A stretch of DNA of 64,000 bases from a virus. Its lineage: Duplodnaviria; Heunggongvirae; Uroviricota; Caudoviricetes. This document shows positions 1 through 64,000 of the stretch, in pieces; position 1 is the stretch's first letter; the number at the start of each line of letters is the position of its first letter. The DNA lies in the IMG/VR virus record IMGVR_UViG_3300006131_000005. One strand, given 5' to 3'. The position numbers and the translations under genes are program-made. The notes beneath the pieces were generated by a model, which did not search any database, was not told where the DNA came from, and saw nothing but the letters and a program-made list of their open reading frames with translations.

Positions 1-1538
1 GGATCGAGAAGGTCGTCACTTGGAATGATGTCAGTGATCCGGTGGTGCTTCTGGAAAAGGCAAAGGCCTATTTGAGAGACCTCCAGTTTGACAACATGGA
101 GTTAGAGTTGAGCGCCCTGGACCTTCACTATTTGGATGTGAGTATCGAGGCAGTGAAGCTGCTGGATGAGATTCGAGTCATCTCCAGGCCTCACGGACTG
201 GATCGGATGTTTCCGGTGACCAAGCTGGAAATTCCGTTGGATAACCCGGATCAGACCCAATTCAAGCTAGGCACGACGGTGAAAACTAGCCTCAGCAGTG
301 TGAACAATCAGACCAGTGCGGCCATTCTCCAGAAGATCGACGATCTTCCCAAGGCCCATTCCATCCTTAAAGAGGCCAAGGAGAACGCTACCCACATCAT
401 GAACATGGCTACCACCGGCTACATCACCATCACCAAGGACGACTACGGTTCGGAGACCCTTTATATTTCCAACATCCGGGACTACACCAAGGCGGACAAG
501 CTCTGGAAGTGGAACATGAATGGTCTGGGGTATTCCAACGATGGCGGCAAGACCTTTGGGCTGGCCATCACTATGGACGGGTCCATTGTGGCTGACTACA
601 TTACTACTGGCGTGCTGAATGCCAATGTGATTCGGGCCGGCGTGCTCAAGGATTATGGCGGCAACTTCAGTCTGGATTTTACCACCGGAAAACTGACCAT
701 GAAAAAGGGCTCCATCAACATCGGGAACGGAAATTTTACCGTGGATGAAGAAGGGAACCTATACGCCAGACGAGGCACCTTTGCAGGGACTCTGTCCGGC
801 GCAAAAGGAACGTTTGGCGGCCAGCTCGTGGCGGCCAGCGGGGACTTCAAGGGCGTTGTGCAGGCTTCCGATTTTCTGGATCGCTATGGAAACAGCATGA
901 TGACCGGGAGTAAGTTCTCCTCGGACTATCTCGACCTGTATGGGCTGACCATCCGGAACAAGAACACCGGCGCGATCACGTTTGCTGTCAGTCCCACAGG
1001 CGTTATCACCATCAACGGCAACATCACCATGGGCGCTGGCAGTTCTATCAACTGGGCGCAGGTGACCAATCAAAATCTGGACTACAACCCGGCTTATTCT
1101 CTTGCCTCGACGGCGAATGTCAAGGCGAACAATGCCAACTCGCTTGCTGCCGACGCTTATGACGCCGCCGATGCCGCTTATGCCAAAGCGAACCAGGCAT
1201 ACCGTCTGGCAGATTCTATCGAACTGCCCAGCTATATTCGGTCCACCTATATCGGGGCAACAACAATCAGATCTCCGGTTATCGAAGGTGGCGAATTTTA
1301 TGGCAGTGAATTCAACGTCATTGCCGGAGGAGATGCAGGCAGTTTCAACTTGTATGGGCCGTATGGAAGCAGCCGTTATCATATGTTCTGCATTGAATAT
1401 TACGATGCCGGCGTATGGGGGCCGTATGTTTATATTTCCAGCCCGTGTGGCGGAACAATCTGCTTTAATGGCCGGGTTGAGTTTACCGGAAGCGTTGATT
1501 TTTCCAGCGCCAGAGTCGATGGTATTGATTCAGAATAG
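1..1538 (+). CDS. Phage tail protein, C-terminal part (5' end truncated by window edge); minor structural / tail endopeptidase-like
   Basis: ORF runs off window start; Gly/Thr/Asn-rich beta-rich composition typical of siphovirus distal tail/host-specificity proteins; followed by fibre genes. Confidence 0.55.
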   Translation, partial: IEKVVTWNDVSDPVVLLEKAKAYLRDLQFDNMELELSALDLHYLDVSIEAVKLLDEIRVISRPHGLDRMFPVTKLEIPLDNPDQTQFKLGTTVKTSLSSVNNQTSAAILQKIDDLPKAHSILKEAKENATHIMNMATTGYITITKDDYGSETLYISNIRDYTKADKLWKWNMNGLGYSNDGGKTFGLAITMDGSIVADYITTGVLNANVIRAGVLKDYGGNFSLDFTTGKLTMKKGSINIGNGNFTVDEEGNLYARRGTFAGTLSGAKGTFGGQLVAASGDFKGVVQASDFLDRYGNSMMTGSKFSSDYLDLYGLTIRNKNTGAITFAVSPTGVITINGNITMGAGSSINWAQVTNQNLDYNPAYSLASTANVKANNANSLAADAYDAADAAYAKANQAYRLADSIELPSYIRSTYIGATTIRSPVIEGGEFYGSEFNVIAGGDAGSFNLYGPYGSSRYHMFCIEYYDAGVWGPYVYISSPCGGTICFNGRVEFTGSVDFSSARVDGIDSE

Positions 1539-1548
1539 GAGAATAACT

Positions 1549-1920
1549 GTGAAGAAAAAATTCAAAAACGCTGAGATGGCCGTAATGCTGAACCAGCTCC
1601 GGCCGCTTCTGTCCCATCGGGACAAGATCGGGTATGTCGCCGCCCGAAACTTTCGTATCCTCGGCGAATGCCTTACCGAATACGAGACGTTTCGTAACAG
1701 CCTCATTGAAAAGTATGGCGAGGAGGTCAAGGGCGAGCACGGCCAGACTACCATCGGCATTAAGGTCGATTCCCCCAATTTCCAGAAGTTCTGCGACGAG
1801 ATGGCCCCGTTCAACGAGATGGAGCACGAGGTCGAGCTGATGACGGCCAAGTATACGGAAGCTATCGGCTGTCTCTCCGGCGAGGAGATTTTGGGAGTCG
1901 ACTGGATGCTGGAAGATTAG
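1549..1920 (+). CDS. Small tail-module protein, unknown function
   Basis: GTG start 11 nt after AGGAGAA RBS, in-frame part of ORF 1102..1920; upstream extension overlaps tail gene and is rejected. Confidence 0.5.
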   Translation: MKKKFKNAEMAVMLNQLRPLLSHRDKIGYVAARNFRILGECLTEYETFRNSLIEKYGEEVKGEHGQTTIGIKVDSPNFQKFCDEMAPFNEMEHEVELMTAKYTEAIGCLSGEEILGVDWMLED

Positions 1921-1931
1921 GGGTGATTTAG

Positions 1932-3212
1932 TTGGCGAACATTGCCACATTCCTGCAAAAAATTCTGGACGCCGTATATGGCGAGGAAGTACGAGGTTCC
2001 ATCCATGACGCGCTGGTAGCTATGAATGTAGAGTCATCTGAGGCTATGCGGTTTGCGGCGACAGCCAAGGACTCTGCGGCCGCATCCGCTCTCGAAGCTA
2101 AGGCTTCAGCCGCCACGGCTGAGCAGAAGGCGACCGAAGTTGTGGACTCCGCCAGGGCCGCCAAGACCTCTGAGACAAACGCCAAAACTTCGGAGCTTAA
2201 TGCGATCCAGCAGGCTTCTAACGCAGCAAATGCCGCCGCGGCAGCCAAGGCTTCGGAAACTGCTGCCGGTAATTCGGAAGTAGTCGCCACGCAAAAGGCT
2301 CAGGAGGCCGCCGATTCTCAGGCCGCTGCCGCCCAGAGCGAGGCTGAGGCAAAGGCCGCCGAGGAACGGGTCAAGACGATTCGCTCTGACGTGGAGACCC
2401 TTGGCGCACAGGCCACAGCGGACAAGGAAGCCGCAGAGACGGCCAAAACAGATGCGGAGGCCGCCCGTGACGAGGCTCTCATCAGTCAAAATGGAGCGAA
2501 AGGCTCTGAGAACGCCGCCTTGGTGGCAAAAACCGCCGCAGAGCTCGCCAAAAACGATGCTGAAGCGGCAAAGTTAACCGCTCAGGCCGCCAAGGCAGCC
2601 GCAGAGACGGCCAAAACAGATGCGGAGACCGCCAAGGACAAGGCAAAGGAGTCTGAGGATTCTGCCGCCAAAAGCGCCCTTACTGCCCAGCAGTACAGCG
2701 GTAAGCCTCCAAAGCCCCAGGATGGGACTTGGTGGATCTGGGATGCCGATCAGCAGAAGTATTTGGACAGTGGTATTGCCTGCGACCTGGTGGGTCCTAC
2801 TGGAAACGGTATCCAGGATATCAAGCTCACCAAGGGCGACCACACTCCTGGTACTACGGATATTTACACCGTGACCATGACGGATGGCTCGACCATGACC
2901 ATTTCGGTCTACAATGGCCGGAACGGTACGGGAACCGGCGATGTGCTGGGCATCTCTTTTGATTTGGTTCTCCCGGTTTCCGGGTGGGCCAACGGGGAGA
3001 TCACTGTCGCCGACAGCCGTCTGTTAGCCCTGGCAACACATAAGTACCTTGTGGACGCTGACGAAGCCAGCCGTGAGGAGTATCTGGAGTGCAACGTGCA
3101 GGCCCGGAACATCACCACGACTGGCTTTATCACGTTCAAAAATGACACCGACCCGACAATGGACCTGACGGTGAATGTCATCCGTCTGGAACTGTCGGCC
3201 AACGGCGCATAG
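1932..3212 (+). CDS. Tail fibre-like protein, Ala-rich coiled-coil shaft with C-terminal globular tip
   Basis: TTG start after AGGGGTGA RBS; ~220 aa of AxxA(K/E) repeats then Gly/Thr-rich knob ending ..DLTVNVIRLELS. Confidence 0.55.
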   Translation: MANIATFLQKILDAVYGEEVRGSIHDALVAMNVESSEAMRFAATAKDSAAASALEAKASAATAEQKATEVVDSARAAKTSETNAKTSELNAIQQASNAANAAAAAKASETAAGNSEVVATQKAQEAADSQAAAAQSEAEAKAAEERVKTIRSDVETLGAQATADKEAAETAKTDAEAARDEALISQNGAKGSENAALVAKTAAELAKNDAEAAKLTAQAAKAAAETAKTDAETAKDKAKESEDSAAKSALTAQQYSGKPPKPQDGTWWIWDADQQKYLDSGIACDLVGPTGNGIQDIKLTKGDHTPGTTDIYTVTMTDGSTMTISVYNGRNGTGTGDVLGISFDLVLPVSGWANGEITVADSRLLALATHKYLVDADEASREEYLECNVQARNITTTGFITFKNDTDPTMDLTVNVIRLELSANGA

Positions 3213-3226
3213 AGGAGGTGATAGCT

Positions 3227-3835
3227 TTGGTGATCGAAATCAAAGACCAATGGGCAATGCTGGTCAGGGACGATACGCTCCGGCAGAACTCTAAGAAACC
3301 CTACGAGGTTGAGCTCGTCTTCGACGAAAGCTGGAACGGCTTCTCCAAGACCGCTATCTTTGAGGCGGGGCCTGTCAGCATCGTTGTTGTTCTAACGGAG
3401 GACCGATGTACGATTCCGGCGGAGTGTCTGAAACATGGGAGTGTAAAGCTGAAGATCGGCTTATATGGGGTGAATGGCGAGGCTCGCAAGGCCACCATCT
3501 GGTGTGAGACCAGCATGATTATCCCTGACGGGAGTCTTGGGCTTGGTTCGTCTACGGGAACGCCGATGCCGGATGAAATTTATTCGGAGATCATGGCGGC
3601 TATCGGAGATCTCTCTGCCGCCGGATTCGAGGGAAAAACTCTGGCTGAGATTTTCCGAGAGATCAAGAACAGCGCCTGTGAAACGGCCACGGACCCCGAG
3701 GTCGAGGACATGCTGGATGACACTTTTGGCTCTGCTCCGATCTTGCCGGATAACCCCGGCGGAGAGGAAATCCCCGACAACACCGCCACTGACAAAGAAG
3801 TGGCGGATATTCTCGATGAGGTTTTCGGCAAATAG
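3227..3835 (+). CDS. Tail-module protein, unknown; tandem acidic C-terminal TDxEVE(D/A)(M/I)LD(D/E)xFG motifs
   Basis: ORF 3218..3835; TTG/GTG 7-10 nt after GAGGAGG; motif repeated twice here and once in next gene. Confidence 0.45.
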   Translation: MVIEIKDQWAMLVRDDTLRQNSKKPYEVELVFDESWNGFSKTAIFEAGPVSIVVVLTEDRCTIPAECLKHGSVKLKIGLYGVNGEARKATIWCETSMIIPDGSLGLGSSTGTPMPDEIYSEIMAAIGDLSAAGFEGKTLAEIFREIKNSACETATDPEVEDMLDDTFGSAPILPDNPGGEEIPDNTATDKEVADILDEVFGK

Positions 3836-3868
3836 CCGCAACCAAATAATTTCAAGGAGGACTTGTAT

Positions 3869-4306
3869 ATGTCTAAGCACACTACCATTGACCAGCTCAA
3901 AATGCTGGCCCAGCGCACCAAGACCGAGCTGGCCGCTCTGGACGGGAAGATCGCCGACTATGGCCTGACCAAGCAGGAAACCGCTGAGGACGGCTATCTG
4001 GCCACCTATCAGCTCACCAAGGACGGCGCCCCCACCGGCGACAAGATCAACATTCCCAAGGACCTGCTGGTGAAGTCCGCCTCCGTCAAGGAGGTTGCCG
4101 AAGCTGGTCAGCCCTATGAGGGCGCTGCGGTCGGTGACAAGTACATCGACTTCGTCATCAACAGCGTTGAGGGCGACGCCAACGAGAGCCATATCTATCT
4201 GGCTGTGAAAGACCTTGGCGGGAGCGTTACCGTGGATACCGCTACAGACTCCGAGGTGGAGGCTATGTTGACCGAGGTCTTCGGCCCTGCCGCCACCGAG
4301 CCCTGA
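3869..4306 (+). CDS. Tail-module protein, paralog A (N-term TTIxQLKxLAxRTK; C-term TDSEVEAMLTEVFG)
   Basis: ATG 8 nt after AAGGAGG; shares N-terminal motif with 4372..4749 and C-terminal motif with 3227..3835. Confidence 0.5.
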   Translation: MSKHTTIDQLKMLAQRTKTELAALDGKIADYGLTKQETAEDGYLATYQLTKDGAPTGDKINIPKDLLVKSASVKEVAEAGQPYEGAAVGDKYIDFVINSVEGDANESHIYLAVKDLGGSVTVDTATDSEVEAMLTEVFGPAATEP

Positions 4307-4371
4307 GCAATCTGAGAGCGGGGGATAGTTTTTTCCTGTCCCTCGTTCGTCTTTTGAAAGGACGGAAACGA

Positions 4372-4749
4372 ATGGCAGAGAAACTGACTACGATCGAACA
4401 GCTTAAAAAGCTGGCGCTCAGGACCAAGGCTGATTCCGCTGCCCGTATCTCCGAGCTGGCCGAGATGATCGCCGCCGGTCTGGAGGATTCGCAGATCGGC
4501 TTTGCTGTCACTCTGCCGGCCGCAAACTGGAGCGGCAGAGCACAGACAGTTCAGCACGAGTCCTTCCTGGCAGACAGCAGCTACTGGTATCTTGTCTGCG
4601 GCGACGCCGACTGCTTCATTGAGTGCGGCGACACCGGCATCCGAGCGGACAACATTACAACCAACGGTGAGGCCACGTTCCACTGTGAGATCACGCCGGA
4701 GAACGACCTGACCGTGAATATTCTTCGACTGGAGGTCGTCGAGAAATGA
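4372..4749 (+). CDS. Tail-module protein, paralog A' with fibre-tip-like C-terminus (..DLTVNILRLEVVEK)
   Basis: ATG after GGACGGAAACGA; N-term paralogous to 3869..4306, C-terminal ~30 aa homologous to C-terminus of 1932..3212. Confidence 0.5.
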   Translation: MAEKLTTIEQLKKLALRTKADSAARISELAEMIAAGLEDSQIGFAVTLPAANWSGRAQTVQHESFLADSSYWYLVCGDADCFIECGDTGIRADNITTNGEATFHCEITPENDLTVNILRLEVVEK

Positions 4750-7619
4750 GTAATCCCAATGAAGTCGGAAAGGTGTTCAACCTGACCGGCAGCGGCGGAG
4801 GCAGCGGCTCTATCAAGCTGGAGAGCCTGACCGTCACCAAGCCGCCCAAGAAAACGATCTATAAATCCGGGGAGAGCTTCGACCCCACCGGGATGGTGGT
4901 GGAAGCAAGCTACGGCTTCGGCCTGACCTCGGAAGTGACCGGATACACCGTGACGCCCTCTGTGCTGACGGACGGCGTGACGGAGGTCACCATCACCTAT
5001 ACGGAGGGCCGGGCCACCAAGACGGCCAGCACTCCTGTCACTGTGGAAAAGGTCCTGGTCTCCATCGAGGTTACCACCCCGCCTACTAAAACTATTTACG
5101 ACTATCTGGAGAGCTTTGACCCGGCCGGTATGGTGGTCACAGCTATGTTCTCGGACGGTTCCACGGCCGTTGCCGAGGGTTACAGCTATCCCAGCTCCGC
5201 GTTCTCCACACTGGGAGATCAGGTAGTTAATTTGGACTACACCTACGAGGGCGTGACCAAGAGTACACACTTGTCAGTAGCAGTTGACGCTATCGTGGTG
5301 GCGGTCCCTACGCAGAAGAACGCGCCCGCCTATGACGGCTCCAGCAAATCTCCTTCCTGGGATGGATACGATTCCATCAAAATGGCTTTGGCCGGGACCA
5401 TTGACGGGGTCAACGCCGGCACCTACACCGCCAAGTTTACGCTGGTCTATGGATATTTGTTCCCCAACGGCACCAGCGAAGCCACGGTGGACTGGATCAT
5501 CAGCCGGGCGGTCATTCCGGCGCTGCCCACCCAGAGCAATGTTCTGGCGGCCGACGGCACGCCCAAGTCGCCCACCTGGGACGGCTACATCGTGGGTCAG
5601 CTCACTTTGGGCGGCGACCGGTTCGGCACTGAGGCCGGAGACTACACCGCCGAGTTCACCCCCACGGACAACTATCAGTGGTGGGACGGTACCACTGGAA
5701 TGAAGACAGCCACCTGGACCATCACCAGCGTCATCGTGCCCATCCCGACGCAGAAGAATATCCCCACTTACACCGGGGCGGCCCAGACGCCGCAGTGGGA
5801 CAACTTCGACACCGACAACTGCACCGTCCAGGTGACGCCGGCTACGGATGCCGGGGAGCACTCTGCGGTATTCAGTCTGGTGCAGGGCATGTGGTCGGAC
5901 GGCACCACCGCTAACAAGACGGTGAAATGGGTCATCAACCGGGCCACCATCGCCAAGGTCCCCGCCCAGAGCGGGATGCCTAAGTATGACGGTAACCCAA
6001 AAACCCCGACCTGGGACACCAACTACGACAGCGCCAAGATGACGCTGAGCGTGGAGTCTCAAATCAATGCTGGGACGGGATACACCGCTTCGTTCACGCC
6101 CACTGCCAACTATCAGTGGTCGGACGGGACGGTTGAGGCCAAGGTGGTCTCCTGGGGCATCGCCAAGGGGGACAACGCCATCACGGTGAGCCCCGCGTCG
6201 CTGACGCTGAACATGACCACCAAAAGCACCAAGTTCACCGTGGGCCGCAAGGGCAACGGCGCTATCACCGCCACCTCCAGCGATACCAAGGTCGCTACCA
6301 TCGGCTCTGTCAATCAGAACACCGGCGAGGTGGTGGTCAACAGCGTGAACGACACCAGCGGTACCGCCACCATCACGGTCAAGGTGGCCGAAGGCGACAA
6401 CTATCTGGCCCCTGCCAACAAGACCGTTTCGGTGAAGGCGAGCTTCCGGGAGTATCTGTATGGCTTCGACATCAACCTGAACGACAGCAATCCGGCCACC
6501 CGGGTCAGCTATCCCAGTGACGTGGAGAACTCCGGCTTTGCCAAGGCCATGATGAACTTCGGCGGCGCGTTCAGCTATGGTGGATGGCCCAGCACCCCTG
6601 GCTCCAAGTTTATGCCCCGGCCCTGTATGCTGAAGTATGACGGGACGGTGGCTTACTATCTCAACCCCAACGACCTGACCAAGAAGGCGGACGGCTCCGC
6701 TTCGGACGTGGCCAACATCAACTTCGGTGGCAATGCCATGATGGAATGGCCCAAAATCTACGTCAAGCGGTGGGAGAGCGGCGGCGTGTACCACTTCCGG
6801 TGTTCGGACGTGAAGGTGGACGCCGACTACGAGTGCTGGAGCAACTACGACAAGAACAACAAGGAGATCCCGCACTTCTACACGCCCATCTTCGACGGGG
6901 CATGGGACTCCTCCGGGCGGATGCGCTCCATCAGCGGGCAGACCTGCAAGGTCAGCACAACAGCCCAGCAGGAGATCGACGCCGCCAAGCTGAACGGCGC
7001 GAACATCTGGTACACCGAGGTCATCGCTGATATTTTCCTGGTGCAGGACCTGCTCACCATGATGTTCAAGAGCACCGACCTTCAGGCCACCGCAGGGTAC
7101 GGCCGGGTCAGCGCGAGCAACGCCATCGCGACCGGCACCATGAACACCAAGGGTATGTTCTGGGGAGCAAGCGACAAGACCTCCGGCGTCAAGGTGTTCG
7201 GCATGGAGAATCCGTGGGGCAACGTCTGGCGGAGGACCGCTGGGCTCATCTGCAACGCGGGCTCGGTCAAGGCCAAAATTACCAGGGGGACAAAGGACGG
7301 TTCTACCGCCGCCGACTACAACACGGACGGCTCCGGCTACAAGAGCATCATGACGATGGCTACGGGCGGCGGATACATCAGCGCCATGCGAACGGAGAAG
7401 TTCGGACGCCTCGCCACCGCTTTCAGCGGCTCGACAACCACCTATGAGGCGGACTACGCCTACTACAACAACTCCGGCGTCAGATACGCTATCGTTGGTG
7501 GCCACTGGAACCGTGACCTGGTTGCGGGACCGTTCTCCATCGACCTGAACGATACGCCCGGCGTTGCGCACGCCAGCTTTGGCGCGGCCCTCTCTTGTAA
7601 ACCACTTGCCGCGGCGTAG
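4746..7619 (+). CDS. DGR target protein: N-terminal bacterial Ig-like domains x2, four ~88-aa tandem Ig-like repeats, C-terminal C-type-lectin-fold variable domain; likely receptor-binding tail protein
   Basis: 957-aa ORF with ATGA overlap to upstream gene; repeats P(T/A)Q(K/S)N.P.YDG..K(S/T)P.WD...AG.YTA.FT; last ~40 codons form VR (..AIVGGHWNRDLVAGPFSIDLNDTPGVAHASFGAALS). Confidence 0.8.
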   Translation: MSNPNEVGKVFNLTGSGGGSGSIKLESLTVTKPPKKTIYKSGESFDPTGMVVEASYGFGLTSEVTGYTVTPSVLTDGVTEVTITYTEGRATKTASTPVTVEKVLVSIEVTTPPTKTIYDYLESFDPAGMVVTAMFSDGSTAVAEGYSYPSSAFSTLGDQVVNLDYTYEGVTKSTHLSVAVDAIVVAVPTQKNAPAYDGSSKSPSWDGYDSIKMALAGTIDGVNAGTYTAKFTLVYGYLFPNGTSEATVDWIISRAVIPALPTQSNVLAADGTPKSPTWDGYIVGQLTLGGDRFGTEAGDYTAEFTPTDNYQWWDGTTGMKTATWTITSVIVPIPTQKNIPTYTGAAQTPQWDNFDTDNCTVQVTPATDAGEHSAVFSLVQGMWSDGTTANKTVKWVINRATIAKVPAQSGMPKYDGNPKTPTWDTNYDSAKMTLSVESQINAGTGYTASFTPTANYQWSDGTVEAKVVSWGIAKGDNAITVSPASLTLNMTTKSTKFTVGRKGNGAITATSSDTKVATIGSVNQNTGEVVVNSVNDTSGTATITVKVAEGDNYLAPANKTVSVKASFREYLYGFDINLNDSNPATRVSYPSDVENSGFAKAMMNFGGAFSYGGWPSTPGSKFMPRPCMLKYDGTVAYYLNPNDLTKKADGSASDVANINFGGNAMMEWPKIYVKRWESGGVYHFRCSDVKVDADYECWSNYDKNNKEIPHFYTPIFDGAWDSSGRMRSISGQTCKVSTTAQQEIDAAKLNGANIWYTEVIADIFLVQDLLTMMFKSTDLQATAGYGRVSASNAIATGTMNTKGMFWGASDKTSGVKVFGMENPWGNVWRRTAGLICNAGSVKAKITRGTKDGSTAADYNTDGSGYKSIMTMATGGGYISAMRTEKFGRLATAFSGSTTTYEADYAYYNNSGVRYAIVGGHWNRDLVAGPFSIDLNDTPGVAHASFGAALSCKPLAAA
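7486..7597 (+). repeat. DGR variable region (VR) at 3' end of target gene
   Basis: ~112 bp aligning to TR 7764..7877; ~18 mismatches, all but one where TR has adenine. Confidence 0.75.
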
Positions 7620-7763
7620 CCGCGTAAAGGAGAGGTCTGGAGAACCTTGGGTCTCCGGGGAAACGAAATTCAAAATGGAGCGCCTGTCCATCCATAAACG
7701 GGCATAGGGGCCGGGGTCGAAAGATACCCTCCCCTAATTTTTATAGGGGTATGCACTGCGCCC

Positions 7764-7877
7764 ACGCTATCGTTGGTGGCAACTGGAACAATGACCTGAA
7801 TGCCGGACCGTTCTACATCAACCTGAACAATACGCCCGACAATACGAACACCAACATTGGCGCGGCCCTATCTTATC
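7764..7877 (+). repeat. DGR template region (TR), non-coding, AAC/AAT-rich
   Basis: Reads NWNNDLNAGPFYINLNNTPDNTNTNIGAALSY in VR frame (AAC codons typical of TR); lies between target and RT. Confidence 0.75.
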
Positions 7878-8046
7878 CACGCGAACCCTCATATATGAGC
7901 AATGCAGTGCATATCGCTGCCGAACGCAGTAAGGGGAGGGGCTTCACCGGCCTCTCCCTTTCCTCACCGCTTGGTGAAAATCAACTCGGTGCAAGCACCC
8001 GTTAGTATCTGAAAGAGGTGAAAGCGGGTGAGAGGATAAGAGAGTA

Positions 8047-9270
8047 ATGAAATCCTACAAACACTTGTTTGACATCTGCATATCGGAAGAAAACCGCCGC
8101 AAAGCCATCAAGCAGGCCAAGCGTACAAAGCGCGTCCGTAAGATGCTGAAGAAACGGCACATGTCGGATGATGAACTGCTGTGCGCCTCCTACGACTGGA
8201 TCATGCAGTACGAGAACGCCGAGCATGTTCCGAAGGTCATCCATGACGGGACGGCCCACAAGGAACGGGTCATCATCGTGCCGACGCTGGAGGAGCTTAT
8301 CGTTCAGCACTGTGTCGCTAAGGCCATGGAAGAGATGTTCTGGCATGGAATGTACCAGCACAGTTACGCCAGTCTGCCCAAGCGAGGAGCCCACAAGGCC
8401 AAGAAAGTCATCGAGAAATGGATCGAAACCGACCCGAAGAACGTGAAGTATGTTCTGAAAATGGACGTCCATCACTTCTTTGACAGTATCCCGCACGATA
8501 TTCTGAAAGCAAAGCTCCGCAAGCATATCCACGACGACATGATGCTGGACTTGCTGTTCAAGATTATCGACGTGACTGACGCCGGTATCCCTCTTGGCTT
8601 CTATACCTCGCAGTGGCTCTCCAACTGGTATTTGCAGGAGCTGGACCACTTCATCAAGGAGCAGCTTCACGCGGTCTACTATGTCCGCTACATGGACGAC
8701 ATGGTCATCTTCGGGTCAAACAAGAAAGTTCTGCACCAAATCAGACAAGCCATCTCCGAGTATCTTGAGACCAACCTGGGCCTGGAGCTGAAAGGAAATT
8801 GGCAGGTGTTTCGTTTCTCCTACACCGTCAACGGTGAAGACCGAGGGCGGCCTCTGGACTTCATGGGCTTCCAGTTCTATCGGAACCGGACGGTGCTGCG
8901 CAAATCTATCATGCTGAAAGCAACCAGAAAAGCCCGCAAGATTCACAAGAAACCTTATCAGGAGCGCAAGCCAACTGTTCACGACTACCGCCAGATGATG
9001 TCGTATCTGGGATGGATCGACTGTACCGACACCTACCGGATGTACCTGAAGCATATCAAGCCGAGGGTCAGCTTCCAGCGGATGAAGCGGTACATTTCCC
9101 GCTATGACCGGCATGACGACCGTCGTGTGTACGAGCAGCTTGTGCAGCTATATTTGCCGAGAGGAGGAAAGCGCCGTGGAACCCGTTTACATCACCGCAG
9201 AAAGTACCGTCCGCCCCAAGGAAATCGAAGTGGGCGTAACGACTGTGTATCTGCGCCGCAACATTGTTGA
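8047..9270 (+). CDS. DGR reverse transcriptase
   Basis: RYMDDMVIFG (YxDD) and IPLGFYTSQWLSNWYL (DGR-type LGxxxSQ) motifs; basic N-terminus; Arg-rich C-terminal tail may extend beyond functional end. Confidence 0.85.
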   Translation: MKSYKHLFDICISEENRRKAIKQAKRTKRVRKMLKKRHMSDDELLCASYDWIMQYENAEHVPKVIHDGTAHKERVIIVPTLEELIVQHCVAKAMEEMFWHGMYQHSYASLPKRGAHKAKKVIEKWIETDPKNVKYVLKMDVHHFFDSIPHDILKAKLRKHIHDDMMLDLLFKIIDVTDAGIPLGFYTSQWLSNWYLQELDHFIKEQLHAVYYVRYMDDMVIFGSNKKVLHQIRQAISEYLETNLGLELKGNWQVFRFSYTVNGEDRGRPLDFMGFQFYRNRTVLRKSIMLKATRKARKIHKKPYQERKPTVHDYRQMMSYLGWIDCTDTYRMYLKHIKPRVSFQRMKRYISRYDRHDDRRVYEQLVQLYLPRGGKRRGTRLHHRRKYRPPQGNRSGRNDCVSAPQHC

Positions 9271-9484
9271 GACGCAGCGCACCGACCCCATGGATGAGGG
9301 CCGCGAACCCACCCCCGTGTTCGTCTATGAGGAAGCCCAGCTCACCAAGGATGAAGCCCTGCTGGTTCTCGCCGAGGGCCAGGAGAACCACTCCAAAGAG
9401 CTAGCGGATGCCGACGGCATCAACATCGACCACGAGTACCGGCTGACCCTGCTGGAGCTGGGCCTGTCCGAGACTGATATTTGA
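9173..9484 (+). CDS. XkdW-like small phage protein (tail fibre-associated), tentative
   Basis: GTG after GAGGAGGAAAG; ~104 aa acidic protein directly upstream of an XkdX-like peptide as in PBSX xkdW-xkdX. Confidence 0.35.
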   Translation, partial: AVEPVYITAESTVRPKEIEVGVTTVYLRRNIVETQRTDPMDEGREPTPVFVYEEAQLTKDEALLVLAEGQENHSKELADADGINIDHEYRLTLLELGLSETDI

Positions 9485-9502
9485 GGAAAGGAGATGTAGA
9501 GC

Positions 9503-9640
9503 ATGTTGTATCGTACTCTGAAGCGCATGATCGAGCGCGGCCAGACTGACGGCATCGAGAGCAAGCTGGATATTTTCTACGCTGCCGGCAAGATTTCCGA
9601 GGCCGAGTATTCCGAGCTGATCGGGATTCTGAGCAAGTAA
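9503..9640 (+). CDS. XkdX-like 45-aa phage protein
   Basis: ATG after AAGGAGA; MLYRTLKRMIERGQTDGIESKLDIFYAAGKISEAEYSELIGILSK matches XkdX pattern (..Y..G..T...V...V..G.I(S/T)EEEY.EI(T/I)G). Confidence 0.45.
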   Translation: MLYRTLKRMIERGQTDGIESKLDIFYAAGKISEAEYSELIGILSK

Positions 9641-9661
9641 TCCAACAGGAGGAAATGAATT

Positions 9662-10126
9662 TTGACTATCCAAGAGCTTTTAGCTGGCGGGGGCGGTCTG
9701 GTTCTGCTCCTTTTGACGCTGGTGCAAATTGCCCCCGTCAAAATCAACCCTTGGTCGGCACTGGCAAAAACCGTTGGTAAAGCAGTTAATGCGGACATAT
9801 CCAGCCGACTTGATGGTATTGAGGCTAAGCTGGACGGTCACATCACCATGGATGACCGCCGGACTGCTGACAGCCGACGTGCCCAGATCCTGCATTTCAA
9901 CAACGAACTGCTGCGACCTATTGACCACACCAAAGAGGAGTTTGTTGAGGTGCTGGCTAAAATCGACGACTACGAGCGGTACTGCGAGGAACATCCGGAG
10001 TATCCAAACAACCGGGCGGTTCTCGCCATCGAAAACATCCGGGAGGTCTATAAGGAACGCTTGAAGAAGCGGGACTTCCTTCAGGAGAGCCACGCCAAGG
10101 ATGAAGAGGAGGGCGACGTATGCTGA
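9662..10126 (+). CDS. Membrane-anchored protein (N-terminal TM, acidic C-terminal domain); lysis-module protein in XhlA-like position
   Basis: TTG after AGGAGGAAATGAA; N-term LAGGGGLVLLLLTLVQIAPV hydrophobic. Confidence 0.4.
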   Translation: MTIQELLAGGGGLVLLLLTLVQIAPVKINPWSALAKTVGKAVNADISSRLDGIEAKLDGHITMDDRRTADSRRAQILHFNNELLRPIDHTKEEFVEVLAKIDDYERYCEEHPEYPNNRAVLAIENIREVYKERLKKRDFLQESHAKDEEEGDVC

Positions 10127-10488
10127 ACATCAAAGCAAAGGAAGTCGCGCCCATTGTGGAGCAGCCTGCTGATATTTCTGAGGACTGGCCGGAGGACGTC
10201 GTTGAAGAACCCACTCTCGACCTCTCTGAACCGAGCCAAAAGAAAGCGACCACTATGAAAATTATCGTGTGGGTCTGCCTGCTTAACGGTATTGCCTGGG
10301 TGTGGTGCAGCTACATCCTCGCATGGATGGGCAAGGAGCAGATTGCCGAGAGTTTATCTCAGGTGGCGCTTACCGAGATCATCGGCGTGGTGCTGGTGTA
10401 CGCCATCAAGTCTGCCGTCGAGAACCTGAGCAAGAACAATTCATGGCCGGATAAACATGGCTCTGCTCCGCCTGATGGGGTCGGATGA
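10120..10488 (+). CDS. Putative holin-like protein (2 TM segments)
   Basis: Acidic N-term then KIIVWVCLLNGIAWVWCSYILAWMG and IIGVVLVYAIKSAV hydrophobic helices. Confidence 0.4.
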   Translation: MLNIKAKEVAPIVEQPADISEDWPEDVVEEPTLDLSEPSQKKATTMKIIVWVCLLNGIAWVWCSYILAWMGKEQIAESLSQVALTEIIGVVLVYAIKSAVENLSKNNSWPDKHGSAPPDGVG

Positions 10489-10507
10489 CATAAGGAGGAA
10501 TCAAAAA

Positions 10508-10813
10508 ATGGAAAGTGTTCTGAACTGGTCCATGGTCATCAGCGTCATCGGTGTGCTGGTGATGGTGACCAACATCGTCGTCCAGGTGCTGAAAAAGGTC
10601 ACCTGGGACAAGCTGCCGACCAACATTCTGGCGGTCGCCGTCTCGATGGTACTAACGCTGGTGGCGTTCTTCGCCTACTGTCAGATCAAGGCTATCGCGG
10701 TGGTGTGGTATATGGTGGCCGCCGCGGTCGTGCTGGGGTTTATGGTAGCGTATGCAGCCATGTTTGGTTATGATAAGCTGATGGAGGCCATCGGCAAGGT
10801 GGGCAAGCAGTAA
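10508..10813 (+). CDS. Putative holin (3 TM segments, ~101 aa)
   Basis: ATG 8 nt after AAGGAGGAA; three hydrophobic helices, short charged C-terminus (KLMEAIGKVGKQ). Confidence 0.5.
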   Translation: MESVLNWSMVISVIGVLVMVTNIVVQVLKKVTWDKLPTNILAVAVSMVLTLVAFFAYCQIKAIAVVWYMVAAAVVLGFMVAYAAMFGYDKLMEAIGKVGKQ

Positions 10814-10849
10814 ACTAAATTCAGTTAAACAGAAAGTGAGGAAGTTAGC

Positions 10850-11137
10850 ATGATTCTCAAGACATTAACCCATGACCGAGGAAGTTCTGATTGCTGGAAC
10901 TACTACGACAACATCGAGAGTGCCAGCGTGTACTTCGACGAGGACGCTCAGATGTCCTGTGTTGCCGTCCGCTTCAAAGGCGCGGATTCAGATGTGGTTC
11001 TCGGTCTAAGTGAGGTGGCGTACCTGTGTAACGACAGGGGACAGACCATCGAGAAGCTTCGGCCTGCGGTGAAACAGACGGAGTCGGCTGAAGTGCATAC
11101 TGTTGAACTGACCGTCGGCGAACCGGTAGGGATTTAG
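10850..11137 (+). CDS. Hypothetical protein
   Basis: ORF with GAGGAAG RBS; no recognisable motif; not lysin-like. Confidence 0.4.
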   Translation: MILKTLTHDRGSSDCWNYYDNIESASVYFDEDAQMSCVAVRFKGADSDVVLGLSEVAYLCNDRGQTIEKLRPAVKQTESAEVHTVELTVGEPVGI

Positions 11138-11414
11138 CAGTAATTGAGAGCGGAAAAAGGTGTAGGAGAGTCGTTTACTTCTTGACTACTCCTACACCTT
11201 GACCGTTTTAGCCTTGGAACCACTGGACTTTGTGCTTCTTTAATAGAAACACTCTTTTACTTTCACCGCTCTTTACTGCCCTTAACCGCTGTTATTTCAA
11301 TAGTTTAAGCAGCAGTTAGAAGTGGAAAACTTTGTGGAAATGTAGACAATTCGTCCATTATTCCTGCATTATTCCTATACTAATATTCCTATACTTCGTG
11401 AAAGGCGAAACAGT

Positions 11415-11618
11415 ATGAATAAAAATACAATTCTCTACCTCTGCGATGGCAATATTCCAACCTGTCGCAAGGATGAGTGCTACAAGCGTGGCGGAGAATG
11501 TCGGCACACGACAGATGCCGATTATGCTTTGAACTCTGAGCCTCGCAACCTTGTTTCCGACGAGCAAGGTAACTTGGTGGAGGAAACACTATTAAGCCAG
11601 AAAAGAAACCGCCCTTGA
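11415..11618 (+). CDS. Small Cys-rich protein (CDGNIPTCRKDECYKRGGEC)
   Basis: ATG after GAAAGGCGAAACAG; 3' end lies inside left arm of 24-bp inverted repeat. Confidence 0.35.
   Translation: MNKNTILYLCDGNIPTCRKDECYKRGGECRHTTDADYALNSEPRNLVSDEQGNLVEETLLSQKRNRP
11580..11603. repeat. 24-bp inverted repeat, left arm (GAGGAAACACTATTAAGCCAGAAA)
   Basis: Perfect reverse complement found at 11865..11888. Confidence 0.7.
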
Positions 11619-11708
11619 CCGTTGGTAGCAGTCAGGGACGGCTTTGTGTTGTCAGACGAATTCAACCATCTCAGGCTCAGGGACAAGAACCCCGGTCTTG
11701 AATCCATG

Positions 11709-11852
11709 CTACAGCGCTTTCTTTGTTTGCTTCGCTGAGGACGCACCATGCGCTTTAGCAAACCGCCATGCCTCAGCGGGATGCGCGTTGGTATATGCAT
11801 CAGCTTGGTCAAGAGACATACATCTGATCTCCTCATTGGTCAATCTGGCCAT
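11709..11852 (-). CDS. Small protein (47 aa, MARLTNEEIRCMSLDQADAYTNAHPAEAW..)
   Basis: Internal ATG of ORF 11709..11915 preceded by perfect AAAGGAGG RBS that is itself part of the right IR arm. Confidence 0.35.
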   Translation of the reverse strand: MARLTNEEIRCMSLDQADAYTNAHPAEAWRFAKAHGASSAKQTKKAL

Positions 11853-11864
11853 AAACACGCCTCC

Positions 11865-11888
11865 TTTCTGGCTTAATAGTGTTTCCTC
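11865..11888. repeat. 24-bp inverted repeat, right arm
   Basis: Reverse complement of 11580..11603; arms ~260 bp apart. Confidence 0.7.
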
Positions 11889-11968
11889 AAGAGTTGTTTT
11901 AATTATTTCGACCAATACCTGTCAGCGCTTAATAGAAACACACGGACGCGTTGTAAGATTATTTTAGG

Positions 11969-11997
11969 TTGACAAATAAATGCCCTTACAGTATACT
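11969..11997 (+). promoter_or_regulatory. Consensus sigma-70-like promoter TTGACA-17 bp-TATACT
   Basis: Exact -35 and near-consensus -10 hexamers with 17-bp spacer in AT-rich island; the ORF-track 'start' at 11969 is the TTG of the -35 box. Confidence 0.45.
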
Positions 11998-12290
11998 GAA
12001 TATAGAGTTAGTTGTATCATTATGTACAACTTTCTTCGTTTCCCACCGTTATAGAGAGAAGAGGGGATGCGACACGCAAAAGACAATACAGGCTGCCGTC
12101 ACATATTGGACAGATCTGAAAACCAACATTTTTAAGAACTACCTTGATGCGTTATTCGGTATTATCCCATTGGTGGTTCTCCCCGCAGGGTCTCTCCTCC
12201 CCACCCTGCTCATCACCGAGGTTGATTTCTGGAATTATACCTTCCCAATTTTCTGTATCAGTATCGCAGGAATATATGACGCTTATGGCC

Positions 12291-12505
12291 GGATGGAAAA
12301 ACAGCAGCCGAAAAATGTCAAGCTGGGTATTAGAATGGCTCTAAATGGTATAGCTTTACTTCTTTCAGCTATACTATTGAATTACGGCGAGTGTGTGAGG
12401 TGGATTCCAGGCATCGTCCTTACAATCTGTGGTCTTATGTTGCTGAGGGAAATCTGGCAGCGCATTGTAACGTCCATCCAAATGAGTGAATGGTATCCCG
12501 GTTAA
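12291..12505 (+). CDS. Small two-TM membrane protein (start uncertain; may begin upstream at alternative start)
   Basis: C-terminal part of ORF 11969..12505; hydrophobic helices LNGIALLLSAILLNY and IPGIVLTICGLMLL. Confidence 0.3.
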
Positions 12506-12522
12506 AGAGATGGAGGTAAGTA

Positions 12523-13086
12523 ATGTTTAATAATCGTCTTTCCGTTGAGAAAATGATTGAGTTAGAGGATAAGCTAACGCAAAGTCCTCTCGCTGAGATT
12601 GGGTTTGCTAAAACAGATGAAGATTTGGCCAAGATATTAGGACTTGAAATTGTTGTTGTCCACGATAATGAACTGCCCCGAGATACAGAGGCTACGCTGA
12701 CACACAACGATAACCCAAGCTATTTTGGCCTGATTCAGGTGAAACAAAAATATCGGCGTAGCGTGTTTGCTTGTATTCATGAAATTATCCACTATGTATT
12801 TGATGTTGGGTGTAACAAGTATGTACAGGAAACTTTTGAGCGAAAAGTTCGTGGCAAAACGAAAGACGCCCATGAACAAGAAATCAACTACATGGCTGCT
12901 TCTTACTCTATGCCGTTCGTACAAATAAAAGAAGCTATTCGGAACTATAACGACAGTTCCCCTAAAGCCGATGAGTTGGTGTTTATCCACGATTTGTGCG
13001 AACACTATGGTCAGGAACGCGAGTCTGTTTTACGAAGAATTCGTGAGGTAAAACGGATTGATAGAAGCAGGACGGCAAAACACTGA
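12523..13086 (+). CDS. ImmA/IrrE-family (COG2856) zinc metallopeptidase
   Basis: HExxH motif in ..RRSVFACIHEIIHYVFD..; size and architecture typical of ImmA anti-repressor proteases; RBS GGAGGTAAG. Confidence 0.55.
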   Translation: MFNNRLSVEKMIELEDKLTQSPLAEIGFAKTDEDLAKILGLEIVVVHDNELPRDTEATLTHNDNPSYFGLIQVKQKYRRSVFACIHEIIHYVFDVGCNKYVQETFERKVRGKTKDAHEQEINYMAASYSMPFVQIKEAIRNYNDSSPKADELVFIHDLCEHYGQERESVLRRIREVKRIDRSRTAKH

Positions 13087-13137
13087 ATAAAAAGCAAGGA
13101 TATTTTTTAAGACAGGGTGTGGCGTATCTGCTATACC

Positions 13138-14382
13138 CTATCTTATTTTTCCGATTTCGGTCTTTAACCACTCGAACTCACGTTGAGTGTAGACCTTCTC
13201 GGTGATGTCCGAAATCTTGTGACCAACCATATATTTGATGGCATACTCGTCAACCCCGCCCTTTTTACAAGCCGTGACAAAATGTTTTCTACCATCGTGC
13301 GGACGATGCTCAGGATTCAGCTTCAGCTCATCACGAATCATTCCAAAACCTCTCTGGTAACGTGGATACGTCAGCATCGTGGGTTTGCCGCTTCGGCCAT
13401 CCGTACAAGTAAATAAATACTTGCTGCCAGCCTTTTGAGACGCCTGATATTGTCTCTCGACTAAGTACCGTATCTTCGAGTGGATCGGTACGACACGGTT
13501 CTCTCCGGCATCAGTTTTCATACCGCCTTTGAATGTCCAGTTTTCAAGGTCAACATTCTCCAGCTCCAGTAGGCCGAGCTCCTGGGGCCGCCAGCCTGAG
13601 TAACACTGGATCAGCAAGATATCGACATAGCGTTTATCGTCAACATGGGCCCAAAGCTGGGCCATCTCTTCTTCGGTGAAGGGAATATGCTCCTGTTTCA
13701 CCGTTTGGATCTCTTTGATGGTTTCTTCAGTGAGGTTGAAGGTGCGAGAGTAGTTCCGATCAACAAGTTCATATTCCAAAGCGTAGTCTAACATGAGATT
13801 GAACAGAGATTTAATTTTGTTCTTCATACTTGCCGAAGGATGCTGCTCTTTCCCTTTGACTTTGGCGGTTCCTTCTTCCATGCAGCCTTTTACATGACGA
13901 GCTCGAACATCCATCACCCGCATGTCATAGACAGCCGAACAATAAGCCCAAGCGGACGTTACAGCTCTGATACTGCCATCTGCTTTGAGTGTCTTAAAAT
14001 ATTCCTCCGACCACTTGTCGTAAAGTTCTTTGACGGTAATGGACGGCTCCAGGTCATAGGGATTCTTGTTGTACTCTACCAAGGCCGCATAGGCATCGTT
14101 GTAAGTAGGAAAATACGATTCCGGTTTTAGAGGCTTACAAATGGGTTTCCCTTCTGAGGTCTTACCAACCGTAACCATCGCCCGAAATGGGTTCCGAAGG
14201 TTGCGGTTTTTTATTTCGCTGATTTGACCGAATCCGTTTGGAAGGCGGCGTCGTTTGTTTCCCCTGGCACGGGGTTTGCGTTTGACGGTTGGCTGCATTG
14301 GATAACCACAATGCGGACAGGCCGAAGCCTTATCACTTACTTGCAGTTCGCATTCAGGGCATTGGATGAGCATGATTGACAC
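13138..14382 (-). CDS. int: Tyrosine site-specific recombinase (phage integrase) with N-terminal zinc ribbon
   Basis: CPEC..CPHCG N-term; C-terminal catalytic region HRPHDGRKHF..., KYMVGHK...Y; only long minus-strand gene in region. Confidence 0.85.
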   Translation of the reverse strand: MSIMLIQCPECELQVSDKASACPHCGYPMQPTVKRKPRARGNKRRRLPNGFGQISEIKNRNLRNPFRAMVTVGKTSEGKPICKPLKPESYFPTYNDAYAALVEYNKNPYDLEPSITVKELYDKWSEEYFKTLKADGSIRAVTSAWAYCSAVYDMRVMDVRARHVKGCMEEGTAKVKGKEQHPSASMKNKIKSLFNLMLDYALEYELVDRNYSRTFNLTEETIKEIQTVKQEHIPFTEEEMAQLWAHVDDKRYVDILLIQCYSGWRPQELGLLELENVDLENWTFKGGMKTDAGENRVVPIHSKIRYLVERQYQASQKAGSKYLFTCTDGRSGKPTMLTYPRYQRGFGMIRDELKLNPEHRPHDGRKHFVTACKKGGVDEYAIKYMVGHKISDITEKVYTQREFEWLKTEIGKIR

Positions 14383-14428
14383 CTCCGCAGAAATCGCAAT
14401 GGCTTTTATGGAAAGGAGTTGATTTGCA

Positions 14429-14635
14429 ATGTTGGAAAATCTTAGATATCGAATTGCGCTTTACTTTATAAAGAAGGCAAGCGTTCAGATTGAGCGAGGA
14501 GAAATACAAAAGGGAATGAATAATTTCAAACGCTCTATTTGGATTGTGCCGCCATCCAAAGAATTAAGCGAGTTTGGCGATAGATTGCGGCAGACAGCAG
14601 AATCACACTTGCAAACCTTAGAGGAGGAGCTCTGA
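14429..14635 (+). CDS. Hypothetical protein
   Basis: ORF after GGAAAGGAG RBS. Confidence 0.35.
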   Translation: MLENLRYRIALYFIKKASVQIERGEIQKGMNNFKRSIWIVPPSKELSEFGDRLRQTAESHLQTLEEEL

Positions 14636-14655
14636 CACGGGCTCTTTCTTTTACG
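14624..14655 (+). terminator. Rho-independent terminator (hairpin + T-run), member of conserved GAGCCC-loop-GGGCTC family
   Basis: GAGCTCTGACACGGGCTC followed by TTTCTTTT. Confidence 0.5.
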
Positions 14656-14682
14656 CATATCTAACTATCCCTCTTATGGAGA
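14654..14682 (+). promoter_or_regulatory. Conserved intergenic motif copy (..CCCTCTTATGGAG)
   Basis: One of more than 20 copies of CACGCGAAAAACAC-N-CCTTTTATGGAG family, directly after terminator. Confidence 0.4.
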
Positions 14683-14715
14683 AATCCATATTTCGATTTG
14701 AAAGGAAAGTCGGTA

Positions 14716-14969
14716 TGAAAGAGTCAAAAGTGAAAGTATGGTTTGAGGAGAACAAGGATAAAATCTGTGCCGAAGTCCGCTGCATAAGCTGGTACGCCTT
14801 TGGATTCGGACTCGCTTGGTTTGTCAACGGCAAGCTGACCAAGTACCGGTGTGCATTGGGTATCGCAAACCTGCACGAGAAGGGACTGATGAAGTTCTGT
14901 GATCCTGCCACCGGAATGGAAGTCACGATCGACAAAGCAGTCGAGATTTCCAAGAAGATGAGAAAGTAA
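14716..14969 (+). CDS. Hypothetical protein
   Basis: ATG after GGAAAG; in-frame part of ORF 14676..14969. Confidence 0.4.
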
Positions 14970-14982
14970 GGATTACTCAGAC

Positions 14983-15018
14983 GGGAGCCGCCGTTTTGGC
15001 GGCTCCTCTTTTTTTTCT
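14983..15018 (+). terminator. Rho-independent terminator
   Basis: GGGAGCCGCCGTTTTGGCGGCTCC perfect hairpin + T10. Confidence 0.7.
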
Positions 15019-15075
15019 TTCTTACCCCTTGCACCGCCCGCTTTTTTTTGCTTTCTTACCCCTTGCACCGCCCGC
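15017..15075 (+). repeat. Tandem direct repeat 2 x 25 bp (CTTTCTTACCCCTTGCACCGCCCGC) separated by T-run
   Basis: Exact duplication upstream of zinc-ribbon gene; possible operator. Confidence 0.6.
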
Positions 15076-15151
15076 AATAATCATATATCATAGTGTAGGA
15101 GTTTGTCAAGATATTCCTACATAAAATTTTATTGATTTGCGGAGGTGGGAT

Positions 15152-15472
15152 ATGGTTAGTACGAATGTGTCAATCTGTCCCAAGTGCGGCGGGAAATTAA
15201 AGCACTATGACAGTGTTCAAAGAATTGTACGGACGAAGGCTCGGAGGACAAGCTGGATGAGGCTCCGCCGCCTCCGCTGCGTGGAGTGCGGTACTTTTCA
15301 CAGGGCGCTTCCGGAGGTTTTATTCCCGTACAAGCAGTACGAGGCTGAGGTCATCCGAGGCGTTCTGGAGGGCCTGATAACCTGCGAAACCATAGGCTTC
15401 GAGGACTACCCATGTGAGATGACGATGGAGCGTTGGAAAGCGCAGAAAGAACAGCTCCTGTTATGGAGGTGA
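15152..15472 (+). CDS. Zinc-ribbon protein (CPKCGG...CVECG)
   Basis: ATG after GGAGGTGGGAT; two CxxC pairs, basic linker. Confidence 0.45.
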   Translation: MVSTNVSICPKCGGKLKHYDSVQRIVRTKARRTSWMRLRRLRCVECGTFHRALPEVLFPYKQYEAEVIRGVLEGLITCETIGFEDYPCEMTMERWKAQKEQLLLWR

Positions 15473-15477
15473 CTGAC

Positions 15478-15762
15478 ATGGTAATCAGAAACAAAGAATA
15501 CTACAACCAGCTTGATGCTGAGGTTAAGAATGATTTGCGTACTTTGAACTATCACATCCGTCAGGCCGAAAGGTATAAGCATATTCACGAACTTACAAAA
15601 GGGCGTTCTGGACTATATGCTTTGATACATAAATGGGCCGAACGGAACAACCATTTTCATTGTAACGCAGGGCTTAAACTCGGAAAATCGAATTTGGTTT
15701 GGTTGCTTTACGAAATGACGTACCTACAAGATTACATCCAACAGAAAGAGGAGGAGCCCTGA
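15478..15762 (+). CDS. Hypothetical protein
   Basis: ATG after GGAGGTGACTGAC; part of ORF 15433..15762. Confidence 0.4.
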   Translation: MVIRNKEYYNQLDAEVKNDLRTLNYHIRQAERYKHIHELTKGRSGLYALIHKWAERNNHFHCNAGLKLGKSNLVWLLYEMTYLQDYIQQKEEEP

Positions 15763-15782
15763 CACGGGCTCTTTCTTTTTTA
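15754..15782 (+). terminator. Rho-independent terminator (GAGCCCTGACACGGGCTC + T-run)
   Basis: Conserved hairpin family. Confidence 0.6.
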
Positions 15783-15811
15783 CGCCAAATTCACGCCCTC
15801 TTTTATGGAAG
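15783..15811 (+). promoter_or_regulatory. Conserved intergenic motif copy (CGCCAAATTCACGCCCTCTTTTATGGAAG)
   Basis: Family motif after terminator. Confidence 0.4.
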
Positions 15812-15850
15812 ACAATAACCAAATTTTCTATATTTGAGAGGAGATTCACA

Positions 15851-16117
15851 ATGAACTTTTTTAAGAAGAACAAGGAAATCGAGATCATTACTCCGCTGGA
15901 GGGGAATTTGGACGTTCAGGCTTTCGCCGAGCAGTATGCAAAGGCCGGCACAATCATTGAAGTGAAGGTGCATGGTTCGCTGTATCAGTCCGACGGAAAC
16001 ATGGTAAGCGTCCGGTTCATCACCAAGGAGAAGTGGGAGACGATCGTGGAGCATTTCATGCGGAAGTTCAGTACAAGAAGACCTACGGTTGGAAACCGGT
16101 TTATGTTCTGCCACTGA
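15851..16117 (+). CDS. Hypothetical protein
   Basis: ATG after GAGAGGAGA RBS. Confidence 0.45.
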   Translation: MNFFKKNKEIEIITPLEGNLDVQAFAEQYAKAGTIIEVKVHGSLYQSDGNMVSVRFITKEKWETIVEHFMRKFSTRRPTVGNRFMFCH

Positions 16118-16124
16118 TGAGTTT

Positions 16125-16160
16125 GAGCCCAGCACGGGCTCTTACTCTCTTTATTTTCCC
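16125..16160 (+). terminator. Rho-independent terminator (GAGCCCAGCACGGGCTC + T-rich)
   Basis: Conserved hairpin family. Confidence 0.55.
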
Positions 16161-16219
16161 GCATGAAAAACACGGCCTGTAATGGAGAGACCACTACATA
16201 TTGTGAGAGGAGTAATCTT

Positions 16220-16408
16220 ATGAAGAAGTTTGCTATTGCGGTATTAGTGTTGGTACTGGCCCTTACGCTGGCCGGCTATGGGAAGTCCCGGTCTGATAAG
16301 ATCTGGGAGAAGATCACGGAGTCAGCGGGTGAGGGCGAGATCACCACGACCGTTATGGATGACGGTTCTGTGATTCAGAGCTACACACTGTACGAGTCGT
16401 TCCGTTAA
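16220..16408 (+). CDS. Small secreted protein (N-terminal signal peptide)
   Basis: ATG after GAGAGGAG; MKKFAIAVLVLVLALTLAGYG signal-like. Confidence 0.4.
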   Translation: MKKFAIAVLVLVLALTLAGYGKSRSDKIWEKITESAGEGEITTTVMDDGSVIQSYTLYESFR

Positions 16409-16416
16409 AGGAGTTT

Positions 16417-16450
16417 GAGCCCTGCATGGGCTCTTACTCTTTATATTTAC
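16417..16450 (+). terminator. Rho-independent terminator (GAGCCCTGCATGGGCTC)
   Basis: Conserved hairpin family. Confidence 0.55.
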
Positions 16451-16478
16451 GCTAAAACAACACCGCCTTTTATGGAGG
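16450..16478 (+). promoter_or_regulatory. Conserved intergenic motif copy (CGCTAAAACAACACCGCCTTTTATGGAGG)
   Basis: Family motif. Confidence 0.4.
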
Positions 16479-16486
16479 TGAAAGAC

Positions 16487-16762
16487 ATGTATCAAATGAT
16501 TCTTTACGGGATTGCCGGAGCAGATCAGCAGTATATCGCGCAGATGTATTACTGTCTTTACGAGGAGGAGATCTCGATTTACAACATCATGTACCAAGCC
16601 CGGATGCTTAAGGCGAAATGCCCGAGCATCGAGCATGTGTACGCGATTGACAATCGGAGAGGTCTCCGCCGCGAGTATATGGACAGCATCCGTCTGCACT
16701 CGATTGAGAGCTGTATGATTTTCAAGGACATCCTGGAACGGGAAGGCTTGATGATACTGTAA
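16487..16762 (+). CDS. Hypothetical protein
   Basis: ATG after GGAGGTGAAAGAC. Confidence 0.4.
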   Translation: MYQMILYGIAGADQQYIAQMYYCLYEEEISIYNIMYQARMLKAKCPSIEHVYAIDNRRGLRREYMDSIRLHSIESCMIFKDILEREGLMIL

Positions 16763-16876
16763 GCCATGGACCGAGGCCCTACACAGGGGCTCTTGGTCTT
16801 TCTTTTTCCACTTTGGTTGTTTGTACTCCGATGCGGTTGCTAACTTAGAATAGCCGTTGAAAGGAGGTAAGCGCAG

Positions 16877-17125
16877 ATGGACGAGCAATTTCCAACCGGC
16901 TCGGTTCCCGTATCGGTAGCGGCCAGGGTGTATGGGAAAGACGCTTCGTGGGTTCGTGCGGGGATTATCTCAGGCTGGCTGCCCATCGGAAAGGCCACCA
17001 GAAACGGTAAGCTGGTCACGAGCGTCGAAGAGATGAACTCGAAGTACGGACGTATCAACTTCTACATTTCCCCAAAGCGTCTCTACGAGGAAACCGGCTA
17101 CAAATGGAAAGGAGAAAAGCAATAG
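16877..17125 (+). CDS. Hypothetical protein, possible small DNA-binding protein
   Basis: RBS GAAAGGAGGTAAG; helix-turn-helix-like stretch VSVAARVYGKDASWVRAGI. Confidence 0.35.
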   Translation: MDEQFPTGSVPVSVAARVYGKDASWVRAGIISGWLPIGKATRNGKLVTSVEEMNSKYGRINFYISPKRLYEETGYKWKGEKQ

Positions 17126-17126
17126 T

Positions 17127-17546
17127 ATGAGCACCACGATCAGACCGGCCCTGTCTTACAAGAACAAATACTGGATCGAGAAGCACCGCTACTATGAGCT
17201 GAAACATTTCTGCCTCCAGTATCCGGGCTGGAAAAGGGACTACATGGCCCTGGACGGACTGAAGAAGCAGCCCCACGACTTGTCTCTGCTGGTACGGACG
17301 AACGTCATCAGCGATCCAACGGCCCGGTGCGCCGAGGCCAAGCTGTTCTACTCCGAGCGCATGGAACTGGTGGAGCGGGTGGCCTACGAGACCGACCGCG
17401 ACCTGCATTCCTATATTCTCAAGGCGGTCACCGAGGGCCTTTCCTTTGAGACGTTGAAGACGCAGACCGATATTCCCTGCTGCCGGGACGTCTACTACGA
17501 CCTTTACCGCCGGTTCTTCTGGCTCCTGAACAGGGCCCGTGGATGA
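17127..17546 (+). CDS. Putative phage transcription regulator (ArpU/sigma-70 region-4-like), tentative
   Basis: 139 aa; C-terminal LSFETLKTQTDIPCCRDVYYDLYRRFFWLLNRAR resembles sigma region 4.2 HTH; weak. Confidence 0.3.
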   Translation: MSTTIRPALSYKNKYWIEKHRYYELKHFCLQYPGWKRDYMALDGLKKQPHDLSLLVRTNVISDPTARCAEAKLFYSERMELVERVAYETDRDLHSYILKAVTEGLSFETLKTQTDIPCCRDVYYDLYRRFFWLLNRARG

Positions 17547-17612
17547 CCCCCGCGAGCGGAACACAGCCCTTTATGGAAACCCAGACAATATTACATGAAG
17601 GAGTTGTTATCA

Positions 17613-17761
17613 TGAAGCGAATGGTTAGCTATATCAGAGGTATCTTTACGGGGTTCTGGATCGGAGCGGTCTTTGTGGCCACCGTGTTCATGAGCTGTAA
17701 GGATGTCCGCGATGGATGGAACGTCATCGCCGGCGACAAGCACGCCTGCATCAGAGGCTGA
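17613..17761 (+). CDS. Small membrane protein (49 aa)
   Basis: ATG after GAAGGAG; hydrophobic core FTGFWIGAVFVATVFM. Confidence 0.3.
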
Positions 17762-17774
17762 GTTTCAGTAAGGG

Positions 17775-17805
17775 AGAGTCCTGCAACAAGGGCTCTTACC
17801 CTTTC
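17775..17805 (+). terminator. Hairpin terminator (GAGTCCTGCAACAAGGGCTC)
   Basis: Conserved hairpin family (G-U wobble variant). Confidence 0.45.
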
Positions 17806-17837
17806 GCGCGAAATCCACACAGCCCTTTATGGAAACC
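17805..17837 (+). promoter_or_regulatory. Conserved intergenic motif copy (CGCGCGAAATCCACACAGCCCTTTATGGAAACC)
   Basis: Family motif. Confidence 0.4.
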
Positions 17838-17879
17838 AAAAGGTAAAACCAAAATCTTATTACATCGGAGGTTACAGTT

Positions 17880-18125
17880 ATGTACGACAACAAGAATTTG
17901 AGCAAGGAGTTCAAGGCGACGGTGGAGGAGACTAAGGGGTTGCTTATGGCGACGGCTATGGAGTCGTCCGTATCCACTATGGATGCTGACGACATCGTGA
18001 CCAACGTCAAAGCGCTCCGTCTGCTCAACCGGCTGCTGGATCTCTCCTGCGCCATGTTCGAGAAGCAGGACAAGCTGATGGACAAGATGGACAAGGCGAT
18101 GGACAAGTATCTGAAGGAGAACTAA
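17880..18125 (+). CDS. Hypothetical protein
   Basis: ATG after GGAGGTTACAGTT. Confidence 0.4.
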   Translation: MYDNKNLSKEFKATVEETKGLLMATAMESSVSTMDADDIVTNVKALRLLNRLLDLSCAMFEKQDKLMDKMDKAMDKYLKEN

Positions 18126-18192
18126 ACCCGAAGGGGCTGCGGAAACGCGGCCTCTTCCCCTTTCACGCATTTATATTTGAAAGGAGACGACC

Positions 18193-18711
18193 ATGGAACA
18201 GAAGATTTCATTGGACATGCCCATCGAGGAACTTGACTTTTCCACCCGATCCTACAACTGCCTGACCCGAAGCGGCATCCTTACGCTCGGCGCTCTCGTT
18301 GACACAAGCCGCCGGGAATTGGGCTGTATCAGGAACATGGGCGCAAAAAGTATGGAGGAAATCGAGGAAAAGGTACGCCTGTGCGGTTATGCACTCAAGG
18401 ACGCCCCGAGATGCGACCATCTTAAAAAGATGCAATTTCTGAAGAAGGCTCACGACCACTTCTTCGAGCTGACACGAAGTTTCAACTCCACACACTTTTC
18501 TCCGTACAGCCAGGATTGGGTGTATCCGTCCGTACTGTCGAGCAGTACCGGGTGGGAATACGTCAGAAAAGTGGTGCTCATGGCGTATGGCGTTTCTGAT
18601 ATTTGTTCTCTCCCGGACGACAAAGAAGAGGAAGTCAATGCCTTTGCGATTGAATTGACCGATATGCTCTTCGGCCGGCTCAGCAAGCAGACAACAGGCT
18701 ACGTCCGATAA
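18193..18711 (+). CDS. Protein with RNA polymerase alpha-subunit C-terminal-domain (alphaCTD)-like helix-hairpin-helix
   Basis: IEELDFSTRSYNCLTRSGILTLGALVDTSRRELGCIRNMGAKSMEEIEEKV aligns with RpoA CTD ([43 protein letters not shown]). Confidence 0.5.
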   Translation: MEQKISLDMPIEELDFSTRSYNCLTRSGILTLGALVDTSRRELGCIRNMGAKSMEEIEEKVRLCGYALKDAPRCDHLKKMQFLKKAHDHFFELTRSFNSTHFSPYSQDWVYPSVLSSSTGWEYVRKVVLMAYGVSDICSLPDDKEEEVNAFAIELTDMLFGRLSKQTTGYVR

Positions 18712-18717
18712 CTATTT

Positions 18718-18746
18718 CGCGTGCGTAACAAGCCCTTTTATGGAGG
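18718..18746 (+). promoter_or_regulatory. Conserved intergenic motif copy (CGCGTGCGTAACAAGCCCTTTTATGGAGG)
   Basis: Family motif. Confidence 0.4.
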
Positions 18747-18754
18747 TGACAGCT

Positions 18755-19033
18755 ATGGACGAAACCAAAGCTAAAAGCGCAGTCGAGGAACTGAGAGCCG
18801 TCGTCATGTGTCTGTATCGGTCAGCCGGTAATCTCGACAATATCTTACAGAGCATTGAGCTCGAATTGGATGGAACCAAATCGGACTCGCTCTACACTAA
18901 GGCATTTTGTCGGAGCAAGCGGATGTACCGGGAGGACGTGATGAAGGCGGCGGGATTCAGCGGCCTGGACAATCTGGAAGCTGAGGCGTGGAACAAACTG
19001 CTGGAGGCATTCTCCAAGGAGACGGAGTCCTGA
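18755..19033 (+). CDS. Hypothetical protein
   Basis: Internal ATG of ORF 18740..19033 after GGAGGTGACAGCT. Confidence 0.4.
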   Translation: MDETKAKSAVEELRAVVMCLYRSAGNLDNILQSIELELDGTKSDSLYTKAFCRSKRMYREDVMKAAGFSGLDNLEAEAWNKLLEAFSKETES

Positions 19034-19058
19034 CAAGGGCTCCTCTCTTTTATATTTT
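19024..19058 (+). terminator. Rho-independent terminator (GGAGTCCTGACAAGGGCTCC + T-run)
   Basis: Conserved hairpin family. Confidence 0.55.
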
Positions 19059-19153
19059 CCATACGCAGGTGACGGAAAAGTGTGGTAAATTGTTATCCTG
19101 AAAAATTCCCGGGTAGAAAAATCCGAAAAACAGTTTGAAAGGAGGTGTGCGCT

Positions 19154-19375
19154 ATGTGGATCGTACTCGCTTTGATCGGAGGTATTCTGGTTGGCGTCGC
19201 GGCTTCGGCCGTATATTTTCGTGCCAGGACTATCGGCTTGCTCAGGGTTGACCGCTCCGATCCGTCCGAACCCCCGTATCTCTTTCTGGAAGTGGAAAAG
19301 AATCCGGACGCCCTGCAACATGGGCGGCTGGTGGTTCTGCGAATCCGGAAAGAGAACCTGATCTCGCACGAATAA
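19154..19375 (+). CDS. Small membrane protein
   Basis: ATG after GAAAGGAGGTG; N-terminal TM WIVLALIGGILVGVAASAVYF. Confidence 0.4.
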   Translation: MWIVLALIGGILVGVAASAVYFRARTIGLLRVDRSDPSEPPYLFLEVEKNPDALQHGRLVVLRIRKENLISHE

Positions 19376-19423
19376 CACCCGCTTTTATGGAGCCATCTAC
19401 AAAACGAAGGAGGTTTATACGAG

Positions 19424-19885
19424 ATGGAAGAGATCAACAAATTGATGGATGAGGAGATCGTCAGCCAGATCAAAGGGCTGAAGACCCTCCAGGCCGGGTC
19501 GCAGGAGCAGACTGCGGCAGTCAAGAACCTGACAGCATTGTATGAGGCCAGGATCAACCAGGAGAAGGTCCAGTTGGACGCCGACGACAAGCGGGAGAAG
19601 CGTGAAATGGAGCGCGAGCAGCACCGCGCTGACGAAACTCTGAGAAAGAGTCAAGTGGCCGATGAGGCAGCGGCCAGGGAGCGCGACCTCAAGCTTAAGG
19701 AGGCCCAAGCGGAGGACCAGAAAATCGACCGGTTGGTTCGGGCTGGCATTGAGATGCTGGGGATCGGACTGCCTCTGGTGTGCTACGGGCACTGGTTCAG
19801 GAAGGGCCTCAAGTTCGAGGAGACCGGCAGCATCACATCGTCTATGATGCGGAATCTCATCAACAAGTTCAAGACCAAAAAGTAA
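19424..19885 (+). CDS. Coiled-coil protein with C-terminal TM segment
   Basis: RBS GAAGGAGG; E/K/R-rich heptad region then GIEMLGIGLPLVCYGHWF. Confidence 0.45.
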   Translation: MEEINKLMDEEIVSQIKGLKTLQAGSQEQTAAVKNLTALYEARINQEKVQLDADDKREKREMEREQHRADETLRKSQVADEAAARERDLKLKEAQAEDQKIDRLVRAGIEMLGIGLPLVCYGHWFRKGLKFEETGSITSSMMRNLINKFKTKK

Positions 19886-20012
19886 GAAGACGACTCCGAG
19901 GCGGGAGCCTGCGTAAAACGCGTGGGCTCCTCGCTTTTCCCCTTTTACAAACGGCCCGCATTATGCTATAATTCGTGTTATCGGCTTGATATTTGCGAAG
20001 GAGGAGCATACA

Positions 20013-20351
20013 ATGAGCAGGAATAGAGACGAATACGGCGCTATTTGGGGCCGTGGTCCTCTTCCGGGAGCCGGGGAGGAGCTTGACGGGCTTGGTTTAG
20101 CGCCTACGGACGACTTATACAGCGACGTGTACGATGAAGACGGCGACGAGGTTTTGTGTGCTATTTGCGGTTCCGAGGTGAAATGGAGAGAAGAGGACGG
20201 CGTGTATATGTGCCCGAATTGCGGACAAGTCTTCACCCGGACTGATTTCTTCAATTTTATCGGAGCGGAACCACCCGGAAAAGAGTGCTACACCTGCGAT
20301 TGTCTCTACCCCGGCTGCATGACCTGCCCATACGGGTATGGCGAGTTGTGA
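20013..20351 (+). CDS. Cys-rich zinc-finger protein
   Basis: ATG after GAAGGAGGAGCAT; CAICGS...CPNCG and CYTCDCLYPGCMTCPYGYG clusters. Confidence 0.45.
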   Translation: MSRNRDEYGAIWGRGPLPGAGEELDGLGLAPTDDLYSDVYDEDGDEVLCAICGSEVKWREEDGVYMCPNCGQVFTRTDFFNFIGAEPPGKECYTCDCLYPGCMTCPYGYGEL

Positions 20352-20364
20352 ACAGAAAGGTATC

Positions 20365-20455
20365 GTGTTGGAGGCCTCCAACACGTCATGCGGATATCCG
20401 CATGAAAAAATTTTTCGTCGATGGGCCCATCGACATTCCGTATGTATATACGGAA
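20365..20455. repeat. Cluster of four consecutive palindromes (20-bp GTGTTGGAGGCCTCCAACAC; 18-bp CATGCGGATATCCGCATG; 16-bp TCGATGGGCCCATCGA; 8-bp-arm TTCCGTAT..ATACGGAA)
   Basis: Perfect dyad symmetries in 187-bp intergenic region upstream of lipoprotein gene. Confidence 0.65.
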
Positions 20456-20537
20456 TGATACCCCTCTGAATACATAATTTATAGAAAACGGCGTCCGCGC
20501 CGAAACTCGCTTACTGAAATGTGAAAGGAGAATTTCC

Positions 20538-21737
20538 ATGAAATGTAAGAAATTGTTTGCCTTTACTCTGGTCCTAGCGCTTATATTTGCTCTTGCTGGA
20601 TGCAGTGGCGGAGGAGACCGCTTGGTATGGCCCAACACATCACTTGGCGAACGCCTGCCCGGGCCTCCGGTGAAAACTGGCGAAATCACTGTCGAGACTT
20701 CTGATGTTCTGATGGTGGATGCCTTTGATGCAACCGAGAAGGACTACCAGAGGTTTGTCGAGAGTTGCGAGAAGAAAGGGTTCACAATCGACAGTAAGAA
20801 GGAGGACTACACCTTCTCGGCCTATGATGATGATGGATATTTCATCGAACTTCGATACTGGAAAGACGATCAGAAGATCAACATCACTGTCAAGGCATCC
20901 ATCGAGACTGACTTTGCTGAGTTCAGTTGGCCGAAAAGCGAAATCGCGAGTTCTGTTCCCATCCCGAAATCCAACATTGGAACGGTCTCCTGGGAGAGCG
21001 AAAACGGCTTTGTGATCTATGTCGGAGAAACCAGCAAAGAGGACTATGACGAGTATGTCAACCAGTGCTATAATGCCGGATTCACGATTGATTATAACAA
21101 GGGCGACGACTATTTCAGAGGAGTAAATGAGGATGGTTATCATCTGAACGTCAACTACGAGTGGAACCAGACCATGTTTGTCCGAATGGATACCTCCGAG
21201 GCCCTTGGAAAAGAGCCACCTGAGAAGACAACGCCATCTTCGGAGCAGCCGTCCGTACCCTCTGATACCCCGCCGGCTCAGACCGACCCTGTAGAGACAA
21301 CTCATCCGGTGGAGACAGAGCAGCCCAGCTCAACAGCACCTACGGATGAGCCGAGCGCGGTCACTTACTCTACAAATGACTATGAAACCGCAAAAAACGG
21401 AAATTCCGGCGTGTTCTCCTATGTGAATCGAGGGCCGAGCTATGATATCTACTGGATCATCGACTTTGACGAGGGGTATGTCTACTACTTCACCGAAGGA
21501 AATGGCGAGGAGACCTGCGACCGTCTTGCAATCGAGTCGGGAGACTTGAATGATGTCCTTATCATTACCTACCACGATGGTGGCGATACCTGGTCTTATG
21601 GTCTCCACTTCCACTACAAAAACCAGCCAACCAAGCTGATCATGCAAGACAACGATGGCTTTGAGTATGAATACTCTACTACCAATCTGACCAGCGCTAT
21701 TGCATTAAGAGACAGCAAGACCATCCGTGATTATTGA
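20538..21737 (+). CDS. Lipoprotein with two ~35-aa internal repeats and Pro/Thr/Glu-rich linker
   Basis: Signal peptide + lipobox LAGC; repeats GFTIDSKKEDYTFSAYDDDGYFIELRY / GFTIDYNKGDDYFRGVNEDGYHLNVNY. Confidence 0.6.
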   Translation: MKCKKLFAFTLVLALIFALAGCSGGGDRLVWPNTSLGERLPGPPVKTGEITVETSDVLMVDAFDATEKDYQRFVESCEKKGFTIDSKKEDYTFSAYDDDGYFIELRYWKDDQKINITVKASIETDFAEFSWPKSEIASSVPIPKSNIGTVSWESENGFVIYVGETSKEDYDEYVNQCYNAGFTIDYNKGDDYFRGVNEDGYHLNVNYEWNQTMFVRMDTSEALGKEPPEKTTPSSEQPSVPSDTPPAQTDPVETTHPVETEQPSSTAPTDEPSAVTYSTNDYETAKNGNSGVFSYVNRGPSYDIYWIIDFDEGYVYYFTEGNGEETCDRLAIESGDLNDVLIITYHDGGDTWSYGLHFHYKNQPTKLIMQDNDGFEYEYSTTNLTSAIALRDSKTIRDY

Positions 21738-21798
21738 TTACCGCACCCAAAACATCCTCCTTTATGGAGCCAGTCCAATTTTAACAAGGAGGAACGAG

Positions 21799-21975
21799 CA
21801 TGACACGGGAAGAAATCATCGAGATGATCTCAAACATGTACCTCAAGGCGGTGGGAGCCTATCAGTGCTGTCAGAAGCACGGAAAGGAGGATCGACTGCC
21901 GCTGTTGAGGCGGGATGCGATCGTCTGCGATCATATTCTCACGCAGATCGAGAAGGCCGAGGCTAAAGCTGGATA
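21799..21975 (+). CDS. Small protein (58 aa)
   Basis: ATG after AAGGAGGAACGAGC; below ORF-track size cut-off. Confidence 0.3.
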
Positions 21976-21990
21976 AGTTCCACTACACGG

Positions 21991-22026
21991 AGGAGCCCTA
22001 TTACAGGGCTCCTCTTTTATTTTTTA
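21991..22026 (+). terminator. Rho-independent terminator (GGAGCCCTATTACAGGGCTCC + T-run)
   Basis: Conserved hairpin family. Confidence 0.6.
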
Positions 22027-22188
22027 GGAGGTAGTTTTGTGAAAAGGCTGAAACTTGGTTTTTGGCTTCGTGCGATTGCTTTCGGGGATTTCCTGCATAA
22101 TCTGAGCAACCAGGTGGTACAGAAAGCCCTCGATGCGCTGAATAATATATGCGAGGCTGAGACGAACCAGCGGAAAAAGGATTGACTC

Positions 22189-22548
22189 TTGCGCTACCAT
22201 TACGAAAAGCCCGCCATCTATCTGTCTATGTACGGCAAGCGTTATATTTGCGAGCACCCGGTCTATGGTAGCTGCACACTCTTTGAAATCAACAATAAGG
22301 GCTTGGCCGTGATACAGCAACGGTTCGATTCTGACACGAAGAGCACGTTCTGGACAGAGGTAGATCCGTGGCTGACGGACGCTTTATATTTACACCCCAA
22401 TTTCAAGGAGTTCTTTGATAGTCGGGCCGGCGCTTGTACGGACGGTCTCTATCCTACCGTAACCATCCGGCAGATCATGTGGGCGCTGAAGATGAAGCCT
22501 CTACCAAAGGAGCGGTGGGAAACTGTGTTTGACCGTAAAAATATTTGA
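22189..22548 (+). CDS. Hypothetical protein (start uncertain; upstream 49-codon GTG ORF 22038..22187 in other frame)
   Basis: TTG-initiated ORF; possible frameshifted gene. Confidence 0.3.
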   Translation: MRYHYEKPAIYLSMYGKRYICEHPVYGSCTLFEINNKGLAVIQQRFDSDTKSTFWTEVDPWLTDALYLHPNFKEFFDSRAGACTDGLYPTVTIRQIMWALKMKPLPKERWETVFDRKNI

Positions 22549-22583
22549 AAGTGGTGATATCTACGAAGAAAGTAGCATTTCAG

Positions 22584-22874
22584 ATGTCCGCATTAAACAA
22601 TAAGCAGATGTGGGTTTGCGACATCATGACGCGGCTGGGTCTTATCAAGTATACAGAATATGATGATGGCGAAATCGTGGCGCATCTGCTGGAATCTCCT
22701 ATCACCGGAAAGCCCTTGGACATTTGGTGGTGGGTCGAGAGTTCGTCTGTCGTTCACTGGATATTTTTCTTCATCTGGGGTAGCCCGCTGTGCGTTGACA
22801 AAGAGGCCAAGCAGCGCGCAAGTGAGTTGAAGCGATTGGGCTGGATCGGGCAAAAAGAAGAAACGCCGCAATAA
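22584..22874 (+). CDS. Hypothetical protein
   Basis: Internal ATG of ORF 22545..22874. Confidence 0.35.
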   Translation: MSALNNKQMWVCDIMTRLGLIKYTEYDDGEIVAHLLESPITGKPLDIWWWVESSSVVHWIFFFIWGSPLCVDKEAKQRASELKRLGWIGQKEETPQ

Positions 22875-22905
22875 ATACACGGTCTTTTGTGGAGGTGAAA
22901 AGATC

Positions 22906-23097
22906 ATGTTTCTGTTTAAGAAGAGGAAGAAAGCGAAACCTGTCGATGTCGCAAGGATTCGATTGCAAGTTGAGATGGTTCAGGTATTACTGAATAACGG
23001 TTATAGCTGGGATCAAATTTTCGATGCGATCGGATTCAGTGAGACATGGCTGAAGTTTACGCAAACCCATCTTCCCGAATGGCAAAATCGGATGTAA
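22906..23097 (+). CDS. Hypothetical small basic protein
   Basis: ATG after GGAGGTGAAAAGATC. Confidence 0.35.
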   Translation: MFLFKKRKKAKPVDVARIRLQVEMVQVLLNNGYSWDQIFDAIGFSETWLKFTQTHLPEWQNRM

Positions 23098-23193
23098 AGC
23101 ATCAACCAAGGAGAAAGGCCCGTGTGGGCCCTTTTCCTTTGCGCCATATTTACGTTCTCTTTTATGGAAATCAATCAAAAGGAGGAGCCGATT

Positions 23194-23331
23194 ATGGCAG
23201 TTATTCTGGTGGTTATTGAGATCGCGAATTTGGCGGTATCGCTTTACATCGCACGGATGCTGAAGCGCATCGGCAAGGAGCTGAACCAAATCGAAGACTG
23301 GAAAAGCATTCCGAAGAAGCACTATTTTTGA
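23194..23331 (+). CDS. Small membrane protein (45 aa)
   Basis: ATG after AAAAGGAGGAGCCGATT. Confidence 0.3.
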   Translation: MAVILVVIEIANLAVSLYIARMLKRIGKELNQIEDWKSIPKKHYF

Positions 23332-23368
23332 GTTCCACAGGAAGGAGTCCGCATGGGCTCTTTCTTTT

Positions 23369-23400
23369 CACGCGAGAAATACACCGTCCTTTATGAGAAG
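23369..23400 (+). promoter_or_regulatory. Conserved intergenic motif copy (CACGCGAGAAATACACCGTCCTTTATGAGAAG)
   Basis: Family motif after hairpin 23344..23370. Confidence 0.4.
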
Positions 23401-23429
23401 ACCCAAAAAATTTCAGGAGGTTTTATACT

Positions 23430-23624
23430 ATGAAGAAGCAAAAATGGACCGAGAAGCCCATCACCTGGGGCGGCTATTTTAAGCTGGCCGGAGTGTGCTA
23501 CGTCATCGGTATGATGATTGCGGCGTACTACTGGATCACAGCGTTCGATATCCACCCCATTGAGAGCATCAAGGACGCCATTCACCGGCGCTTCTGGAAG
23601 AAGGAAGAGACCACCGAGGAGTGA
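23430..23624 (+). CDS. Small membrane protein
   Basis: ATG after CAGGAGG; TM GVCYVIGMMIAAYYWITAF. Confidence 0.4.
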   Translation: MKKQKWTEKPITWGGYFKLAGVCYVIGMMIAAYYWITAFDIHPIESIKDAIHRRFWKKEETTEE

Positions 23625-23704
23625 GGTCTGACGAGGGAGAGCCCACACGGGCTTTTCCCTTTTCCGCAAAAAACGCATCTCCTATTGTGAAAGGAGGTGC
23701 GACG

Positions 23705-23869
23705 AATGGTAACATTTCTGATCCTGCTGTTTGCGATTCTCGCAATCGGAGTGATGGCGGTGCTCGCTTTAGGAGCGGGCGGTATCGTCATCTTCGTGAT
23801 TTTCGGGGACGTGATCATTGCGGGAGCGATCATTTACCTCATCATTCGCGCCATCTTAAGAAGGAGATA
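23705..23869 (+). CDS. Small hydrophobic protein (54 aa, 2 TM)
   Basis: ATG after GAAAGGAGGTGCGACGA; below ORF-track cut-off. Confidence 0.3.
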
Positions 23870-23882
23870 AAAGAGAAAGCTG

Positions 23883-23912
23883 GAGCCCTTTAGCAGGGGC
23901 TCTTAGCTTTTC
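23883..23912 (+). terminator. Rho-independent terminator (GAGCCCTTTAGCAGGGGCTC + T-rich)
   Basis: Conserved hairpin family. Confidence 0.5.
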
Positions 23913-23939
23913 CAGACCAATCATGAAAGGAGAAGCGTC

Positions 23940-24125
23940 ATGCCTGAAATCGTGAACAAGATCATCAGCCGTCTGGATATTTCCTCTCTCCGGTTCAAGC
24001 GGTTGGAGGAGGATAAGCGCCAGAAGCCCTCCTTGCTCAAGGAGGTCGTCTCCTCCCCGGAGAAGTTCAAACTGGAGGCCATCATCGAGGGCGACGAGAT
24101 TCAGGTCACCATCAAGAGGCGGTAA
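23940..24125 (+). CDS. Hypothetical small protein
   Basis: ATG after GAAAGGAGAAGCGTC. Confidence 0.35.
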   Translation: MPEIVNKIISRLDISSLRFKRLEEDKRQKPSLLKEVVSSPEKFKLEAIIEGDEIQVTIKRR

Positions 24126-24179
24126 AAACAAGTTCTGTTATGGAGACACCCAAACAAAACTTGAAAGGAGACAGACATT

Positions 24180-24542
24180 ATGAGCAAAATCTTGGAGTTC
24201 TCGGGGTTATCCCAGGAGGAGAAGACAGTCCGTTTCAAGGACAAGGTTCGTGAGAAGCTTCAGAGTGCCCGGAACTGGGTCGAGTGGCACAGGAACGAGA
24301 TCGTGACGTTTACGCCGGTTGTGATCGCTGGTGCGACGACCGTTATCAAAGTCGTTGGCCGGCGGGCCAACCTGCACAAGCAGGAAACGATCAAAAACCT
24401 GTACTGCTATGACCGGTCACTGGGACACTACTGGCAGCTTCGGCGGCCGCTGTCCAACAAGGAATGGCTGGCTATCGACGCCCGGAGAAAGCGCGGAGAG
24501 CGTATGGCGGATATTCTGGCGTCTATGAAGGTTTTGAAGTGA
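24180..24542 (+). CDS. Hypothetical protein
   Basis: ATG after GAAAGGAGACAGACATT. Confidence 0.45.
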   Translation: MSKILEFSGLSQEEKTVRFKDKVREKLQSARNWVEWHRNEIVTFTPVVIAGATTVIKVVGRRANLHKQETIKNLYCYDRSLGHYWQLRRPLSNKEWLAIDARRKRGERMADILASMKVLK

Positions 24543-24647
24543 CTCAGACGAGGGAGGCCCTGTAGCAAGGGCTTTTCCCTTTTATATTTCGGCCTCGCGA
24601 TGAAAACACCGCCTCTAATGAAGAACACATTTAGAGGAGGAGTTTAT

Positions 24648-24839
24648 ATGCCAAGGAAAGATTTCATCAAGGTGCTTCTGCTGACGGCCATTTGTGTGGC
24701 GGCGTTCGTAGGATATTTCTACATCGCCATACAGTACCCGTTGGTAGGAATCTATGGGACGATATTCTTCGCAATGTACCCCAAGGTCAAAAGTGTGTAC
24801 CAAAACAATCAAAAGAAGGGAGATAAGGCCGAGCCCTGA
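24648..24839 (+). CDS. Small membrane protein
   Basis: ATG after AGAGGAGGAGTTTAT; two hydrophobic helices. Confidence 0.35.
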   Translation: MPRKDFIKVLLLTAICVAAFVGYFYIAIQYPLVGIYGTIFFAMYPKVKSVYQNNQKKGDKAEP

Positions 24840-24859
24840 ACAGGGGCTCTTCGCCTTTC

Positions 24860-24889
24860 CACGCGAAAAACACATATCCTTTTATGGAG
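24860..24889 (+). promoter_or_regulatory. Conserved intergenic motif, best consensus copy (CACGCGAAAAACACATATCCTTTTATGGAG), immediately upstream of tRNA-like gene
   Basis: Family motif; here it precedes a non-coding RNA, so the TATGGAG is not a start codon context. Confidence 0.45.
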
Positions 24890-24960
24890 AAACAGTTAGC
24901 TCAATGGTAGAGCGACAGACTAAAATCTGTGTGTTGCGAGTTCGAATCTCGCGCTGCTTC
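24890..24960 (+). tRNA. tRNA-like gene with aberrant 6-nt anticodon loop (CTAAAA); anticodon undetermined
   Basis: Canonical D-arm (GCTC-AATGGTA-GAGC), perfect T-arm GCGAG-TTCGAAT-CTCGC, 7-bp acceptor stem with one A-C mismatch; 71 nt, one short of standard; followed by terminator 24972..25005. Confidence 0.5.
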
Positions 24961-24971
24961 TCCGACGGCAT

Positions 24972-25005
24972 GGAGCCCTTTGGCAGGGGCTCCTATTATT
25001 TTTGC
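24972..25005 (+). terminator. Rho-independent terminator (GGAGCCCTTTGGCAGGGGCTCC + T-run)
   Basis: Conserved hairpin family, directly after tRNA-like gene. Confidence 0.6.
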
Positions 25006-25022
25006 GGAGAAAGGAGAGACGT

Positions 25023-25322
25023 ATGCGTGAGCAGATTCTGCAAGATATCAAAGAGTCTATTATCGCCATCAGCATGGAGCTATTACACGCAGGCAAAGAC
25101 TGGTTCACACAACTCAGCTATGAGAAATGGGCCCTGCTGGAGATACAGGACCTGATTCTCCAAAATCCAGAAGCGTCTCCCTGGGATATTGTGGAGGAGT
25201 TTATCAACCTTATGGATCGGTATTCTCTTGTACCTCATCCCAATAATCACATCTTTTGTGTCGCTCATGACACCGCTTGGTCAGTCCTGGTGGAGCTGAT
25301 GGGCGAAGAACCGCTGCATTGA
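25023..25322 (+). CDS. Hypothetical protein
   Basis: ATG after GAAAGGAGAGACGT. Confidence 0.4.
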   Translation: MREQILQDIKESIIAISMELLHAGKDWFTQLSYEKWALLEIQDLILQNPEASPWDIVEEFINLMDRYSLVPHPNNHIFCVAHDTAWSVLVELMGEEPLH

Positions 25323-25339
25323 AAGGAGAACTGAAATCA

Positions 25340-25792
25340 ATGGAAATCGTAGGAAGCGTGATATTTAAGGACAAGACTTTGCCCATTTACAGCTCGCTTG
25401 ATGTGCCCCTGTTCAGGGCTTCGGACGTGGCTAAGCTGATCGAGTACAGCGACGGCAACGTCTGGAAGATGCTTGAGATGTGCGAGGCCGACGAGAAGCT
25501 GACTTTACCGATGGTAGCGCATGGCCAGAGGCGGACTGTCAGCTTCATCACGGAGACCGGCCTCTATAACATCCTTGCTCAAAGCCGGAAGCCGATTGCC
25601 CGAGCGTGGCGGCGTGTCGTCCATGAGGAACTGATTGCTCTCCGGAAGTCTCGGGGCAAGAACGTGGCCGAGCAGTTCCAGGATTGGGATGATGCCGCCG
25701 AGTCTATCTACTTCGACGAGGAGACTGGAATGATGATGCAGTCGGTTACGGTTGCCGGCGGCGATGTGGAGCAAATCCCTTATAGGCCCTAA
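25340..25792 (+). CDS. Bro-N domain protein (phage antirepressor-like)
   Basis: FKDKTLPIYSS..LFRASDVAKLIEYSDGNVWKMLE...TETGLYNILAQSRKPIARAWRRVVHEELI matches Bro-N/KilA-like N-terminal domain. Confidence 0.5.
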   Translation: MEIVGSVIFKDKTLPIYSSLDVPLFRASDVAKLIEYSDGNVWKMLEMCEADEKLTLPMVAHGQRRTVSFITETGLYNILAQSRKPIARAWRRVVHEELIALRKSRGKNVAEQFQDWDDAAESIYFDEETGMMMQSVTVAGGDVEQIPYRP

Positions 25793-25828
25793 CATTTAAC
25801 AAATGCTTTTTGAAAGGAGGCATCGACT

Positions 25829-26656
25829 ATGAAAATCCCGACCGGATTAGTGCCCAAAGCGGAGCGGTTCTTGAAAAAGGCTTCGCCGACGATCCTTACC
25901 TGCATTGGCGCGGCTGGTGTCGTGGCTACCGCTATTATGGCGGCCAAGGCGACCCCGAAAGCGTTGAAGCTGATCCACTCGGACAGCCGCATCAATCATG
26001 ATGGAGACCCGAATGCCTACACCAAGAAAGAGGCAGTGGCGTCCTGCTGGAGGTGTTACGTCCCCACGGTAATTGTCGGCGGCTCCACCATCGCCTGCAT
26101 ATTTGGGGCGAATGCTCTGAACAAACGCCAACAGGCGGCTCTTGCCAGCGCCTACGGGCTCGTGAGTCAGGCCTATAACGACTACAAGCGCAAGGTTCGC
26201 GAGAATTTTGGCGAGGAGGCCCACCGGGATATCATGCGGCAAATCGCCGCTGAACGCAGCAGTGGCGCTACGATCATCTCCCCCAATCTCATTAACGGTT
26301 CGTGCTTGGAATTTGAGGGTGCGAACGAGGAACAGCGGCTGTTCTATGACGCGATGTCTGAGCGATATTTTCAGGCTACCATCAGTCAGGTTCTCCAAGC
26401 GGAGTATCATCTCAACCGTAATTTCGCGCTTGGTGGAGGATTTATCACGCTGAATAACTTTTATGAATTTCTCGGCATTGACGGTGTTCAGGGTGGCGAT
26501 GACATTGGTTGGATGGTTTCGGACGGCCTCTATTGGGTCGATTTCGACCACAGCCGAGCCATGGTGGACGATGGTCTGAATGGTGAAGTCGAATGTTTTA
26601 TCATCGACGCGCCGTTTCCGCCGGTCAGCGAAGCGGAATACGATGAATATTTGTGA
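25829..26656 (+). CDS. Two-TM membrane protein, paralog family member 1 (unknown function)
   Basis: Shares SP(E/T)IL..IG.AG...T.IMA.KATPKAL, CY(I/V)P..IVGG..IAC, ALA.AY, LN.FY..(L/I)G(L/I)...G...GW with 27232..28017 and 29932..30915. Confidence 0.55.
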   Translation: MKIPTGLVPKAERFLKKASPTILTCIGAAGVVATAIMAAKATPKALKLIHSDSRINHDGDPNAYTKKEAVASCWRCYVPTVIVGGSTIACIFGANALNKRQQAALASAYGLVSQAYNDYKRKVRENFGEEAHRDIMRQIAAERSSGATIISPNLINGSCLEFEGANEEQRLFYDAMSERYFQATISQVLQAEYHLNRNFALGGGFITLNNFYEFLGIDGVQGGDDIGWMVSDGLYWVDFDHSRAMVDDGLNGEVECFIIDAPFPPVSEAEYDEYL

Positions 26657-26706
26657 CCGATACGCAGAAAACGCAATGACTGTTATGGAAAGGAGGTAAA
26701 CGCTTC

Positions 26707-26889
26707 ATGAGAAGGAAACGTGACACGATCAAGCTTTTGGCTATTCTTGCCACCGGCCTCGGATTTGCGGCAACGCTGCTGTCCGATTGGGCCAACAGCA
26801 AGGAGCAGGAGGCATTGATCGAGGAAAAGGTCAATGAGGCGCTCGCCAAACGCGACAAGGAAGAGAATGAAGACGAGGAGGAGTCCTGA
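26707..26889 (+). CDS. Small membrane protein with acidic tail
   Basis: ATG after GAAAGGAGGTAAACGCTTC. Confidence 0.35.
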   Translation: MRRKRDTIKLLAILATGLGFAATLLSDWANSKEQEALIEEKVNEALAKRDKEENEDEEES

Positions 26890-26905
26890 ACAGGGGCTCT
26901 TCCCC
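26881..26905 (+). terminator. Hairpin terminator (GAGTCCTGAACAGGGGCTC)
   Basis: Conserved hairpin family. Confidence 0.45.
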
Positions 26906-26925
26906 TTTGCCTGTGAGGTGAATGA

Positions 26926-27214
26926 CATGGATGCGCTTGATGCGGTAGACAAAATCCGCTGGTTCATGGAGCTTCCGGAAGCTCGCCCCGGTCTGCCCTG
27001 GGATAAGGAGTTTGAGAATCGTGCCTATATTCGCTGGGCCTGTAGTGAACTGACGCAGGATCTTATGGAGCGTCTGGATATTCCGGCCGAGATGACCATA
27101 GATGCGTTCTGGTTTCGGATGTTGCAGTTCTATCATTTCGCGGGCACTCCGAAAATGAGCAAAATCTTCCAGATCGCGATGGACACAGCGGATACAATCA
27201 AAGCAATGATTTGA
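26926..27214 (+). CDS. Hypothetical protein
   Basis: Internal ATG of ORF 26834..27214 after GTGAGGTGAATGAC. Confidence 0.4.
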
Positions 27215-27231
27215 AAGGAGATAGTTTTCTG

Positions 27232-28017
27232 ATGGATAAGCAAATGCTTGTCAATGCGGTTAAGAGTGTACGGACGGCGGCCAAACGGCACAGTCCGGAG
27301 ATACTCACCGGCATTGGCATCGCCGGCATGATTACTACGACTATCATGGCGGTTCGCGCCACACCGAAAGCTCTGACCATCATCGGCGAATGCGAGGTGG
27401 ATGAAAACCGGAAGCTCTCCAAGACGGAGGTCGTAAAAGCCACCTGGACCTGTTATATTCCGTCCGCAATCGTCGGCGGGGCGTCTATCGCTTGTCTTGT
27501 GGGCTCCACCTCCGTCAACCTTCGCCGGAACGCGGCCTTGGCGGCGGCTTACAGTTGCGCCGAGACTGCGCTGCGGGAGTACCAGGACAGGGTCGTAGAG
27601 GTCATCGGCGAGAAGAAGGAGCAGACGATCCGGGACGCGGTGGCAAAGGAACGGATCGAGAAGCATCCGGTTTCCGAGCAGCAGATTCTCTACACCGGCC
27701 ACGGTGATACCTTATGTTATGATGCTTGGTGCTCGCGGTACTTCAAATCCGACATTGAGGTGATTCGGCGGGCTATTCATGAACTGAATGACCGGCTTCG
27801 GGTGGACAATTATATTTCCCTGAACGAGTTTTATGACGCCATCGGCTTGGAAGAATCGAAAACCGGAGAAATCCTCGGGTGGAATATCGGGAAGGGCTAC
27901 ATCCAGCTTGCCTTCAGTTCCGTGTTGGCGTCCGATCTGACGCCGTTTCCGGATACGCCCTGTCTGGCGATCGACTTCCGGGTGCCCCCGCAGTACGACT
28001 ACGACCGGGGCTGGTGA
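27232..28017 (+). CDS. Two-TM membrane protein, paralog family member 2
   Basis: ATG after GAAAGGAGATAGTTTTCTG; see 25829..26656. Confidence 0.55.
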   Translation: MDKQMLVNAVKSVRTAAKRHSPEILTGIGIAGMITTTIMAVRATPKALTIIGECEVDENRKLSKTEVVKATWTCYIPSAIVGGASIACLVGSTSVNLRRNAALAAAYSCAETALREYQDRVVEVIGEKKEQTIRDAVAKERIEKHPVSEQQILYTGHGDTLCYDAWCSRYFKSDIEVIRRAIHELNDRLRVDNYISLNEFYDAIGLEESKTGEILGWNIGKGYIQLAFSSVLASDLTPFPDTPCLAIDFRVPPQYDYDRGW

Positions 28018-28047
28018 CGCGCGAAAAACGCACACGCTGTTATGGAG
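28018..28047 (+). promoter_or_regulatory. Conserved intergenic motif copy (CGCGCGAAAAACGCACACGCTGTTATGGAG)
   Basis: Family motif. Confidence 0.4.
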
Positions 28048-28087
28048 AACAATCCAAATAATTCATATTTTGAAAGGAGCAAAAACC

Positions 28088-28378
28088 ATGGAAGAGAAGA
28101 ATATGGTAGAGTTCGAGGATGTCGACAACGTCGATGAGATCGAGGAGACCGAGGAGAATACCCCGCGGCGTTCCGGGATCGGCACCTTCGGAGCCATGGC
28201 CATCGGCAGCGGCTTGACGCTGGGCGGAATCGCCCTGTTCAAGAAGTTGAAGAAAGTCATGGCTGCGAAGAAGGCCGCAAAGGAAGCTGCGGCGGAGACA
28301 TCTGAGGCCATCGAGGTCGAAGTGGTCGAAACCACGGACCCTCATTCGGAAACCCAGGAGGAGCAGCCGGCAAAGTAA
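28088..28378 (+). CDS. Acidic protein with central TM segment
   Basis: ATG after GAAAGGAGCAAAAACC. Confidence 0.4.
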   Translation: MEEKNMVEFEDVDNVDEIEETEENTPRRSGIGTFGAMAIGSGLTLGGIALFKKLKKVMAAKKAAKEAAAETSEAIEVEVVETTDPHSETQEEQPAK

Positions 28379-28462
28379 GAAGAACGAGGGGTTCGCCAAG
28401 GGAGAGTACCTATAACAAGGTGCTTTCCCTTTTGCTTTATATTTTCAGTGAGGATGGTATTT

Positions 28463-28681
28463 ATGAACGATCTTGCGATTCTGCGGACGATACGGTGTTT
28501 CTACTATCCGGAGGAAAGGCTGTTCAGAACCGAGAACAGTGAGGTGATCCTGAATCTGTATCCGCTGGTTCCGCCCAGCATGATATTTATGTTCCGGCGC
28601 AATAAGCGGACTGTGAGCTATATGAACCACAAGTACCATATCAAGACAATTCTTTTATATCCGACAAAGGAGGCAGTGTAA
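28463..28681 (+). CDS. Hypothetical protein
   Basis: ATG after GTGAGGATGGTATTT. Confidence 0.35.
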   Translation: MNDLAILRTIRCFYYPEERLFRTENSEVILNLYPLVPPSMIFMFRRNKRTVSYMNHKYHIKTILLYPTKEAV

Positions 28682-29286
28682 TGGCAGAAGAGTATCCGTC
28701 CAACTCCAATCGTGCGAAAAACGATAAGCCCGCCGCTCCCGAGAAAAAGGTAGAAGCGGTGGTGTCTGGCGGCGCCAAGACCCGGAAGAAGAGCGAGGCC
28801 AAGAAGCTCGCTGACACCTTCATCTCCGAGGATGCCAGCAATGTCAAGAATTATATTCTTGGGGATGTGCTGATCCCGGCTATCAAGAAGGCTGTCTGCG
28901 ACATCGTGACCAACGGGATCGAGATGATCCTCTACGGTGAGACTGGACGGGCCAAAGGCAGCACCGTCAACTACTCGAAAATCTCCACCCGCCGGTATGA
29001 TCGTTCTGGCGAGCGCCGGGACTATACGGCGTCGGCGCGGCGCGGTTTCGACTATGACGAGGTGATCGTCCCGAGCAGGGGCGAGGCTCAGAAAATCCTG
29101 GACTGTATGGACGAGGTCATCGCGCAGTATCGGTTCGTGAGCATCTTCGACCTGTATGAGCTGGCCGGTCTGGATGCGCCGTATACCTACGACAAGTATG
29201 GCTGGAGCGATATCAGCACCGCGAGGGTCCTCTCGGTTCGGGAGGGTTACCTCATTAAGCTCCCCCGCCCTGTTCCGGTGGATTGA
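28681..29286 (+). CDS. Hypothetical protein
   Basis: ATG after AAGGAGGCAGTGTA. Confidence 0.45.
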   Translation: MAEEYPSNSNRAKNDKPAAPEKKVEAVVSGGAKTRKKSEAKKLADTFISEDASNVKNYILGDVLIPAIKKAVCDIVTNGIEMILYGETGRAKGSTVNYSKISTRRYDRSGERRDYTASARRGFDYDEVIVPSRGEAQKILDCMDEVIAQYRFVSIFDLYELAGLDAPYTYDKYGWSDISTARVLSVREGYLIKLPRPVPVD

Positions 29287-29401
29287 CCGTCTATGGAATA
29301 CGGCTATCTGACACCCTACGGCTTTAAGGGCTTGGTCGACGGCAGATGGATGCTGTTTGCGACCGAATCCGAGTACCACGAATATTTGAAGGAGGAAGAC
29401 C

Positions 29402-29926
29402 ATGAAAAACAGTAATCTGGAGCTTATCGTCGGCATCGGCGTTGCCATCGCTGGGATGATCGGTATCGGCTACGCCATCGGCACTCGCTCCAAAATGAAT
29501 ACCCTGTGCGAGAAGCTGGACACGTCCATTGACAAGCTGTCGGATGACATTCCGGTTGATATTCCGGAGAAGCTGGTGTCTCGCGCCATTGAGAACGCCG
29601 TGCAACGGGAAGTGGCGGCTGCTGTGAAGCTGGCTACGAATGAGGTGGTTGCCGCGGCCGAGCGCGACATCCGCAAGGAAGTGAACGCTGAGGTGGAGCG
29701 GCAGTATACCGCAATCTCCGACGGGGTTACGGACGAGATTGCCGCCCGTGTCGCCCGCATCGACGAGGCCAAGCTTCGGAAAGAAGTGGTCGAGAAGGCC
29801 AAGAAACAGATCGCCGACAAGTTCGACGATAAGCTGGACGACCTTTTGGAGGAGTTCAATGGAAACCTTCAGAATGTCGGGAAAATCTACACTTCCATTG
29901 CCAAATCATTTACTAAGGAGGGTTAA
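29402..29926 (+). CDS. Membrane-anchored coiled-coil protein
   Basis: RBS GAAGGAGGAAGACC; N-term TM LIVGIGVAIAGMIGIGYAIG then A/E/K-rich helices. Confidence 0.45.
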   Translation: MKNSNLELIVGIGVAIAGMIGIGYAIGTRSKMNTLCEKLDTSIDKLSDDIPVDIPEKLVSRAIENAVQREVAAAVKLATNEVVAAAERDIRKEVNAEVERQYTAISDGVTDEIAARVARIDEAKLRKEVVEKAKKQIADKFDDKLDDLLEEFNGNLQNVGKIYTSIAKSFTKEG

Positions 29927-29931
29927 TCACC

Positions 29932-30915
29932 ATGAAAAAGACTGAACTGACTGCTACCTTGAGCCGCACCGTAAATAAGGTCGGCCTCCAGATCAAGAAG
30001 AGGAGCCCCGAGATCCTGATCGTCGCCGGCGTGGTAGGCACCGTCACCAGCGCCGTCATGGCCTGCAAGGCCACCCTGAAGGTGGACGAGATCATGCGGG
30101 AGAGCAACGACACCATCGAGAAGGTCCACAAGGCCCGGAGCATGGATGGGCAGCCGTCCCCCAGCAACCCTGAGAAGGTCATCGAGTACACCGCCGATGA
30201 CGCGAAGAGCGACTTGACCAAGGTCTATATCCAGACCGGCCTGAAGCTGGCTCACCTCTACGCCCCCTCTGTCATCCTGGGTGCTCTGTCCATCACCTGC
30301 TTCATTACGTCCCACAACATCATGCGCAAGCGCTGTGCCAATCTGGCGGCGGCATACGGCACCTTGGATACGGCCTTTAAGAAGTACCGCGAGCGGGTGG
30401 CAGAGCGCTTTGGTGAGGAAGTGGAGAAGGAGATCCGCTACAACATCAAGGCCAAGGAGATCGAGAAGACCATCGTGGACCCTGAGACCGGCGAGGAAAA
30501 GACTGTGAAGGAGACCGTCAAGGTCATGGACGGCGACCCTTCTTCGGTCAGTCCCTATGCTGTGGAGTTCAGCGAGAGCAACCCCAACTACTGCAAGGAC
30601 CCCAATATGAGCTTTGCCTTCCTGCGGGCCCAGCAGCAGTATTTCAACGACCTGCTCCAGGCGAAGGGGCACGTCTTCCTGAACGAGGTTTACGACGCTC
30701 TGGGCCTCCCTCGTACCAAGGCTGGCGCTGTCGTCGGCTGGGTCTTCGACTCGGATGCGCCTGTGGGCGACAACTATATCGACTTCGGCATGTACACCGC
30801 GGACAAGGAGAAGGTGCGGGATTTCGTCAACGGCGTGGAGCCGACGATCCTGCTGGACTTCAATGTGGACGGAGTGATTCTGGACCTGATCGCAAGCCAT
30901 CAGGCGATTGCGTAA
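29932..30915 (+). CDS. Two-TM membrane protein, paralog family member 3
   Basis: See 25829..26656; longest and most divergent copy. Confidence 0.55.
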   Translation: MKKTELTATLSRTVNKVGLQIKKRSPEILIVAGVVGTVTSAVMACKATLKVDEIMRESNDTIEKVHKARSMDGQPSPSNPEKVIEYTADDAKSDLTKVYIQTGLKLAHLYAPSVILGALSITCFITSHNIMRKRCANLAAAYGTLDTAFKKYRERVAERFGEEVEKEIRYNIKAKEIEKTIVDPETGEEKTVKETVKVMDGDPSSVSPYAVEFSESNPNYCKDPNMSFAFLRAQQQYFNDLLQAKGHVFLNEVYDALGLPRTKAGAVVGWVFDSDAPVGDNYIDFGMYTADKEKVRDFVNGVEPTILLDFNVDGVILDLIASHQAIA

Positions 30916-30926
30916 AGGAGGCCGCC

Positions 30927-31535
30927 ATGAACAAACGAATCGCTCATGGGATGATATTTGTTCCGCTGCTGTGTCTTCTGTTGGCCCTGCTCGCCTTCGC
31001 CCCTGTCTGGACATGGCAACATGACGCTCAGCCTCCCATCGAGGAGGCGGCGTCCGAGCCGGTGAAGACACCCTGCCCCCTGGAGTTGAACGACCTGGCT
31101 CCTCTTGTTAGCAAAGAGATATTTTATGCTCCATCTCCTTCGACGGCGGCGGAAACGACCCCCCCAGTGGAGGATTGGGTTTGTCCGCTTACGGACGAGG
31201 GGGTGGAGCTTATCGCTTTGCTTACGATGGCCGAAGCGGAGGGCGAATCCGAGTATGGGCAGCGCCTTGTGATCGACTCTGTGCTCAACCGGATGGATTC
31301 GGAGCACTTCCCTGATACCGTACATGGCGTAATCTATCAAAAGAATCAGTATTCATCCATGACTGGCGAACGCGTCACTCGCTGCTGGGTCAAGGAGGAA
31401 TTGTGTGAGCTGGTGCGTTCCGAATTAAAGGAGAGGACTGACTATGATGTGGTTTTCTTCCGAACAGGACACTATCATCCCTATGGAACCCCATTATTCC
31501 AGGTCGGAGCCCATTACTTTTCCAAGTACGGATGA
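30927..31535 (+). CDS. Cell-wall hydrolase, SleB/Hydrolase_2 family, with N-terminal signal/TM
   Basis: LTMAEAEGESEYGQRLVIDSVLNRMDSEHFPDTVHGVIYQKNQYS matches Hydrolase_2 core (A.AEA.GE..G...V..VLNR......FP.T...V..Q..Q(F/Y)S). Confidence 0.55.
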   Translation: MNKRIAHGMIFVPLLCLLLALLAFAPVWTWQHDAQPPIEEAASEPVKTPCPLELNDLAPLVSKEIFYAPSPSTAAETTPPVEDWVCPLTDEGVELIALLTMAEAEGESEYGQRLVIDSVLNRMDSEHFPDTVHGVIYQKNQYSSMTGERVTRCWVKEELCELVRSELKERTDYDVVFFRTGHYHPYGTPLFQVGAHYFSKYG

Positions 31536-31653
31536 AAGGAGCGGATATCATGATGGACCATATGAGGACCCTTTTGAGTTACACCCTGGCGACGATGGCC
31601 GGGATCTGCTTCATCGGCGGGGTTGCCGTTCTGTCTGGCGGGAGGTGACGAAC

Positions 31654-31842
31654 ATGGACGGCTTGGCGAACATTATCTCGATGCTCGATTATGTACTCGA
31701 TTCCCCGAGAAAACGGCATATCACTGGAGGTATTCTGCTGAGCGTTTCCATGCTTTTCGGCAGTCTGGCGCTGACTGTCATCACCCTGAAGAACGAGGAA
31801 AACATCATTGAGGAGGAACCCGAACATGAACAAGAAGAGTAG
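31654..31842 (+). CDS. Small membrane protein (62 aa); preceded by a 32-codon hydrophobic ORF at 31549..31647
   Basis: ATG after GGGAGGTGACGAAC. Confidence 0.3.
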   Translation: MDGLANIISMLDYVLDSPRKRHITGGILLSVSMLFGSLALTVITLKNEENIIEEEPEHEQEE

Positions 31843-32440
31843 TCTTCTGGCGTTTATGCTGGGTATGGCCGTTGGCTCGGCCATCACCTGGCAGATGATC
31901 AAAGATCGGTACGAACGCCGTATCGAGGAAGATCGCAAATCGCTGGAAGCGATGTATTCGGCCAAGAAGATGACCGGGGCCGTAAAGCCCGAAGCCGCTG
32001 AGACGAAGCCGGAGGAGAAGCCTGCCCCCGATCCCAAGGAGCTTGCCGAGCGGGCAAAGGACAAGCCCGACATCGGTGAGTACGCCAAGCGGCTCCAGGG
32101 CGAGGGCTACACCAACTATGCCGGTGGCGGACAGGTCATGGAGGTCAAGGAGCCGCCCAAGGCCGACGCCGTGGATATTCCCTACGTCATCTCTCCGGAT
32201 GATTTTGGGGAATTGGACGGCTATGAGCGAATCAGCCTCACCTACTATGCCGATGGTGTGCTGGCCGACGAGGACAACGAACCGGTGGATGACATCGAGG
32301 AGATTGTCGGCGACGGTCTGGAGCACTTCGGCGAGTATGAGGAGGACTCGGTCTTCGTCCGCAACGACGCGAAGAAGTGCGACTATGAGATTCTCAGGGA
32401 TCTGCGCACGTTTGCCGAGGTCGTCGCGAAATTTCGTTAA
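31826..32440 (+). CDS. Membrane-anchored acidic protein
   Basis: ATG after GAGGAGGAACCCGAAC; N-term TM. Confidence 0.45.
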   Translation: MNKKSSLLAFMLGMAVGSAITWQMIKDRYERRIEEDRKSLEAMYSAKKMTGAVKPEAAETKPEEKPAPDPKELAERAKDKPDIGEYAKRLQGEGYTNYAGGGQVMEVKEPPKADAVDIPYVISPDDFGELDGYERISLTYYADGVLADEDNEPVDDIEEIVGDGLEHFGEYEEDSVFVRNDAKKCDYEILRDLRTFAEVVAKFR

Positions 32441-32452
32441 GGAGGTATAACT

Positions 32453-32995
32453 TTGACCAGAGACGAGTTGGTAAATCGGTACTTCGATTGGATGTACCAG
32501 CTCGTGGTCGACCGATATTCCAAGCTGTCTTATCGGAGGCTGTTCGCCAAGCTCCATTCGACGGAGTTTATATTTGAGATTCCGATGGATGGAAACCGAG
32601 CCGAAGACGGCGTCGAGCTTAGATATCGGTTCGGCCGCGAGCAGAACTATCCGGACGCTATGGTTGCGTCTCTGCTGGATGACACCTCTTGCAGCATTCT
32701 TGAAATGATGATTGCCCTTTCCATTCGCTGTGAAGAGCACATCATGGACAATCCCGATATTGGCAATCGAACCGGGCAGTGGTTCTGGAACATGATTGTC
32801 AACCTCGGACTGGGTTCCATGGATGACGAGAAGTTTGACCGCGGGTATGTTGAGTTCGTACTCAACCGCCTGCTGGACAGGCAGTACGAGCGGAATGGGA
32901 AGGGCGGTCTCTTCACCGTAAGCAACTGCCGGAGGGACATGCGCTCGGTTGATATCTGGTATCAGATGTGCTGGTATCTGGATGAGATCGTGTAG
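32453..32995 (+). CDS. Hypothetical protein
   Basis: TTG after AAGGAGGTATAAC. Confidence 0.45.
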   Translation: MTRDELVNRYFDWMYQLVVDRYSKLSYRRLFAKLHSTEFIFEIPMDGNRAEDGVELRYRFGREQNYPDAMVASLLDDTSCSILEMMIALSIRCEEHIMDNPDIGNRTGQWFWNMIVNLGLGSMDDEKFDRGYVEFVLNRLLDRQYERNGKGGLFTVSNCRRDMRSVDIWYQMCWYLDEIV

Positions 32996-33031
32996 CGTGT
33001 CTCTTCTTATATTTTTGAAAGGAGATACCCG

Positions 33032-33262
33032 ATGAACGAGATGCTCAATTACGTCTTCAAGTCGATGAAGACCACCGAGAGGGCCCTGGCCAAGCTGGAA
33101 AAGACCATGCGCAGGCAGGTCAGGTCTAACCGGCGGCTCAAGCTCATTGCCATCACCGGCGTTGCTTACGCGCTCTGGGCGGAGACCGTCCGCCGGGAGC
33201 AGCAGGAGGAGATCGAACGCCTGAGCGGTGAGGTCGAGGAGTTGAAGCGCAAAGGAGAGTAA
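33032..33262 (+). CDS. Hypothetical small coiled-coil protein
   Basis: ATG after GAAAGGAGATACCCG. Confidence 0.4.
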   Translation: MNEMLNYVFKSMKTTERALAKLEKTMRRQVRSNRRLKLIAITGVAYALWAETVRREQQEEIERLSGEVEELKRKGE

Positions 33263-33270
33263 CACATGCA

Positions 33271-36200
33271 ATGTTAGATTTCGTAACGATTTCAACGCGT
33301 TCTACGAAGCGTGGCGTAATAGAAATCTATCCAAAGTTCATAGTCCGAACGAGCAACGACCTCATGATCCGGGGCGGCGATTTCTACGCTATCTGGGTTG
33401 ATGAACGCGGCTTATGGTCTACCAATGAGGAGGACGCTCTTCAGCTCATAGACCGCGAACTGGATAGATACGCGGAGGAACATCGCCACGGTTTCGATGC
33501 GAACATTCACATCCTACATCTGTGGGACGCCGAGTCGGGCATGATCGACGCATGGCATAAGTATTGCCAGAAGCAAATGTGGGACTCTTTCCATATGCTC
33601 GACGAAAAATTGATATTCTCCAACAGCAACGCTGGCAAGAAGGACTACGCCAGCAAAAAACTGCCCTATCCGCTTGAACCAGGAAGCACGACAGCCTATG
33701 ACAAGCTGATGTCCACTCTCTACGAACCGGAGGAGCGTCACAAGATTGAGTGGGCTATTGGCTCCGTTGTCTGCGGTGAGTCCAAGAAGCTCCAGAAGTT
33801 CATGGTGCTGTATGGCGAGGCCGGTACGGGTAAGTCTACGGTGCTCAACATCATCCAGAAACTCTTTGAGGGCTACTACAAGACCTTTGAGTCGAAGGCG
33901 CTTGGGTCGGCCAGTAATGTATTTGCGTTGGAAGCGTTTCGCTCGAACCCGCTGGTAGCCATTGAGCATGACGGAAAACTGTCTCGCATTGAGGACAATA
34001 CCCGTCTGAACAGTCTGGTTTCCCACGAGGAGATGACGGTGAATGAGAAGTTCAAGTCTGTCTACACCAACAGCTTCAAGTGCTTTCTGTTCATCGGCAC
34101 AAATGAGCCCGTCAAGATTACGGACGCCAAATCGGGCTTGATCCGAAGGCTCATCGACGTCTCCCCATCGGGAAACAAACTGCCAGCTGCGGAATACCGG
34201 GCAATCGTGAAGCAGATCGACTTCGAGCTCAGCGCGATTGCCTACCACTGTCAGGAGGTCTACCAGGAAGACCCCGGCTACTATGACGATTACATCCCTA
34301 TCGCCATGCTGGGGGCCTCCAACGACTTCTATAACTTTGTGGTGGACAGCTACCCGGTGTTCAAGCAGGAGGACGGCGTATCGCTGAAAGCAGCCTGGGA
34401 GATGTATAAAACCTACAATGAGGAGGCGAAGGTCACCTATCCACTGAGCAAGCGGGCGTTTAAGGAGGAACTGAAAAACTATTTCTGGACGTATGATGAT
34501 CGCCCTACCCTTGACGACGGAGCCCGTATCCGCAATTACTACAGCGGGTTTCGGACGGAAAAGTTCGAGGATCGGCTTGTCAGTATCACGCCCGAGGAAA
34601 AGAAGCCAAAACTCATTCAGTTTGACGCCACAGAATCTATATTTGACCGGGAGTGTTCCGATTGCCTCGCGCAGTATGCCTCGGCCAATGAAACTCCGAC
34701 CCAGAAGTGGGAAAAGGTCACGACTCAGCTCTCGCAGTTGGACACCAGTCGGCTTCACTATGTCAAGCTGCCGGAAAACCACATCGTCATCGACTTTGAT
34801 ATTCCGGACGACCAGGGCAACAAGTCCTTTGAGCGGAATCTGGAAGAGGCGAGTAAGTGGCCGGCGACCTATGCCGAGGTGAGCAAGAGCGGCTGCGGCA
34901 TCCACCTGCACTACATCTATACCGGCGATGTATTAAGACTCAGCAGGGTCTATGCAGACCACATTGAGATCAAGATATTTACGGGAAAGAGCTCCCTGCG
35001 CCGGAAGCTGTCGAAAAGCAATAACCTGCCTATCTCGACGATCAGCTCAGGTTTACCGTTGAAAGGAGAAAGTAAAGTGGTAAACGATAAAGTGGTCCAA
35101 AGCGAGAAAGGGCTTAGAAGACAGATCAGGCAAAATCTCAATAAGGAGATCCATCCCAATACTAAGCCCAGCATCGACTTTATCTATAAGATCCTGGAGG
35201 ACAGCTATAACAGCGGCCTCGTCTATGATGTGACGGATATGCGCAACGCTGTTCTGGCCTTCGCGGCCAACAGCAGCAACAAATCCGAGTATTGCATCAA
35301 ACTGGTCAACCGGATGAAGTTCAAGTCCGACGATCAGTCTCCCTCGGCGAAGGACGACAAGGCCAAGCTGGTGTTCTACGACGTGGAGGTCTTCCCCAAC
35401 CTGTTCCTGGTGAACTGGAAGTTCGAGGGCCCGGGGGCGTCGGTGGTGCGGATGATCAATCCCACCTCCAAGGAGATTGAGGAACTGATGAAGTTCAACC
35501 TGGTCGGCTTCAACTGCCGCCGGTATGACAATCACATCCTCTACGCCCGTCTGATGGGATACACCAACGAGCAGCTCTATAACCTGTCCCAGCGCATCAT
35601 CAGCAGCGAGAAAAAGGCCCGGAGCAACAACTGCTTCTTTGGTGAGGCGTATAACGTCTCGTATACGGACGTCTATGATTTCTGCTCCAAAAAGCAGTCT
35701 CTGAAGAAGTGGGAAATCGAGTTGGGCATCCACCATCAGGAGCTGGGCCTTCCCTGGGATCAGCCGGTGCCGGAGAACATGTGGATGAAGGTCGCCGAAT
35801 ACTGCGACAACGACGTTATTGCCACTGAAGCTGTATTCAACGCCCGGAAGGCGGACTTCGTTGCTCGAGAGATTCTGGCGGACGTGGCCGGCATGACGGT
35901 CAATGACACCACCAACACCCTGACCGCCCGGATTATCTTTGGCGGGAACCGTAAGCCGCAGGATGTGTTTAACTATCGGGATATGGGCGACGTGAGCCAG
36001 ATATTTGATCCTGACGGAGATCTGCCTTTTACCATGGGCCCCCAGGAGTTCGATCGGTATACGGCCTTCGACAAAAAGAAGCGGCCTATCTTCCCTGGGT
36101 ACAAGTTTGAGAACGGCAAGTCCATCTATCGCGGCGAGGAGGTTGGCGAAGGCGGCTATGTCTATGCCGAGCCCGGAATGTACGGGAACATCGCCCTGCT

Positions 36201-37401
36201 GGACATCGCCTCCATGCACCCCAGTTCCATCATCGCGGAGGAGCTCTTCGGCCCCGAGTTCACCAAGCGGTTCGAGGAGATCAAGGAAGCCCGTGTCGCC
36301 ATCAAGCACAAGGACTTTGACCGGGCCCGCAAGATGCTGAACGGCGCTTTGGCAAAGTATCTGACCGATGAGAACGCCGCTGCTGATCTGGCTCAGGCTC
36401 TGAAGATTGCCATCAACTCGGTTTACGGCCTTACCTCTGCCAACTTCGAGAACCCCTTCCGAGACAACCGGAACCGGGACAACATCGTCGCCAAACGCGG
36501 AGCCCTGTTCATGGTCAACCTCAAGCACGAGGTCCAGAAACGGGGCTTTACTGTTGCCCACATCAAGACGGACTCCATCAAGATCCCCGATGCTACGCCG
36601 GAGATCATTCAGTTTGTCACCGACTACGGCAAGCTCTACGGTTATATTTTCGAGCATGAAGACACTTATGACCGTATGTGTCTGGTGAACAATGCCGTCT
36701 ACATCGCCAAGTATAAGACCCCTCATATTGACAAAAAAACTGGGAAAGAAATCTGGTGGACGGCCACCGGGACGCAGTTCCAGGTTCCCTATGTGTTCAA
36801 GAAGCTCTTCAGTCATGAGGAGATCACCTTCGAGGACATGTGCGAGACCAAGTCGGTAAAGGATGCTCTATATTTGGATATGAACGAGAAGCTGCCGGAT
36901 GTGTCCGAGTATGAGAAAGAGCATACGACTCTATGGAAGGATATTTGCGATATGACGCTCCCTCATGATGCAGAAATGGAGCGTAAATGTGCAAGAGCCG
37001 AGGAGTTGTCTGATCTCATTGCTCAGGGTCACAACTACGTCTTTATCGGAAAGGTCGGTCAGTTCTGTCCTATGATGGACGGCTTCGGCGGCGGTGTCCT
37101 GCTTCGCCAAACGGATAACAAGAAGACCGGCGAAAAGGGCTATGCCGCTGTGACTGGCACGAAGGGCTACCGCTGGATGGAATCCGAGATGGTCAGACAA
37201 CTGGACAAGCAAGACGGTATCGACCGGAGCTATTATGACGCCATGGTGGACGCGGCTATTCAGGACATTTCCGGTTATGGTGACTTCGAGTGGTTCGTCT
37301 CCGAAGACCCTTACGTCAAGGTCGAGGACGATACCCCACCGTGGGAAAGTCCCGGCGAGCCTTGGCAGTCCGACGACAACATCGCCTTTGATGTGCGCTA
37401 A
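33271..37401 (+). CDS. Multidomain replicase: SF3/D5-like helicase (Walker [10 protein letters not shown]) - primase-polymerase (prim-pol) - 3'-5' exonuclease - family B DNA polymerase
   Basis: P-loop at aa ~185; [15 protein letters not shown] and GIHLHYIY (prim-pol); Exo I FYDVEVFP, Exo II YCDNDV; Pol motif [14 protein letters not shown], motif [11 protein letters not shown], motif [10 protein letters not shown]. Confidence 0.8.
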
Positions 37402-37429
37402 AACTACACACTCTGTTGTGGAAGGAGAG

Positions 37430-37460
37430 GATGCCTGTAACAGGGCGTCTTCTCTTTTAT
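37430..37460 (+). terminator. Hairpin terminator + T-run after replicase
   Basis: GCCTGTAACAGGGC stem followed by TCTTCTCTTTTATATTTTT. Confidence 0.45.
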
Positions 37461-37484
37461 ATTTTTGAAAAGGAGACTTTATCA

Positions 37485-37964
37485 ATGGCTTATCAGAATG
37501 TTGACAACATCGTGATCGAAAATGCCCGCCTTCTCTTCCGGAACTTCGCCGGTAACGAGAGCAAGTACAACCGCGCCGGACAGCGCAACTTCTGCGTCTT
37601 CATCGACGATCCCGACGAGGCTCAGAAGCTGATCAATGACGGTTGGAATGTTCGCATCCTGGCTCCCCGCGAGGATGACGAGACGGCTCGCTACTATCTC
37701 CAGGTGGCTGTCAGTTTCCAGAACATCCCGCCCGTAATCCATATGATGACCCGGCGGAACCGGCGCGGGACTGAGCTGGATGAGGAGTCCGTCGGCACCC
37801 TTGACTATGCGGAGATCCGCAACGTGGATTTAACGATCCGTCCCTACTCCTGGGAGGTCAACGGCAAAACCGGCGTCAAAGCCTACCTCAAGTCCATGTG
37901 GGTCACTATTGAGGAAGACGAGTTCGCGGCCAAGTATGCCGCTGAAGAGGGCCCGGAGGAGTAA
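37485..37964 (+). CDS. Hypothetical protein, possible ssDNA-binding/OB-fold protein (weak)
   Basis: ATG after GAAAAGGAGACTTTATCA; position after replicase; no decisive motif. Confidence 0.3.
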
Positions 37965-38057
37965 TCCGGTTGGCGTTTTCTATGACGGTCCATTCATGCC
38001 TGGGGCTCTGGTTCGTTGATAGCCAGCGCTCCGCCGTGTTTGAAAGGGGTATGTGCC

Positions 38058-39047
38058 ATGAAACCGTTTTGGAGCAAACCGAACAAGAAGAGTAAGTCAA
38101 GTGTACGGACGAAGCCCAAACCGAAAGCACCGCCCACCCCCAAGCCAAAACCCGAGCCATGGAAACCGCCAAATCCTCCAAAATTACCGCCAAGACCAGC
38201 ACCGACGTATACACTACCGCCACCGTCAAAAGTCATGAAGCCGGACATTCAACCGCCCATTCAAAAGTCGGAGCCTCAGAAGGTAGTCAGAAAGTCTCGA
38301 ATGGCTCAAAAAGAATTTCTGAAAACTTTCCACAGCCTTACTATTCGACGGAGAGATTGGGATATTTGGACTGACTTTGTGACTATGGCGGCGTGCAGCA
38401 TTTCTAATGCGGTGGATAAATTCCATTTCGACGAGCGGGAGAAAACCTATCTGCGTATCGTCAACAAGTACGACAAAGAGGAGCGGCAACTTTTCCCTCA
38501 ACTCCTCGCCTACACTGTGTTGGCTCTTGAGGAAAACCCAGAGCAAGATTTTCTCGGTGATATTTACACCGAACTTGGACTCAACAGCAAAGAGCACAAA
38601 CAGATATTTACGCCCTACCATATCTGTCACATGATGGCTGAGATTACATTCGGCGATCTTGTGACACAGGTAGAAGAAAAGGGGTATGTCGAAATCAATG
38701 ACTGCTGCTGTGGAGCGGGAGCAACGTTGATTGCCGCTGCGAATGTGGCGAAGTACAAATTGGAAAAGGCCGGTCTCAACTTCCAGAATCATATTTTGAT
38801 CAGTGGCCAGGACATCGACTACCTCGTTACTATGATGTGTTACATCCAGCTTTCCCTTCTCGGTGTGGCCGGATATTTCAAAGTCGGCAACGCTCTTACG
38901 GAGCCTATGATAACCGGCGACAGTCTTGCGAATTACTGGTTCACACCGATGTATTTCTCCAATGTATGGCACTACCGGAGGGTATTCCGGCAACTCGATT
39001 CCCTGATGAAAGGAGACCCTGATGGCGAACAGCAAAGAAATCCATAA
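38058..39047 (+). CDS. HsdM-like N6-adenine methyltransferase domain protein with degenerate catalytic motif (NPPF replaced by NYWF) and Pro/Lys-rich N-terminus
   Basis: Motif X QIFTPYHICHMM, motif I EINDCCCGAGATLIAAA, ISGQDIDYLVTMMCYIQLSLLG (cf. YGQEINPTTYAIARMNMLLHG), then GDSLANYWFTP where DVVLANPPF expected; no HsdS/HsdR nearby. Confidence 0.5.
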   Translation: MKPFWSKPNKKSKSSVRTKPKPKAPPTPKPKPEPWKPPNPPKLPPRPAPTYTLPPPSKVMKPDIQPPIQKSEPQKVVRKSRMAQKEFLKTFHSLTIRRRDWDIWTDFVTMAACSISNAVDKFHFDEREKTYLRIVNKYDKEERQLFPQLLAYTVLALEENPEQDFLGDIYTELGLNSKEHKQIFTPYHICHMMAEITFGDLVTQVEEKGYVEINDCCCGAGATLIAAANVAKYKLEKAGLNFQNHILISGQDIDYLVTMMCYIQLSLLGVAGYFKVGNALTEPMITGDSLANYWFTPMYFSNVWHYRRVFRQLDSLMKGDPDGEQQRNP

Positions 39048-39210
39048 CTTTTGCGAGCGATTGGAAGCGGTCTGGTCTAATGTTCCCGATCTCCGCTTTG
39101 GGCAAATCATGTCCATTGTCTGGAAAAGGGCACGGCAGATGGGCCGCGATCCATTCTGCATGACCAATGATGAGCTGATTCGGCTCTATGAAGATTTCGA
39201 CAGGTGGTAA
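39022..39210 (+). CDS. Hypothetical small protein (overlaps end of previous gene)
   Basis: ORF only. Confidence 0.25.
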   Translation: MANSKEIHNFCERLEAVWSNVPDLRFGQIMSIVWKRARQMGRDPFCMTNDELIRLYEDFDRW

Positions 39211-39277
39211 CACCGCAACGTCTGTTCACATTTTGAAAGGAGAAAAAGTAACTATGAAAACTAACCATATGCCTTCC

Positions 39278-39683
39278 CTTGAGGTTATCGAGAAGGTGGT
39301 TGAAGGACGAGGACTGGCGTGTCCGGGCTGCGGCCATGAACGCCTGCAAAGCAAACAACATCCCGGTTCCGGTTATTCGGACGATCGAGCCGCCCGAGTT
39401 GGTCTACAAGAAGTGCATCGGCGGCATCATCGTCGTTGCCTCCATTCCCAAGGATGCGCAGGTTCGTGGCAGTGTTGGCCACAAGTGCCGGGCCAGCAAG
39501 GCCGTCATCAAGGAGATCATCGGCGATCTCTGCGGAGAGCAGGTCGGTATTTCCAAGTATGATCTGAGAACCCTCTACTATGCCGGCGATGAAGTTGAGA
39601 TCGACAACTTCGACTTCAGCAACGAGGAGTGCTCCACCGGCTTCCACTTCTTCTGCACAATCGAAGAGGCCAGACGCTACTAA
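39278..39683 (+). CDS. Hypothetical protein (start ambiguous; strong RBS+ATG at 39254 lies in a different frame)
   Basis: 134-codon ORF with protein-like composition; possible +1 frameshift from 39254 frame. Confidence 0.35.
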
Positions 39684-40053
39684 GCACTGGGAGGCGGAGT
39701 TTCATTTTACGCTCGATCCCTGCGCAACCCCGGAAACGGCAAAATGCGCCAAATTTTACACCGAAGAGGATAACGGGCTTGTCCAAGACTGGACTGGAGA
39801 AACGGTGTTCTGCAACTCTCCTTATTCTGATCAGCAGCAAACCAAGTGGGTCAGAAAATGCTATGAGCATGGCCTTCGGGGGAGGGTAGCAGTCATGCTG
39901 ATACCGGCCAGAACCGACACAAAACGCTTTCACGATTATATTTACGGGAAGGCGGAGGTGCGGTTCATCAAAGGCCGGCTCAAGTTTGGAGGCTGTGAAA
40001 ACTCCGCTCCCTTTCCGTCCATGGTTGTTGTCTTCGGAAAAAGAACCCAATGA
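39580..40053 (+). CDS. dam: Phage Dam-family (PF05869-like) DNA N6-adenine methyltransferase
   Basis: EAEFHFTLDPCA, DNGLVQDWTGETVFCNSPYS (NPPY variant NSPY), VMLIPARTDTKRFHDYIY, AEVRFIKGRLKFGG..APFPSMVVVF; start overlaps upstream gene by ~100 nt so true start uncertain. Confidence 0.6.
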   Translation: MPAMKLRSTTSTSATRSAPPASTSSAQSKRPDATKHWEAEFHFTLDPCATPETAKCAKFYTEEDNGLVQDWTGETVFCNSPYSDQQQTKWVRKCYEHGLRGRVAVMLIPARTDTKRFHDYIYGKAEVRFIKGRLKFGGCENSAPFPSMVVVFGKRTQ

Positions 40054-40069
40054 AAGGAGGACGCGCCCC

Positions 40070-41632
40070 ATGGGAGGCATAAGTCTCTATGACTATCAAC
40101 TCGACGCCATCAATCGGATGAAAAACGGATGTATCCTGTGCGGTGGCGTCGGCAGCGGTAAGTCGCGCACATCCCTTGCGTACTATTACAAGCAGCAGGG
40201 CGGTAATCTGTTTGATACAAGTCATAGGCCAATGCAAAACCCAAAGGGTCTTTACATCATTACCACCGCCCGGAAACGGGATACCCTTGAGTGGGAGGGG
40301 GAGCTGGCTCCGTTCCTCCTCTCCACTCACCCGGAAGCTAACTATTACAAAAACACGGTTGTGGTGGACTCTTGGAACAATATCGCCAAGTATACGGATG
40401 TGAGAGACGCATTCTTTATATTTGACGAGCAGCGGGTCATCGGCTATGGAGCCTGGACCAAGGCGTTCCTGAAAATTGCCAAGGCGAACAACTGGATACT
40501 GCTCTCGGCAACGCCGGGCGACACTTGGCAGGATTATATTCCCGTCTTTATTGCCAATGGCTTCTACCGAAACAAAACTCAGTTCGTCGATAACCATATC
40601 ATCTGGGATCGCTACGCGAAATTTCCCAAGATTGACAGCTATCGCAACACAGGCCGCCTGATTCGGCTGCGGGACAGCATTCTGGTGACCATGGACTTCG
40701 AGCGAAAAACTGTTGCCCACCATGAGGATGTACCAGTGTCGTATGATATTTCCAAGTACAAGAACATCATGCGGAAACGCTGGAACCCCTGGGAAGACCG
40801 GCCAATCGAGACTGCGGCGGAGCTGTGTATGGCTCTTCGCCGGATTGTCAACTCAGATGAGTCCAGAGCGGTTGCCACGCTGGAGATTTTGGAAGACCAC
40901 CCCAAGGCCATCATCTTCTACAGCCACAATTATGAACTGGATATTTTGAGATCGCTCGGGTATCAGGAGGGAACTGAGATTGCGGAGTGGAATGGCCACA
41001 AGCACCAGGAAATTCCCACCGGGGACAAATGGGTGTACCTCGTCCAGTATACGGCTGGCTGCGAAGGCTGGAACTGCATTACCACAGACACCATTATATT
41101 TTTCTCTCAGCAGTATTCCTACAAGGTCGCAACTCAGGCGGCTGGGCGAATCGACCGGCTCACTACGCCTTATACCGACCTCTGGTATTACCATCTCAAG
41201 AGTTTTTCCGGTATCGACCTGGCCATTGCGAAAGCGCTCAAGGCGAAGAAGAATTTCAACGAGGGCAAGTTTATTGGCTGGTCTACGAAGCCGATGGAGG
41301 TGAGGAAAATCGCTGCGCAGAAGGAGGACAAAATTGCCGAGCTGATTAACCGGCGGAGGAGACAACTTCTCGTTCACAGCATTATCTACTACAAAATGGA
41401 CGAGAACATCATTTCTGACGCTACCTGGTCAAAGTGGGGACAGGAATTGGAAGAACTCCAAGCGAAGTACCCTGAAATCGCCGCCAAGCAGCCCTACGCG
41501 AAAGAGTTCGAGGGATTTGACCATTCCACCGGTATGTCGCTTCCTCTGAACGATCCCCGGGCCGTCAACAAGGCTCGGCAACTGCTTCAGCAGAAAGAAA
41601 ACGGGCGGTTCGATAACTTCAACGCCGCTTGA
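40070..41632 (+). CDS. Superfamily-2 (SNF2/DEAD-like) helicase
   Basis: YDYQLDAINRM.., Walker A GGVGSGKS, motif II FFIFDEQ, motif III LLSATPG, motif VI QAAGRIDR. Confidence 0.7.
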   Translation: MGGISLYDYQLDAINRMKNGCILCGGVGSGKSRTSLAYYYKQQGGNLFDTSHRPMQNPKGLYIITTARKRDTLEWEGELAPFLLSTHPEANYYKNTVVVDSWNNIAKYTDVRDAFFIFDEQRVIGYGAWTKAFLKIAKANNWILLSATPGDTWQDYIPVFIANGFYRNKTQFVDNHIIWDRYAKFPKIDSYRNTGRLIRLRDSILVTMDFERKTVAHHEDVPVSYDISKYKNIMRKRWNPWEDRPIETAAELCMALRRIVNSDESRAVATLEILEDHPKAIIFYSHNYELDILRSLGYQEGTEIAEWNGHKHQEIPTGDKWVYLVQYTAGCEGWNCITTDTIIFFSQQYSYKVATQAAGRIDRLTTPYTDLWYYHLKSFSGIDLAIAKALKAKKNFNEGKFIGWSTKPMEVRKIAAQKEDKIAELINRRRRQLLVHSIIYYKMDENIISDATWSKWGQELEELQAKYPEIAAKQPYAKEFEGFDHSTGMSLPLNDPRAVNKARQLLQQKENGRFDNFNAA

Positions 41633-41647
41633 AAGGAGAAAACATGA

Positions 41648-42263
41648 ATGGAACCTCTATTTGCGGATGAAAAAAGGCGAATGTATGAGTTCAAAACTCT
41701 GATGGAGCCGGTACTTCATCTTAGCCCGTACTGTCTCACAGAAAGCTTGTGCGATGATGGCTTCTTCACAGCGCCGGCAAGCAGAAAGTATCATGGTAAC
41801 TATGAGGGTGGACTGTTTGACCACTCTTTTCATGTGACCAATACGCTGCTCGGGCTCACGGAAGACTGCGGCCTGTTCTGGCAGCGAAAAGAATCTCCGT
41901 ATATCGTCGGAATGTTCCATGATTTATGCAAGTCCGATCTGTATCGGCATCCGGAAGTTGTCCAGCCCATGCGTGTTGATGGACAGGAGCTCCGTACTGT
42001 CGATGTGACCCAATGGGAACACAATCCCGAAGTCCTGCTTGAAGGGCGCGGCGATAAATCCGTGATGCTGTTATCCTGATATTTTCAGCTCACATTGGAA
42101 GAGATTATGTGCATCCGGTATCACATGGGTGCATTTGTGGACCGAAGCGAATGGAATAACTATACTCAGGCCATTCACGCGTTCCCTAATGTCCTTTGGA
42201 TACACCATGCCGACATGATCGCCAGCCATATTTTAGAGGTTGACCACGAACCTAAAAGAATTT
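41648..42263 (+). pseudogene. HD-domain phosphohydrolase interrupted by in-frame TGA at ~42077-42079 (pseudogene, sequencing error or readthrough)
   Basis: N-part YHGNYEGGLFDHSFHV...MFHDLCKSDLY (H..HD); same frame continues after TGA with ..LTLEEIMCIRYHMGAFVDRSEW...WIHHADMIASHILE typical HD C-terminal helices. Confidence 0.5.
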
Positions 42264-42294
42264 GACTGAGCAATAGTTTGGAAAGGAGATCTAA

Positions 42295-42762
42295 ATGAGC
42301 CGTTGGACTTATGTAACAGGTGTCATTGAAGTGGACACCTGTGCCAGAAGTGACGCCGAGGCCATGTATCTCGCTCAGACTGTCGTTGGCCATTTGCCCG
42401 GTATCACTGGTTCGGAGCGAGATGTGGAATTTCACTTCCTTCGACCGAACGGATATTGCTCGTCATCCAACGTTGATGAATTTGGGAAATTGAGCAATCT
42501 GTATGACGATAAGCAATTTCGTATGTTCACTACGCAGGAAAGAGTTTTGATCGTCATGCATGGTAGACTCCGGGATCGGATGTTTGAGCAAACGCTGCGC
42601 GAAACCACAAAAATACTGGCGAGACTTTCTTCCAGGCTTTTAGTGACGAGTTGCTCTGTCAGAGTCAAATCCGACAGGGGTGAGACATTCCTATTTGATG
42701 ATCCGGAGTGGATTTGTAATCGTGAAATCACGGAATGGACTCGCTACCTGCTCTGGTTGTAA
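42295..42762 (+). CDS. Hypothetical protein
   Basis: ATG after GAAAGGAGATCTAA. Confidence 0.45.
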   Translation: MSRWTYVTGVIEVDTCARSDAEAMYLAQTVVGHLPGITGSERDVEFHFLRPNGYCSSSNVDEFGKLSNLYDDKQFRMFTTQERVLIVMHGRLRDRMFEQTLRETTKILARLSSRLLVTSCSVRVKSDRGETFLFDDPEWICNREITEWTRYLLWL

Positions 42763-42810
42763 CTCAATAGGATGCGTGAGAAACTCAACTCCAAATAGAA
42801 AGGAAATACC

Positions 42811-43254
42811 ATGATCAAATATTGTCTTGATTGCTGGAACAAAAATCAGCAGTCACTTCGTGAGCAATTGGAAAAGGATGCCTCGTTGAATTCGTGCGAG
42901 TATGAGTATCTTGTCAAGCTTGTCACAAGGTATATTCTCGGTAAGGAGTGGGATGCCGAGAATATCATCGTTGTTGATAATGGTGACTATCAAGGAACGC
43001 TGCTGTTCTTGATTCCGCGTGATACTTACCAGCCGTCCGAGGATGAGTACCTCATGACTTATGTCGGTTATGGATCTTGCTCTGGGTGCGATACGCTTCA
43101 GGCGATTCAGGAATGTGGTGAGAACATTCCCACTCCGGAGCAGTTGAAGGACTTCATGTCCCTTTGTAAGGATTTGGTCACTAACATGATCAAACCGTAT
43201 AACACGGGCTGGAGAGCAACCTCTGATTTTGAACCTGTTGTCATGGAGGAATGA
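42811..43254 (+). CDS. Hypothetical Cys-containing protein
   Basis: ATG after GAAAGGAAATACC. Confidence 0.45.
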   Translation: MIKYCLDCWNKNQQSLREQLEKDASLNSCEYEYLVKLVTRYILGKEWDAENIIVVDNGDYQGTLLFLIPRDTYQPSEDEYLMTYVGYGSCSGCDTLQAIQECGENIPTPEQLKDFMSLCKDLVTNMIKPYNTGWRATSDFEPVVMEE

Positions 43255-43260
43255 GGAACT

Positions 43261-43641
43261 ATGGACTTTCACACCGAATATTTAGGAAAGCCCTTTGTCC
43301 CGACATGGATTTACGGAGATGTGGACCCGCACAACGAAGAGTTTAATCAGACAATTCAAGCCGTAGAACGTGCGCTCGGTTTCAAACTCTTCGTATGGCA
43401 GAAAGCTTTCATCAACCGTGGAGAGTTTCGGCAGATGGGCGCGACTACGGCGAAAATTCTTCGTGAATTGCTGAATGTCTCTGGCGAGCCCATCGACTAC
43501 AGTCGCCCGTCGGCAAGTAAGCGGGATCAGTTTTACCGGGAAGAGCTTCGTCGTATCAAGTGCAAGCTGGATGAGGCCGGAATCCCGACGAGGCTCGTTT
43601 GGTTCTCGGAACGGGATAAGCACTATTGGCTGCATCGCTGA
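43261..43641 (+). CDS. Hypothetical protein
   Basis: ATG after GGAGGAATGAGGAACT. Confidence 0.45.
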   Translation: MDFHTEYLGKPFVPTWIYGDVDPHNEEFNQTIQAVERALGFKLFVWQKAFINRGEFRQMGATTAKILRELLNVSGEPIDYSRPSASKRDQFYREELRRIKCKLDEAGIPTRLVWFSERDKHYWLHR

Positions 43642-43671
43642 CTATCAACTATAAAAAGGAGAAACAACCTA

Positions 43672-44720
43672 TGGAACTGAAAAAATTCTGCACCGACCAC
43701 AACATCCCCCTAGAGGAGCTCGGCCCCATCGGCGAGGTGAGCGATGGCTTTCACACTTTCGACTCTCTCTACCACCAGAGGCTGATCCTCTTCGCCGCCC
43801 TGGTCAGTGCCTTTCCGAATAAAGCGTGGAAATCCCACAAGCACAGCGACGGCGAGGCTCCCTTCGGCGGAGGCTGGTTTATCGTCGGTATTCAGACACC
43901 GGAAGGCCAGTACACCTATCACTACGAGGACAAGGATTGGAATATTTTCCAGTGTCCGGAAGTGGAGAAGGCTCCCGAGTGGGATGGTCACACCGATAAG
44001 GACGTCACGCGGCTCCTCTCCCTGTTCAAGCCTGAGCCGGGCACACAGTCCGACTGGGCCGAGCGGGAGGTCGCGCTTGCTATCGCCGCTGAAAAAAAGA
44101 TGGCGGAGGGTACGAATGACTGGGCCTATGGTGCAGCTTGCTATGGGAGCGCTCTGCGGGCCCACCAGTCTCTTTCCCGCGACGGTCACTCCGGCTACAG
44201 CATCCAGATCACCAAGGGTATCCTGAACCGGCTGATTGACGGGAAGTGCCTGACGCCCATCGAGGACACGCCGGATATTTGGACGGACATCTCGGAGTCC
44301 TTCTCCAAGGACGATAAACGCAAGCATTACCAGTGCAACCGCATGTCCTCTCTATTCAAAGAGGTGGCCGAGGACGGCACCGTGACCTTCAGCGACGGGA
44401 ATCGGGTCTATTGCGTCAATGCCAATGATCCCGACAACACCTATACGAACGGCTTCGCTACCAATCTGGTCAATAAGATATTTCCCATCCGGATGCCCTA
44501 TTTCCCGGCCAGTAAGAAGTTCCGGGTCGTTGTGGATGAGTTCCTCTTTGATCCAAAGAACGGCGACTTCGACACGATCGGTTATCTCTGCATCATGACT
44601 CCGGATGGAAAGAAGGTTGAACTGAACCGCTACTTCAAGGAAGAGGGCGGAAAGCTGGTGCCCATTGAGAAGACCGAGTTCGATGAGCGGAAAGCGAAGA
44701 AGGTGAAGATAAATGGCTGA
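43672..44720 (+). CDS. Hypothetical protein (349 aa)
   Basis: ATG after AAAAAGGAGAAACAACCT. Confidence 0.5.
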
Positions 44721-45360
44721 CATCCGGCTCATTACCAAGAATACCAATCTGTCGCATCCTTCGAAGCCCTATGACTGGGACGTCTTGATTGATGGGCGTC
44801 CTTATTTTGTTGTCCGGATGGAGGGATATGTTCACAGCATCGGCGGACGCTGGGGCAATAATGACCTCTGGGCTTACCCGCGCGATGAGGCTCCGTCTTA
44901 TGAAAATCTCATTGAGTTCAGCGCCGACCAGCCTGTTGCGTGGGGCCTTCAGTACGAGCCCAATAACTATACCAAAACAAAGTGGGACGAAACGGAGGCT
45001 CGCAGTGGCGGAGGTGTTACCATTACTCGTAATGGGAGACCGTTCTGCCATATCGCTGGTGGCCTGAATTATGGGATTGACAAGGCCCGGACGATGATCA
45101 CGGAGTTCTCTGAGCATCCGCTGGAGCTCAACGCAATCGACTTTGACCATAAGGCGGTTGGGCGTAAAGTCTGGTGGAGAGGCGAGCCCGCCATCGTCGA
45201 GTCCTTCATTAGCGGACAGGCTTGTGTCATCCTGAAGCCGGACGGCATCCCGCGGTTTACGGTTCCACCGGAGTTTGCGGAGGAAGAACCGGACTATTAT
45301 GAGGATGAAACGGTAAAGACGGATATCCTCGACCGCCATATCTGGTGGTTCAGAGACTGA
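44713..45360 (+). CDS. Hypothetical protein
   Basis: ATG overlapping previous stop (ATGGCTGA). Confidence 0.5.
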   Translation: MADIRLITKNTNLSHPSKPYDWDVLIDGRPYFVVRMEGYVHSIGGRWGNNDLWAYPRDEAPSYENLIEFSADQPVAWGLQYEPNNYTKTKWDETEARSGGGVTITRNGRPFCHIAGGLNYGIDKARTMITEFSEHPLELNAIDFDHKAVGRKVWWRGEPAIVESFISGQACVILKPDGIPRFTVPPEFAEEEPDYYEDETVKTDILDRHIWWFRD

Positions 45361-45370
45361 GCATTCGGCA

Positions 45371-45402
45371 GCACGCAGAAATCACATTTCCTTCTATGGA
45401 GA
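45371..45402 (+). promoter_or_regulatory. Conserved intergenic motif copy (GCACGCAGAAATCACATTTCCTTCTATGGAG)
   Basis: Family motif. Confidence 0.4.
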
Positions 45403-45490
45403 AGAGTAAGAGACCGAAAGGCACTGAGGAAACTTGGCACCTTCAGCTTTTACTCATTCTCTGAATTTTATATTTGAAGGAGGAGCACCA

Positions 45491-45880
45491 ATGGAACAGC
45501 GTACCTGTAACATTATAATGTGCTGCAAGGGTCATTGCAAGTTGCCCGATGCAGGCGAGGCCTCAATGGAGGCTATTGCGGCCTATATGAGTAAAGAGTG
45601 CCTTTGCCCAAAAGAAGATTACAAAGGCTCCCTGATGGAATCTATTTTGCGAGAGGCGTTATTTGACTACATCGCAAATGCGGACAAACCCGATTTCGAG
45701 TTGCGTCAACTGCTTCAGCAGTACATTTCGCGCGAACCTACTCTGTCGGAACGCATCTGCACTATGTTTCAGCTTACCAGGGTTCGCAACGATGATGGAA
45801 GCTATGCGAATGGTTTTTCCGAACAGCTTCTTGTTCAAAGCGAAATAGATATTGGAAAGGAGGCAGCCAATGAGAGCTAA
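45491..45880 (+). CDS. Hypothetical protein with N-terminal Cys cluster
   Basis: ATG after GAAGGAGGAGCACCA. Confidence 0.4.
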   Translation: MEQRTCNIIMCCKGHCKLPDAGEASMEAIAAYMSKECLCPKEDYKGSLMESILREALFDYIANADKPDFELRQLLQQYISREPTLSERICTMFQLTRVRNDDGSYANGFSEQLLVQSEIDIGKEAANES

Positions 45881-46517
45881 AATTATCGCCGTTGATTTCG
45901 ACGGCACTTTGATTGAGGAGGGCAAGTGGCCGGGAATCGGGGCCACGAATGAGAAAGTTCTCGACTACTGCAAGAGCGAACAGGCCAAAGGAGCCCGCAT
46001 CATTCTTTGGACGAACCGTGTTGGAGAACCTCTCGAAGCCGCAGTCAAATGGTGCGAGAATAACGGTCTGCGCCTTGATGCAGTGAACGAGAATCTTCAA
46101 GAATCCATTGATTTCTTCGGTTTCAATACCCGCAAAATCTATGCGGACGAGTTCATCGACGACCGCATGGCGAAAGGGTTTGACCTGCCGTATGTTACTG
46201 AAGCCGAGCAAAGACTCGAAGATCTTCCTCAGTACCACATCGACCGCGATGTAATGTGCAAAATTGTTGCTGAAACGGTTGGATATGAACGGCTTATGGA
46301 TGCCTTCGACCATGGAACGGTCATTTGTGACAGTTTTGCATGGTTTCGTAACAGCGATGAATTTTATATTATCCATTTGGATAGCGGGATGATGGTCAAC
46401 TGGTACAAGCATCTCGGACGAACCAATACCTGCTCTCAGGCCAATCGAACCGTTGAGGATTATCGCACTTTCTTCACTCTTTTCAAAGAAGAATTGGATT
46501 ATTGGGGGAAGGTGTAG
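45870..46517 (+). CDS. HAD-superfamily hydrolase-like protein (N-terminal DxDGT motif), possible nucleotidase/phosphatase
   Basis: KIIAVDFDGTLIEEGKWPGIG...ARIILWTNR. Confidence 0.5.
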   Translation: MRAKIIAVDFDGTLIEEGKWPGIGATNEKVLDYCKSEQAKGARIILWTNRVGEPLEAAVKWCENNGLRLDAVNENLQESIDFFGFNTRKIYADEFIDDRMAKGFDLPYVTEAEQRLEDLPQYHIDRDVMCKIVAETVGYERLMDAFDHGTVICDSFAWFRNSDEFYIIHLDSGMMVNWYKHLGRTNTCSQANRTVEDYRTFFTLFKEELDYWGKV

Positions 46518-46521
46518 GAAA

Positions 46522-46767
46522 ATGTGCGAGTTCTGCAACCGTCACCTCAATAACGGCAAGGAATGCGGAAAGGCCTATCCAATTCAGCCTTGTGCGAGTG
46601 GTGATCTTGGAGTTCGTGCCGAGTATATCGACGGCGGCATCGTCCTATTCAAGGATCACAACTTCGCCAGTGGATATTTTGACATCAACTACTGTCCTAT
46701 CTGCGGGCGAAAGGTTGCTTCGACGGAATCTGTGACAGAAGAGGCGGAAGATGAAAACTTTCTCTGA
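46522..46767 (+). CDS. Small zinc-ribbon protein
   Basis: CEFCN...CPICG; ATG after GGGGAAGGTGTAGGAAA. Confidence 0.4.
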   Translation: MCEFCNRHLNNGKECGKAYPIQPCASGDLGVRAEYIDGGIVLFKDHNFASGYFDINYCPICGRKVASTESVTEEAEDENFL

Positions 46768-46966
46768 ACAAACAGCAAAAAATTGCAACAACTGTGTGCA
46801 TATCAACCTGACGGAAGAACAGCAACATAAAACAGCGCCCGGGGTTCCACATATCTGTATGAAATACGGGAAACGCGTGTTCCATAGGTCGAACAAACCT
46901 GGATATCATGGAATGTTATTTCCATGTAAAGAGTGCGAAGATGCAGAAAGGACCCAATCGGTGTAA
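46751..46966 (+). CDS. Small Cys-rich protein
   Basis: CNNC...C..C...CKEC. Confidence 0.35.
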   Translation: MKTFSEQTAKNCNNCVHINLTEEQQHKTAPGVPHICMKYGKRVFHRSNKPGYHGMLFPCKECEDAERTQSV

Positions 46967-46996
46967 AAACTTTATATTTGAAAGGGGTTTCTCTAA

Positions 46997-47257
46997 ATGA
47001 AGAAAAAACTAATTGCAACCGTCCTCGCTTTGGGGATGGTCATTTCTATGTCCGGGTGCGGCAACCGACAGATGATCGACCTCACCTACAACTATAAGTA
47101 CGCTGTCATCAGCCTGCCCAACGGAGATATTGTCGAGGGCGCAGTCGAGTCCTGGCGGGACTATGATGACGGCGATCAGCTTCAAGTCACTGTCGATGGC
47201 GTGACTTATCTTCTCCATGCGGCAAATGTCGCTTTGATGACGGAGGAGAAATCGTGA
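46997..47257 (+). CDS. Small lipoprotein
   Basis: MKKKLIATVLALGMVISMSGC signal+lipobox; RBS GAAAGGGG. Confidence 0.45.
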   Translation: MKKKLIATVLALGMVISMSGCGNRQMIDLTYNYKYAVISLPNGDIVEGAVESWRDYDDGDQLQVTVDGVTYLLHAANVALMTEEKS

Positions 47258-47511
47258 AAATATCCTTTTGCCTGCCCTCTTGCAATTACAATATTATCTT
47301 GACCAGGGAGGAGCTTCAACAGCTTATCGACACTGGGCATACCGGCGTCATTCGCCCTGATCGGATTTCCGGGCTTTATTATGATGAACGTGGTCGTAGG
47401 CAAGAGGGTGTCTATCACGATTTGAGGTATCTCGATAGGAACGGCGAGGAATCTGTTCAGTTTCTGACGGTTAATGTTGAAAAGGAGGCTTCGGATAATG
47501 GCCAATCTTAA
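47254..47511 (+). CDS. Hypothetical protein
   Basis: GTG start overlapping previous stop. Confidence 0.35.
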   Translation: MKISFCLPSCNYNIILTREELQQLIDTGHTGVIRPDRISGLYYDERGRRQEGVYHDLRYLDRNGEESVQFLTVNVEKEASDNGQS

Positions 47512-48016
47512 TATGACGGTTAGAACGGAAACCAGACTTTGCATTGTGAACGGCAGGGTTGGGTATTTTCATGCTTGGGAGCACTACTCAAAACCGCTCC
47601 CCGCATGTCCTCTTGTCGTCGGAGAACCTGCTGGTGTGCTCAGTCAGATATTCGGCATTGTGGAGTTTGAGGACGGCACCCGGCGGGTTGACCCGACCGA
47701 GATTATCTTCTGCGATGAGGATACCGACTTCCTCTACCAAATCAATAAAGACGAGGATGCAAAAAAGCGGATTATCCAAGGGCCGTCGGCGAAAGAAAAC
47801 GGCGCAAAGCCATCGCAAGACACCTGTCGCAATGATATTCTCAACATCCTGCTACATGCAGACGCAGTGACCTGCACTGTCACAGGCTATGAGCCAATGC
47901 TGTATGCCAGTAAAGCCCTTTACGAGATTCCGAGTAATCACCAGGTAACCATCGACTATAACAAGATGGCAAAAGCGTTATACGACGCGGGATACAGGAA
48001 AGGTGGTTCGCAATGA
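47498..48016 (+). CDS. Hypothetical protein
   Basis: ATG after GAAAAGGAGGCTTCGGATA. Confidence 0.45.
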   Translation: MANLNMTVRTETRLCIVNGRVGYFHAWEHYSKPLPACPLVVGEPAGVLSQIFGIVEFEDGTRRVDPTEIIFCDEDTDFLYQINKDEDAKKRIIQGPSAKENGAKPSQDTCRNDILNILLHADAVTCTVTGYEPMLYASKALYEIPSNHQVTIDYNKMAKALYDAGYRKGGSQ

Positions 48017-48276
48017 CTGACACTGAAATTTTCGATTTCTGTGAAGAGCACGACATCGAGGTCAGCTTCAGGTTCGAGAAGGAAATTAACGGATGTCACC
48101 TGCGGATACGGAGAGGCGCTTGGCAGTACGCCACTATTATCACACGCGAGCAGATCGAATGTACTAAGGTATGGGGCTCTGCTGTTAAAGAGCTCCTGTG
48201 CCATATGGTCGAAAAATTAGACCGGGAACAGAATGCCAGAAAGGCAGAATTGGAGGAGCATCATGATTCTGATTGA
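48013..48276 (+). CDS. Hypothetical protein
   Basis: ATGA overlap with previous gene. Confidence 0.4.
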   Translation: MTDTEIFDFCEEHDIEVSFRFEKEINGCHLRIRRGAWQYATIITREQIECTKVWGSAVKELLCHMVEKLDREQNARKAELEEHHDSD

Positions 48277-49222
48277 GAAAACCCAAATCATGGGACTGGA
48301 GCCCACTATCCGCGGGATGCGGAACCCGATGAACAGTTGGGCGAAATCCGATAGCAATATCGGGTGTGAGCATAATCTCTGCGAGAACTGCGATATTAAC
48401 CGCGAATTATGCGAAGAGATGCCGCGGTATATCGTCGGTCCCAACGACCTCGATCTGATGCTGCGGCTGGCCAGGGCCGGCTCGGTAGACGGCAAGTTCC
48501 GCCGGATGATCGCGGTGTACGTCGACATCACCGCCCCGCTCTACTGGTGGAAGGAGTTCGACACCTATAAGGTGGGTACGGTCGCCAATTCTTGCTCCAC
48601 CATGCACAGGATCCATGCCAAGGAGTTTGAACCGGAAGATTTCAGCCATGACCATCTTATGGGGGATGGTGAATGGTTCGATGTCGGAGATATTCACGGC
48701 TTAATGGAGCCTCTTAAGCTTCCCAGCTTTACGTCCAGAGAACTCCTGCAAATTATAATAGGGGCACTCAACTGTTATCGTAAGCGTTACCTTGAAACCA
48801 AGGACAAGCTTTATTGGTGGCAGATGATTCAGCTTCTCCCCTCCAGCTACAACCAGAAGCGGACGGTCATGCTGAACTACGAGGTCCTGTCCAACATCTA
48901 CCAGCACCGGCGCAACCACAAGCTGGACGAGTGGCGGGAACTCTGCAAGTGGATTGAGAGCCTGCCGTACAGCGAGGTTATTACCTGTAATGTCACCGAA
49001 GTCAAAAAGGCTGAATTGAAAACCTTTGTTGGCAACAGCGATACAACGCCTGTTCACGGCGGCGCTTTTGATAGGCCGACTAAGGCCGAACAAGAGGAAA
49101 TCGAAACTCTCCAGGCCGCCATCAACAAATTGCGGGCTCAGAAATGGAGCGAAGAGCAGATCCAGATGGTTCTCAAAGCATGGGGCGATGTTCAGAAAGA
49201 AATCCAGGAGATGAGATCATGA
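48263..49222 (+). CDS. Hypothetical protein (320 aa) with N-terminal CEHNLCENCD cluster
   Basis: Overlapping-start operon member; no confident family. Confidence 0.45.
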   Translation: MILIEKTQIMGLEPTIRGMRNPMNSWAKSDSNIGCEHNLCENCDINRELCEEMPRYIVGPNDLDLMLRLARAGSVDGKFRRMIAVYVDITAPLYWWKEFDTYKVGTVANSCSTMHRIHAKEFEPEDFSHDHLMGDGEWFDVGDIHGLMEPLKLPSFTSRELLQIIIGALNCYRKRYLETKDKLYWWQMIQLLPSSYNQKRTVMLNYEVLSNIYQHRRNHKLDEWRELCKWIESLPYSEVITCNVTEVKKAELKTFVGNSDTTPVHGGAFDRPTKAEQEEIETLQAAINKLRAQKWSEEQIQMVLKAWGDVQKEIQEMRS

Positions 49223-49869
49223 CAAAGCCCTCTAAAAACTACGGCTTCGTTCGTTGCGACTCCGAGTTTGAAGCCGTCGGGCAAGATCTCGATATGTCCA
49301 CCATGGGGATCGTCAAAGGTATTCCGATGTACCAGATGCCTGATATTTCTCGTGAACTCATGCTGCTGGAAGAGCAGCTAAAATTTTCTGCCAAAGGCAA
49401 GGAGGATAAACATATGTTAGCTATTGGAACGAAGGTCATTGTCAGAACATGCGACGACTATGGTGGCCGTCACTGCGGCCGGGTTGGTATGGTGTGCAAA
49501 CACTTCGCCAAGGACAAGAAGGTCGGCGTCATGTTCGAGGGGATCAAGAACACCGCAAGCAAGGACGGCATCTTCTGGTTCCAGGACGCCAACCTGACGC
49601 CCTACAAGGAGCCCAGCACCATGTTGAGCACCAGCGACGTGAAGAGCGTGATTTTCAACGGCGGCAAGACCATTGTGTTGTGGGCGGATGGCACCAAGAC
49701 GATTTCCACCTGCGGAGAGAGTGACACTTTTGATCCTTACGCCGGCTTCTGCGCGGCCGTTGCCAAAAAGGTGTTCGGCTCTACGGGGGCAGCGAAGCGT
49801 ATTCTCAAGAACGTTTCTAAGATTACTCCCGCAAAAAAAGAGAAAACCCTTCCTGAAACGGAGGGATAA
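49219..49869 (+). CDS. Hypothetical protein
   Basis: ATGA overlap; ATG after CAGGAGATGAGATC. Confidence 0.5.
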   Translation: MTKPSKNYGFVRCDSEFEAVGQDLDMSTMGIVKGIPMYQMPDISRELMLLEEQLKFSAKGKEDKHMLAIGTKVIVRTCDDYGGRHCGRVGMVCKHFAKDKKVGVMFEGIKNTASKDGIFWFQDANLTPYKEPSTMLSTSDVKSVIFNGGKTIVLWADGTKTISTCGESDTFDPYAGFCAAVAKKVFGSTGAAKRILKNVSKITPAKKEKTLPETEG

Positions 49870-50561
49870 GCCGAGTTATCATTGCTGACATCATCAGACG
49901 GATTATGCGGCGGTCGGACTGGAAGTAAAATTCCATCATCCCCGTTTGGCGCCTCGAAATAGATCGGAGAGGTTTGACTTTGAGGCTTATAGGCCGTACA
50001 TCCAGGGAGCGCTTGAATCATGTCAATTAGGTATTGCGGATTGACATGTATAAAATTGTCCAGAAAGTAAGATGTGGTTATCGTCTTTCTGCCGCGTTTA
50101 ACATTGTGCGTGATAATATGGGCGCGAAGTTCTCCGACTGTGGGAAGTTGAAGCGTTTCGGAGGTTGGACCGAGGCCCTTCATCACAGAAGCAACATCAA
50201 AATCGTTTTCTACATGGGGAATGCTGGAAATATCATTTGTCAGACGGAGGAGCCGATAACCGTCACAAATTACAAACCTATCACCATAAGTAAATAAACC
50301 GCACATCTCAGGTCGAGACGCATTGCAGTTCTTATAAATTCGAGTGATGGCAGCGATAGCTGTGCGAGGTGTGGTTTTAGTATCCAATTTGGCACGAGTC
50401 TCGATTAGCAGGGCAGCAGCGCTGGCGTAAAAGGGAAAATATTCGCTGCTAACCCACTTTTCCGGGTTGGAAATCACACCATCAGCGGCGCGGTTGCCGG
50501 TATGCAAGTCATATTCCTGGAGCAGTACACAGATATGGTTATACATTGTTTCGTATGTCAT
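49737..50561 (-). CDS. Hypothetical protein on opposite strand (274 aa) in AT-rich patch
   Basis: Reverse-strand AAAGGAGGG RBS 8 nt before ATG at 50561; 3' end overlaps convergent gene by ~130 nt. Confidence 0.5.
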   Translation of the reverse strand: MTYETMYNHICVLLQEYDLHTGNRAADGVISNPEKWVSSEYFPFYASAAALLIETRAKLDTKTTPRTAIAAITRIYKNCNASRPEMCGLFTYGDRFVICDGYRLLRLTNDISSIPHVENDFDVASVMKGLGPTSETLQLPTVGELRAHIITHNVKRGRKTITTSYFLDNFIHVNPQYLIDMIQALPGCTAYKPQSQTSPIYFEAPNGDDGILLPVRPPHNPSDDVSNDNSAYPSVSGRVFSFFAGVILETFLRIRFAAPVEPNTFLATAAQKPA

Positions 50562-50653
50562 GTCTTATGCCCTCCTTTATGACCGTTGAAATTCCATCCG
50601 TCAGCAATGAAAAGACTACATCATAGCCGCTATTGAGAAAGGAAACTAAAAAT

Positions 50654-50911
50654 ATGGAGCAGAAAAACTTTATTACATCGTGGCAGGAGGCCCACGCCAT
50701 CATTGATGAGGCTATGACGAAGGGCGACAGGTCGGTCTCCATCTATATTTCGCCAGACGGAGGTATGTCCATCAGCGTCTATCCCTGGCCGGATGAGGAG
50801 TCGTTGCGTACGGCCTACGAACAGGGCAAAATCTCGTATAACGACTATCGAGCAAAGCTTGGTCTGCCGATGATTAAGAACAATGAAAATCATTTTTCAA
50901 CTGAAGTCTAA
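50654..50911 (+). CDS. Hypothetical protein
   Basis: ATG after GAAAGGAAACTAAAAAT. Confidence 0.4.
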   Translation: MEQKNFITSWQEAHAIIDEAMTKGDRSVSIYISPDGGMSISVYPWPDEESLRTAYEQGKISYNDYRAKLGLPMIKNNENHFSTEV

Positions 50912-50933
50912 GAAACATAAGGAGGAATACATC

Positions 50934-51314
50934 ATGACCAAAGAAGAGCAGGTTATCGAGACCATCAGAAAAGGGCCCGGAATGAGCCCGAACGAGTATC
51001 AGCGGCTGGCGCTCCGGACGGCATCCGAGGAGTCCGTGAAAGATCCTCTCCTGAACGGCCTGCTGGGCCTTGGCGGTAAAACGGGCGAGTGCCAGGATCT
51101 CTACAAGAAGCATCGCTTCCAGGGCCATGAGCTCGACAAGGCTAAGATGGCTAAAGAGCTGGGCGATGTGTCCTGGTATCTGGCGCTCACGGCTTATGCC
51201 ATCGGCTACAACCTGGAGGATATTTTCAAGATGAACATTGAGAAGCTCCGGGCCAGGTATCCGGACGGCTTTGACGCCGACCACAGCCTCCACCGGAGGC
51301 CCGGGGATATTTAG
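50934..51314 (+). CDS. mazG: MazG-like nucleoside triphosphate pyrophosphohydrolase
   Basis: EYQRLALRT..LLNGLLGLGGKTGECQDL..ELGDVSWYLALTAYAIGYNLEDI..NIEKLRARYP. Confidence 0.6.
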   Translation: MTKEEQVIETIRKGPGMSPNEYQRLALRTASEESVKDPLLNGLLGLGGKTGECQDLYKKHRFQGHELDKAKMAKELGDVSWYLALTAYAIGYNLEDIFKMNIEKLRARYPDGFDADHSLHRRPGDI

Positions 51315-51325
51315 GAGCGGCAGTC

Positions 51326-51490
51326 ATGGAAGACCATGAGCTGTTTGTCGAGTTCGACCAATACTGCAAGACCTGTCAGTATGAAAAGCTTGCGGAAACG
51401 GACTCGCCTTGTGACGAGTGTCTGGATCATCCACTCTCACAGACCATTCTGCTACGAAAGGAGGGACTGACCTATGTTGGAGAAGCCTGA
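51326..51490 (+). CDS. Small zinc-ribbon protein (54 aa); followed by 39-codon ORF 51474..51593
   Basis: ATG after TTAGGAGCGGCAGTC; CKTC...CDEC. Confidence 0.3.
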   Translation: MEDHELFVEFDQYCKTCQYEKLAETDSPCDECLDHPLSQTILLRKEGLTYVGEA

Positions 51491-51603
51491 AATCATGGTG
51501 CCGTGCGAGGACCCTAATACCACCTATCTCTGCTACCGCGACATGCGCTTCATCTTCCGGGACGGCGTGTATGCTGGCTGGTATCGGCCGTAAATCGACG
51601 AGG

Positions 51604-51642
51604 AGAGAGCCTGCGGAAACGTGGGCTCTCTTATATTTTTTC
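51604..51642 (+). terminator. Rho-independent terminator (GAGAGCCTGCGGAAACGTGGGCTCTC + T-run)
   Basis: Hairpin family variant. Confidence 0.55.
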
Positions 51643-51692
51643 AGTTCGTCATGCTCACACTGGAGAAATCTAATTAAATTAGGAGGTCAAGA

Positions 51693-52541
51693 ATGAGCGC
51701 GATTATCATGGATGGAACCGCTCTCGCCAAGCGGATAAAGTCGAACATTCGTAAATGGACAAACAGCCTTTTCTACGTTCCCGGTCTGGCGGTTGTCATG
51801 GTCGGGAACGACTTGGCATCCGAAACCTATGTGGCCGGAAAAATCAAGGATTGTGGTGAATGCGGCTTTTACAGCGAGAAGTACATATTTGACAAGGATA
51901 CTTGCGAAGAAAATTTGATCGATCTGATTAAGCAACTGAACACCCGACGGAACATCCACGGCATCCTTGTGCAACTGCCGCTTCCGGCTGGCATCAACAA
52001 GCATCGCGTTGTCGCCAGCATCGACCCCGGTAAGGATGTAGATTGCTTGCATCCTCTTAACATGGCAAATAACGTTGTACATCGCGGCCGAGGGCCCGTG
52101 CCATGCACTCCGGCCGGAATTATGCGGTTATTAGAGGAGTACCGGTTTGATTTTTCCGGCAAACGTGCTGTCGTGATTGGCCGTTCCGATATTGTCGGCG
52201 TCCCGATGGCATTCATGCTGCAACACGCAAACGCCACTGTGACGGTCTGCCACTCTTATACGAAAGAACTCTCCGAAATCACCAGACAAGCCGATATTTT
52301 GGTGTCGGCCGTTGGAAAGTTAGGTACGGTCACCTCCGAGATGGTAAAACCTGGGGCGGTAGTCATCGACGTTGGAATTACAAGAGGCTTTGACGGAAAG
52401 TTGCATGGAGACGTTGATTTCGATAGTGTAAAAGATGTCGTGTCGCATATCACACCCATCCCCGGTGGTGTCGGCCCTATGACCAGAGCAATGCTCATGA
52501 ATAACATCTGGACAATATGCCACGAGCCCGGAAGAAAATAA
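51693..52541 (+). CDS. folD: Bifunctional 5,10-methylene-tetrahydrofolate dehydrogenase / methenyl-THF cyclohydrolase (auxiliary metabolic gene)
   Basis: Full-length collinear match to FolD: IIDGTALAKRIK, LAVVMVGNDLASETYV, ILVQLPLPAGIN, DVDCLHPLN, PCTPAGIMRLLEEY, VVIGRSDIVGVPMA, ITPIPGGVGPMTRAML; AT-rich, own RBS. Confidence 0.8.
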   Translation: MSAIIMDGTALAKRIKSNIRKWTNSLFYVPGLAVVMVGNDLASETYVAGKIKDCGECGFYSEKYIFDKDTCEENLIDLIKQLNTRRNIHGILVQLPLPAGINKHRVVASIDPGKDVDCLHPLNMANNVVHRGRGPVPCTPAGIMRLLEEYRFDFSGKRAVVIGRSDIVGVPMAFMLQHANATVTVCHSYTKELSEITRQADILVSAVGKLGTVTSEMVKPGAVVIDVGITRGFDGKLHGDVDFDSVKDVVSHITPIPGGVGPMTRAMLMNNIWTICHEPGRK

Positions 52542-52584
52542 AAGGCGCGGCAGTGGATTTTTTGATTTGAAAGGAATGGGTCAT

Positions 52585-52908
52585 ATGAACGAAAAAGTTA
52601 TACATCACAAAGAACTGTGCGATGGGCTGAACGCCTTGTACGCTCGCAAAAATCACGACTACGGCGACAGCTTCCACCAGACTTTCGTGGAGGAAGGCCT
52701 GGCAATGTCCCGTATTCGGCTGGGGGACAAATTCTCCCGCTTTAAGACCCTGTCCCGTATTTCTCCAACTGACAGCGATCAGCAGCAGGTTACGGACGAG
52801 TCCATCCGGGACACTCTCCTCGACCTCGCAAACTACGCTATCATGACCGTGTTGGAGCTAGATGAGGCAGAGAAAAAAGCCACAGCTCCAGACTATGATA
52901 TTTCGTGA
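52585..52908 (+). CDS. Small all-alpha protein with KNHDYGDSF motif (MazG-like/DUF1599-like NTP-PPase fold?), tentative
   Basis: NALYARKNHDYGDSFH..RIRLGDKFSR; typical companion of phage nucleotide-metabolism genes. Confidence 0.35.
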   Translation: MNEKVIHHKELCDGLNALYARKNHDYGDSFHQTFVEEGLAMSRIRLGDKFSRFKTLSRISPTDSDQQQVTDESIRDTLLDLANYAIMTVLELDEAEKKATAPDYDIS

Positions 52909-52918
52909 GGCATAAATC

Positions 52919-53107
52919 ATGTCTGACGAACCTACCTATATCGACTGGCTCACAACCATTGAGCCCGAAGAAGTCTGTGAAATCGCCTCCAAATACGGAA
53001 ACCGCTATGCTGAAATCACCGAGGAGCAGATTGAAGAATTGCGGGCTGGAAAGGTGCTGTGCTATGTGGACGAGTATGGCATCTTTATCAGACTGAAAAA
53101 GGAGTGA
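52919..53107 (+). CDS. Hypothetical small protein
   Basis: ORF only. Confidence 0.35.
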   Translation: MSDEPTYIDWLTTIEPEEVCEIASKYGNRYAEITEEQIEELRAGKVLCYVDEYGIFIRLKKE

Positions 53108-53252
53108 TATTTGTTGTTCAAGTTCATTTCCTTGATACTCGTTCTCGTAGGGATATTCTCCGAAAGAGTGGATGTGCTCTTCGTAGCAGCCCTGTTTGCG
53201 CTCATTTCAAACGTGGATATCTCCATCAACATCAATAAGGAGGACAAACACG

Positions 53253-53540
53253 ATGATGGCTAAACTTCAGGAGCGCTGGTACTTCCTTCTCGTTCTGCTG
53301 GATGCGGCCGGTATTGCCTGGGTCCGGACGAGGCGGACATTCCGCAGCCTGCTGGATATTCTCGTCGCACTGGTCGGGCTCCTACTCGATACCGAAACAC
53401 TGCGGAACAAGTTCTACGCCGTTCTGCTCATTGCCTGTACCATCCCGGTCGTCTTCCTCGAAGGCGATGCTACGGCGACCGTCTTTGTAGGCTTCATTGC
53501 AGTACCAATGTTCTTCGCCAAAGAGAACTGGATTTATTAG
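53253..53540 (+). CDS. Small membrane protein (3 TM)
   Basis: ATG after ATAAGGAGGACAAACACG. Confidence 0.4.
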   Translation: MMAKLQERWYFLLVLLDAAGIAWVRTRRTFRSLLDILVALVGLLLDTETLRNKFYAVLLIACTIPVVFLEGDATATVFVGFIAVPMFFAKENWIY

Positions 53541-53556
53541 AAAGGATGGAATTACC

Positions 53557-53883
53557 ATGAAAGACACCATCAGAAACATTCTCCTTGCGCTGCTCGCCGT
53601 CATCATCGTGGTGGGTGGGACCTATACCGCTATCCAGTGGGACGCCATCGTCGGCAAGTGGGAGACTGAAGCGGAGCGGGAGGTCTTCAAGCAGACAACC
53701 ACCTATTCCGAGGCCGCCGCATCCTTCCTCGTCGACAGCTATAAGCAGTATAATGACGCAGAAACCGAGACCGACAAGAGCACCATTATGGAGTATGTCA
53801 TCATGCGGTATCCCAACCTCGATACGGACTCCATCGACAACGACACCCTGCGCCGGTTCTATAACCAGTGCCTCAATCATTAA
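53557..53883 (+). CDS. Membrane-anchored protein
   Basis: ATG after AGAAAGGATGGAATTACC. Confidence 0.4.
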   Translation: MKDTIRNILLALLAVIIVVGGTYTAIQWDAIVGKWETEAEREVFKQTTTYSEAAASFLVDSYKQYNDAETETDKSTIMEYVIMRYPNLDTDSIDNDTLRRFYNQCLNH

Positions 53884-53901
53884 AAAACGGAGGAAACGAA
53901 A

Positions 53902-54432
53902 ATGAAGAAAACCATGAGAATAGCGGCTCTGTTCCTGTGCGCCGTCATGATGACCTGCCTGATGGCGGGGTGTGACGAGACTACCCGGACAAAGGAAGAA
54001 AACTACACAGAAGAAATCAAAACGCAGATCAGGGATATGTATGGTTTCCCCGAGGTTATCAATTTCTTTGAGTATTCCCAGCTCAAGGAAATTTACGAAC
54101 TCCGGGACAACCCCAACCTGATCTGTTACTGGTACACCAAGAACGATATGTCCGGCAAGTGGGTTTACCAAGGTACCTGTGTGGGATATGGTATCCCTTA
54201 TGGGGCGAGCATCACAAACCCCGAGCAGTATGAGTACAATGGGGCAACGCTTCCTCTCGCTGAGCCGAATGGCATTTATACAAACGGCCTCTCCACCTCG
54301 GCAACCTGGATTCTGACTACAGACTCCAGCGGTAAAATCACCCCTACTTACGTCGAAAGCGAAATTACCATCAGCCAGTCCAAAATAGAGGCTCGGCTCT
54401 GCGAGGACTGGTCGATTCCGTCCGACTATTAA
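53902..54432 (+). CDS. Lipoprotein
   Basis: MKKTMRIAALFLCAVMMTCLMAGC signal+lipobox. Confidence 0.5.
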   Translation: MKKTMRIAALFLCAVMMTCLMAGCDETTRTKEENYTEEIKTQIRDMYGFPEVINFFEYSQLKEIYELRDNPNLICYWYTKNDMSGKWVYQGTCVGYGIPYGASITNPEQYEYNGATLPLAEPNGIYTNGLSTSATWILTTDSSGKITPTYVESEITISQSKIEARLCEDWSIPSDY

Positions 54433-54514
54433 GAAGTGTCAGCGTCATCTACCGCGCGAAGAAAACACCCTATATTGTGGAGAACAACACTCAACAATAA
54501 AAGGAGTTTTTGAA

Positions 54515-54706
54515 ATGAAAAAGGTATTTATGTTGTTGGTAGTGGCAGCTATGATTATCTGTGCCTTCCTGGCCGGAATCGTAATTGGACCGAGTCTCGG
54601 TTCAACAGAGTGCGAATTTGGCGAGGTAGAGCTTGGAGAAATGCTGCCCGGCACCAAAGCGGCGGATGACCTGATTACTTACGAGACTGCGATAAATGGA
54701 AAGTGA
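54515..54706 (+). CDS. Small secreted/membrane protein
   Basis: N-terminal hydrophobic signal; RBS AAAAGGAG. Confidence 0.35.
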   Translation: MKKVFMLLVVAAMIICAFLAGIVIGPSLGSTECEFGEVELGEMLPGTKAADDLITYETAINGK

Positions 54707-54723
54707 TATTTCTCACGAGGATT

Positions 54724-54752
54724 GAGCCCTTAACACGGGCTCTTTCTTTTTA
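54724..54752 (+). terminator. Rho-independent terminator (GAGCCCTTAACACGGGCTC + T-run)
   Basis: Conserved hairpin family. Confidence 0.6.
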
Positions 54753-54826
54753 CCGGAAACCAAAATTGGTGAGCTCCTTACATGTAAGAAATCGTAGAGA
54801 CGTGGTATGGAGAAAGGAGTAGTACC

Positions 54827-55009
54827 ATGAAACGCAACAGACGGGTTTATGATCCTACGGGTTTTCAGGCAATCCAGAACATTACGGACGAGACCAGAAG
54901 ATTCTACAAGCTGTTGTACACCATCTACTATATTTGTGAGCTCGCTGGGTTTGACGTCGGTGAACGCATTGTCCTCATTGACATGAAAACGGGACGTATC
55001 TGGAAGTAA
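54827..55009 (+). CDS. Small protein, paralog of 56314..56529 (C-term ICELAGFDVGERIVLIDMKTGRIWK)
   Basis: ATG after GAAAGGAGTAGTACC. Confidence 0.4.
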   Translation: MKRNRRVYDPTGFQAIQNITDETRRFYKLLYTIYYICELAGFDVGERIVLIDMKTGRIWK

Positions 55010-55029
55010 CTATATTTTTGGAGGCTACC

Positions 55030-55359
55030 ATGAGAGTCAAGAAAGCCGGTGGCAGGATATTCGGAGGAACAATGTCCGCTGCCGAGAAAAAAGCCATGGA
55101 CTTGGAAATCCAGCGTCAACTCGCCGAGTACGACCGGAAGCATCTGATCGAGATCGACGCCATGATCCTCTGGGTGCTGCATGAACGGTTTGGTTTCGGC
55201 CCCAAAAGGTTGCGGCAATACTACGACAGCTTCCGGGCCTGCACCAACGAGCTGGTTGAGCGGTACCAGATGGACACTGGTGATGACGTGTGGCTCTGTA
55301 CACAGATGCTGAAGCGCATTGGTGTGGACGTCGAGCAGTGGCATAAGGAGGTGAATTGA
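55030..55359 (+). CDS. Hypothetical protein
   Basis: ATG after TTGGAGGCTACC. Confidence 0.4.
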   Translation: MRVKKAGGRIFGGTMSAAEKKAMDLEIQRQLAEYDRKHLIEIDAMILWVLHERFGFGPKRLRQYYDSFRACTNELVERYQMDTGDDVWLCTQMLKRIGVDVEQWHKEVN

Positions 55360-55799
55360 TGCTCTACGAAATTACCTATTTATCGAAATATTACATCTCC
55401 CCTGGGCATTGCCTCGAATGTCCGCTACACTTTATCAATTTGAAGCCAGAACCCGGAGAACCGGCGACAGGGTGCGAATTGACCGGGGAATTTCTCCCGG
55501 ATGAGTGGGACATCGAAAATATTCCATGGGATAAATGTCCAGTGACTCAATGCGAAGAATATCCGACATCCGGTCTTGATAAGTTCGGAAAACTTGTGCG
55601 GGATATTCGTATCACCAGAAGCCTGCGGCTCTATGACATGGCTAAAGAACTTGGCCTATCTCCTGCCGAACTCTCGGCCATCGAGTGCGGGAGGAAACCT
55701 GTTCCGGATTGGTTCATTCCGGCGCTGGATAAGGCCTATGGCATTGGCGACGCCTGTGTTTGGACGCTGGAGTTGCTCGCTAAGAATCGAGGTGAATAA
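55359..55799 (+). CDS. Cys-rich N-terminal domain fused to XRE-type helix-turn-helix
   Basis: ATG after AAGGAGGTGAATTG; C-term IRITRSLRLYDMAKELGLSPAELSAIECGRK = HTH_XRE. Confidence 0.5.
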   Translation: MLYEITYLSKYYISPGHCLECPLHFINLKPEPGEPATGCELTGEFLPDEWDIENIPWDKCPVTQCEEYPTSGLDKFGKLVRDIRITRSLRLYDMAKELGLSPAELSAIECGRKPVPDWFIPALDKAYGIGDACVWTLELLAKNRGE

Positions 55800-55800
55800 T

Positions 55801-56304
55801 TTGACCTGTATCATAGGATTTACGGATCGCGAAAACAACATTTCATGGATCGGCGGAGATAGTCTTGGAAGCGACGGATACATTAAAGCAACCGAAATGC
55901 CGTCAAAAGTTTTCAGAAATGAGACGTTTACTAATGTCCTAATCGGAGGGACTACCACGTTCCGGCACTTAGATCTACTTAAGTATTCCGAAAGCCTTTT
56001 TGACGAGATTGATTGGTACAAGAAAGCGAATATCGACCACAAGTATATGGTGACAAAATTTATTCCGAAGGTCATTGAACTGTTCAAATATGGGATTATC
56101 GGCGAGCCAGAAACAAAACGCGGTGGAAACTTTATTGTTGCCACACCGGGAAAAATATTTGAGGTGCAGCCAGACTATTCCGTTTTAGAACCTGAACTCG
56201 GAATATGCTCTGTTGGATGCGGCGCGGAGCAATATTGTTGCGGCGTCCAAAGACCATTTCGTATTCTATGTACCGATGGGAGCGATGAAATTGTAATCCG
56301 ATAA
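55801..56304 (+). CDS. HslV/proteasome-beta-like N-terminal-nucleophile hydrolase, tentative
   Basis: TTG after GAGGTGAATAA; N-term (M)TCIIGFTDRENNISWIGGDSLGSDG..KVFRNETFTNVLIGGTTTF aligns with HslV [45 protein letters not shown]; later CSVGCGAEQY ~ IAIGSGGPYA; AT-rich. Confidence 0.4.
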   Translation: MTCIIGFTDRENNISWIGGDSLGSDGYIKATEMPSKVFRNETFTNVLIGGTTTFRHLDLLKYSESLFDEIDWYKKANIDHKYMVTKFIPKVIELFKYGIIGEPETKRGGNFIVATPGKIFEVQPDYSVLEPELGICSVGCGAEQYCCGVQRPFRILCTDGSDEIVIR

Positions 56305-56313
56305 AACACAGTT

Positions 56314-56529
56314 TTGGTGGTGAGTGATATTTTGTCTGCAAAAGATAGGAAAAACTCGGAGGGCTATTCCGATCCGACTATTTACGCAGCCATGAAGAAC
56401 ATCGCCCGAGACGAAGACCGTTTTCGGAAACTACGTAAGGTCATCTTAAACATTTGCGACGTGGCGGGCTTCGAGATTCGGGGTCCGCTCATTCTTATGG
56501 ACAAGAAGACCGGAAAGATTTGGAGGTGA
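56314..56529 (+). CDS. Small protein, paralog of 54827..55009
   Basis: C-term ICDVAGFEIRGPLILMDKKTGKIWR. Confidence 0.4.
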   Translation: MVVSDILSAKDRKNSEGYSDPTIYAAMKNIARDEDRFRKLRKVILNICDVAGFEIRGPLILMDKKTGKIWR

Positions 56530-56657
56530 ATCCATTGGACTGGAAAAATTGTGCAGTATGGTTACTCAGGCTTGTAACTGCCGGAATATTGGTGGTTGGT
56601 ATTCTTTTGGGTCTTGTTATTGGAAAAATATTTTGAGGAAGGAGCGTGAGAATAACT

Positions 56658-57053
56658 ATGACTGGATATTCTGAGGCACCTCAATGGTCTGACTTAACTC
56701 CTGAAAAAATTTGCGACGAGTTAAGAGTTCTTACCAAAAGAGTTAGGCAGATGAAAGCTCAGCAGCCTTCCGGTATTATAATCATGGCCGGAGAAGCCGC
56801 ACACGCCACTATTCGTCATACATTTCCAGAAGATACCGAAACCGTAAAAATCAAGCCTTGTCGATATCTTAAACCAGATCAGTGTCTCATAGTCGGGGTT
56901 GATATTTCCGAAAACAAAGACCTCTCTGTGCTCACGGTTAGCCGTCTCGACAGGACCAAGATGACTGTGGTCAACACCTTCATGGGTGCCGAAGCCGAAG
57001 AGATGTACGAACATCTTACAGGCCAGAAAGTTGGGGTGGTCCGGGATGAATGA
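56658..57053 (+). CDS. Hypothetical protein
   Basis: ATG after GAAGGAGCGTGAGAATAACT. Confidence 0.4.
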   Translation: MTGYSEAPQWSDLTPEKICDELRVLTKRVRQMKAQQPSGIIIMAGEAAHATIRHTFPEDTETVKIKPCRYLKPDQCLIVGVDISENKDLSVLTVSRLDRTKMTVVNTFMGAEAEEMYEHLTGQKVGVVRDE

Positions 57054-57360
57054 TTGGTTGTTTCCAGAAGAGGTCATCGAACTTATCCGACAGAAAGCCA
57101 AAGAGCTTCTACTGGATTTTGACACTCTTGCTGATGCTGTGAACAGAGCACTTGGCATCGTTGGCTATTCCATGCAAGAGGCTACGGAAGCCTTTGAAAA
57201 GCTCTTCAAACAGGCAGAGGAACAGAGTATTGCGAGTGTCGGTACATCTCCTAAAAAATATGGAATGTCGCTTCACAAACGCCAAAATCAAGTAGCCACG
57301 CACTACAATTATATTCCCAGAGTACCCAGGAACCAACCACACCAACGGCGGGCATACTAA
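57046..57360 (+). CDS. Hypothetical protein
   Basis: ATG overlapping previous stop. Confidence 0.35.
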   Translation: MNDWLFPEEVIELIRQKAKELLLDFDTLADAVNRALGIVGYSMQEATEAFEKLFKQAEEQSIASVGTSPKKYGMSLHKRQNQVATHYNYIPRVPRNQPHQRRAY

Positions 57361-57398
57361 TCCGCCAACAATACGTTACATAAAAAGGAGTAAATAAA

Positions 57399-58343
57399 AT
57401 GATTATTCTGCTTGTTATCCTCGCGATCATCGCCATCGCTGGCTTCGCCATCACCACCGCCCTTCGCAAAGGGCTCGACCCAAAGGACGAGTACGATAAG
57501 GACCGGCTGAAAATTCTCGGCATCATCCGGGGTGCGGTCATCGGCGGCTGTGTCGTCATCTTCGCTATTGCGATGCTGATCGGCAGCGTCAAAATCATGG
57601 ATCAGACCGAGGTCGGCATCGTGAAGACCTTCGGTAAGGTCGATCACACTGTTTCCGGCGGCCTCAATTTCGTGAACCCGATTTCCGATACGGTGGAAGT
57701 CATGGACCTGCGGGTACACGTCAATGAGGCGTCCTTTGCGAGCTACACCAAGGATGCTCAGCCGTTGACGGCCGCAATCGAGTATCAGTACGAGCCCATC
57801 GCCGCCCAGGCCATGCAAATCGTCTCCCAATACGGCTCCTATGAGATTCTGGAGACCAAACTTCAGGCCGCTGTTGAGGAGCGCGCTAAAATCGTGTTTG
57901 CACGCTACGGCGCTATGACGCTGCTGGAGAATCGCGCCACCCTTTCCGCTCAGGTGCAGGAGGAAGTTAAGGAGTTGGAGGAACTGTTTCCGGTCAACTT
58001 CACCCAAGTGGTCGTGAAAGACATCGACTTCTCCGACGCTTTCGAGCAGGCCGTCGAAGCCAAGATGCAGGCGGAGCAGAACGCGCTGCGAGCTGAGAAT
58101 GAGAAACAGGAAGCCATCACCAGGGCGGAGCAGGAGCGTGAGGTTGCCCGCGTTGAGGCGGAGGCTGCTGTTCTGGCTGCTGAAGGTGAAGCCCGCGCCC
58201 TGGAAATCACTCGTGAGGCCCTTGAGAACATGCCCGACACCTGGATTGCCCAGCAGTATTTAGAGAAGTGGGACGGTAAGCTGCCTCAGTTCATTACCGG
58301 CGACGGCTCCGGCTTGATGTTGACGCCCAACCTGGAGCAGTGA
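57399..58343 (+). CDS. SPFH/Band-7 (prohibitin/HflC-like) membrane protein
   Basis: N-terminal TMs then TEVGIVKTFGKV..GLNFVNPI core and long A/E/Q-rich coiled-coil. Confidence 0.65.
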   Translation: MIILLVILAIIAIAGFAITTALRKGLDPKDEYDKDRLKILGIIRGAVIGGCVVIFAIAMLIGSVKIMDQTEVGIVKTFGKVDHTVSGGLNFVNPISDTVEVMDLRVHVNEASFASYTKDAQPLTAAIEYQYEPIAAQAMQIVSQYGSYEILETKLQAAVEERAKIVFARYGAMTLLENRATLSAQVQEEVKELEELFPVNFTQVVVKDIDFSDAFEQAVEAKMQAEQNALRAENEKQEAITRAEQEREVARVEAEAAVLAAEGEARALEITREALENMPDTWIAQQYLEKWDGKLPQFITGDGSGLMLTPNLEQ

Positions 58344-58353
58344 GGCGAGGAAG

Positions 58354-58629
58354 ATGACATTTATCATTCGGCTGGTCATATTTCTGATCCGCCTGAAGCT
58401 CCATGTGAGAAAGGGCGAGCGGTTCCAGTTCGACAACCAGAAAACCGATTCGGTCTACTGGTTCACGGAGAGCTCTCTCATGAAGATGGAGTACGGGCAT
58501 CGCTATGAAGCCAGCGTCAGCCTGAATTGGCTGCTGAACCCAGACTGTAAAATCAGACCGCCATATTTAGCCCGGATGCCGAGTCGTAGCAACTTTCTAA
58601 CAAAGGGTGAACGGTGGGAAAGAGGTTAG
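58354..58629 (+). CDS. Hypothetical protein
   Basis: ORF only. Confidence 0.3.
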   Translation: MTFIIRLVIFLIRLKLHVRKGERFQFDNQKTDSVYWFTESSLMKMEYGHRYEASVSLNWLLNPDCKIRPPYLARMPSRSNFLTKGERWERG

Positions 58630-58633
58630 CATA

Positions 58634-58936
58634 ATGGGCTTATCAAAATTAGCCGCCAAGTGTCAGACGTGTCCGTTCGTATCCACCTGTGGCCATAAGC
58701 GCATGGAGGAGGTCGGGTATCTTATCCCGTCCGTACCAGCGGAGCAGCAGAGTGTGGATATTTCGCAGGGCTCGACAACCATTGAGCAGATTGCGTTGCA
58801 GAACTCCATAGCCGTGGATGAGATTGTACGGATGGCGCAAAGCCCCTTCGAGGAGAACATACGCACATATCTGAACCTGATAGAAAGGAGCATTATGACG
58901 GTGTCGGAGGTGAGAGAAATACACCATCTGAAGTAA
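58634..58936 (+). CDS. Hypothetical protein
   Basis: ATG after GGGAAAGAGGTTAGCATA. Confidence 0.4.
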   Translation: MGLSKLAAKCQTCPFVSTCGHKRMEEVGYLIPSVPAEQQSVDISQGSTTIEQIALQNSIAVDEIVRMAQSPFEENIRTYLNLIERSIMTVSEVREIHHLK

Positions 58937-59004
58937 CCCGAGACGCGATTTTGGCCCGGTTCTGTCTATCTTAGGATAAAAATATTTCTAACTTAGAATA
59001 GGAT

Positions 59005-59350
59005 TCGGGCCATTTTCGCGGCCAAATCTGCTCCTACTTTTGGTAGTTCCAGGTTATATTTCTTGGCCACTTTTGTGTTTTGAAAGTGGGCAGAGGGCGA
59101 AAAAAGCGGGCATTTGGCCACTTTTGCATCGGATTTTGAGGACTCGCGAAAGAGTGAAAACGGGCATTTGGCCACTTTTTCCGGCCATTTGGCCACTTTT
59201 GAAACCCCAAAGTGGCCAGCAAAAACCCAGTATTTGCAAGGGTTTGAGGGCTCTCTGCCCACTTTGCCCACTTTTTTCTCTTAACTAATTGCGATAAAAA
59301 ATTTAAGGTATATAGTAATAAGAGCCCCAAAAAGTGGACAAGTGGCCAAA
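59005..59350. repeat. Iteron cluster: ~8 copies of GGCCA(C/T)TTT / GGGCATTTGGCCACTTTT in direct and inverted orientation, incl. palindrome GGCCACTTTTGAAACCCCAAAGTGGCC
   Basis: 430-bp non-coding region; candidate packaging (pac/cos) site, origin or operator array. Confidence 0.7.
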
Positions 59351-59369
59351 ACGGATATGAGGAGGTTTT

Positions 59370-59555
59370 ATGAGCGAGAAAATCACATGGGGCGATATTT
59401 ACAAGGACTTCAAGACCCGGCTGCCTACCTGGGCGAAGCTGGCGGTCGATTACCGTCCGTATGATTACATGACCATCGTCGTATATTTTGCCGACGGTTC
59501 GAGGATGCTGTACGACGGCCTGCAAAAGCTGCCTCGACTTCTGGTGACGGTATAA
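59370..59555 (+). CDS. Hypothetical small protein
   Basis: ATG after TGAGGAGGTTTT. Confidence 0.4.
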   Translation: MSEKITWGDIYKDFKTRLPTWAKLAVDYRPYDYMTIVVYFADGSRMLYDGLQKLPRLLVTV

Positions 59556-59589
59556 CCGCCGGACCTGATGAAGATGAAACATATTTTAT

Positions 59590-59628
59590 GAGAGCCTGTG
59601 TTTGAGGAACATGGGCTCTTCTTTTTGC
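59590..59628 (+). terminator. Hairpin terminator + T-run
   Basis: GAGAGCC..GGGCTCT stem, then TTCTTTTT. Confidence 0.45.
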
Positions 59629-59640
59629 GCTGTTTTCCGG

Positions 59641-59670
59641 CACGCGAAAAAAACATGCCCTTTTATGAAG
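59641..59670 (+). promoter_or_regulatory. Conserved intergenic motif copy (CACGCGAAAAAAACATGCCCTTTTATGAAG)
   Basis: Family motif. Confidence 0.4.
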
Positions 59671-59741
59671 AGAGAGGATAAAAGCGCCATTTTTGAAAAT
59701 GACACACTTCCTCTTTTACTTTTGGAAAGGAGGGTCCGCTT

Positions 59742-60041
59742 ATGGCGAGAAGCGCACGGTTGGAGAGCGGGTTTCAGGATTGGTTAATCGTGAAGCTCAA
59801 AAAACTCTTTCCGGGTTGCATGGTGTTCAAGATGGACCAGATACAGGGTATCCCCGATCTCCTGATTCTGTACGGAGCCAAGTGGGCCTCCCTGGAGTGC
59901 AAGAAATCCGCGAAAGCCAAGAGACAGCCGAACCAAGAATACTATGTGGGGTTGATGAACAGCATGTCCTTTTCTCGTTTCATCTCCCCCGAGAACAAGG
60001 AGGAAGTATTGCGTGAACTTCAACAGGCACTCAAACCTTGA
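59742..60041 (+). CDS. VRR-NUC domain nuclease
   Basis: ESGFQDWL, GIPDLLIL, ASLECKKS, Q..QEYYVGL pattern of VRR-NUC (E..Q, G.PD, ExK). Confidence 0.55.
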   Translation: MARSARLESGFQDWLIVKLKKLFPGCMVFKMDQIQGIPDLLILYGAKWASLECKKSAKAKRQPNQEYYVGLMNSMSFSRFISPENKEEVLRELQQALKP

Positions 60042-60570
60042 AGGCCAACACGCCTTTCTCGGCGCGAGTAAGTATCACTGGATCAACTATGATGAAGACA
60101 AGGTTGCTACGGCCTTTCGTAATCATATCGCGACTCAGCGGGGGACAGAGCTTCACGATTTGGCCGCCCGTTTAATCTTACTCAGGCAGAAGCTACCAAA
60201 ATCGCAGAAGACCTTGAATATGTATGTCAATGACGCGATTGGCTACAAGATGACCCCGGAGCAGATGCTCTACTATTCAGAGAACTGCTTCGGTACCGCG
60301 GATGCTATCTCATTCAAACAGAACGTGCTCCGTATTCACGACCTCAAGACCGGCGAGATCCCCGCGCACATGGAGCAGCTTATGATTTACGCCGCTCTGT
60401 TCTGTCTGGAGTATCGGGTCAGGCCCGCCGATATCCAGATCGAACTGCGCATCTACCAGCACAACGAAATTCTCCTGGACGAGCCTACTGTAGAGGACAT
60501 CCTGCCCATCATGGACAAGATTATGACCTTCGACAAGATTCTCAAACAAATCAAAGAAGAGGAGGGATAA
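60013..60570 (+). CDS. PD-(D/E)xK (RecB/Cas4-like) nuclease
   Basis: GTELHDL, IHDLKTGE, EQLMIYAALF (D..E.K and QxxxY-like motifs). Confidence 0.45.
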   Translation: MNFNRHSNLEGQHAFLGASKYHWINYDEDKVATAFRNHIATQRGTELHDLAARLILLRQKLPKSQKTLNMYVNDAIGYKMTPEQMLYYSENCFGTADAISFKQNVLRIHDLKTGEIPAHMEQLMIYAALFCLEYRVRPADIQIELRIYQHNEILLDEPTVEDILPIMDKIMTFDKILKQIKEEEG

Positions 60571-60573
60571 ACC

Positions 60574-63357
60574 ATGGACCCTAGTTTAGACGAAGTGTTC
60601 GGTCAGGTTGTTGAGATGGCCGAGCAAGACCCTGACATTCTGATGCACTACGGCATCGGTAAACTGGATGGCGCTCCGGGTCCTGGTTCCGGCCGCTATC
60701 CCCTGGGAAGCGGAAAGAACCCCAACCAGCGCAGCGGCGACTTCCTCTCCCGGGTGGATGAGCTTCGCAAGCAGAGGTTTACCTACACTGATAAGGATGG
60801 GAAGGTTTGGACGGGAGACAATGCCATCGCCAAGGCTATGGGCCTGACCAGCACCCAGTTCCGCACTCAGTTGGGCCTTGCTCGGGATGAGCGCCGCTCA
60901 TCTAATGTGGCTACGGCCAAACGGCTGCGCGACGAGGGCAAGACTTTGAAGGAAATTGCTGACACAATGGGTTTCCCCAACGACTCCTCCGTTCGTTCCC
61001 TGCTTAATGAGAGTTCGGAAGCCCGAATGAACCAGGCCAAGAAGACCGCTGAGTTCCTGAGACAGCAGATCGCTGAAAAGGGAATGATCGACGTGGGCAC
61101 CGGCGTGGAGCGGGAACTCGGTATCTCTAGGGAGAAGCTAAACCAGGCGCTATATATGTTGGAGATGGAGGGCTACGCTGTCTATGGCGGCGGCGTTCCC
61201 CAGGTCACCAACAAGGGCCAGCAGACAAATCTCAAGGTTCTCTGTCCTCCAGGCACGGAGCACAAGGACATCTACAACTTTGGCGAGATCCATTCTGTTG
61301 TGGATTACATCAGTCCTGACGGCGGTGAGACCTTCAAGCCGGCCTTTGTCTATCCTGAGAGTATGGACTCATCCCGGCTGAAGATTCGCTATGCCGAAGA
61401 AGGCGGGCTCCAGCGGGACGGAACCGTGGAACTTCGCCGTGGTGTGGCTGATCTGTCCCTGGGTGAGTCCAGCTATGCTCAGGTCCGCATTCTGGTAGAT
61501 GGAAAGAAGTACATCAAGGGAATGGCATTCTACGGCGATGATAAGGACTTCCCTGATGGCGTGGATGTGATCTTTAACACCAACAAGAAGAAGGGTACTC
61601 CTATGGGGGATGTCCTCAAGACCATCAAGGATGATCCAGACAATCCCTTTGGCTCCCTCATCAAGGAGCGCGGCGGCCAGAGCTACTACATCGACCCGAA
61701 AACCGGGAAGGAGAAGCTGTCTCTCATCAATAAACGGGCCGAGGAAGGGGACTGGGGGGAATGGAGCGATCATCTCCCCTCTCAATTTCTTTCTAAGCAG
61801 TCCATGACACTGATTAAAAAGCAGCTTGGCTTGGCTGCGGCTGATAAGGCGTCTGAGTTCGACGAGATCTGTGCCCTCACCAATCCCACCATGAAGAAGG
61901 CACTTCTGGCTTCCTTCGCTGACGACTGCGATTCAGCGGCCGTACACCTTCAGGCAGCGGCTTTGCCGAGACAGAAGTATCAGGTCATCCTTCCTATTGC
62001 TTCGATGAAGGACACTGAGGTCTACGCCCCCAATTACAGGGATGGCGAGACCGTCGCGCTTGTCCGTTATCCTCATGGCGGCACCTTCGAGATTCCAATT
62101 CTTAAGGTGAACAACAAGCAGAGTGAGGCGAAGCGCATCCTGGGCAACGCTCTTGACGCTATTGGCATCAACTCCAAGGTGGCGGAGCGGCTGTCCGGCG
62201 CTGACTTCGATGGCGACACTGTTATGGTCATCCCCACCGGGGGCAAGATCAAAATTACATCCACTCATGCGCTGAAAGGGCTGGAAGGCTTCGACCCGAA
62301 GCTGGAGTACGGCGGCAAACCGGAAGGTTCTTTCAAGCAGATGAAGAACACCCAGACCGAAATGGGTAAGATCTCCAATCTCATCACCGACATGACTCTG
62401 AAAGGCGCCACTGAACCGGAGTTAGCGAGGGCTGTACGGCATAGTATGGTGGTCATCGACGCCGAGAAACATCATCTCGACTACAAGCAGAGCGAGAAGG
62501 ACAACGGCATTGCCGCCTTGAAGAAGAAGTATCAGGGCTATGTGACCGACGACGGTGAGGAAAGAGGCGGCGCCTCTACCCTGATCTCAAGGGCAAAGTC
62601 CGAGGTCTCCGTTCCAAAGCGGAAAGGAAGTCCTAAGACTGACCCTGACACCGGGGAGCTGGTATGGAAGGTCGATGAGGATCGGTTCTACACCGACCCC
62701 AAGACCGGGAAGACCGTGGAGAGGCGGCAGAAGAGTACCCAGATGGCCGAGGAAAGGGACCCCTATAAGCTGTCGTCCGGCACTCCGCAGGAAGAGGCTT
62801 ACGCCGCTTACGCCAGCCAGATGAAGTCCCTGGCCAACCAGGCCCGTAAGGAGATCCTATCCACCGGCAAGATTACTTACTCCGCCTCCGCCAAAGAGAC
62901 CTATCAGACTGAGGTAGCCTCCCTGACCTCCAAGCTCAACATCGCCCTCAAGAACGCCCCCAGGGAGAGGCAGGCCCAGGTCATGGCCAACAGCGTCGTG
63001 GCCGCCAAGAAGAAGGACAACCCCGGTATGACCAAGGAGGAGATCAAGAAGGCCAGCCAGCAGGCGTTGAGCTCTGCCCGTGCTACTGTTGGCGCAAAGC
63101 GGACGCCTATCGTCATCACTGACCGGGAATGGCAGGCGATTCAGGCCGGCGCGATCAGTGAGAACAAGCTGACGCAGATCATCAACCACGCCGACATCGA
63201 CGTGCTTCGGTCTTACGCGACGCCGAGAGCGACGACAACGCTCAGCACCGCGAAGATCAACAAGATCTCGTCCATGAACGCTTCTGGTTACACCACTGCT
63301 GAGATCGCTGAAAGTCTTGGCGTCTCAACTTCCACTGTGCGAAAGTATCTCTCTTGA
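60574..63357 (+). CDS. Large protein with RNAP beta'-type ADFDGD metal-binding motif and C-terminal HTH; candidate YonO-like single-subunit RNA polymerase (tentative)
   Basis: SGADFDGDTVMVIPTGG resembles NADFDGDQMAVHVP of multisubunit RNAP beta'; C-term TTAEIAESLGVSTSTVRKYLS sigma-region-4-like HTH; no P-loop, so not a terminase. Confidence 0.35.
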   Translation: MDPSLDEVFGQVVEMAEQDPDILMHYGIGKLDGAPGPGSGRYPLGSGKNPNQRSGDFLSRVDELRKQRFTYTDKDGKVWTGDNAIAKAMGLTSTQFRTQLGLARDERRSSNVATAKRLRDEGKTLKEIADTMGFPNDSSVRSLLNESSEARMNQAKKTAEFLRQQIAEKGMIDVGTGVERELGISREKLNQALYMLEMEGYAVYGGGVPQVTNKGQQTNLKVLCPPGTEHKDIYNFGEIHSVVDYISPDGGETFKPAFVYPESMDSSRLKIRYAEEGGLQRDGTVELRRGVADLSLGESSYAQVRILVDGKKYIKGMAFYGDDKDFPDGVDVIFNTNKKKGTPMGDVLKTIKDDPDNPFGSLIKERGGQSYYIDPKTGKEKLSLINKRAEEGDWGEWSDHLPSQFLSKQSMTLIKKQLGLAAADKASEFDEICALTNPTMKKALLASFADDCDSAAVHLQAAALPRQKYQVILPIASMKDTEVYAPNYRDGETVALVRYPHGGTFEIPILKVNNKQSEAKRILGNALDAIGINSKVAERLSGADFDGDTVMVIPTGGKIKITSTHALKGLEGFDPKLEYGGKPEGSFKQMKNTQTEMGKISNLITDMTLKGATEPELARAVRHSMVVIDAEKHHLDYKQSEKDNGIAALKKKYQGYVTDDGEERGGASTLISRAKSEVSVPKRKGSPKTDPDTGELVWKVDEDRFYTDPKTGKTVERRQKSTQMAEERDPYKLSSGTPQEEAYAAYASQMKSLANQARKEILSTGKITYSASAKETYQTEVASLTSKLNIALKNAPRERQAQVMANSVVAAKKKDNPGMTKEEIKKASQQALSSARATVGAKRTPIVITDREWQAIQAGAISENKLTQIINHADIDVLRSYATPRATTTLSTAKINKISSMNASGYTTAEIAESLGVSTSTVRKYLS

Positions 63358-63375
63358 AAGGAGTGAACTTAGTAA

Positions 63376-63627
63376 ATGCAGACTGAATGCGCTTTGACTA
63401 CTTTCGACAATCCGTACAATCCATTTGAACAGTTCACTGCTTGGTTTCTGTTCGATGAGACGAAAGGGTATCACACTTGCGCTTACTTGGGCAGAATCGC
63501 GCGAACTTCCAATCTGCTTTCCGATGAAGAGAACAATCGGGAAATTGAAAGAGCGATTGACGAGATCATCAAGTACGATTTCCAGAACATCTACAAGAAG
63601 GTCAGGCGGCAGCCCGTCTCTGCGTGA
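63376..63627 (+). CDS. Hypothetical protein
   Basis: ATG after GAAAGGAGTGAACTTAGTAA. Confidence 0.4.
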   Translation: MQTECALTTFDNPYNPFEQFTAWFLFDETKGYHTCAYLGRIARTSNLLSDEENNREIERAIDEIIKYDFQNIYKKVRRQPVSA

Positions 63628-63926
63628 CCCGGCGCTGACAAAGAGCGCTCGCAATCTTGTGGTTTTTTTAGCTGTAGGCTTTGTGAAACTCTACGGCACT
63701 GAGCGTCATCCGCGAGGCCGACAGTAATCTCGCAGCCGAAATTCATTGGCAGTTCTCCGCTGACAAGTGAGGACGGCCCCGGCTTGTGGAATGTGTCTGC
63801 GACAACATCTTTGTCGTTGCACACAAGGATTACTGCCGGTCTCCGGCGCGCCAGCCAGTCTCTATCTGTAAATGGATTTGTTCTCAGCTTCGATTTTGTT
63901 TCCTCATCCACAAGAAGTTTGGTCAA
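63591..63926 (-). CDS. Possible minus-strand hypothetical protein (weak)
   Basis: TTG-initiated ORF without clear RBS; overlaps previous gene. Confidence 0.2.
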   Translation of the reverse strand: MTKLLVDEETKSKLRTNPFTDRDWLARRRPAVILVCNDKDVVADTFHKPGPSSLVSGELPMNFGCEITVGLADDAQCRRVSQSLQLKKPQDCERSLSAPGHAETGCRLTFL

Positions 63927-64000
63927 CTCAACGACCTACTACACTCATTCAACTCAATATGACATAGGGGAGGTGCGAGATAAGCATACCCCCTTGGCAT

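Follow-up and report, generated by a model that had tools for sequence, protein, structure and literature searches.

About 31,000 diversity-generating retroelements (DGRs) have been catalogued, and DGR biochemistry to date all comes from the Avd-dependent BPP-1 system, in which the reverse transcriptase (RT), bRT, is inactive without Avd. Avd occurs in ~74% of DGRs and is essential in BPP-1. The window analyzed here (64,000 nucleotides of a Caudoviricetes virus, IMG/VR record IMGVR_UViG_3300006131_000005) contains, between positions 4746 and 9270, a tail-protein gene, a repeat of its 3' end, and an RT gene, which an earlier sequence-only reading had taken for a complete DGR. The locus raises the question of whether these parts form a DGR that works, and of how it could do so without Avd. 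All of the features described below are on the + strand.

The Variable and Template Repeats Differ at Template Adenines

A repeat search of the window returned a match of 111 nt at 84% identity between 7486-7596 and 7764-7874 (offset 278), and the ungapped match extends to 113 nt, placing the repeat where the sequence-only reading had put it. The variable repeat (VR, 7486-7598) encodes the last ~38 variable-region residues of the target protein, whose stop codon lies 21 nt past the VR end; the template repeat (TR, 7764-7876) is noncoding and is separated from the VR by 165 nt and from the RT gene by 170 nt. When the 19 mismatches were tabulated by TR base, 18 fell on the 33 adenines of the TR (Fisher exact p = 5e-11), and the single exception that had been claimed was indeed the only one, a synonymous third-position difference (G at 7526, C at 7804). 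The spectrum of A-to-N changes from TR to VR is G 10, C 5, and T 3. Thirty of the TR adenines are diversifiable, and the TR has ten AAY codons, with no stop codon within reach; diversification of the VR at A sites could give the Mtd/TaqVP-like C-terminal domain of the target as many as about 10^17 different ligand-binding faces. A search of both strands of the window found no further VR-like copy. An 84-aa ORF that runs over the TR (7751-8005) was rejected as a possible accessory gene and is spurious: its frame is that of the VR continued into the TR, its coding score is low, and it has neither family matches nor homologs.

The 3' boundary of the VR is formed by an IMH-like sequence, TTGGCGCGGCCCTCTCTTGT (7579-7598), comprising a GC-rich block and two positions that are always unlike the TR. 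The VR sites opposite TR A7870 and A7875 (7592 and 7597) carry an invariant C and G, respectively, in each of the five VRs compared below, whereas the A sites upstream of the boundary vary, and in an alignment of relatives the boundary is strongly conserved through the clade. Directly downstream of the VR, the sequence and its DNA fold reveal a GC-rich hairpin, CGCGGC-GTA-GCCGCG (7610-7624), and the target stop codon (TAG, 7617-7619) straddles its loop and 3' arm. The stem is compensated among relatives (CGCGGC/GCCGCG, GACGGC/GCCGTC, GCTGC/GCAGC, GATGC/GCATC, and GCCTC/GAGGC), and of 74 distinct relatives, 68 have a hairpin of at least 5 bp no more than 45 nt from the VR.

A DGR Reverse Transcriptase Follows the Template Repeat

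The ORF at 8047-9270 (407 aa) matches Pfam RVT_1 (6e-19) and PHROG 1423 "Reverse transcriptase" (3.5e-103). Both motifs named in the sequence-only reading are present: LGFYTSQ at aa 183-189 (nt 8593-8613), which corresponds to motif 4 of the DGR clade, [LIV]GxxxSQ, and the catalytic YMDD at aa 215-218 (nt 8689-8700). The best PDB sequence match is 8ub7_A (E 2.7e-23), a 328-aa RT that we take to be Bordetella phage bRT, with IP(L/I)G..TSQ and YMDD aligned. Beyond the length of this closest solved relative, the C-terminal ~100 aa of the window RT are basic, and the 3' end of the ORF overlaps the next ORF.

The best NCBIfam match of the RT is a group II intron RT/maturase model (1.2e-34), followed by weaker matches to Drt3a, retron, and Abi models, as might be expected if the RT came from another retroelement (a group II intron, a retron, or a defense-associated RT) and the repeat were an unrelated partial gene duplication. 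Every one of these scores is far under its curated cut-off (120 bits versus 300 for the group II intron model TIGR04416, 79 versus 200 for Drt3a, 65 versus 235 for retron St85, and likewise for all other retron, DRT, and Abi models), and such values are expected because DGR RTs are the sister group to group II intron RTs. An Rfam scan of 7400-9400 at E values up to 1 detected no intron RNA or retron RNA, and returned RT-18, RT-4, and RT-17 only. Moreover, a neutral duplication would not place 18 of 19 differences at the adenines of one copy or hold that copy invariant from genome to genome. We give the explanation by another retroelement almost no weight, and treat the RT as that of a DGR.

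The Target Is a Tail Protein with a Predicted C-Type-Lectin Fold

The target gene (4746-7619) encodes a variable protein of 957 aa. Ig-like repeats, which had been noticed in the sequence-only reading, fill its N-terminal ~550 aa (Pfam Big_3, 1.3e-7; internal direct repeats spaced 219, 237, and 435 nt). Pfam, NCBIfam, and PDB sequence searches with the C-terminal ~405-aa module (nt 6402-7616) gave nothing significant, and so its fold had to be addressed by structure prediction. An AF2 model of aa 553-957 (pLDDT 77, pTM 0.82) had only two significant matches in a Foldseek search of the PDB: TaqVP of Thermus aquaticus (5VF4; E 1.3e-7, probability 1.00) and Mtd (1yu4; 9e-4). TaqVP, the best structural match, is itself the variable protein of a DGR and has a C-type-lectin fold; unlike the target, it is bacterial and lacks an Ig-repeat N terminus, and the two proteins share just 14% sequence identity, with a TM score of only 0.41-0.44. 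The C-terminal domain thus models as the Mtd/TaqVP variable-protein fold, of the C-type-lectin type that the earlier reading had anticipated.

The target gene lies in the tail module, after a Prophage_tail gene and tail-fiber-like genes and before an XkdX-like gene and probable lysis genes, and its product is a member of PHROG 5302 "tail protein" (4.5e-103); the setting proposed for it by the sequence-only reading is therefore borne out. Genes were called with a codon-usage-scored set in place of a longest-ORF set, which had picked opposite-strand shadow ORFs. Gene position, the PHROG label, and the modeled fold suggest that a change in the VR most likely alters the host surface receptor recognized by the phage. 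The extent of the Ig-like repeats could point to another role, that of an adhesin on the virion surface; it might attach to mucus or glycans by these repeats, for example, and its diversification would tune environmental attachment rather than host range. Some DGR targets of Faecalibacterium phages are Hoc-like Ig decoration proteins that have been proposed to bind mucus. The VR, however, is outside the Ig repeats, within the Mtd/TaqVP-like module; the gene stands at the end of the tail module, past Tal-like and fiber-like genes, both in the window and in every relative; and, besides the PHROG 5302 membership, the equivalent gene of the Faecalibacterium phage FP_Epona is annotated as BPP-1-like Mtd. 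We consider an adhesin unlikely and favor a receptor-binding protein.

The Locus Has an Accessory-Free Layout

Among the 100 called genes of the window, we found no match to PF05635 and no Avd-like match. The VR-TR and TR-RT gaps hold no gene, and the same is true across about 130 relatives. The description of the DGR as complete thus holds for the VR, TR, RT, and target, but not for the accessory gene. Two candidates for an accessory role were rejected. A 131-aa ORF at 4354-4749, which is of the size of Avd, is not Avd: it has no Pfam match, and its C terminus is like that of a tail-fiber-like protein of 426 aa. The small ORFs 3' of the RT are not specific to DGRs; they are XkdX-type genes of the tail/lysis junction, and they are found in the Butyrivibrio phage Arawn and in FP_Epona too.

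Accessory-free DGRs, termed Architecture A, made up 29% of 372 DGRs in a previous survey, and an Avd-independent mechanism was inferred for them (Wu et al., 2018, PMC5758913); given this proportion, Avd is not universally required. The window shares with Architecture A, and with its avd-less RT Lineage 3, a core of TR and RT, an adjacent upstream target, and the lack of an accessory gene. By its gene content and order, then, the window DGR has a known accessory-free layout, and we infer that catalysis by its RT is Avd-independent.

Similar loci are found in FP_Epona and the Butyrivibrio phages Arawn and Idris. They have the same gene order (tail/baseplate, target, TR gap, RT, small ORF, XkdX, lysis), with the TR in a noncoding gap of ~375-445 nt, and they lack Avd, as the window does. 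Loci of the FP_Epona/Arawn type are also A-biased (9 of 24 A sites changed in L008 and 13 of 26 in L009, with 0 non-A changes in either), and FP_Epona has a TR-enclosing helix, of 13 bp. They differ from the window in that their RTs are only 40-44% identical to the window RT, their targets (415-523 aa) lack the long Ig-repeat N terminus, the FP_Epona spacer is Rfam RT-4 rather than RT-18, and the hosts and phage genera are other ones.

The Variable Repeat Turns Over while the Template Repeat Is Invariant

Five near-identical copies of the phage, from other samples and from isolates (RT at least 99.5% identical), have VRs that are all different, with 16-23 differences pairwise. In all six copies (the window, L010, L011, L012, L092, and L097) the TR is identical at 113 of 113 positions. 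Variable VR positions among the copies comprise 27 of 30 A sites versus 2 of 80 non-A sites. In blastn comparisons of L010-L012 with the window, in which indels were present, L010 showed 0 differences in 6639-7490 and 7577-7954 and about 22 within the VR. The A-to-N hypervariation of the VR that the earlier reading had predicted at the population level is thus observed, as differences between samples and isolates. Since the TRs are identical and the flanks are about 98% identical while the five VR sequences are unrelated, VR turnover must be recent, later than the divergence of the copies. The pattern is general in the lineage: 130 of 156 relatives have an A-biased VR/TR pair of their own in the same layout, and in L093, a second prophage in the same genome, the TR has 7 non-A changes and is followed in these by its own VR.

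Some relatives look decayed, as a fossil element would, its VR/TR pattern a relic of past activity and diversification over: the TR of L005 has lost 15 adenines, in L007 the only copy is a VR/TR hybrid and the RT is shorter, and the VR of L092 has a +1 insertion. In the window, however, the RT ORF is intact with its catalytic motifs and the TR retains its 33 adenines, and a fossil would not have given unrelated VRs between nearly identical flanks beside identical TRs. It is very unlikely that the window element is such a relic; the VR turnover beside an invariant TR shows that this DGR is currently active.

The lineage of this RT is very abundant in gut metagenomes, where its RTs form more than 3,000 clusters at 90% identity, and is carried by prophages of the cultured Oscillospiraceae isolates MGBC000153 and strain 44-34; the host is a mouse-gut Oscillospiraceae, and the phage is temperate. 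A megablast search of the locus against deposited phages gave no match, and so the element has no close cultured relative among them; those compared above were reached at the protein level.

Covariation Supports a Structured DGR RNA around the Template Repeat

Several noncoding elements lie between the target and the RT. A conserved block, AGGAGAGG..GGAGAAC..TCTCCGG (7628-7660), is predicted to fold into a second hairpin; its columns are near-invariant in 43 relatives, and it lacks covariation because its sequence hardly varies. A terminator-like hairpin with a T-run in the target-TR interval (7706-7742), seen in the RNA fold, is restricted to the subclade of the window and missing from most aligned relatives, and a simple terminator scan did not call it. 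A scan near the TR detected no sigma-70-like promoter.

The TR is closed off by a predicted long-range helix, of which the 5' strand is TATGCACTGC (7750-7759) and the 3' strand, in the TR-RT spacer, is GCAGTGCATA (7904-7913). Double compensatory changes occur in 7 of its 10 pairs, 98.6% of cells are paired, and distant relatives including FP_Epona have helices of unrelated sequence at this position. Downstream, at 7916-7960, the spacer holds two variable hairpins, P2 (7916-7930; double changes in 4 of 5 pairs) and P3 (approximately 7932-7960; 4 of 6 pairs), which are deleted in L058, L067, L062, L100, and L073. The remainder of the spacer (7965-8044) is a full-length match to the Rfam family RF03021, RT-18 RNA (cmscan score 49.1 bits versus a gathering score of 41.3, E 9e-8), which ends 2 nt before the RT start codon. 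Its parts are hairpin P4 (7965-7976), the single-stranded AAAAUCAACUC, stem P5 (7996-8002 with 8024-8030), and an invariant tail, GGAUAAGAGAG (8034-8044); P4 and P5 are supported by covariation. In 10 of 17 relatives, RT-18 likewise lies directly before the RT start. Across all of the RNA helices, 98.5% of cells are paired versus 27-48% in slid controls, 19 of 33 pairs are compensated, and none of 500 shuffles equaled this result. By the measure of covariation in aligned sequences, the helices are real.

The TR 3' end (IMH*), CTATCTTATCC (7868-7878), is complementary to the tail at 10 of 11 positions, and we propose it as the template strand of a template:primer-type duplex. MAFFT columns shifted the register of length variants, and this duplex was tested by permutation of pairing energies: when own and cross partners were compared, four variant classes ranked their own partner first (permutation p ~0.002). 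The core of the duplex is invariant in most relatives, and the tail overlaps the ribosome-binding region of the RT, so that its conservation could reflect just a ribosome-binding site. The IMH of the VR, CTCTCTTGT, is a further sequence to which the tail is complementary, and RNAalifold proposed that pairing; we rejected it, as its columns are all invariant and the tail has a nearer, co-varying partner in the TR 3' end.

RT-n motifs were found beside RT genes, and RT-10 was shown to be the TR-RT spacer of BPP-1; that other RT motifs serve DGRs was speculation only (Weinberg et al., 2017, PMC5737381). In the window and in 10 relatives, RT-18 sits between a verified TR and its own RT, and in the window the functional RNA would reach upstream of the Rfam model by way of the TR-enclosing helix.

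Discussion

We are highly confident that the element is a functional accessory-free DGR (target with VR, TR, and RT; no Avd) of a temperate gut Oscillospiraceae phage, working broadly as follows. The TR and its flanks would be transcribed, probably together with the tail genes as part of the late operon, as no promoter of their own was detected. The 10-bp helix 7750-7759/7904-7913 would then close the TR off as a loop, with the structured spacer as the likely RT-binding scaffold. The TR 3' end would pair with the tail just upstream of the RT start, and cDNA synthesis would probably begin there, primed in cis at this duplex by analogy with BPP-1. The RT would copy the TR, misincorporating opposite adenines, and the resulting cDNA would take the place of the VR in the target gene. 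Both the IMH-like sequence and the GC hairpin would mark the 3' boundary and keep transfer one-way.

The likeness to BPP-1 Mtd that the sequence-only reading had drawn extends to the tail position and the target fold, but not to the organization of the locus or to Avd. As in BPP-1 (mtd-VR, avd, TR, brt), the VR is at the 3' end of a tail-protein gene and differs from the TR specifically at adenines, an IMH-like boundary is followed by a GC hairpin, the RT has the [LIV]GxxxSQ and YMDD motifs (the closest solved RT, 8ub7, being presumably bRT itself), and the target fold matches Mtd. The spacer is likewise predicted to pair both upstream of the TR and at the TR 3' end; in BPP-1, the Sp:TR and Sp:upstream duplexes position cis-priming and termination, and the TR-closing helix of the window resembles the BPP-1 "cPRT Stop." Unlike BPP-1, the window has no avd and a VR-to-TR gap of just those 165 nt, its RT is longer (407 versus 328 aa), with the basic C-terminal extension and low identity, and its spacer belongs to RT-18 rather than RT-10 and cannot accommodate the ~46-nt Avd-binding element. 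The strand proposed as primer is at the 3' end of the spacer, adjoining the RT start codon, 3' of the RT-binding hairpins, whereas that of BPP-1 is 5' of the stop strand; the analogy may thus be wrong in detail.

These differences raise the possibility, doubtful on balance, that in the Avd-independent DGRs of this gut-phage lineage the RNA layout has been rearranged relative to BPP-1, with the Avd-binding element absent and an RT-18 scaffold placed before the primer strand, and that this has consequences for RT translation, cDNA guidance, and the replacement of Avd. Because the tail overlaps the RT ribosome-binding region, a tail base-paired to the TR 3' end could repress RT translation as cDNA synthesis begins, so that the two events would be coupled. 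In an RNA-cDNA chimera, the RNA portion could help to direct the cDNA toward the IMH in the target, and the basic C-terminal extension of the RT might assume the role of Avd.

The window element is an ordinary phage DGR of a well-described class, with a tail protein as its target. It is of practical value as a model: the lineage is abundant, prophages of cultured isolates carry it, and natural VR turnover is clear. The covariation-backed RNA map (the TR-enclosing helix, the RT-18 scaffold, and the TR-end:tail duplex) gives concrete constructs that can be tested. If the element does work without Avd, an RT and an RNA of about 300 nt would constitute a simpler DGR model and, potentially, a simpler tool for targeted mutagenesis.

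A Variable and Template Repeat Pair with Adenine-Directed Mismatches

A repeat search identified a direct repeat (7486-7596 and 7764-7874; 111 nt, 84% identity, offset 278 nt), and the variable repeat (VR, 7486-7598, + strand) and template repeat (TR, 7764-7876, + strand) match without gaps over 113 nt, which bears out the repeat position proposed in the sequence-only reading. The VR ends 21 nt ahead of the stop codon of the 957-aa ORF (4746..7619) that encodes the Ig-repeat target protein. There are 19 mismatches between the repeats, 18 at the 33 TR adenines and 1 at the 80 other positions (Fisher's exact p = 5e-11), and the proposed concentration of mismatches at adenines thus holds on precise alignment. 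The adenines are replaced by G (10), C (5), or T (3), and the sole non-adenine mismatch (7526 G versus 7804 C) is a synonymous third-position change. In the target frame, the TR codons are mainly AAC/AAT, and the VR codons at these sites are varied. The TR contains ten AAY codons, from which a stop codon is unreachable, and its coding capacity is ~10^17 protein variants. We found no further VR-like copies on either strand of the window.

Variation of the VR among Copies of the Same Phage

We compared the window with contigs that carry the same phage, three from IMG/VR (L010-L012) and two from isolates (L092 and L097), all with a reverse transcriptase (RT) at least 99.5% identical. The TR was identical at 113/113 positions in all copies, and the VR was different in each. 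L010 showed no differences from the window over 6639-7490 and 7577-7954, and ~22 within the VR. Among the five VRs compared, which differ pairwise at 16-23 positions, 27 of the 30 adenine positions open to diversification varied, versus 2 of the 80 non-adenine positions; this is the population-level A-to-N hypervariation for which a check had been proposed. The sites of the two 3'-most TR adenines (7870 and 7875) are C and G in every VR, which defines a boundary of the IMH/IMH* type. An adenine-biased VR/TR pair of their own was also present in 130 of the 156 relatives fetched. These comparisons are strong evidence that mutagenic retrohoming is ongoing or very recent.

Two Oscillospiraceae genomes each carry two prophages with a diversity-generating retroelement (DGR), L092/L093 and L094/L097, whose RTs are 100% and 98% identical to that of the window in the first genome and 100% and 87% in the second. 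The TR of L093, the related second prophage, has 7 non-adenine changes; because its VR follows these changes, cross-talk between the L092 and L093 elements appears to be absent. Compared with the TR and the remaining VRs, the VR of L092 (3439-3560; cultured isolate MGBC000153) contains one extra nucleotide close to its 3' end. This 1-nt insertion may stem from an indel error of the RT or from a mistake in sequencing, and it would shift the reading frame of the conserved C-terminal GAALSCKP motif.

Some relatives have unusual repeats. L005 (7732-7842) and L006 (6711-6821) encode identical RTs, and their TRs differ at 16 positions, 15 of which are adenines in L006 and one of which falls on the IMH* position. 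The L005 VR is a clean derivative of an L006-type TR (19 adenine differences, 0 non-adenine differences). It looks as if mutagenized cDNA overwrote the TR in L005 (“template erosion”), unless the contig is a metagenome assembly chimera. L007, which encodes a shorter RT (352 aa), has a single hybrid repeat (7617-7727) with an A-mutated, VR-like 5' part and a 3' part identical to a TR, including IMH*; this may reflect either a recombination between VR and TR that inactivated the DGR or collapse of the repeats during assembly.

The Reverse Transcriptase and the Absence of Avd

The next real gene after the target is a 407-aa ORF (8047..9270, + strand) that matches Pfam RVT_1 and contains LGFYTSQ at residues 183-189 and YMDD at residues 215-218, confirming the predicted RT with LGxxxSQ and YMDD motifs downstream of the TR. 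It belongs to PHROGs phrog_1423 (“Reverse transcriptase”). In a PDB sequence search, its best match was 8ub7_A (a 328-aa “Reverse transcriptase”; E 2.7e-23), which, judged by length and sequence, we take to be Bordetella phage bRT; the motifs IP(L/I)G..TSQ and YMDD align, and group II intron RTs rank next. Scores against the NCBIfam models of group II intron, retron, DRT, and Abi RTs were all far under the curated cut-offs, and membership of the group II intron, retron, and defense RT groups was rejected for this reason. Such sub-threshold matches are expected because group II intron RTs form the sister group of DGR RTs.

The basic C-terminal tail of the RT ORF overlaps the next ORF (9104-9484) by ~95-165 nt, and the overlap is also called in relatives. 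At ~9176, a GTG is served by a strong AGGAGG ribosome-binding site.

All 100 genes called in the window were scanned with Pfam, and none encodes an Avd (PF05635), the accessory protein essential in BPP-1, or similar protein by this search. Neither the gap between VR and TR (165 nt) nor that between TR and RT (170 nt) contains a gene; an 84-aa ORF over the TR was rejected as a gene, as it is only the VR reading frame. The relatives are equally compact (gaps of 90-250 nt and then 110-190 nt), and the layout is the same in Arawn and Epona. A layout without Avd is already known: accessory-free “Architecture A” accounts for 29% of 372 DGRs, and an RT lineage without avd has been noted (Wu et al., 2018; PMC5758913), and only two of the DGR-bearing Faecalibacterium phage genera have Avd (Cornuault et al., 2018).

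Structure of the Target Protein

A Pfam domain search of the target found only N-terminal Big_3 Ig-like repeats, and a PDB sequence search with the target returned no match; the protein belongs to PHROGs phrog_5302 (“tail protein,” E 4.5e-103). We modeled its C-terminal 405 aa from an alignment of 50 homologs (pLDDT 77, pTM 0.82) and compared the model with the PDB using Foldseek. The significant matches were all DGR variable proteins, namely Thermus TaqVP (5vf4; E 1.3e-7, probability 1.00) and Bordetella phage Mtd (1yu4; E 9e-4), with modest TM-scores of 0.28-0.44. Because only TaqVP and Mtd match significantly, the model supports the C-type-lectin-type fold predicted earlier. Gene position, PHROG label, and fold together suggest a putative role in receptor switching.

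Conserved RNA Elements and a Candidate Priming Site

A GC hairpin follows the VR at 7610-7624; its loop and 3' arm contain the target stop codon, and its stem shows compensated changes among relatives. It corresponds to the GC-rich inverted repeat that has been reported 3' of IMH in DGRs (PMC5758913). Between this hairpin and the TR lies a non-coding block (7628-7660; near-invariant AGGAGAGG..GGAGAAC..TCTCCGG) that is kept in almost all relatives and forms a second hairpin without covariation. It is a candidate for target recognition, the 5' end of the DGR RNA, or a terminator.

Together, the TR, its flanks, and the spacer fold more stably than shuffled sequence (z = -3.4). We tested covariation of five helices on an alignment of 43 distinct relatives: 98.5% of cells were paired, versus 27-48% when the 3' partners were slid, double compensatory changes occurred in 19 of 33 pairs, and 0 of 500 shuffles reached the observed pairing values. 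The most notable helix joins 7750-7759, just 5' of the TR, to spacer nucleotides 7904-7913 (7/10 pairs compensated) and encloses the TR in a loop. It matches the duplex of the spacer and a segment upstream of the TR (“cPRT Stop”) in the BPP-1 cryo-EM structure, and distant relatives, including FP_Epona, have helices of unrelated sequence in the same position. The RT-proximal spacer (7965-8044) matches Rfam RT-18 (49.1 bits versus a gathering score of 41.3), which also exceeds its gathering score in 10 of 17 relatives scanned, each time directly 5' of the RT start; the Epona spacer matches Rfam RT-4. RT-10 is the BPP-1 spacer, and other RT motifs were speculated to serve DGRs (Weinberg et al., 2017; PMC5737381). 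The location of RT-18 in this TR-RT spacer confirms its use by DGRs.

Of the 11 positions at the 3' end of the TR (7868-7878, + strand; CTATCTTATCC), 10 are complementary to an invariant tail just 5' of the RT start codon (8034-8044, + strand; GGATAAGAGAG). Four classes of relatives have different duplex cores, with matching changes on both strands, and in a matrix of duplex energies each class scores best with its own partner (permutation p ~0.002). We propose the CTATCTTATCC:GGATAAGAGAG duplex as a candidate cDNA priming site, at which synthesis would start near 7867-7870, by analogy with BPP-1's template:primer duplex between TR and Sp. Such a start fits the positions of the last adenine that is diversified (7856) and of those that are never transferred (7870 and 7875). 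In contrast to BPP-1, the putative primer strand here lies 3' of the structured scaffold, and there is no room for an Avd-binding element. The survey of RNA element conservation by Handa et al. was confined to Avd-bearing DGRs.

Genomic Context, Relatives, and Host

Nearly all genes in the window are on the + strand. Upstream of the target are a Prophage_tail (Tal-like) gene and several tail-fiber-like genes; downstream are the RT, a small ORF, an XkdX-like ORF, membrane proteins, and then a tyrosine integrase (13138..14382, - strand). Relatives recovered via the RT keep this gene order. Beyond the lysis region, some have an integrase and others host genes, and therefore both integrated and excised forms have been sampled. 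RTs at least 99.5% identical occur in Oscillospiraceae isolates cultured from the mouse gut, MGBC000153 and strain 44-34. The nearest deposited phages by RT (38-44% identity) are Butyrivibrio Arawn and Idris, Faecalibacterium FP_Epona, and Lactobacillus LBR48; nucleotide megablast of the locus against deposited phages gave no match.

The tail-fiber-like proteins upstream of the target (1932-3212, 3863-4306, and 4354-4749) have modules in common: the 426-aa and 131-aa proteins have similar C termini (..NITTTGFITFKNDTDPTMDLTVNVIRLEL versus ..NITTNGEATFHCEITPENDLTVNILRLEV), and the 147-aa and 131-aa proteins share an N-terminal TTI(D/E)QLK motif.

Elsewhere in the window, the 364-aa product of 43626-44720 carries a WDGH domain (1.8e-40) and, after it, a domain of Tad3, the type I Thoeris inhibitor (5.6e-26), which makes it a candidate anti-defense protein. 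Three DUF6353 paralogs (25829-26656, 27211-28017, and 29932-30915; E 1e-72 to 1e-82), each with an N-terminal transmembrane-like segment, lie within 5 kb. Genes at 51693-52541, 52567-52908, and 50883-51314 encode a full-length FolD-like methylene-THF dehydrogenase/cyclohydrolase, a DUF1599 “nucleotide modification associated” protein, and a MazG-like pyrophosphohydrolase, which together hint at nucleotide or DNA-modification metabolism. A 1376-aa protein (33271-37401), with a DUF5906/AAA (primase-helicase-like) segment near residues 180-293 and, by eye, polymerase-like sequence in its C-terminal half, is probably a fused replication protein. A 172-aa protein (18193-18711) has the C-terminal domain of a bacterial RNA polymerase alpha subunit (PF03118, 5.8e-21), which to our knowledge is unusual in phage, and may have a role in transcription takeover.

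Significance of the Element

Every testable DGR-defining feature is present except Avd, which is not universal, and the VR/TR, RT, target-fold, and population evidence together support the original interpretation of the locus. We conclude that this Oscillospiraceae phage, itself undescribed, carries a DGR of the accessory-free type also found in FP_Epona and Arawn. DGRs are commonplace in gut phages, and ~31,000 are reported to have been catalogued. The residual value of this one lies in a presumably Avd-independent mechanism, together with an RNA map with which to test it, in an abundant lineage that has cultured hosts.

Follow-up and report, generated by a model that had tools for sequence, protein, structure and literature searches.

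The promoters of the T7, T3 and SP6 RNA polymerases (RNAPs) form one contiguous stretch of about 23-28 bp up to and including the start site, AT-rich just before it and with a G-purine start. T7-class promoters are reiterated through the genome, co-oriented and combined with hairpin terminators. T4 middle promoters, which depend on MotA and AsiA, consist of a MotA box near -30 and a sigma-70 -10 element, with no -35 element.

Single-chain relatives of the cellular RNAPs (YonO, crAss gp66, P23-45 gp64) are a young field in which promoter finding is largely unsettled. YonO, from the Bacillus prophage SPbeta, was shown experimentally to be the RNAP for late genes, which are transcribed as one long operon. 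A single start is known, and the promoter sequence was still lacking in the 2017 paper (PMC5467207). For the virion RNAP of crAss phi14:2 (gp66), no common promoter motif was found. In P23-45, each two-barrel RNAP has a reiterated promoter motif of its own (bioRxiv 10.1101/2022.12.01.518664). A further candidate is the HTH or 'RNA-dependent RNA polymerase' protein of an actinophage-Firmicutes supercluster, which includes Streptomyces BI, Arthrobacter AM/AU/AW, Gordonia DJ, Rhodococcus CC, Microbacterium EL, the Lactococcus 1706-like phages and Faecalibacterium Oengus. Its RNAP activity was proposed from HHpred and a DxDGD motif, in papers without mention of promoters, intergenic motifs or terminators (bioRxiv 10.1101/842583; PMC5513430). 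In the literature searched, neither a published assay of RNA synthesis nor a description of the promoter was found for this enzyme family.

The stretch of phage DNA analysed here (the window, 64,000 nt) carries a reiterated, ungapped 28-bp motif, CGC-N7-ACA-N4-C-TTTTATGGAG, with rigid spacing and an information content of about 27 bits. A PWM was trained on the copies of the original prediction, with Markov-1 shuffles as control. The scan of the window returned 24 matches of at least 21 bits on the + strand and 0 on the - strand, against a mean of 0.28 matches at 12 bits or more in the shuffles. The enrichment over shuffled controls is thus borne out, as are the more than 20 copies claimed, and all 18 coordinates given as examples are true copies. 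Six further copies start at 14386, 15441, 16160, 17551, 24596 and 54455. A variable N4-6 spacer had been claimed within the motif; the spacing is in fact fixed. The copies are as follows.

14386..14413, + strand, motif copy 1 (CGC..TATGGAA), PWM 34.4 bits, in the 55-bp gap from the integrase start to the first + strand gene
14654..14681, + strand, motif copy 2, 26.7 bits, hairpin 14627-14644 upstream
15441..15468, + strand, motif copy 3, 24.6 bits, outside the training set, its end GGAGGTGA being the SD for ATG 15478
15783..15810, + strand, motif copy 4, 34.9 bits, hairpin 15752-15773 upstream
16160..16187, + strand, motif copy 5, 28.7 bits, outside the training set, hairpin 16124-16142 upstream
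16450..16477, + strand, motif copy 6, 38.1 bits, hairpin 16416-16434 upstream, GGAGGTGA being the SD for ATG 16487
17551..17578, + strand, motif copy 7, 30.3 bits
17807..17834, + strand, motif copy 8, 35.7 bits, hairpin 17775-17796 upstream
18718..18745, + strand, motif copy 9, 29.8 bits, GGAGGTGA being the SD for ATG 18755
19365..19392, + strand, motif copy 10, 33.5 bits
21742..21769, + strand, motif copy 11, 26.7 bits
22867..22894, + strand, motif copy 12, 30.5 bits, TGTGGAGGTGA being the SD for ATG 22906
23142..23169, + strand, motif copy 13, 32.0 bits, hairpin 23114-23133 upstream
23371..23398, + strand, motif copy 14, 30.9 bits, hairpin 23344-23360 upstream
23665..23692, + strand, motif copy 15, 24.8 bits, outside the training set, hairpin 23638-23655 upstream
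24118..24145, + strand, motif copy 16, 23.8 bits, outside the training set, weakest upstream box (GGC for CGC)
24596..24623, + strand, motif copy 17, 21.5 bits, outside the training set, hairpin 24555-24574 upstream
24862..24889, + strand, motif copy 18, best match (39.5 bits), hairpin 24830-24850 upstream, adjoining a tRNA-like gene
26663..26690, + strand, motif copy 19, 31.5 bits, SD AAGGAGG beginning 6 nt past the T of TATGGA
28020..28047, + strand, motif copy 20, 34.9 bits
37396..37423, + strand, motif copy 21, 31.4 bits, at the end of the primase/helicase gene, hairpin and T-run 37429-37449 directly after
45374..45401, + strand, motif copy 22, 34.5 bits
54455..54482, + strand, motif copy 23, 22.6 bits, outside the training set
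59643..59670, + strand, motif copy 24, 37.8 bits, hairpin 59592-59618 upstream, heading an endonuclease-exonuclease-RNAP operon

Every copy lies between genes or over gene ends, seven of them overlapping the final codons of the preceding ORF, and the distance to the start codon ranges from 14 to 96 nt. The ATG inside the motif is sometimes miscalled as a start codon. The genome-wide spread originally described does not hold: 20 of the 24 copies fall within a small-gene array at 14.4-28.1 kb, and the remaining four lie at 37.4, 45.4, 54.5 and 59.6 kb. The PWM scan found none in the tail genes (1-13 kb), and a further 10 kb of head genes outside the window also lacks the motif. With positions given relative to the T of TATGGA, the conserved blocks are CGC (-21..-19), ACA (-11..-9), C (-4) and TTTTATGGA (-3..+5), about 10 bp apart. 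Over 165 unique copies, selected with the PWM in the window and in Clostridia prophages, C-10, G+3, T+2, T-1 and G-20 are conserved at 98-100%.

Downstream of the last copy lie the genes of that operon.

59742-60041, + strand, endonuclease-like gene, between the last motif copy and the RNAP gene
60013-60570, + strand, exonuclease gene, likewise in between; the nuclease pair (PHROG 93 / 3953) spans 59742..60570
60574..63357, + strand, predicted 927-aa single-chain two-barrel RNA polymerase with N- and C-terminal HTH domains

The landmarks of the 927-aa protein are RYPH at 498-501, GADFDGD at 542-548 and a sigma-region-4-like HTH at 904-927. GADFDGD, the catalytic DxDGD loop, is invariant in family alignments of 11 and 22 sequences. 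So, within the family, is R498-Y-P500-H501, which precedes the aspartate triad by about 40 residues; this conserved R-x-P(-H) is the equivalent of Rpb1 R446/P448 (PMC2919709). The AF2 model (pLDDT 75) places two DPBB domains in one chain, and Foldseek matched it to QDE-1 (E 6e-7) and P74-26 gp62 (E 1e-4). The protein matches PHROG 4291 ('RNA-dependent RNA polymerase') over its full length and PHROG 8308, the YonO family, only locally (aa 477-554, E 2.3e-4). As modelled, it has the fold and catalytic signature of a two-barrel RNAP of the QDE-1 / YonO / P23-45-gp64 type, which agrees with its earlier nomination as a candidate phage RNAP. The protein is of the two-barrel type and not a T7-like (family A) enzyme; PF00940 (T7-like RNAP) had no match on it, nor on record for the 14-73 kb genes. 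Two other genes had been put forward as sigma-like factors. The product of 18193-18711 carries an RNAP alpha-CTD domain instead, that of 17127-17546 belongs to a PHROG of unknown function, and no sigma-factor Pfam matches are on record among the 14-73 kb genes.

YonO and the window's enzyme are both single-chain two-barrel RNAPs (about 100 kDa) of temperate Firmicutes phages, with the R-x-P-H...D-x-D-G-D core in common; in YonO, LRSPHL stands at the same distance. However, YonO belongs to PHROG 8308 instead of 4291 and ends in a zinc-ribbon-like CxxC tail, whereas the window's enzyme ends in an HTH. Assignment to the YonO family proper was rejected, the homology being confined to aa 477-554, and hhalign of the window's enzyme family against YonO alone gave nothing significant (probability 0.3%). 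No similar motif was found in SPbeta. The non-virion RNAPs P23-45 gp64 and P74-26 gp62 are about 15% identical to the window's enzyme. They comprise about 590 aa with terminal HTH domains unreported, against 927 aa with both, and a GC-rich, less conserved promoter motif is described for them. Their phages are lytic, infect Thermus and have an additional, tape-measure-fused virion RNAP. Full-length homologues with 38-53% identity occur in the supercluster, where the polymerase gene likewise follows the nucleases and precedes the head genes, and a small-gene array follows the tail genes (bioRxiv 10.1101/842583; PMC5513430). Unlike those phages, the phage of the window is larger (about 85-90 kb), temperate and from gut Clostridia.

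All relatives examined have both the motif and the RNAP gene, and they span two bacterial phyla. In 62 of 63 IMG/VR loci, the 2.5 kb before the RNAP gene contain a + strand motif, at a distance of about 0.9 kb; these loci together hold 168 matches on the + strand and 0 on the - strand. The RNAPs of Gordonia Secretariat, Streptomyces Scap1 and Lactococcus P092 are 38-51% identical to the window's. In each of these phages, the start of the small-gene array holds 6-11 + strand copies of (CGC/TTT)-N7-ACA-N5-TATA(A/G)T-GA; geometry and genome position in the lytic relatives are as in the window. The hexamer is a perfect TATAAT in Secretariat and P092, and 34% of the Clostridia copies have TATTAT. 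The TATAAT of the Gordonia and Lactococcus relatives could serve host RNAP, with or without a phage activator.

Further hints on function come from what adjoins the copies. The original prediction had placed one copy directly before a tRNA-like gene, and this gene is confirmed by Rfam.

24889..24963, + strand, tRNA-like gene with a 6-nt anticodon loop (ARAGORN and fold; Rfam tRNA, 49 bits at 24890-24960)

The gene starts 4-5 nt past the TTTTAT of the copy at 24862-24889, and in the fold the first base of its terminal stem GGAGAAACAG/CUGCUUCUCC is 24886, the invariant G of the motif. In the window and at least 11 relatives, a terminator-preceded copy adjoins a tRNA-like gene whose 5' end is 3-5 nt past the hexamer. 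An SD core starts at +3..+8 in 53 of 154 copies, and a 5' hairpin starts at the invariant G in three. Because tRNA-like genes and SD sequences adjoin the copies 3-8 nt past the hexamer, we infer that transcription starts at the motif's 3' edge, at the invariant G (TTATG/G). In such an arrangement the motif would be contiguous up to +1 as in the T7 class, with TTAT before and GGAGA after the junction where T7 has TATA and GGGAGA. Nevertheless, T7 RNAP is an unrelated family-A single-subunit enzyme, and the upstream boxes differ.

Many of the gaps also contain predicted terminators.

14627..14644, + strand, example of an intrinsic-terminator-like hairpin with T-run, class GAG(C/T)CC-loop-GGGCTC-TTTCTTTT

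GC-rich hairpins directly followed by a T-run number 38 between 13 and 32 kb, against 18.3 expected. The proposed hairpin-then-motif cassette stands for 11 of the 24 copies, where hairpin and T-run lie 8-21 nt upstream; it is not a general rule, as several GAGCCC...GGGCTC hairpins have no motif downstream and some motifs have no hairpin. YonO-type enzymes lack the flap domain, which is linked to hairpin termination (PMC5467207), and the hairpins therefore may or may not stop the window's polymerase.

Taken as a whole, enzyme fold, motif-gene co-occurrence and start geometry support the dedicated phage transcription system that had been suggested, and the 28-bp motif is probably the promoter of the phage's own two-barrel RNAP (60574-63357), a pairing that is suggested by sequence comparison. 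Numbered from the proposed start at the invariant G, the promoter would span about -24 to +4. It would open with a CGC box (-24..-22) and an A/T tract. The ACA box (-14..-12) would follow a helical turn further on than CGC, and after it a C (-7). The hexamer T(T/A)TTAT (-6..-1) is AT-rich and would melt, and the transcript would have the purine-rich start G(G/A)AR. The built-in HTH domains of the polymerase, one of them sigma-region-4-like, would read both upstream boxes from one duplex face. About half of the promoters at 14-28 kb would sit after an intrinsic-terminator hairpin, and the array would consequently consist of numerous short units, each with its own promoter, the tRNA-like RNA being one of them. 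The last copy (59643) would drive the nuclease-RNAP operon and probably also the head and tail genes, since no further copy or strong terminator follows. The RNAP gene would thus lie downstream of its own putative promoter, which leaves the first round of expression unaccounted for. The invariant G as the exact +1 and recognition by the enzyme without host factors would be part of this reading. It is conceivable, if rather doubtful, that the enzyme is self-sufficient and sigma-independent, finds double-stranded promoters through its own HTH domains, starts at the G following CGC-N7-ACA-N5-TWTWAT and is perhaps carried in the virion.

A less likely reading is that the motif is a promoter for host RNAP. 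The hexamer T(A/T)TTAT / TATAAT would be the sigma-A -10 element, and a phage protein on the CGC and ACA boxes would replace -35 recognition; candidates are the alpha-CTD-like protein (18193-18711) and the 927-aa protein with its HTH domains. The TATAAT of Secretariat and P092 is the universal sigma-A -10 element, and TATTAT in a third of the Clostridia copies points the same way. The CGC box would then lie near -30, the position of the MotA box, the alpha-CTD-like protein is encoded within the array, and the tRNA 5' ends of P092, about 8 nt past TATAAT, fit a sigma-type start. T4 middle promoters share the lack of a -35 element, the conserved box near -30 and the AT-rich hexamer, but they require host sigma-70 and start about 7 nt past the hexamer, whereas the start suggested here lies at most 3-5 nt from it. 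Moreover, the -35 region of the window's copies is unconserved, a sigma-70 scan reported 0 of 20 copies (13-32 kb), and 22 of the 24 have T or G in place of the key A at position 2 of the hexamer, the counterpart of A-11. A start 7 nt past the hexamer would remove the tRNA-like 5' ends (3-5 nt) and the SD cores (+3..+8), and one rigid geometry is retained in Streptomyces, Lactococcus and Oscillospiraceae hosts. Sigma-70/sigma-A geometry was on these sequence grounds disfavoured.

The phage is temperate, with an integrase gene at 13138-14373, and its sites are asymmetric, co-oriented with transcription and located between genes or over gene ends. These are hallmarks of the stoperators of Cluster A mycobacteriophages (PMC13313380), and operators of an immunity repressor that silences the prophage by blocking elongation would look similar; a candidate repressor would be the HTH_31 protein at 55356-55799. 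This is nonetheless very improbable, as a homologous motif occupies the same places in relatives without an integrase or repressor listed in their annotated records (Scap1, Secretariat, P092); Lactococcus phage 1706 is described as virulent, and the Arthrobacter AM/AU clusters lack an integrase. With 28 bp in three blocks, the motif has twice the length of a stoperator (13-14 bp), and it adjoins tRNA and SD sequences and comes after terminators as promoters do. Hardly any weight is given to an RNA-level signal for 5'-UTR processing, stability or translation on read-through transcripts. The motif lies just before start codons with an SD-like GGAG at its 3' end, and T4 RegB cleaves at GGAG. Yet the 35-nt region is no more structured as RNA than shuffles (mean z -0.07), about half of the copies stand right after a terminator and would rarely be transcribed, one stands before the tRNA-like gene and not before an ORF, start codons follow at varying distances, and blocks every 10 bp fit recognition of duplex DNA.

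The enzyme family is present in hundreds of sequenced actinophages, in dairy Lactococcus phages and in very common gut prophages, and is mostly annotated merely as 'HTH DNA-binding protein'. A cross-phylum promoter consensus with a predicted +1 makes promoter recognition directly testable. The promoter reading also accounts for the odd small-gene array of these phage clusters, and annotation would gain, e.g., where the ATG of the motif is taken for a start. If the enzyme is self-sufficient, it would offer a new orthogonal expression system for Gram-positive bacteria; if it is carried in the virion, a temperate siphovirus would do without host RNAP when it transcribes the early array and the gene of the polymerase itself. 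With a self-sufficient enzyme, the enzyme-promoter pair, which is kept in phages from those of Actinobacteria through to those of Clostridia, would amount to a compact orthogonal transcription system of a second kind beside that of T7. It would also be a living case of a minimal multisubunit-type RNAP core into which promoter recognition has been fused.

The window covers most of a temperate siphovirus-like genome, which is arranged as follows.

Order of genes in the window and beyond its end
1-13 kb: tail genes
13138-14373, minus strand: tyrosine integrase
After the integrase, plus strand: a single array of small genes
After the array: replication genes (1376-aa DUF5906 primase/helicase, SSB, methylase, ligase-like protein)
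Next in order: nucleotide-metabolism genes, two nucleases and the 927-aa ORF (60574-63357, plus strand)
Past the window's end: connector, terminase, portal and protease genes

In the assembly collection, >1,500 blocks contain exact copies of the phage's proteins; the contigs concerned are up to ~85 kb long. A megablast search with 20 kb of the window gave no match among GenBank phages. For the genes of 14-73 kb, no Pfam match to a sigma factor or a T7-like RNA polymerase (RNAP) is on record. In the tail region, an RT-18 RNA (RF03021, 49 bits, exceeding the Rfam gathering score) lies at 7965-8044, immediately 5' of a 407-aa ORF (8047-9270) and next to a 957-aa Big_3 tail-fibre-like gene (4746-7619). 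RT-18 RNAs are associated with reverse-transcriptase genes. The 407-aa ORF may thus encode a reverse transcriptase, and the locus may be a diversity-generating retroelement that targets the tail fibre.

The small-gene array carries a reiterated 28-bp motif. The original prediction had listed it at 18 places, and the same sequence was found at all of them. Numbered from the T of TATGGA as 0, its profile consists of C-21, G-20 and C-19, an A-rich tract at -17 to -14, A-11, C-10, A-9 and C-4, followed by T-3 to T0, A1, T2, G3, G4, A5 and R6, with an information content of ~27 bits. The spacer is rigid, with CGC exactly 18 nt before the TATGGA anchor in every copy, and the variable spacing of 4-6 nt first proposed was wrong. 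A scan with the position weight matrix (PWM) gave 24 matches of >=21 bits on the plus strand, six of them outside the training set, and none on the minus strand of the window. Order-1 shuffles yielded a mean of 0.28 matches even at >=12 bits, and the reiterated motif is thus real. The copies are not spread genome-wide as had been claimed; 20 are clustered at 14.4-28.1 kb, and the four outlying ones lie at 37.4, 45.4, 54.5 and 59.6 kb. All 24 are placed in gaps between plus-strand genes or over the final codons of the upstream ORF. Some gene callers take the ATG of TTATGG in motif copies as a start codon (e.g., L003, a variant of the phage, 7336-7503, corresponding to about 23164 in the window), so that genes after a copy are given wrong 5' ends.

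The proposed cassette of terminator and motif holds for 11 copies, about half, and fails for the remainder. In these 11, a GC-rich GAG(C/T)CC-loop-GGGCTC hairpin with a T-run is located 8-21 nt upstream of the motif. Terminator-like sites are also frequent between 13 and 32 kb, with 38 observed versus 18.3 expected. The hairpins share their arms, GAG(C/T)CC...GGGCTC, beyond a generic GC stem (e.g., 15752-15773, 17775-17796 and 24830-24850, and also in related loci), and AACA is present in 20 of 60 terminator loops. The cassettes may be alike because they descend from one ancestor, or the shared sequence may be a specific signal that makes the phage enzyme terminate. The flap domain, one of the conserved domains that YonO lacks, has been tied to hairpin-dependent termination (PMC5467207). 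Furthermore, some copies are followed within ~10 nt by a hairpin and T-run (37396-37449 in the window; related loci L044, L091 and L118; MT835495, i.e., L007, at 609-680 and 1197-1260), the 5' arm of which starts at or near the predicted +1, as in GGAGAGAAG-gaaaa-CTTCTCTTT-TTATTTT. Such copies could yield transcripts that are very short, or the hairpins could act as leader terminators or stabilise the 5' end. Hairpins beginning at the invariant G (G3) were seen in three cases only, too few to weigh.

The 927-aa protein was proposed as a candidate RNAP, and a two-barrel RNAP signature was recovered from its sequence motifs, its membership in PHROG 4291 and a Foldseek search with its model. Pfam recognizes only a C-terminal sigma-70 region-4-like HTH. 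The aspartate loop of the beta' barrel is present as SGADFDGDTVMV, with VRYPHGG ~40 residues upstream. Both are invariant in the family alignments, and their spacing is that of LRSPHL...FDNDGD in YonO. They agree with the residues that Ruprich-Robert and Thuriaux list as invariant (PMC2919709). Over its full length, the protein belongs to PHROG 4291, 'RNA-dependent RNA polymerase', and residues 477-554 also match PHROG 8308 (E 2.3e-4), verified as the YonO family. An AlphaFold model built from a 22-sequence alignment (pLDDT 75, pTM 0.62) was used instead of the discarded single-sequence model (pLDDT 45). When this model was compared with the PDB by Foldseek, the first 11 matches were to QDE-1, RDR2 or P74-26 gp62 without exception (E 6e-7 to 3.5e-4); below them come the Pol IV and Pol II largest subunits and bacterial beta'. 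In PDB sequences, phmmer and the family profile matched HTH parts only, and hhalign of the family against YonO alone gave no match. The family is therefore separate within the same fold class rather than YonO proper. Motifs and predicted fold place the 927-aa protein among the two-barrel RNA polymerases.

Full-length homologues (38-53% identity) were found by tblastn in 250 phage genomes, labelled 'HTH DNA-binding protein' or 'RNA-dependent RNA polymerase'. A preprint on this supercluster already reported DxDGD together with an HTH domain at either terminus; its text makes no mention of promoters (10.1101/842583). Some homologues (P0138, P0216 and P0240) carry the JGI label 'structural protein'. 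If this label reflects virion proteomics, the enzyme may be packaged in the virion, which is offered as a lead only. Since the RNAP gene lies behind one of its own putative promoters, the first molecules must either be brought in with the virion or arise by read-through or from a host promoter. Two good sigma-70-type matches, TTTACA-17-TG-TATAAT (19944-19972, 11/12) and TTGATA-17-TACAAT (19986-20014), are a possible entry point for the host RNAP; the gene downstream of both (20013-20351) encodes a small protein that weakly matches a TFIIB/RRN7-like zinc ribbon. Inside the promoter array, 18193-18711 encodes a 172-aa protein without a PHROG match, residues 3-61 of which strongly match the RNA polymerase alpha C-terminal domain (PF03118, E 1e-21). 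It is found in the phage variants L001 and L003, is replaced in L002, and may interfere with or recruit the host RNAP.

The association of motif and enzyme extends to relatives. Three cultured lytic phages were searched for over-represented 10-mers without the window's matrix. Each has its own repeat, on the plus strand only, at the start of the small-gene array after the tail and lysis genes.

Repeats of the three lytic relatives
Gordonia phage Secretariat, ~10 copies: TCGCAnnnATTACAyGCCyTATAATGAGACCCCTAyGAAAGGA
Streptomyces phage Scap1, 6 copies: CGCAAGtTTTACAtGCnTTATAGTGAGACCCCTAC
Lactococcus phage P092, ~11 copies: TTTAAGTTTTACATACCCTATAATGA

The geometry (CGC or TTT)-N7-ACA-N5-T(A/T)T(A/T/G)(A/G)T-G is common to the window and these phages, in which many copies are likewise preceded by a hairpin and T-run. 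Secretariat and Scap1 have a weaker variant upstream of the nuclease-RNAP operon, and two good copies precede the RNAP gene of the human-gut contig MT835495. In addition, 80 IMG/VR loci were compared whose RNAP shares 53-77% identity with that of the window. A plus-strand match lies <=2.5 kb upstream of the RNAP gene, usually at -885 to -920, in 62 of the 63 loci with >=1.5 kb of upstream sequence. Overall, these loci have 168 plus-strand matches versus none on the minus strand, and their downstream head genes contain one match only.

Species-representative genomes were scanned with a pattern of 16 specified bases. As most matches were due to chance, loci were kept only with >=3 PWM matches on one strand. 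About 35 loci (up to 8 kb) with 3-11 one-strand copies remained. They belong to prophages of cultured Clostridia, among them those of Hungatella hathewayi WAL-18680, Enterocloster lavalensis, [Ruminococcus] torques ATCC 27756, Clostridium leptum DSM 753, Neglectibacter caecimuris and one Oscillospiraceae isolate. In L080 (Oscillospiraceae bacterium C18_42, mouse gut, contig MGBC000153.12, 112-120 kb), the copies are nearly identical to those at 17551-22894 in the window. The window's 45374 copy is also found within these 8 kb, which means that the isolate lacks ~22 kb at this place. Oscillospiraceae are thus suggested as a host, and the prophage as deleted or rearranged. The window's PWM, applied to SPbeta, detected nothing similar around the start region of YonO.

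The position of the transcription start is constrained by what follows the hexamer T(T/A)TTAT. A tRNA-like gene (24890-24960; Rfam tRNA, 49 bits) starts 4-5 nt past the TTTTAT of the copy at 24862-24889, itself downstream of the terminator at 24830-24850. The same order recurs in at least 11 other prophages, with the tRNA-like 5' end 3-4 nt past the hexamer. Folded from the invariant G, the window's RNA is cloverleaf-like, and its 10-bp terminal stem, GGAGAAACAG/CUGCUUCUCC, begins exactly at that G, which is conserved in 99% of copies. Among 165 unique copies, Shine-Dalgarno (SD) positions are bimodal; in 53, the SD core is at +3 to +8 and the start codon at +12 to +23, for instance, in the window, TATGGAGGTGAAAGACATG at 16471, which follows a terminator, and TATGGAAAGGAGG at 26684. 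In sigma-70 geometry, transcription starts 7 nt after the hexamer. Such a start would leave these SD sequences outside the transcript and cut the tRNA-like RNA short, and their closeness points to a start at or just before G3. The predicted promoter would span about -24 to +4, with an AT-rich stretch at -6 to -1 and a G-purine start. T7-class promoters have a similar layout, but their enzyme is unrelated.

The tRNA-like gene (24886-24966) is conserved and has an abnormal anticodon loop, of 6 nt (CUAAAA) in the window. It is also present at related loci (L025, L048, L057, L099, L104, L108, L112, L125, L132 and L018), where ARAGORN calls 'tRNA-???' with 2- or 4-nt anticodons or misses the gene. 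The acceptor stem of 9-10 bp reaches the predicted 5' end, and a T-run directly follows it in relatives, giving a minimal unit of ~85 nt made of promoter, tRNA-like RNA and terminator. The RNA could serve as a decoy or a nuclease-resistant tRNA.

The original prediction of a dedicated phage transcription system is supported by the conservation of the motif beside the enzyme gene and by a start geometry other than that of sigma-70. From these sequence patterns we infer that the motif is the putative promoter of the phage RNAP and pairs with this enzyme. The serious alternative is a host sigma-A promoter, with or without the help of a phage activator of the kind acting at T4 middle promoters, since the Gordonia and Lactococcus phages have TATAAT as their hexamer. 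Arguing against it, the motif has no -35 element, none of the 20 copies in 13-32 kb passes a sigma-70 scan, the key A is absent in 22 of the 24 window copies, and the tRNA-like and SD positions constrain the start site. Moreover, the identical rigid geometry is kept across hosts of two phyla. The strand lock would also fit a stoperator-like repressor site, which is nonetheless very improbable, as relatives lacking an annotated integrase or repressor have the motif. A signal acting at the RNA level is slightly less probable still, given that copies sit behind terminators and that the motif read as RNA is not more structured than shuffles (mean z -0.07).

Two further resemblances were set aside. 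A sigma-54 promoter also has boxes one turn apart (-24/-12), but, judged by eye, the GG and TGC invariants are absent and the box spacing is 2 nt shorter. The likeness to AR9 late promoters (AACA-N6-TW) was considered a coincidence, and split beta/beta' genes were not found.

Phage-specific promoters for phage RNAPs are already known, and the present enzyme family was suspected to be an RNAP. P23-45 provides an experimental precedent for single-chain two-barrel phage RNAPs with their own reiterated promoter motifs (bioRxiv 10.1101/2022.12.01.518664). The study of crAss gp66 found no common promoter motif. In the searchable literature, no promoter is described for this RNAP family. New to it are the putative promoter itself, its conservation from actinophages to prophages of gut Clostridia, and the terminator-insulated micro-operon layout that it would create.

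Follow-up and report, generated by a model that had tools for sequence, protein, structure and literature searches.

Can a single phage gene supply helicase, primase, proofreading exonuclease and DNA polymerase as one continuous protein, and if it can, is such an arrangement new? The question is raised by an open reading frame at positions 33271..37401 (plus strand, as are all features described below) of a 64,000-nucleotide stretch of viral DNA, which was analyzed as a whole and is referred to here as the window. An earlier note had proposed that this frame encodes one 1376-aa replicase carrying the four modules in that order and had called the combination unusual. We find that the fusion is real and already known. 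It was described in 2016 (PMC4889955) and characterized biochemically in 2025 (PMC12205980), and the novelty that the note implied therefore falls away.

Reading frame and family membership

The ORF listing and the translation agree on an unbroken frame from ATG to stop (1376 aa plus stop), which is further supported by the phrog_4210 and GP55 alignments described below. Translation recovered every motif that had been claimed, in the order originally given: GEAGTGKST (aa 182-190), HIVIDFD (aa 504-510), GIHLHYIY (aa 543-550), FYDVEVFP (aa 702-709), YCDNDV (aa 844-849), an 11-residue segment at aa 976-986, KIAINSVYG (aa 1045-1053), and KTDSIKI (aa 1099-1105). Many gene callers choose an alternative start at M32 (1345 aa). 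We favor M1 because residues D3, F4 and P21, which precede M32, are conserved throughout the family and because a GGAG ribosome-binding site, read from the sequence at 33254..33257, lies 13 nt 5' of the ATG at 33271.

Searches against PHROG profiles aligned aa 2-1352 with positions 1-1294 of the 1304 positions of phrog_4210 (E=0, 2034 bits). BLASTP aligned aa 2-1338 with aa 1-1298 of GP55 from Lactococcus phage 1706 (a Fremauxvirus) at 39% identity and 57% positives (891 bits, E=0), the identity of individual domains ranging from 29% to 59% and reaching its top value in the archaeo-eukaryotic-type (AEP) primase domain. GP55 is the "four-in-one replicase" that displays helicase, RNA-primase, 3'-5' exonuclease and family-B polymerase activities in vitro (Zhang, Lu, Zhu, Huang 2025, Nucleic Acids Res 53:gkaf542; PMC12205980). 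Residues essential in GP55 (K189, D509, Y655, F667, D712, E714 and D949) correspond here to K188, D510, Y652, F664, D704, E706 and D978, and in an alignment of nine diverse family members all of these equivalents are invariant except Y652, which is Y in eight members and F in one. Judged by its sequence, the product is an orthologue of GP55 and an unexceptional representative of a family already known.

The family is widely distributed, and together with the full-length phrog_4210 match this puts a chance occurrence of the motifs out of the question. By tblastn, 252 deposited phage genomes contain a full-length homologue, usually annotated "DNA primase/polymerase", and the phages concerned infect Faecalibacterium, Gordonia, Arthrobacter, Streptomyces, Curtobacterium and Lactococcus. 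At the DNA level, a megablast search with 20 kb around the gene returned no close relative among deposited phages. At least 8000 metagenomic protein clusters (90% identity) matched at E<=1e-5, and 444 representatives of a 50% clustering matched at E<=1e-30. Since about 125 of the best 150 of these 444 representatives are 1240-1520 aa long (the rest measuring 511-1074 aa), the fused architecture is the norm of the family. Identical or near-identical replicases also occur on dozens of independent metagenome contigs.

Domain architecture

Profile and motif evidence supports all four modules in the proposed order on this single polypeptide, and the domain annotation that had been called for proved uneven in its reach: the helicase passes its Pfam cut-off, while the AEP and polymerase domains require family profiles, fold and motifs. 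When Pfam was run on this protein and nine family members, DUF5906 alone passed threshold. Pfam by itself would thus wrongly fail two domains, because the AEP domain is invisible to it and the polymerase remains below threshold. Single-sequence phmmer searches of the PDB gave only marginal matches (E 0.016-0.067), and a family profile was needed.

The protein begins with a conserved N-terminal region (aa 1-150; 33271..33720) in which D3, F4, P21, D30, G35, F38, W49 and D61 are invariant in the nine-member alignment. This region had no specific match in Pfam, PHROG-domain or PDB searches; in GP55 it is assigned to the 'helicase domain' (PMC12205980). The ATPase core of an SF3 (D5-like) helicase follows (aa 151-300; 33721..34170), its motifs comprising a Walker A segment at G182-T190 with K188, a Walker B segment ending in D234, sensor 1 at N278 and an arginine finger at R292/R293. 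All of these residues of the GxxGxGK(S/G)T helicase are invariant across the family. The assignment of the note to a D5/P4-type SF3 helicase is well supported, with DUF5906 scoring 49.4 bits on aa 180-293 (cut-off 27.6; 8.5e-13) and the family profile matching PDB entries 7ola (1.3e-8), a primase chain that we take to be the SaPI5 primase-helicase, and 6k9c, the NrS-1 helicase (6e-4). The alignment with 7ola spans family-profile positions 152-424 and so extends into a post-ATPase helical region (aa 301-435; 34171..34575) that weakly resembles the D5 C-terminal domain, Pfam Pox_D5 giving E=0.12 for aa 354-407 of this protein and values of <=0.0068 for the best three of the nine family members. 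In GP55, the K189A substitution abolishes helicase activity (PMC12205980).

The catalytic domain of a PriS-like AEP prim-pol (aa ~455-600; 34633..35070) is recognized by its motifs and fold. Motif I (D508-x-D510, here D508-F-D510) and motif II (S540-G-C-G-I-H545-L-H547) are invariant in the family alignment, as are E566/K568 and R577/R578, and invariant E566 is a putative motif III. A first AlphaFold2 model of aa 1-700 reached a pLDDT of only 37 with a shallow alignment (28 sequences, 73-99% identity), and a profile search with the nine-member family profile again returned homologues of the gut clade (71-100% identity). A search with a seven-member AEP plus accessory-domain profile that omitted the gut clade supplied diverse fragments, and because of these the second run succeeded. 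The resulting model (pLDDT 89) adopts the AEP catalytic fold and has the NrS-1 and pRN1 prim-pols as its best structural matches, which bears out the prim-pol reading. Sequence comparisons are far less sensitive. Pfam reported no AEP family for the replicase or for any of the nine family members, PHROG primase families give weak matches (phrog_3022, 3.8e-5), and an hhalign comparison of the AEP sub-profile with the NrS-1 sequence alone is likewise weak (probability 15%, E=0.0018), although it places DxD and SGxGxH correctly on the NrS-1 segments FIDLD and SPSGDGLH. Sequence HMMs cannot follow so divergent a domain, whose membership rests on fold and motifs.

Immediately downstream lies an element that the otherwise correct domain reading of the note had overlooked, a four-helix alpha-helical primase accessory domain (aHD; aa ~612-680; 35104..35310) in which Y652 and F664 are the counterparts of GP55 Y655 and F667. 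Neither a helix-bundle domain (HBD) nor a PriL-type accessory domain was found in the replicase, the aHD occupying that place. In GP55, the aHD is required for priming (PMC12205980).

The 3'-5' proofreading exonuclease subdomain (aa ~695-890; 35353..35940) carries invariant Exo I (D704/E706), Exo II (N748/Y752-D753) and Exo III (Y844/D848) residues. The claimed exonuclease motifs are consequently genuine, but one label has to be changed: YCDNDV, taken for Exo II, is Exo III (Y844-x3-D848), and the family alignment identifies the true Exo II as GFNCRRYD (N748...Y752-D753). Further support comes from phrog_1252 ('DNA polymerase'), which matches aa 676-1155 at 5.4e-49, and from the PolB genes of phages 9g, BRET and Vid5, which match aa 671-1030 by tblastn. 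The D712A/E714A mutant of GP55 has lost exonuclease activity (PMC12205980).

The remainder of the protein is the family-B polymerase subdomain (aa ~891-1376; 35941..37398), for which motifs A, B and C were all located. Motif A (D978-IAS-M-H-P-S) and motif B (K1045-IAI-N-SV-Y-G) match the PolB pattern; motif C (H-I-K-T-D1101-S) is a family-wide variant with Lys (K1099) instead of the first Asp of DTDS. D978, D1101 and the K, N, Y and G residues of motif B are invariant in the nine-member alignment. Against the PDB, the family profile matches E. coli Pol II (6.1e-8), archaeal PolB (2.1e-5) and Pol alpha (2.4e-4). Pfam DNA_pol_B (PF00136) falls below its gathering threshold (12.9 bits versus 23) and appears at E<=0.1 in three of nine family members (best 0.0029). 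In GP55, D949A (equivalent to D978) abolishes polymerase activity (PMC12205980). This is a divergent PolB lineage whose membership rests on motifs, profile matches to the PDB and the biochemistry of GP55. Insertions that vary between lineages (near aa 905-936 and 1207-1245) are also apparent in the alignment, as is an acidic C-terminal tail, rich in Trp, whose last residues are FDVR.

Proposed mechanism and its alternatives

Collinear homology with GP55, conservation of every catalytic residue and the fold of the AEP and aHD domains are established for the window protein. We consider it highly probable that the ORF encodes a four-in-one replicative enzyme, orthologous to GP55, that is organized from N to C terminus as N-terminal region, SF3/D5-type helicase, AEP primase, aHD, and PolB with its 3'-5' exonuclease. 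By analogy with GP55, the AEP and aHD domains, the latter with its four helices substituting for the usual primase helix bundle, would synthesize short RNA primers de novo on single-stranded DNA. The PolB site, a separate catalytic center, would extend these primers with dNTPs, possibly in trans within an oligomer, the exonuclease would proofread, and the helicase would unwind the duplex ahead, allowing strand-displacement synthesis. We infer from GP55, which is mainly a dimer by SEC-MALS (PMC12205980), not only these activities but also a preference of the helicase for UTP/dTTP, a GTP start of priming and a dimeric state. One polypeptide together with an adjacent ssDNA-binding protein would therefore constitute the enzymatic core of a replisome. 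The 'self-sufficient replisome core' envisaged in the note has in fact been demonstrated experimentally for the 39%-identical orthologue (PMC12205980). Against the four-in-one reading stand the fact that identity to characterized GP55 is just 39%, the window protein's own activities being predicted ones, the failure of Pfam to detect the AEP domain or to lift PolB above threshold, and the KTDS form of motif C in place of canonical DTDS.

A long frame of this kind could be an artefact if assembly had produced a chimera or if a frameshift had fused a helicase-primase gene with a polymerase gene. Family entries of 175-516 aa do exist in databases, and about 25 of the best 150 representatives measure only 511-1074 aa, which might point to split genes, but many of these short sequences come from contigs no longer than a few kb and may be truncated genes. 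Moreover, the architecture is unbroken in 252 independently sequenced phage isolates, recurs, identical or nearly so, on several dozen independent metagenome contigs, and is active as full-length recombinant GP55 (PMC12205980). We reject the artefact, whose probability is close to nil: the same ORF in the isolates and independent contigs effectively refutes it.

Two other alternatives accept the fusion and redistribute the work within it. The PolB domain could be impaired, leaving the AEP domain as the real DNA-synthesizing enzyme, a PrimPol like that of NrS-1 or pRN1. The replacement of the first Asp of DTD by K1099, a non-canonical KxY motif, the sub-threshold DNA_pol_B score and the kinship of the AEP fold with bifunctional prim-pols all lean in that direction. 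However, the metal-binding residues D978 and D1101 and the K/N/Y/G residues of motif B are invariant, GP55 shares KTDS and is active, and its AEP domain yields RNA primers only, with no incorporation of dNTPs (PMC12205980). In GP55, furthermore, the polymerase mutant loses primer extension and the primase mutant retains it (PMC12205980), and we regard an impaired PolB as extremely unlikely. The opposite possibility is that the polymerase dispenses with RNA primers, being protein-primed as in phi29 or resembling piPolB, and that the AEP domain serves repair, translesion synthesis or restart. Mobile elements do carry primer-independent PolBs (PMC5695915), and the authors of the GP55 study aligned its PolB motifs to phi29 polymerase (PMC12205980). 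Yet no terminal-protein gene was recognized among the ORFs scanned, the best profile matches are to RNA/DNA-primed PolBs (Pol II, archaeal PolB, Pol alpha), and GP55 mutants lacking a functional primase domain showed no de novo synthesis, nor did phi29 polymerase (PMC12205980). We hold this alternative to be very unlikely.

The four-in-one reading may be capable of extension. It is conceivable, though on balance doubtful, that the protein is 'five-in-one', with aa 1-150 and/or the D5_C-like segment (aa ~300-435) recognizing the phage origin. Such a replicase would be its own initiator and helicase loader, like P4 gp-alpha, SV40 T antigen and papillomavirus E1. No dedicated initiator was found in the ORFs scanned, many early genes having no assigned function. 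A weaker possibility is that the gut-clade insertions (~905-936 and ~1207-1245) and the conserved Trp-rich acidic FDVR tail dock the neighboring ssDNA-binding protein. Neither origin recognition nor docking by tail or insertions is addressed in the GP55 study (PMC12205980).

Genomic setting and known systems

Next to the replicase lies a gene for an ssDNA-binding/annealing protein (37416..37964), which matches phrog_4787 ('single strand annealing protein') at 2.6e-64 and for which Pfam PF24083 (Phage_ssDNA_bind) is recorded on contigs of identical context. Its product is a likely replication partner of the replicase, and in phage 1706 GP66 is called the single-stranded binding protein of GP55 (PMC12205980). 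The replicase gene resides within a replication module with the ssDNA-binding protein and an SF2 helicase, as in 1706 and FP_oengus. With regard to separate polymerase genes, the large ORFs scanned in the window included no second DNA polymerase, DnaG primase or DnaB helicase. Because packaging, portal, capsid and tape-measure genes are absent from the window, we estimate that at least 20 kb of phage genome lie outside it, where a further replication gene may reside. The source phage is an Oengusvirus-like temperate gut siphophage (GC ~52%). It also carries a DGR.

The co-occurrence of four replication activities in one protein was termed "unprecedented" (PMC12205980), and since the work on GP55 has already been done, the window adds just one more uncharacterized orthologue. 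What it still offers is practical: it shows the extreme abundance of the family in human-gut phages, with at least 8000 clusters at 90% identity and 444 deep ones at 50% that nearly all retain the fusion, and it supplies a 39%-identical, higher-GC variant with insertions that could be compared with GP55, both in enzyme engineering for primer-free isothermal amplification and in structural study of how helicase, primase and polymerase sites are coupled.

The protein of phage 1706 was first noted as a fusion of an SF3 helicase with an AEP primase and a PolB by Kazlauskas, Krupovic and Venclovas (2016, PMC4889955). The window protein shares with GP55 the order helicase, PriS-like AEP, aHD, Exo and PolB and the KTDS motif C, but is 59 residues longer, with an insertion of ~32 aa after the exonuclease and another of ~40 aa C-terminally, and has a different Trp-rich acidic tail ending in FDVR. 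Both neighborhoods contain an ssDNA-binding protein, an SF2 helicase and a YonO-like RNA polymerase, although 1706 is a low-GC dairy phage and the source phage a temperate gut phage of high GC (~52%). Among the closest deposited homologues is gp28 of the Faecalibacterium phage FP_oengus (Oengusvirus; 'helicase/polymerase'), which is 58.9% identical over its full length, likewise ends in FDVR and has a portion of the aa 905-936 insertion. The 'DNA primase/polymerase' proteins of Gordonia (Tanisvirus), Arthrobacter (Mudcatvirus), Streptomyces (Bingvirus) and Curtobacterium phages are also full-length homologues, these actinophage proteins being 44-52% identical to the window protein. This group and the source phage have in common an integrase, DUF6353 paralogues, the replicase, the ssDNA-binding protein and the YonO-like RNA polymerase; they lack similarity at the DNA level, and the source phage differs in its longer early region and its DGR.

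More distant systems combine related or analogous parts in other ways. NrS-1 gp28 and pRN1 ORF904 are AEP prim-pols fused to an SF3 helicase, but there the helicase is C-terminal rather than N-terminal, a helix-bundle domain takes the place of the unrelated aHD, and the AEP site both primes and polymerizes, whereas here DNA synthesis would fall to a separate PolB. The other known phage triple fusion, Pas55 of Actinoplanes phage phiAsp2, joins an SF3 helicase to a DnaG primase and PolA (PMC4889955). Set apart on its description by a non-homologous DnaG/Toprim primase and family A polymerase, it nevertheless follows an analogous helicase-primase-polymerase logic.

An intact fused replicase gene

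The replicase, a 1376-aa protein of the window phage, is by sequence comparison an unremarkable gut-phage orthologue of GP55, the characterised "four-in-one replicase" of Lactococcus phage 1706. A fusion of these four activities is already known, having been reported bioinformatically in 2016 (Kazlauskas et al., PMC4889955) and biochemically, with the study of GP55, in 2025 (Zhang et al., PMC12205980). The earlier note had proposed that helicase, primase-polymerase, exonuclease and family-B polymerase (PolB) are joined in one polypeptide. The ORF listing and translation gave an ORF without interruption (33271..37401, plus strand) in which all quoted motifs were found in the order claimed, and the single intact fusion was confirmed by these data and by its recurrence across the family. 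The start codon (ATG, 33271) follows the upstream gene's stop codon by 9 nt and a GGAG by 13 nt. Most public gene calls start at M32 instead (33364; 1345 aa), which cuts off a conserved N-terminus whose D3, F4 and P21 are kept family-wide in our 9-member alignment; M1 is the better start.

The family of GP55-type replicases is large. Its PHROG (phrog_4210, 'DNA polymerase') spans the full-length protein (E=0, 2034 bits), and tblastn recovered 375 phage records, 252 of which cover at least 80% of it. The closest deposited homologue belongs to Faecalibacterium phage FP_oengus (58.9% identity, annotated 'helicase/polymerase'), with others in Gordonia and Arthrobacter phages (~50%), Streptomyces phages (~45%) and Lactococcus phages (37-39%); most deposited homologues are annotated 'DNA primase/polymerase'. 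At least 8000 metagenomic candidates matched at E<=1e-5 in a word-indexed search, and an exhaustive search of 50%-identity representatives returned 2455 proteins at E<=1e-3, of which 444 reached E<=1e-30. Since about 125 of the best 150 representatives are 1240-1520 aa long (the remainder 511-1074 aa), the fused architecture is the stable and dominant state of the family, and this dominance excludes an assembly artefact.

Independent evidence for the domains

The domain interpretation of the earlier note was supported by collinearity with GP55, conserved residues, profile matches and structural modelling. Pfam DUF5906 scored above cut-off in the helicase. Searched against the PDB, a family profile matched, in the helicase, the primase chain 7ola (1.3e-8), which we take to be the SaPI5 primase-helicase, and the NrS-1 helicase (6e-4). 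Over PolB motifs A to C it matched Pol II of E. coli (6.1e-8), PolBs of archaea (2e-5) and Pol alpha (2.4e-4); Pfam PF00136 remained below threshold on the replicase.

Because the PriS-like primase catalytic domain (AEP) is nearly invisible to sequence methods, it was modelled. AF2 gave a pLDDT of 37 for aa 1-700 with a shallow alignment and of 89.1 for aa 436-700 with an alignment of 120 diverse fragments from a region-specific profile search. The top ten Foldseek matches of the latter model in the PDB were exclusively pRN1 ORF904 and NrS-1 N300 prim-pols (E 1.8e-5 to 1.4e-3), the first match past these having E>0.2, and its BFVD matches were viral prim-pol proteins. The alpha-helical primase accessory domain (aHD), four helices following the AEP core (aa ~612-680), gave generic helical-repeat matches only, in agreement with the published view that it differs from the canonical primase helix bundle (PMC12205980).

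The phage and its gene layout

PHROG scans and comparison with FP_oengus show that the window phage is an Oengusvirus-like temperate siphophage. No close DNA relative was found among deposited phages, and many metagenome contigs (68-91 kb) carry an identical replicase in unchanged context. Tail genes and a diversity-generating retroelement (DGR) come first, followed by a minus-strand integrase, a long early region that includes three DUF6353 paralogues, the replication module, nucleotide-metabolism genes (MazG-like, FolD-like) and a YonO-like single-subunit RNA polymerase; packaging and head genes fall beyond the window. In the replication module the replicase is accompanied by an ssDNA-binding/annealing protein, an N6-methyltransferase-like gene and an SF2 helicase, and no second DNA polymerase, DnaG primase or DnaB helicase was found among the large ORFs scanned within the window.

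The tyrosine integrase (13138..14382, minus strand; phrog_1, 7.8e-42) lies within the lowest-GC part of the window (12-16 kb; 44-46% versus ~52% overall), with the tail and DGR genes directly upstream, a layout that fits a genome in circular or vegetative form rather than a prophage integrated between host flanks. The segment 4746..9270 looks like a DGR, with VR at 7486-7596, TR at 7764-7874 and a reverse-transcriptase ORF at 8047..9270 (phrog_1423, 3.5e-103). A 111-nt repeat (84% identity) has one copy in the tail-protein ORF 4746..7619, at its 3' end, and the other in intergenic DNA. At all mismatches but one, the intergenic copy has A where the tail gene has a different base, the signature of adenine mutagenesis.

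The early paralogues (phrog_2152, Pfam DUF6353; 25829..26656, 27211..28017 and 29932..30915, plus strand) are likewise three in FP_oengus. ARAGORN reported a tRNA-like gene (24889..24963, plus strand), with no anticodon determined. A 54-nt direct repeat (24805-24858 and 26855-26908, 80% identity), the first copy just upstream of this gene and the second 2 kb downstream, holds the GC-rich hairpin GCCCTGAACAGGGGC and may be a repeated terminator. The SF2 helicase (39986..41632, plus strand; phrog_62, 1.4e-65) matches a 'DNA ligase' PHROG over its C-terminal ~95 aa (phrog_6466, 1.2e-32), and a weak Pfam Nlig-Ia match is on record for the gene on related contigs; such a pairing of helicase and ligase domain beside the replicase is unusual. 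The 364-aa ORF at 43626..44720 (plus strand) matches PHROGs of unknown function and carries Pfam PF25311 (WDGH) and PF25185 (Tad3) on the identical-context contigs. Because Tad proteins are anti-Thoeris factors, it may be an anti-defence gene. Within the nucleotide-metabolism region, the segment 50883..52541 (plus strand) encodes a MazG-like pyrophosphatase (phrog_229, 5.7e-38) alongside a FolD-like tetrahydrofolate dehydrogenase/cyclohydrolase (phrog_7320, 4.7e-99). The 927-aa product of 60574..63357 (plus strand; phrog_4291 'RNA-dependent RNA polymerase', E=0) is homologous to gp55 of FP_oengus and orf75 of phage 1706. A preprint (10.1101/842583) reads this protein as a DNA-dependent RNA polymerase of the single-subunit, YonO/crAss-like type that carries HTH domains, and considers it a signature gene of this phage supergroup.

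Mechanism and comparison with GP55

In GP55, the AEP and aHD make RNA primers of 2-22 nt, starting preferably with GTP at sites of loose specificity (5'-CCAAC-3' being the strong one); PolB, a separate site, extends primers from 4 nt upwards and can also do this in trans; the exonuclease proofreads; and the helicase, which is UTP/dTTP-dependent, gives strand displacement and stimulates both polymerase and exonuclease, the protein being mainly a dimer (PMC12205980). By analogy, the AEP and aHD module of the window replicase would synthesise RNA primers, a separate PolB site would extend them and could act in trans, the exonuclease would proofread, and the helicase would confer strand displacement and stimulate polymerase and exonuclease. 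The obvious partner of the replicase is the ssDNA-binding protein encoded by the adjoining gene (37416..37964). In Pfam, the region that follows the ATPase shows weak Pox_D5 similarity. Since SF3 replicative helicases are frequently fused to origin-binding domains (PMC4889955), this region or the N-terminal 150 residues may have an initiator function, the most interesting of the readings left for the replicase.

The two proteins are collinear from residue 2 to 1338 (39% identity, 57% positives, 891 bits). Residues whose mutation kills GP55 activity (PMC12205980) have counterparts in the helicase (GP55 K189, window K188), the primase (D509, D510, with D508), the aHD needed for priming (Y655 and F667, Y652 and F664), the exonuclease (D712 and E714, D704 and E706) and the polymerase (D949, D978). 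Scored on the 9-member alignment, which covers six host genera, all of these but Y652 were invariant; at Y652, 8 members have Y and one has F. Also invariant in all nine were the helicase Walker B Asp D234, sensor-1 Asn N278 and arginine finger R292/R293, AEP motif II (SGxGxHxH), Exo II N748 and D753, Exo III Y844 and D848, motif B K1045, N1049, Y1052 and G1053, and motif C K1099-T-D1101-S. The motif YCDNDV, labelled Exo II in the earlier note, is Exo III. Motif C reads KTDS throughout the family, GP55 included, and its Lys is therefore a lineage trait compatible with activity.

The window protein differs from GP55 in a ~32-aa insertion after the exonuclease (aa ~905-936), where FP_oengus and a Curtobacterium phage carry shorter insertions, in a variable ~40-aa insertion at aa ~1207-1245, and in a Trp-rich acidic C-terminal tail that ends in FDVR and is common to FP_oengus and the gut clade.
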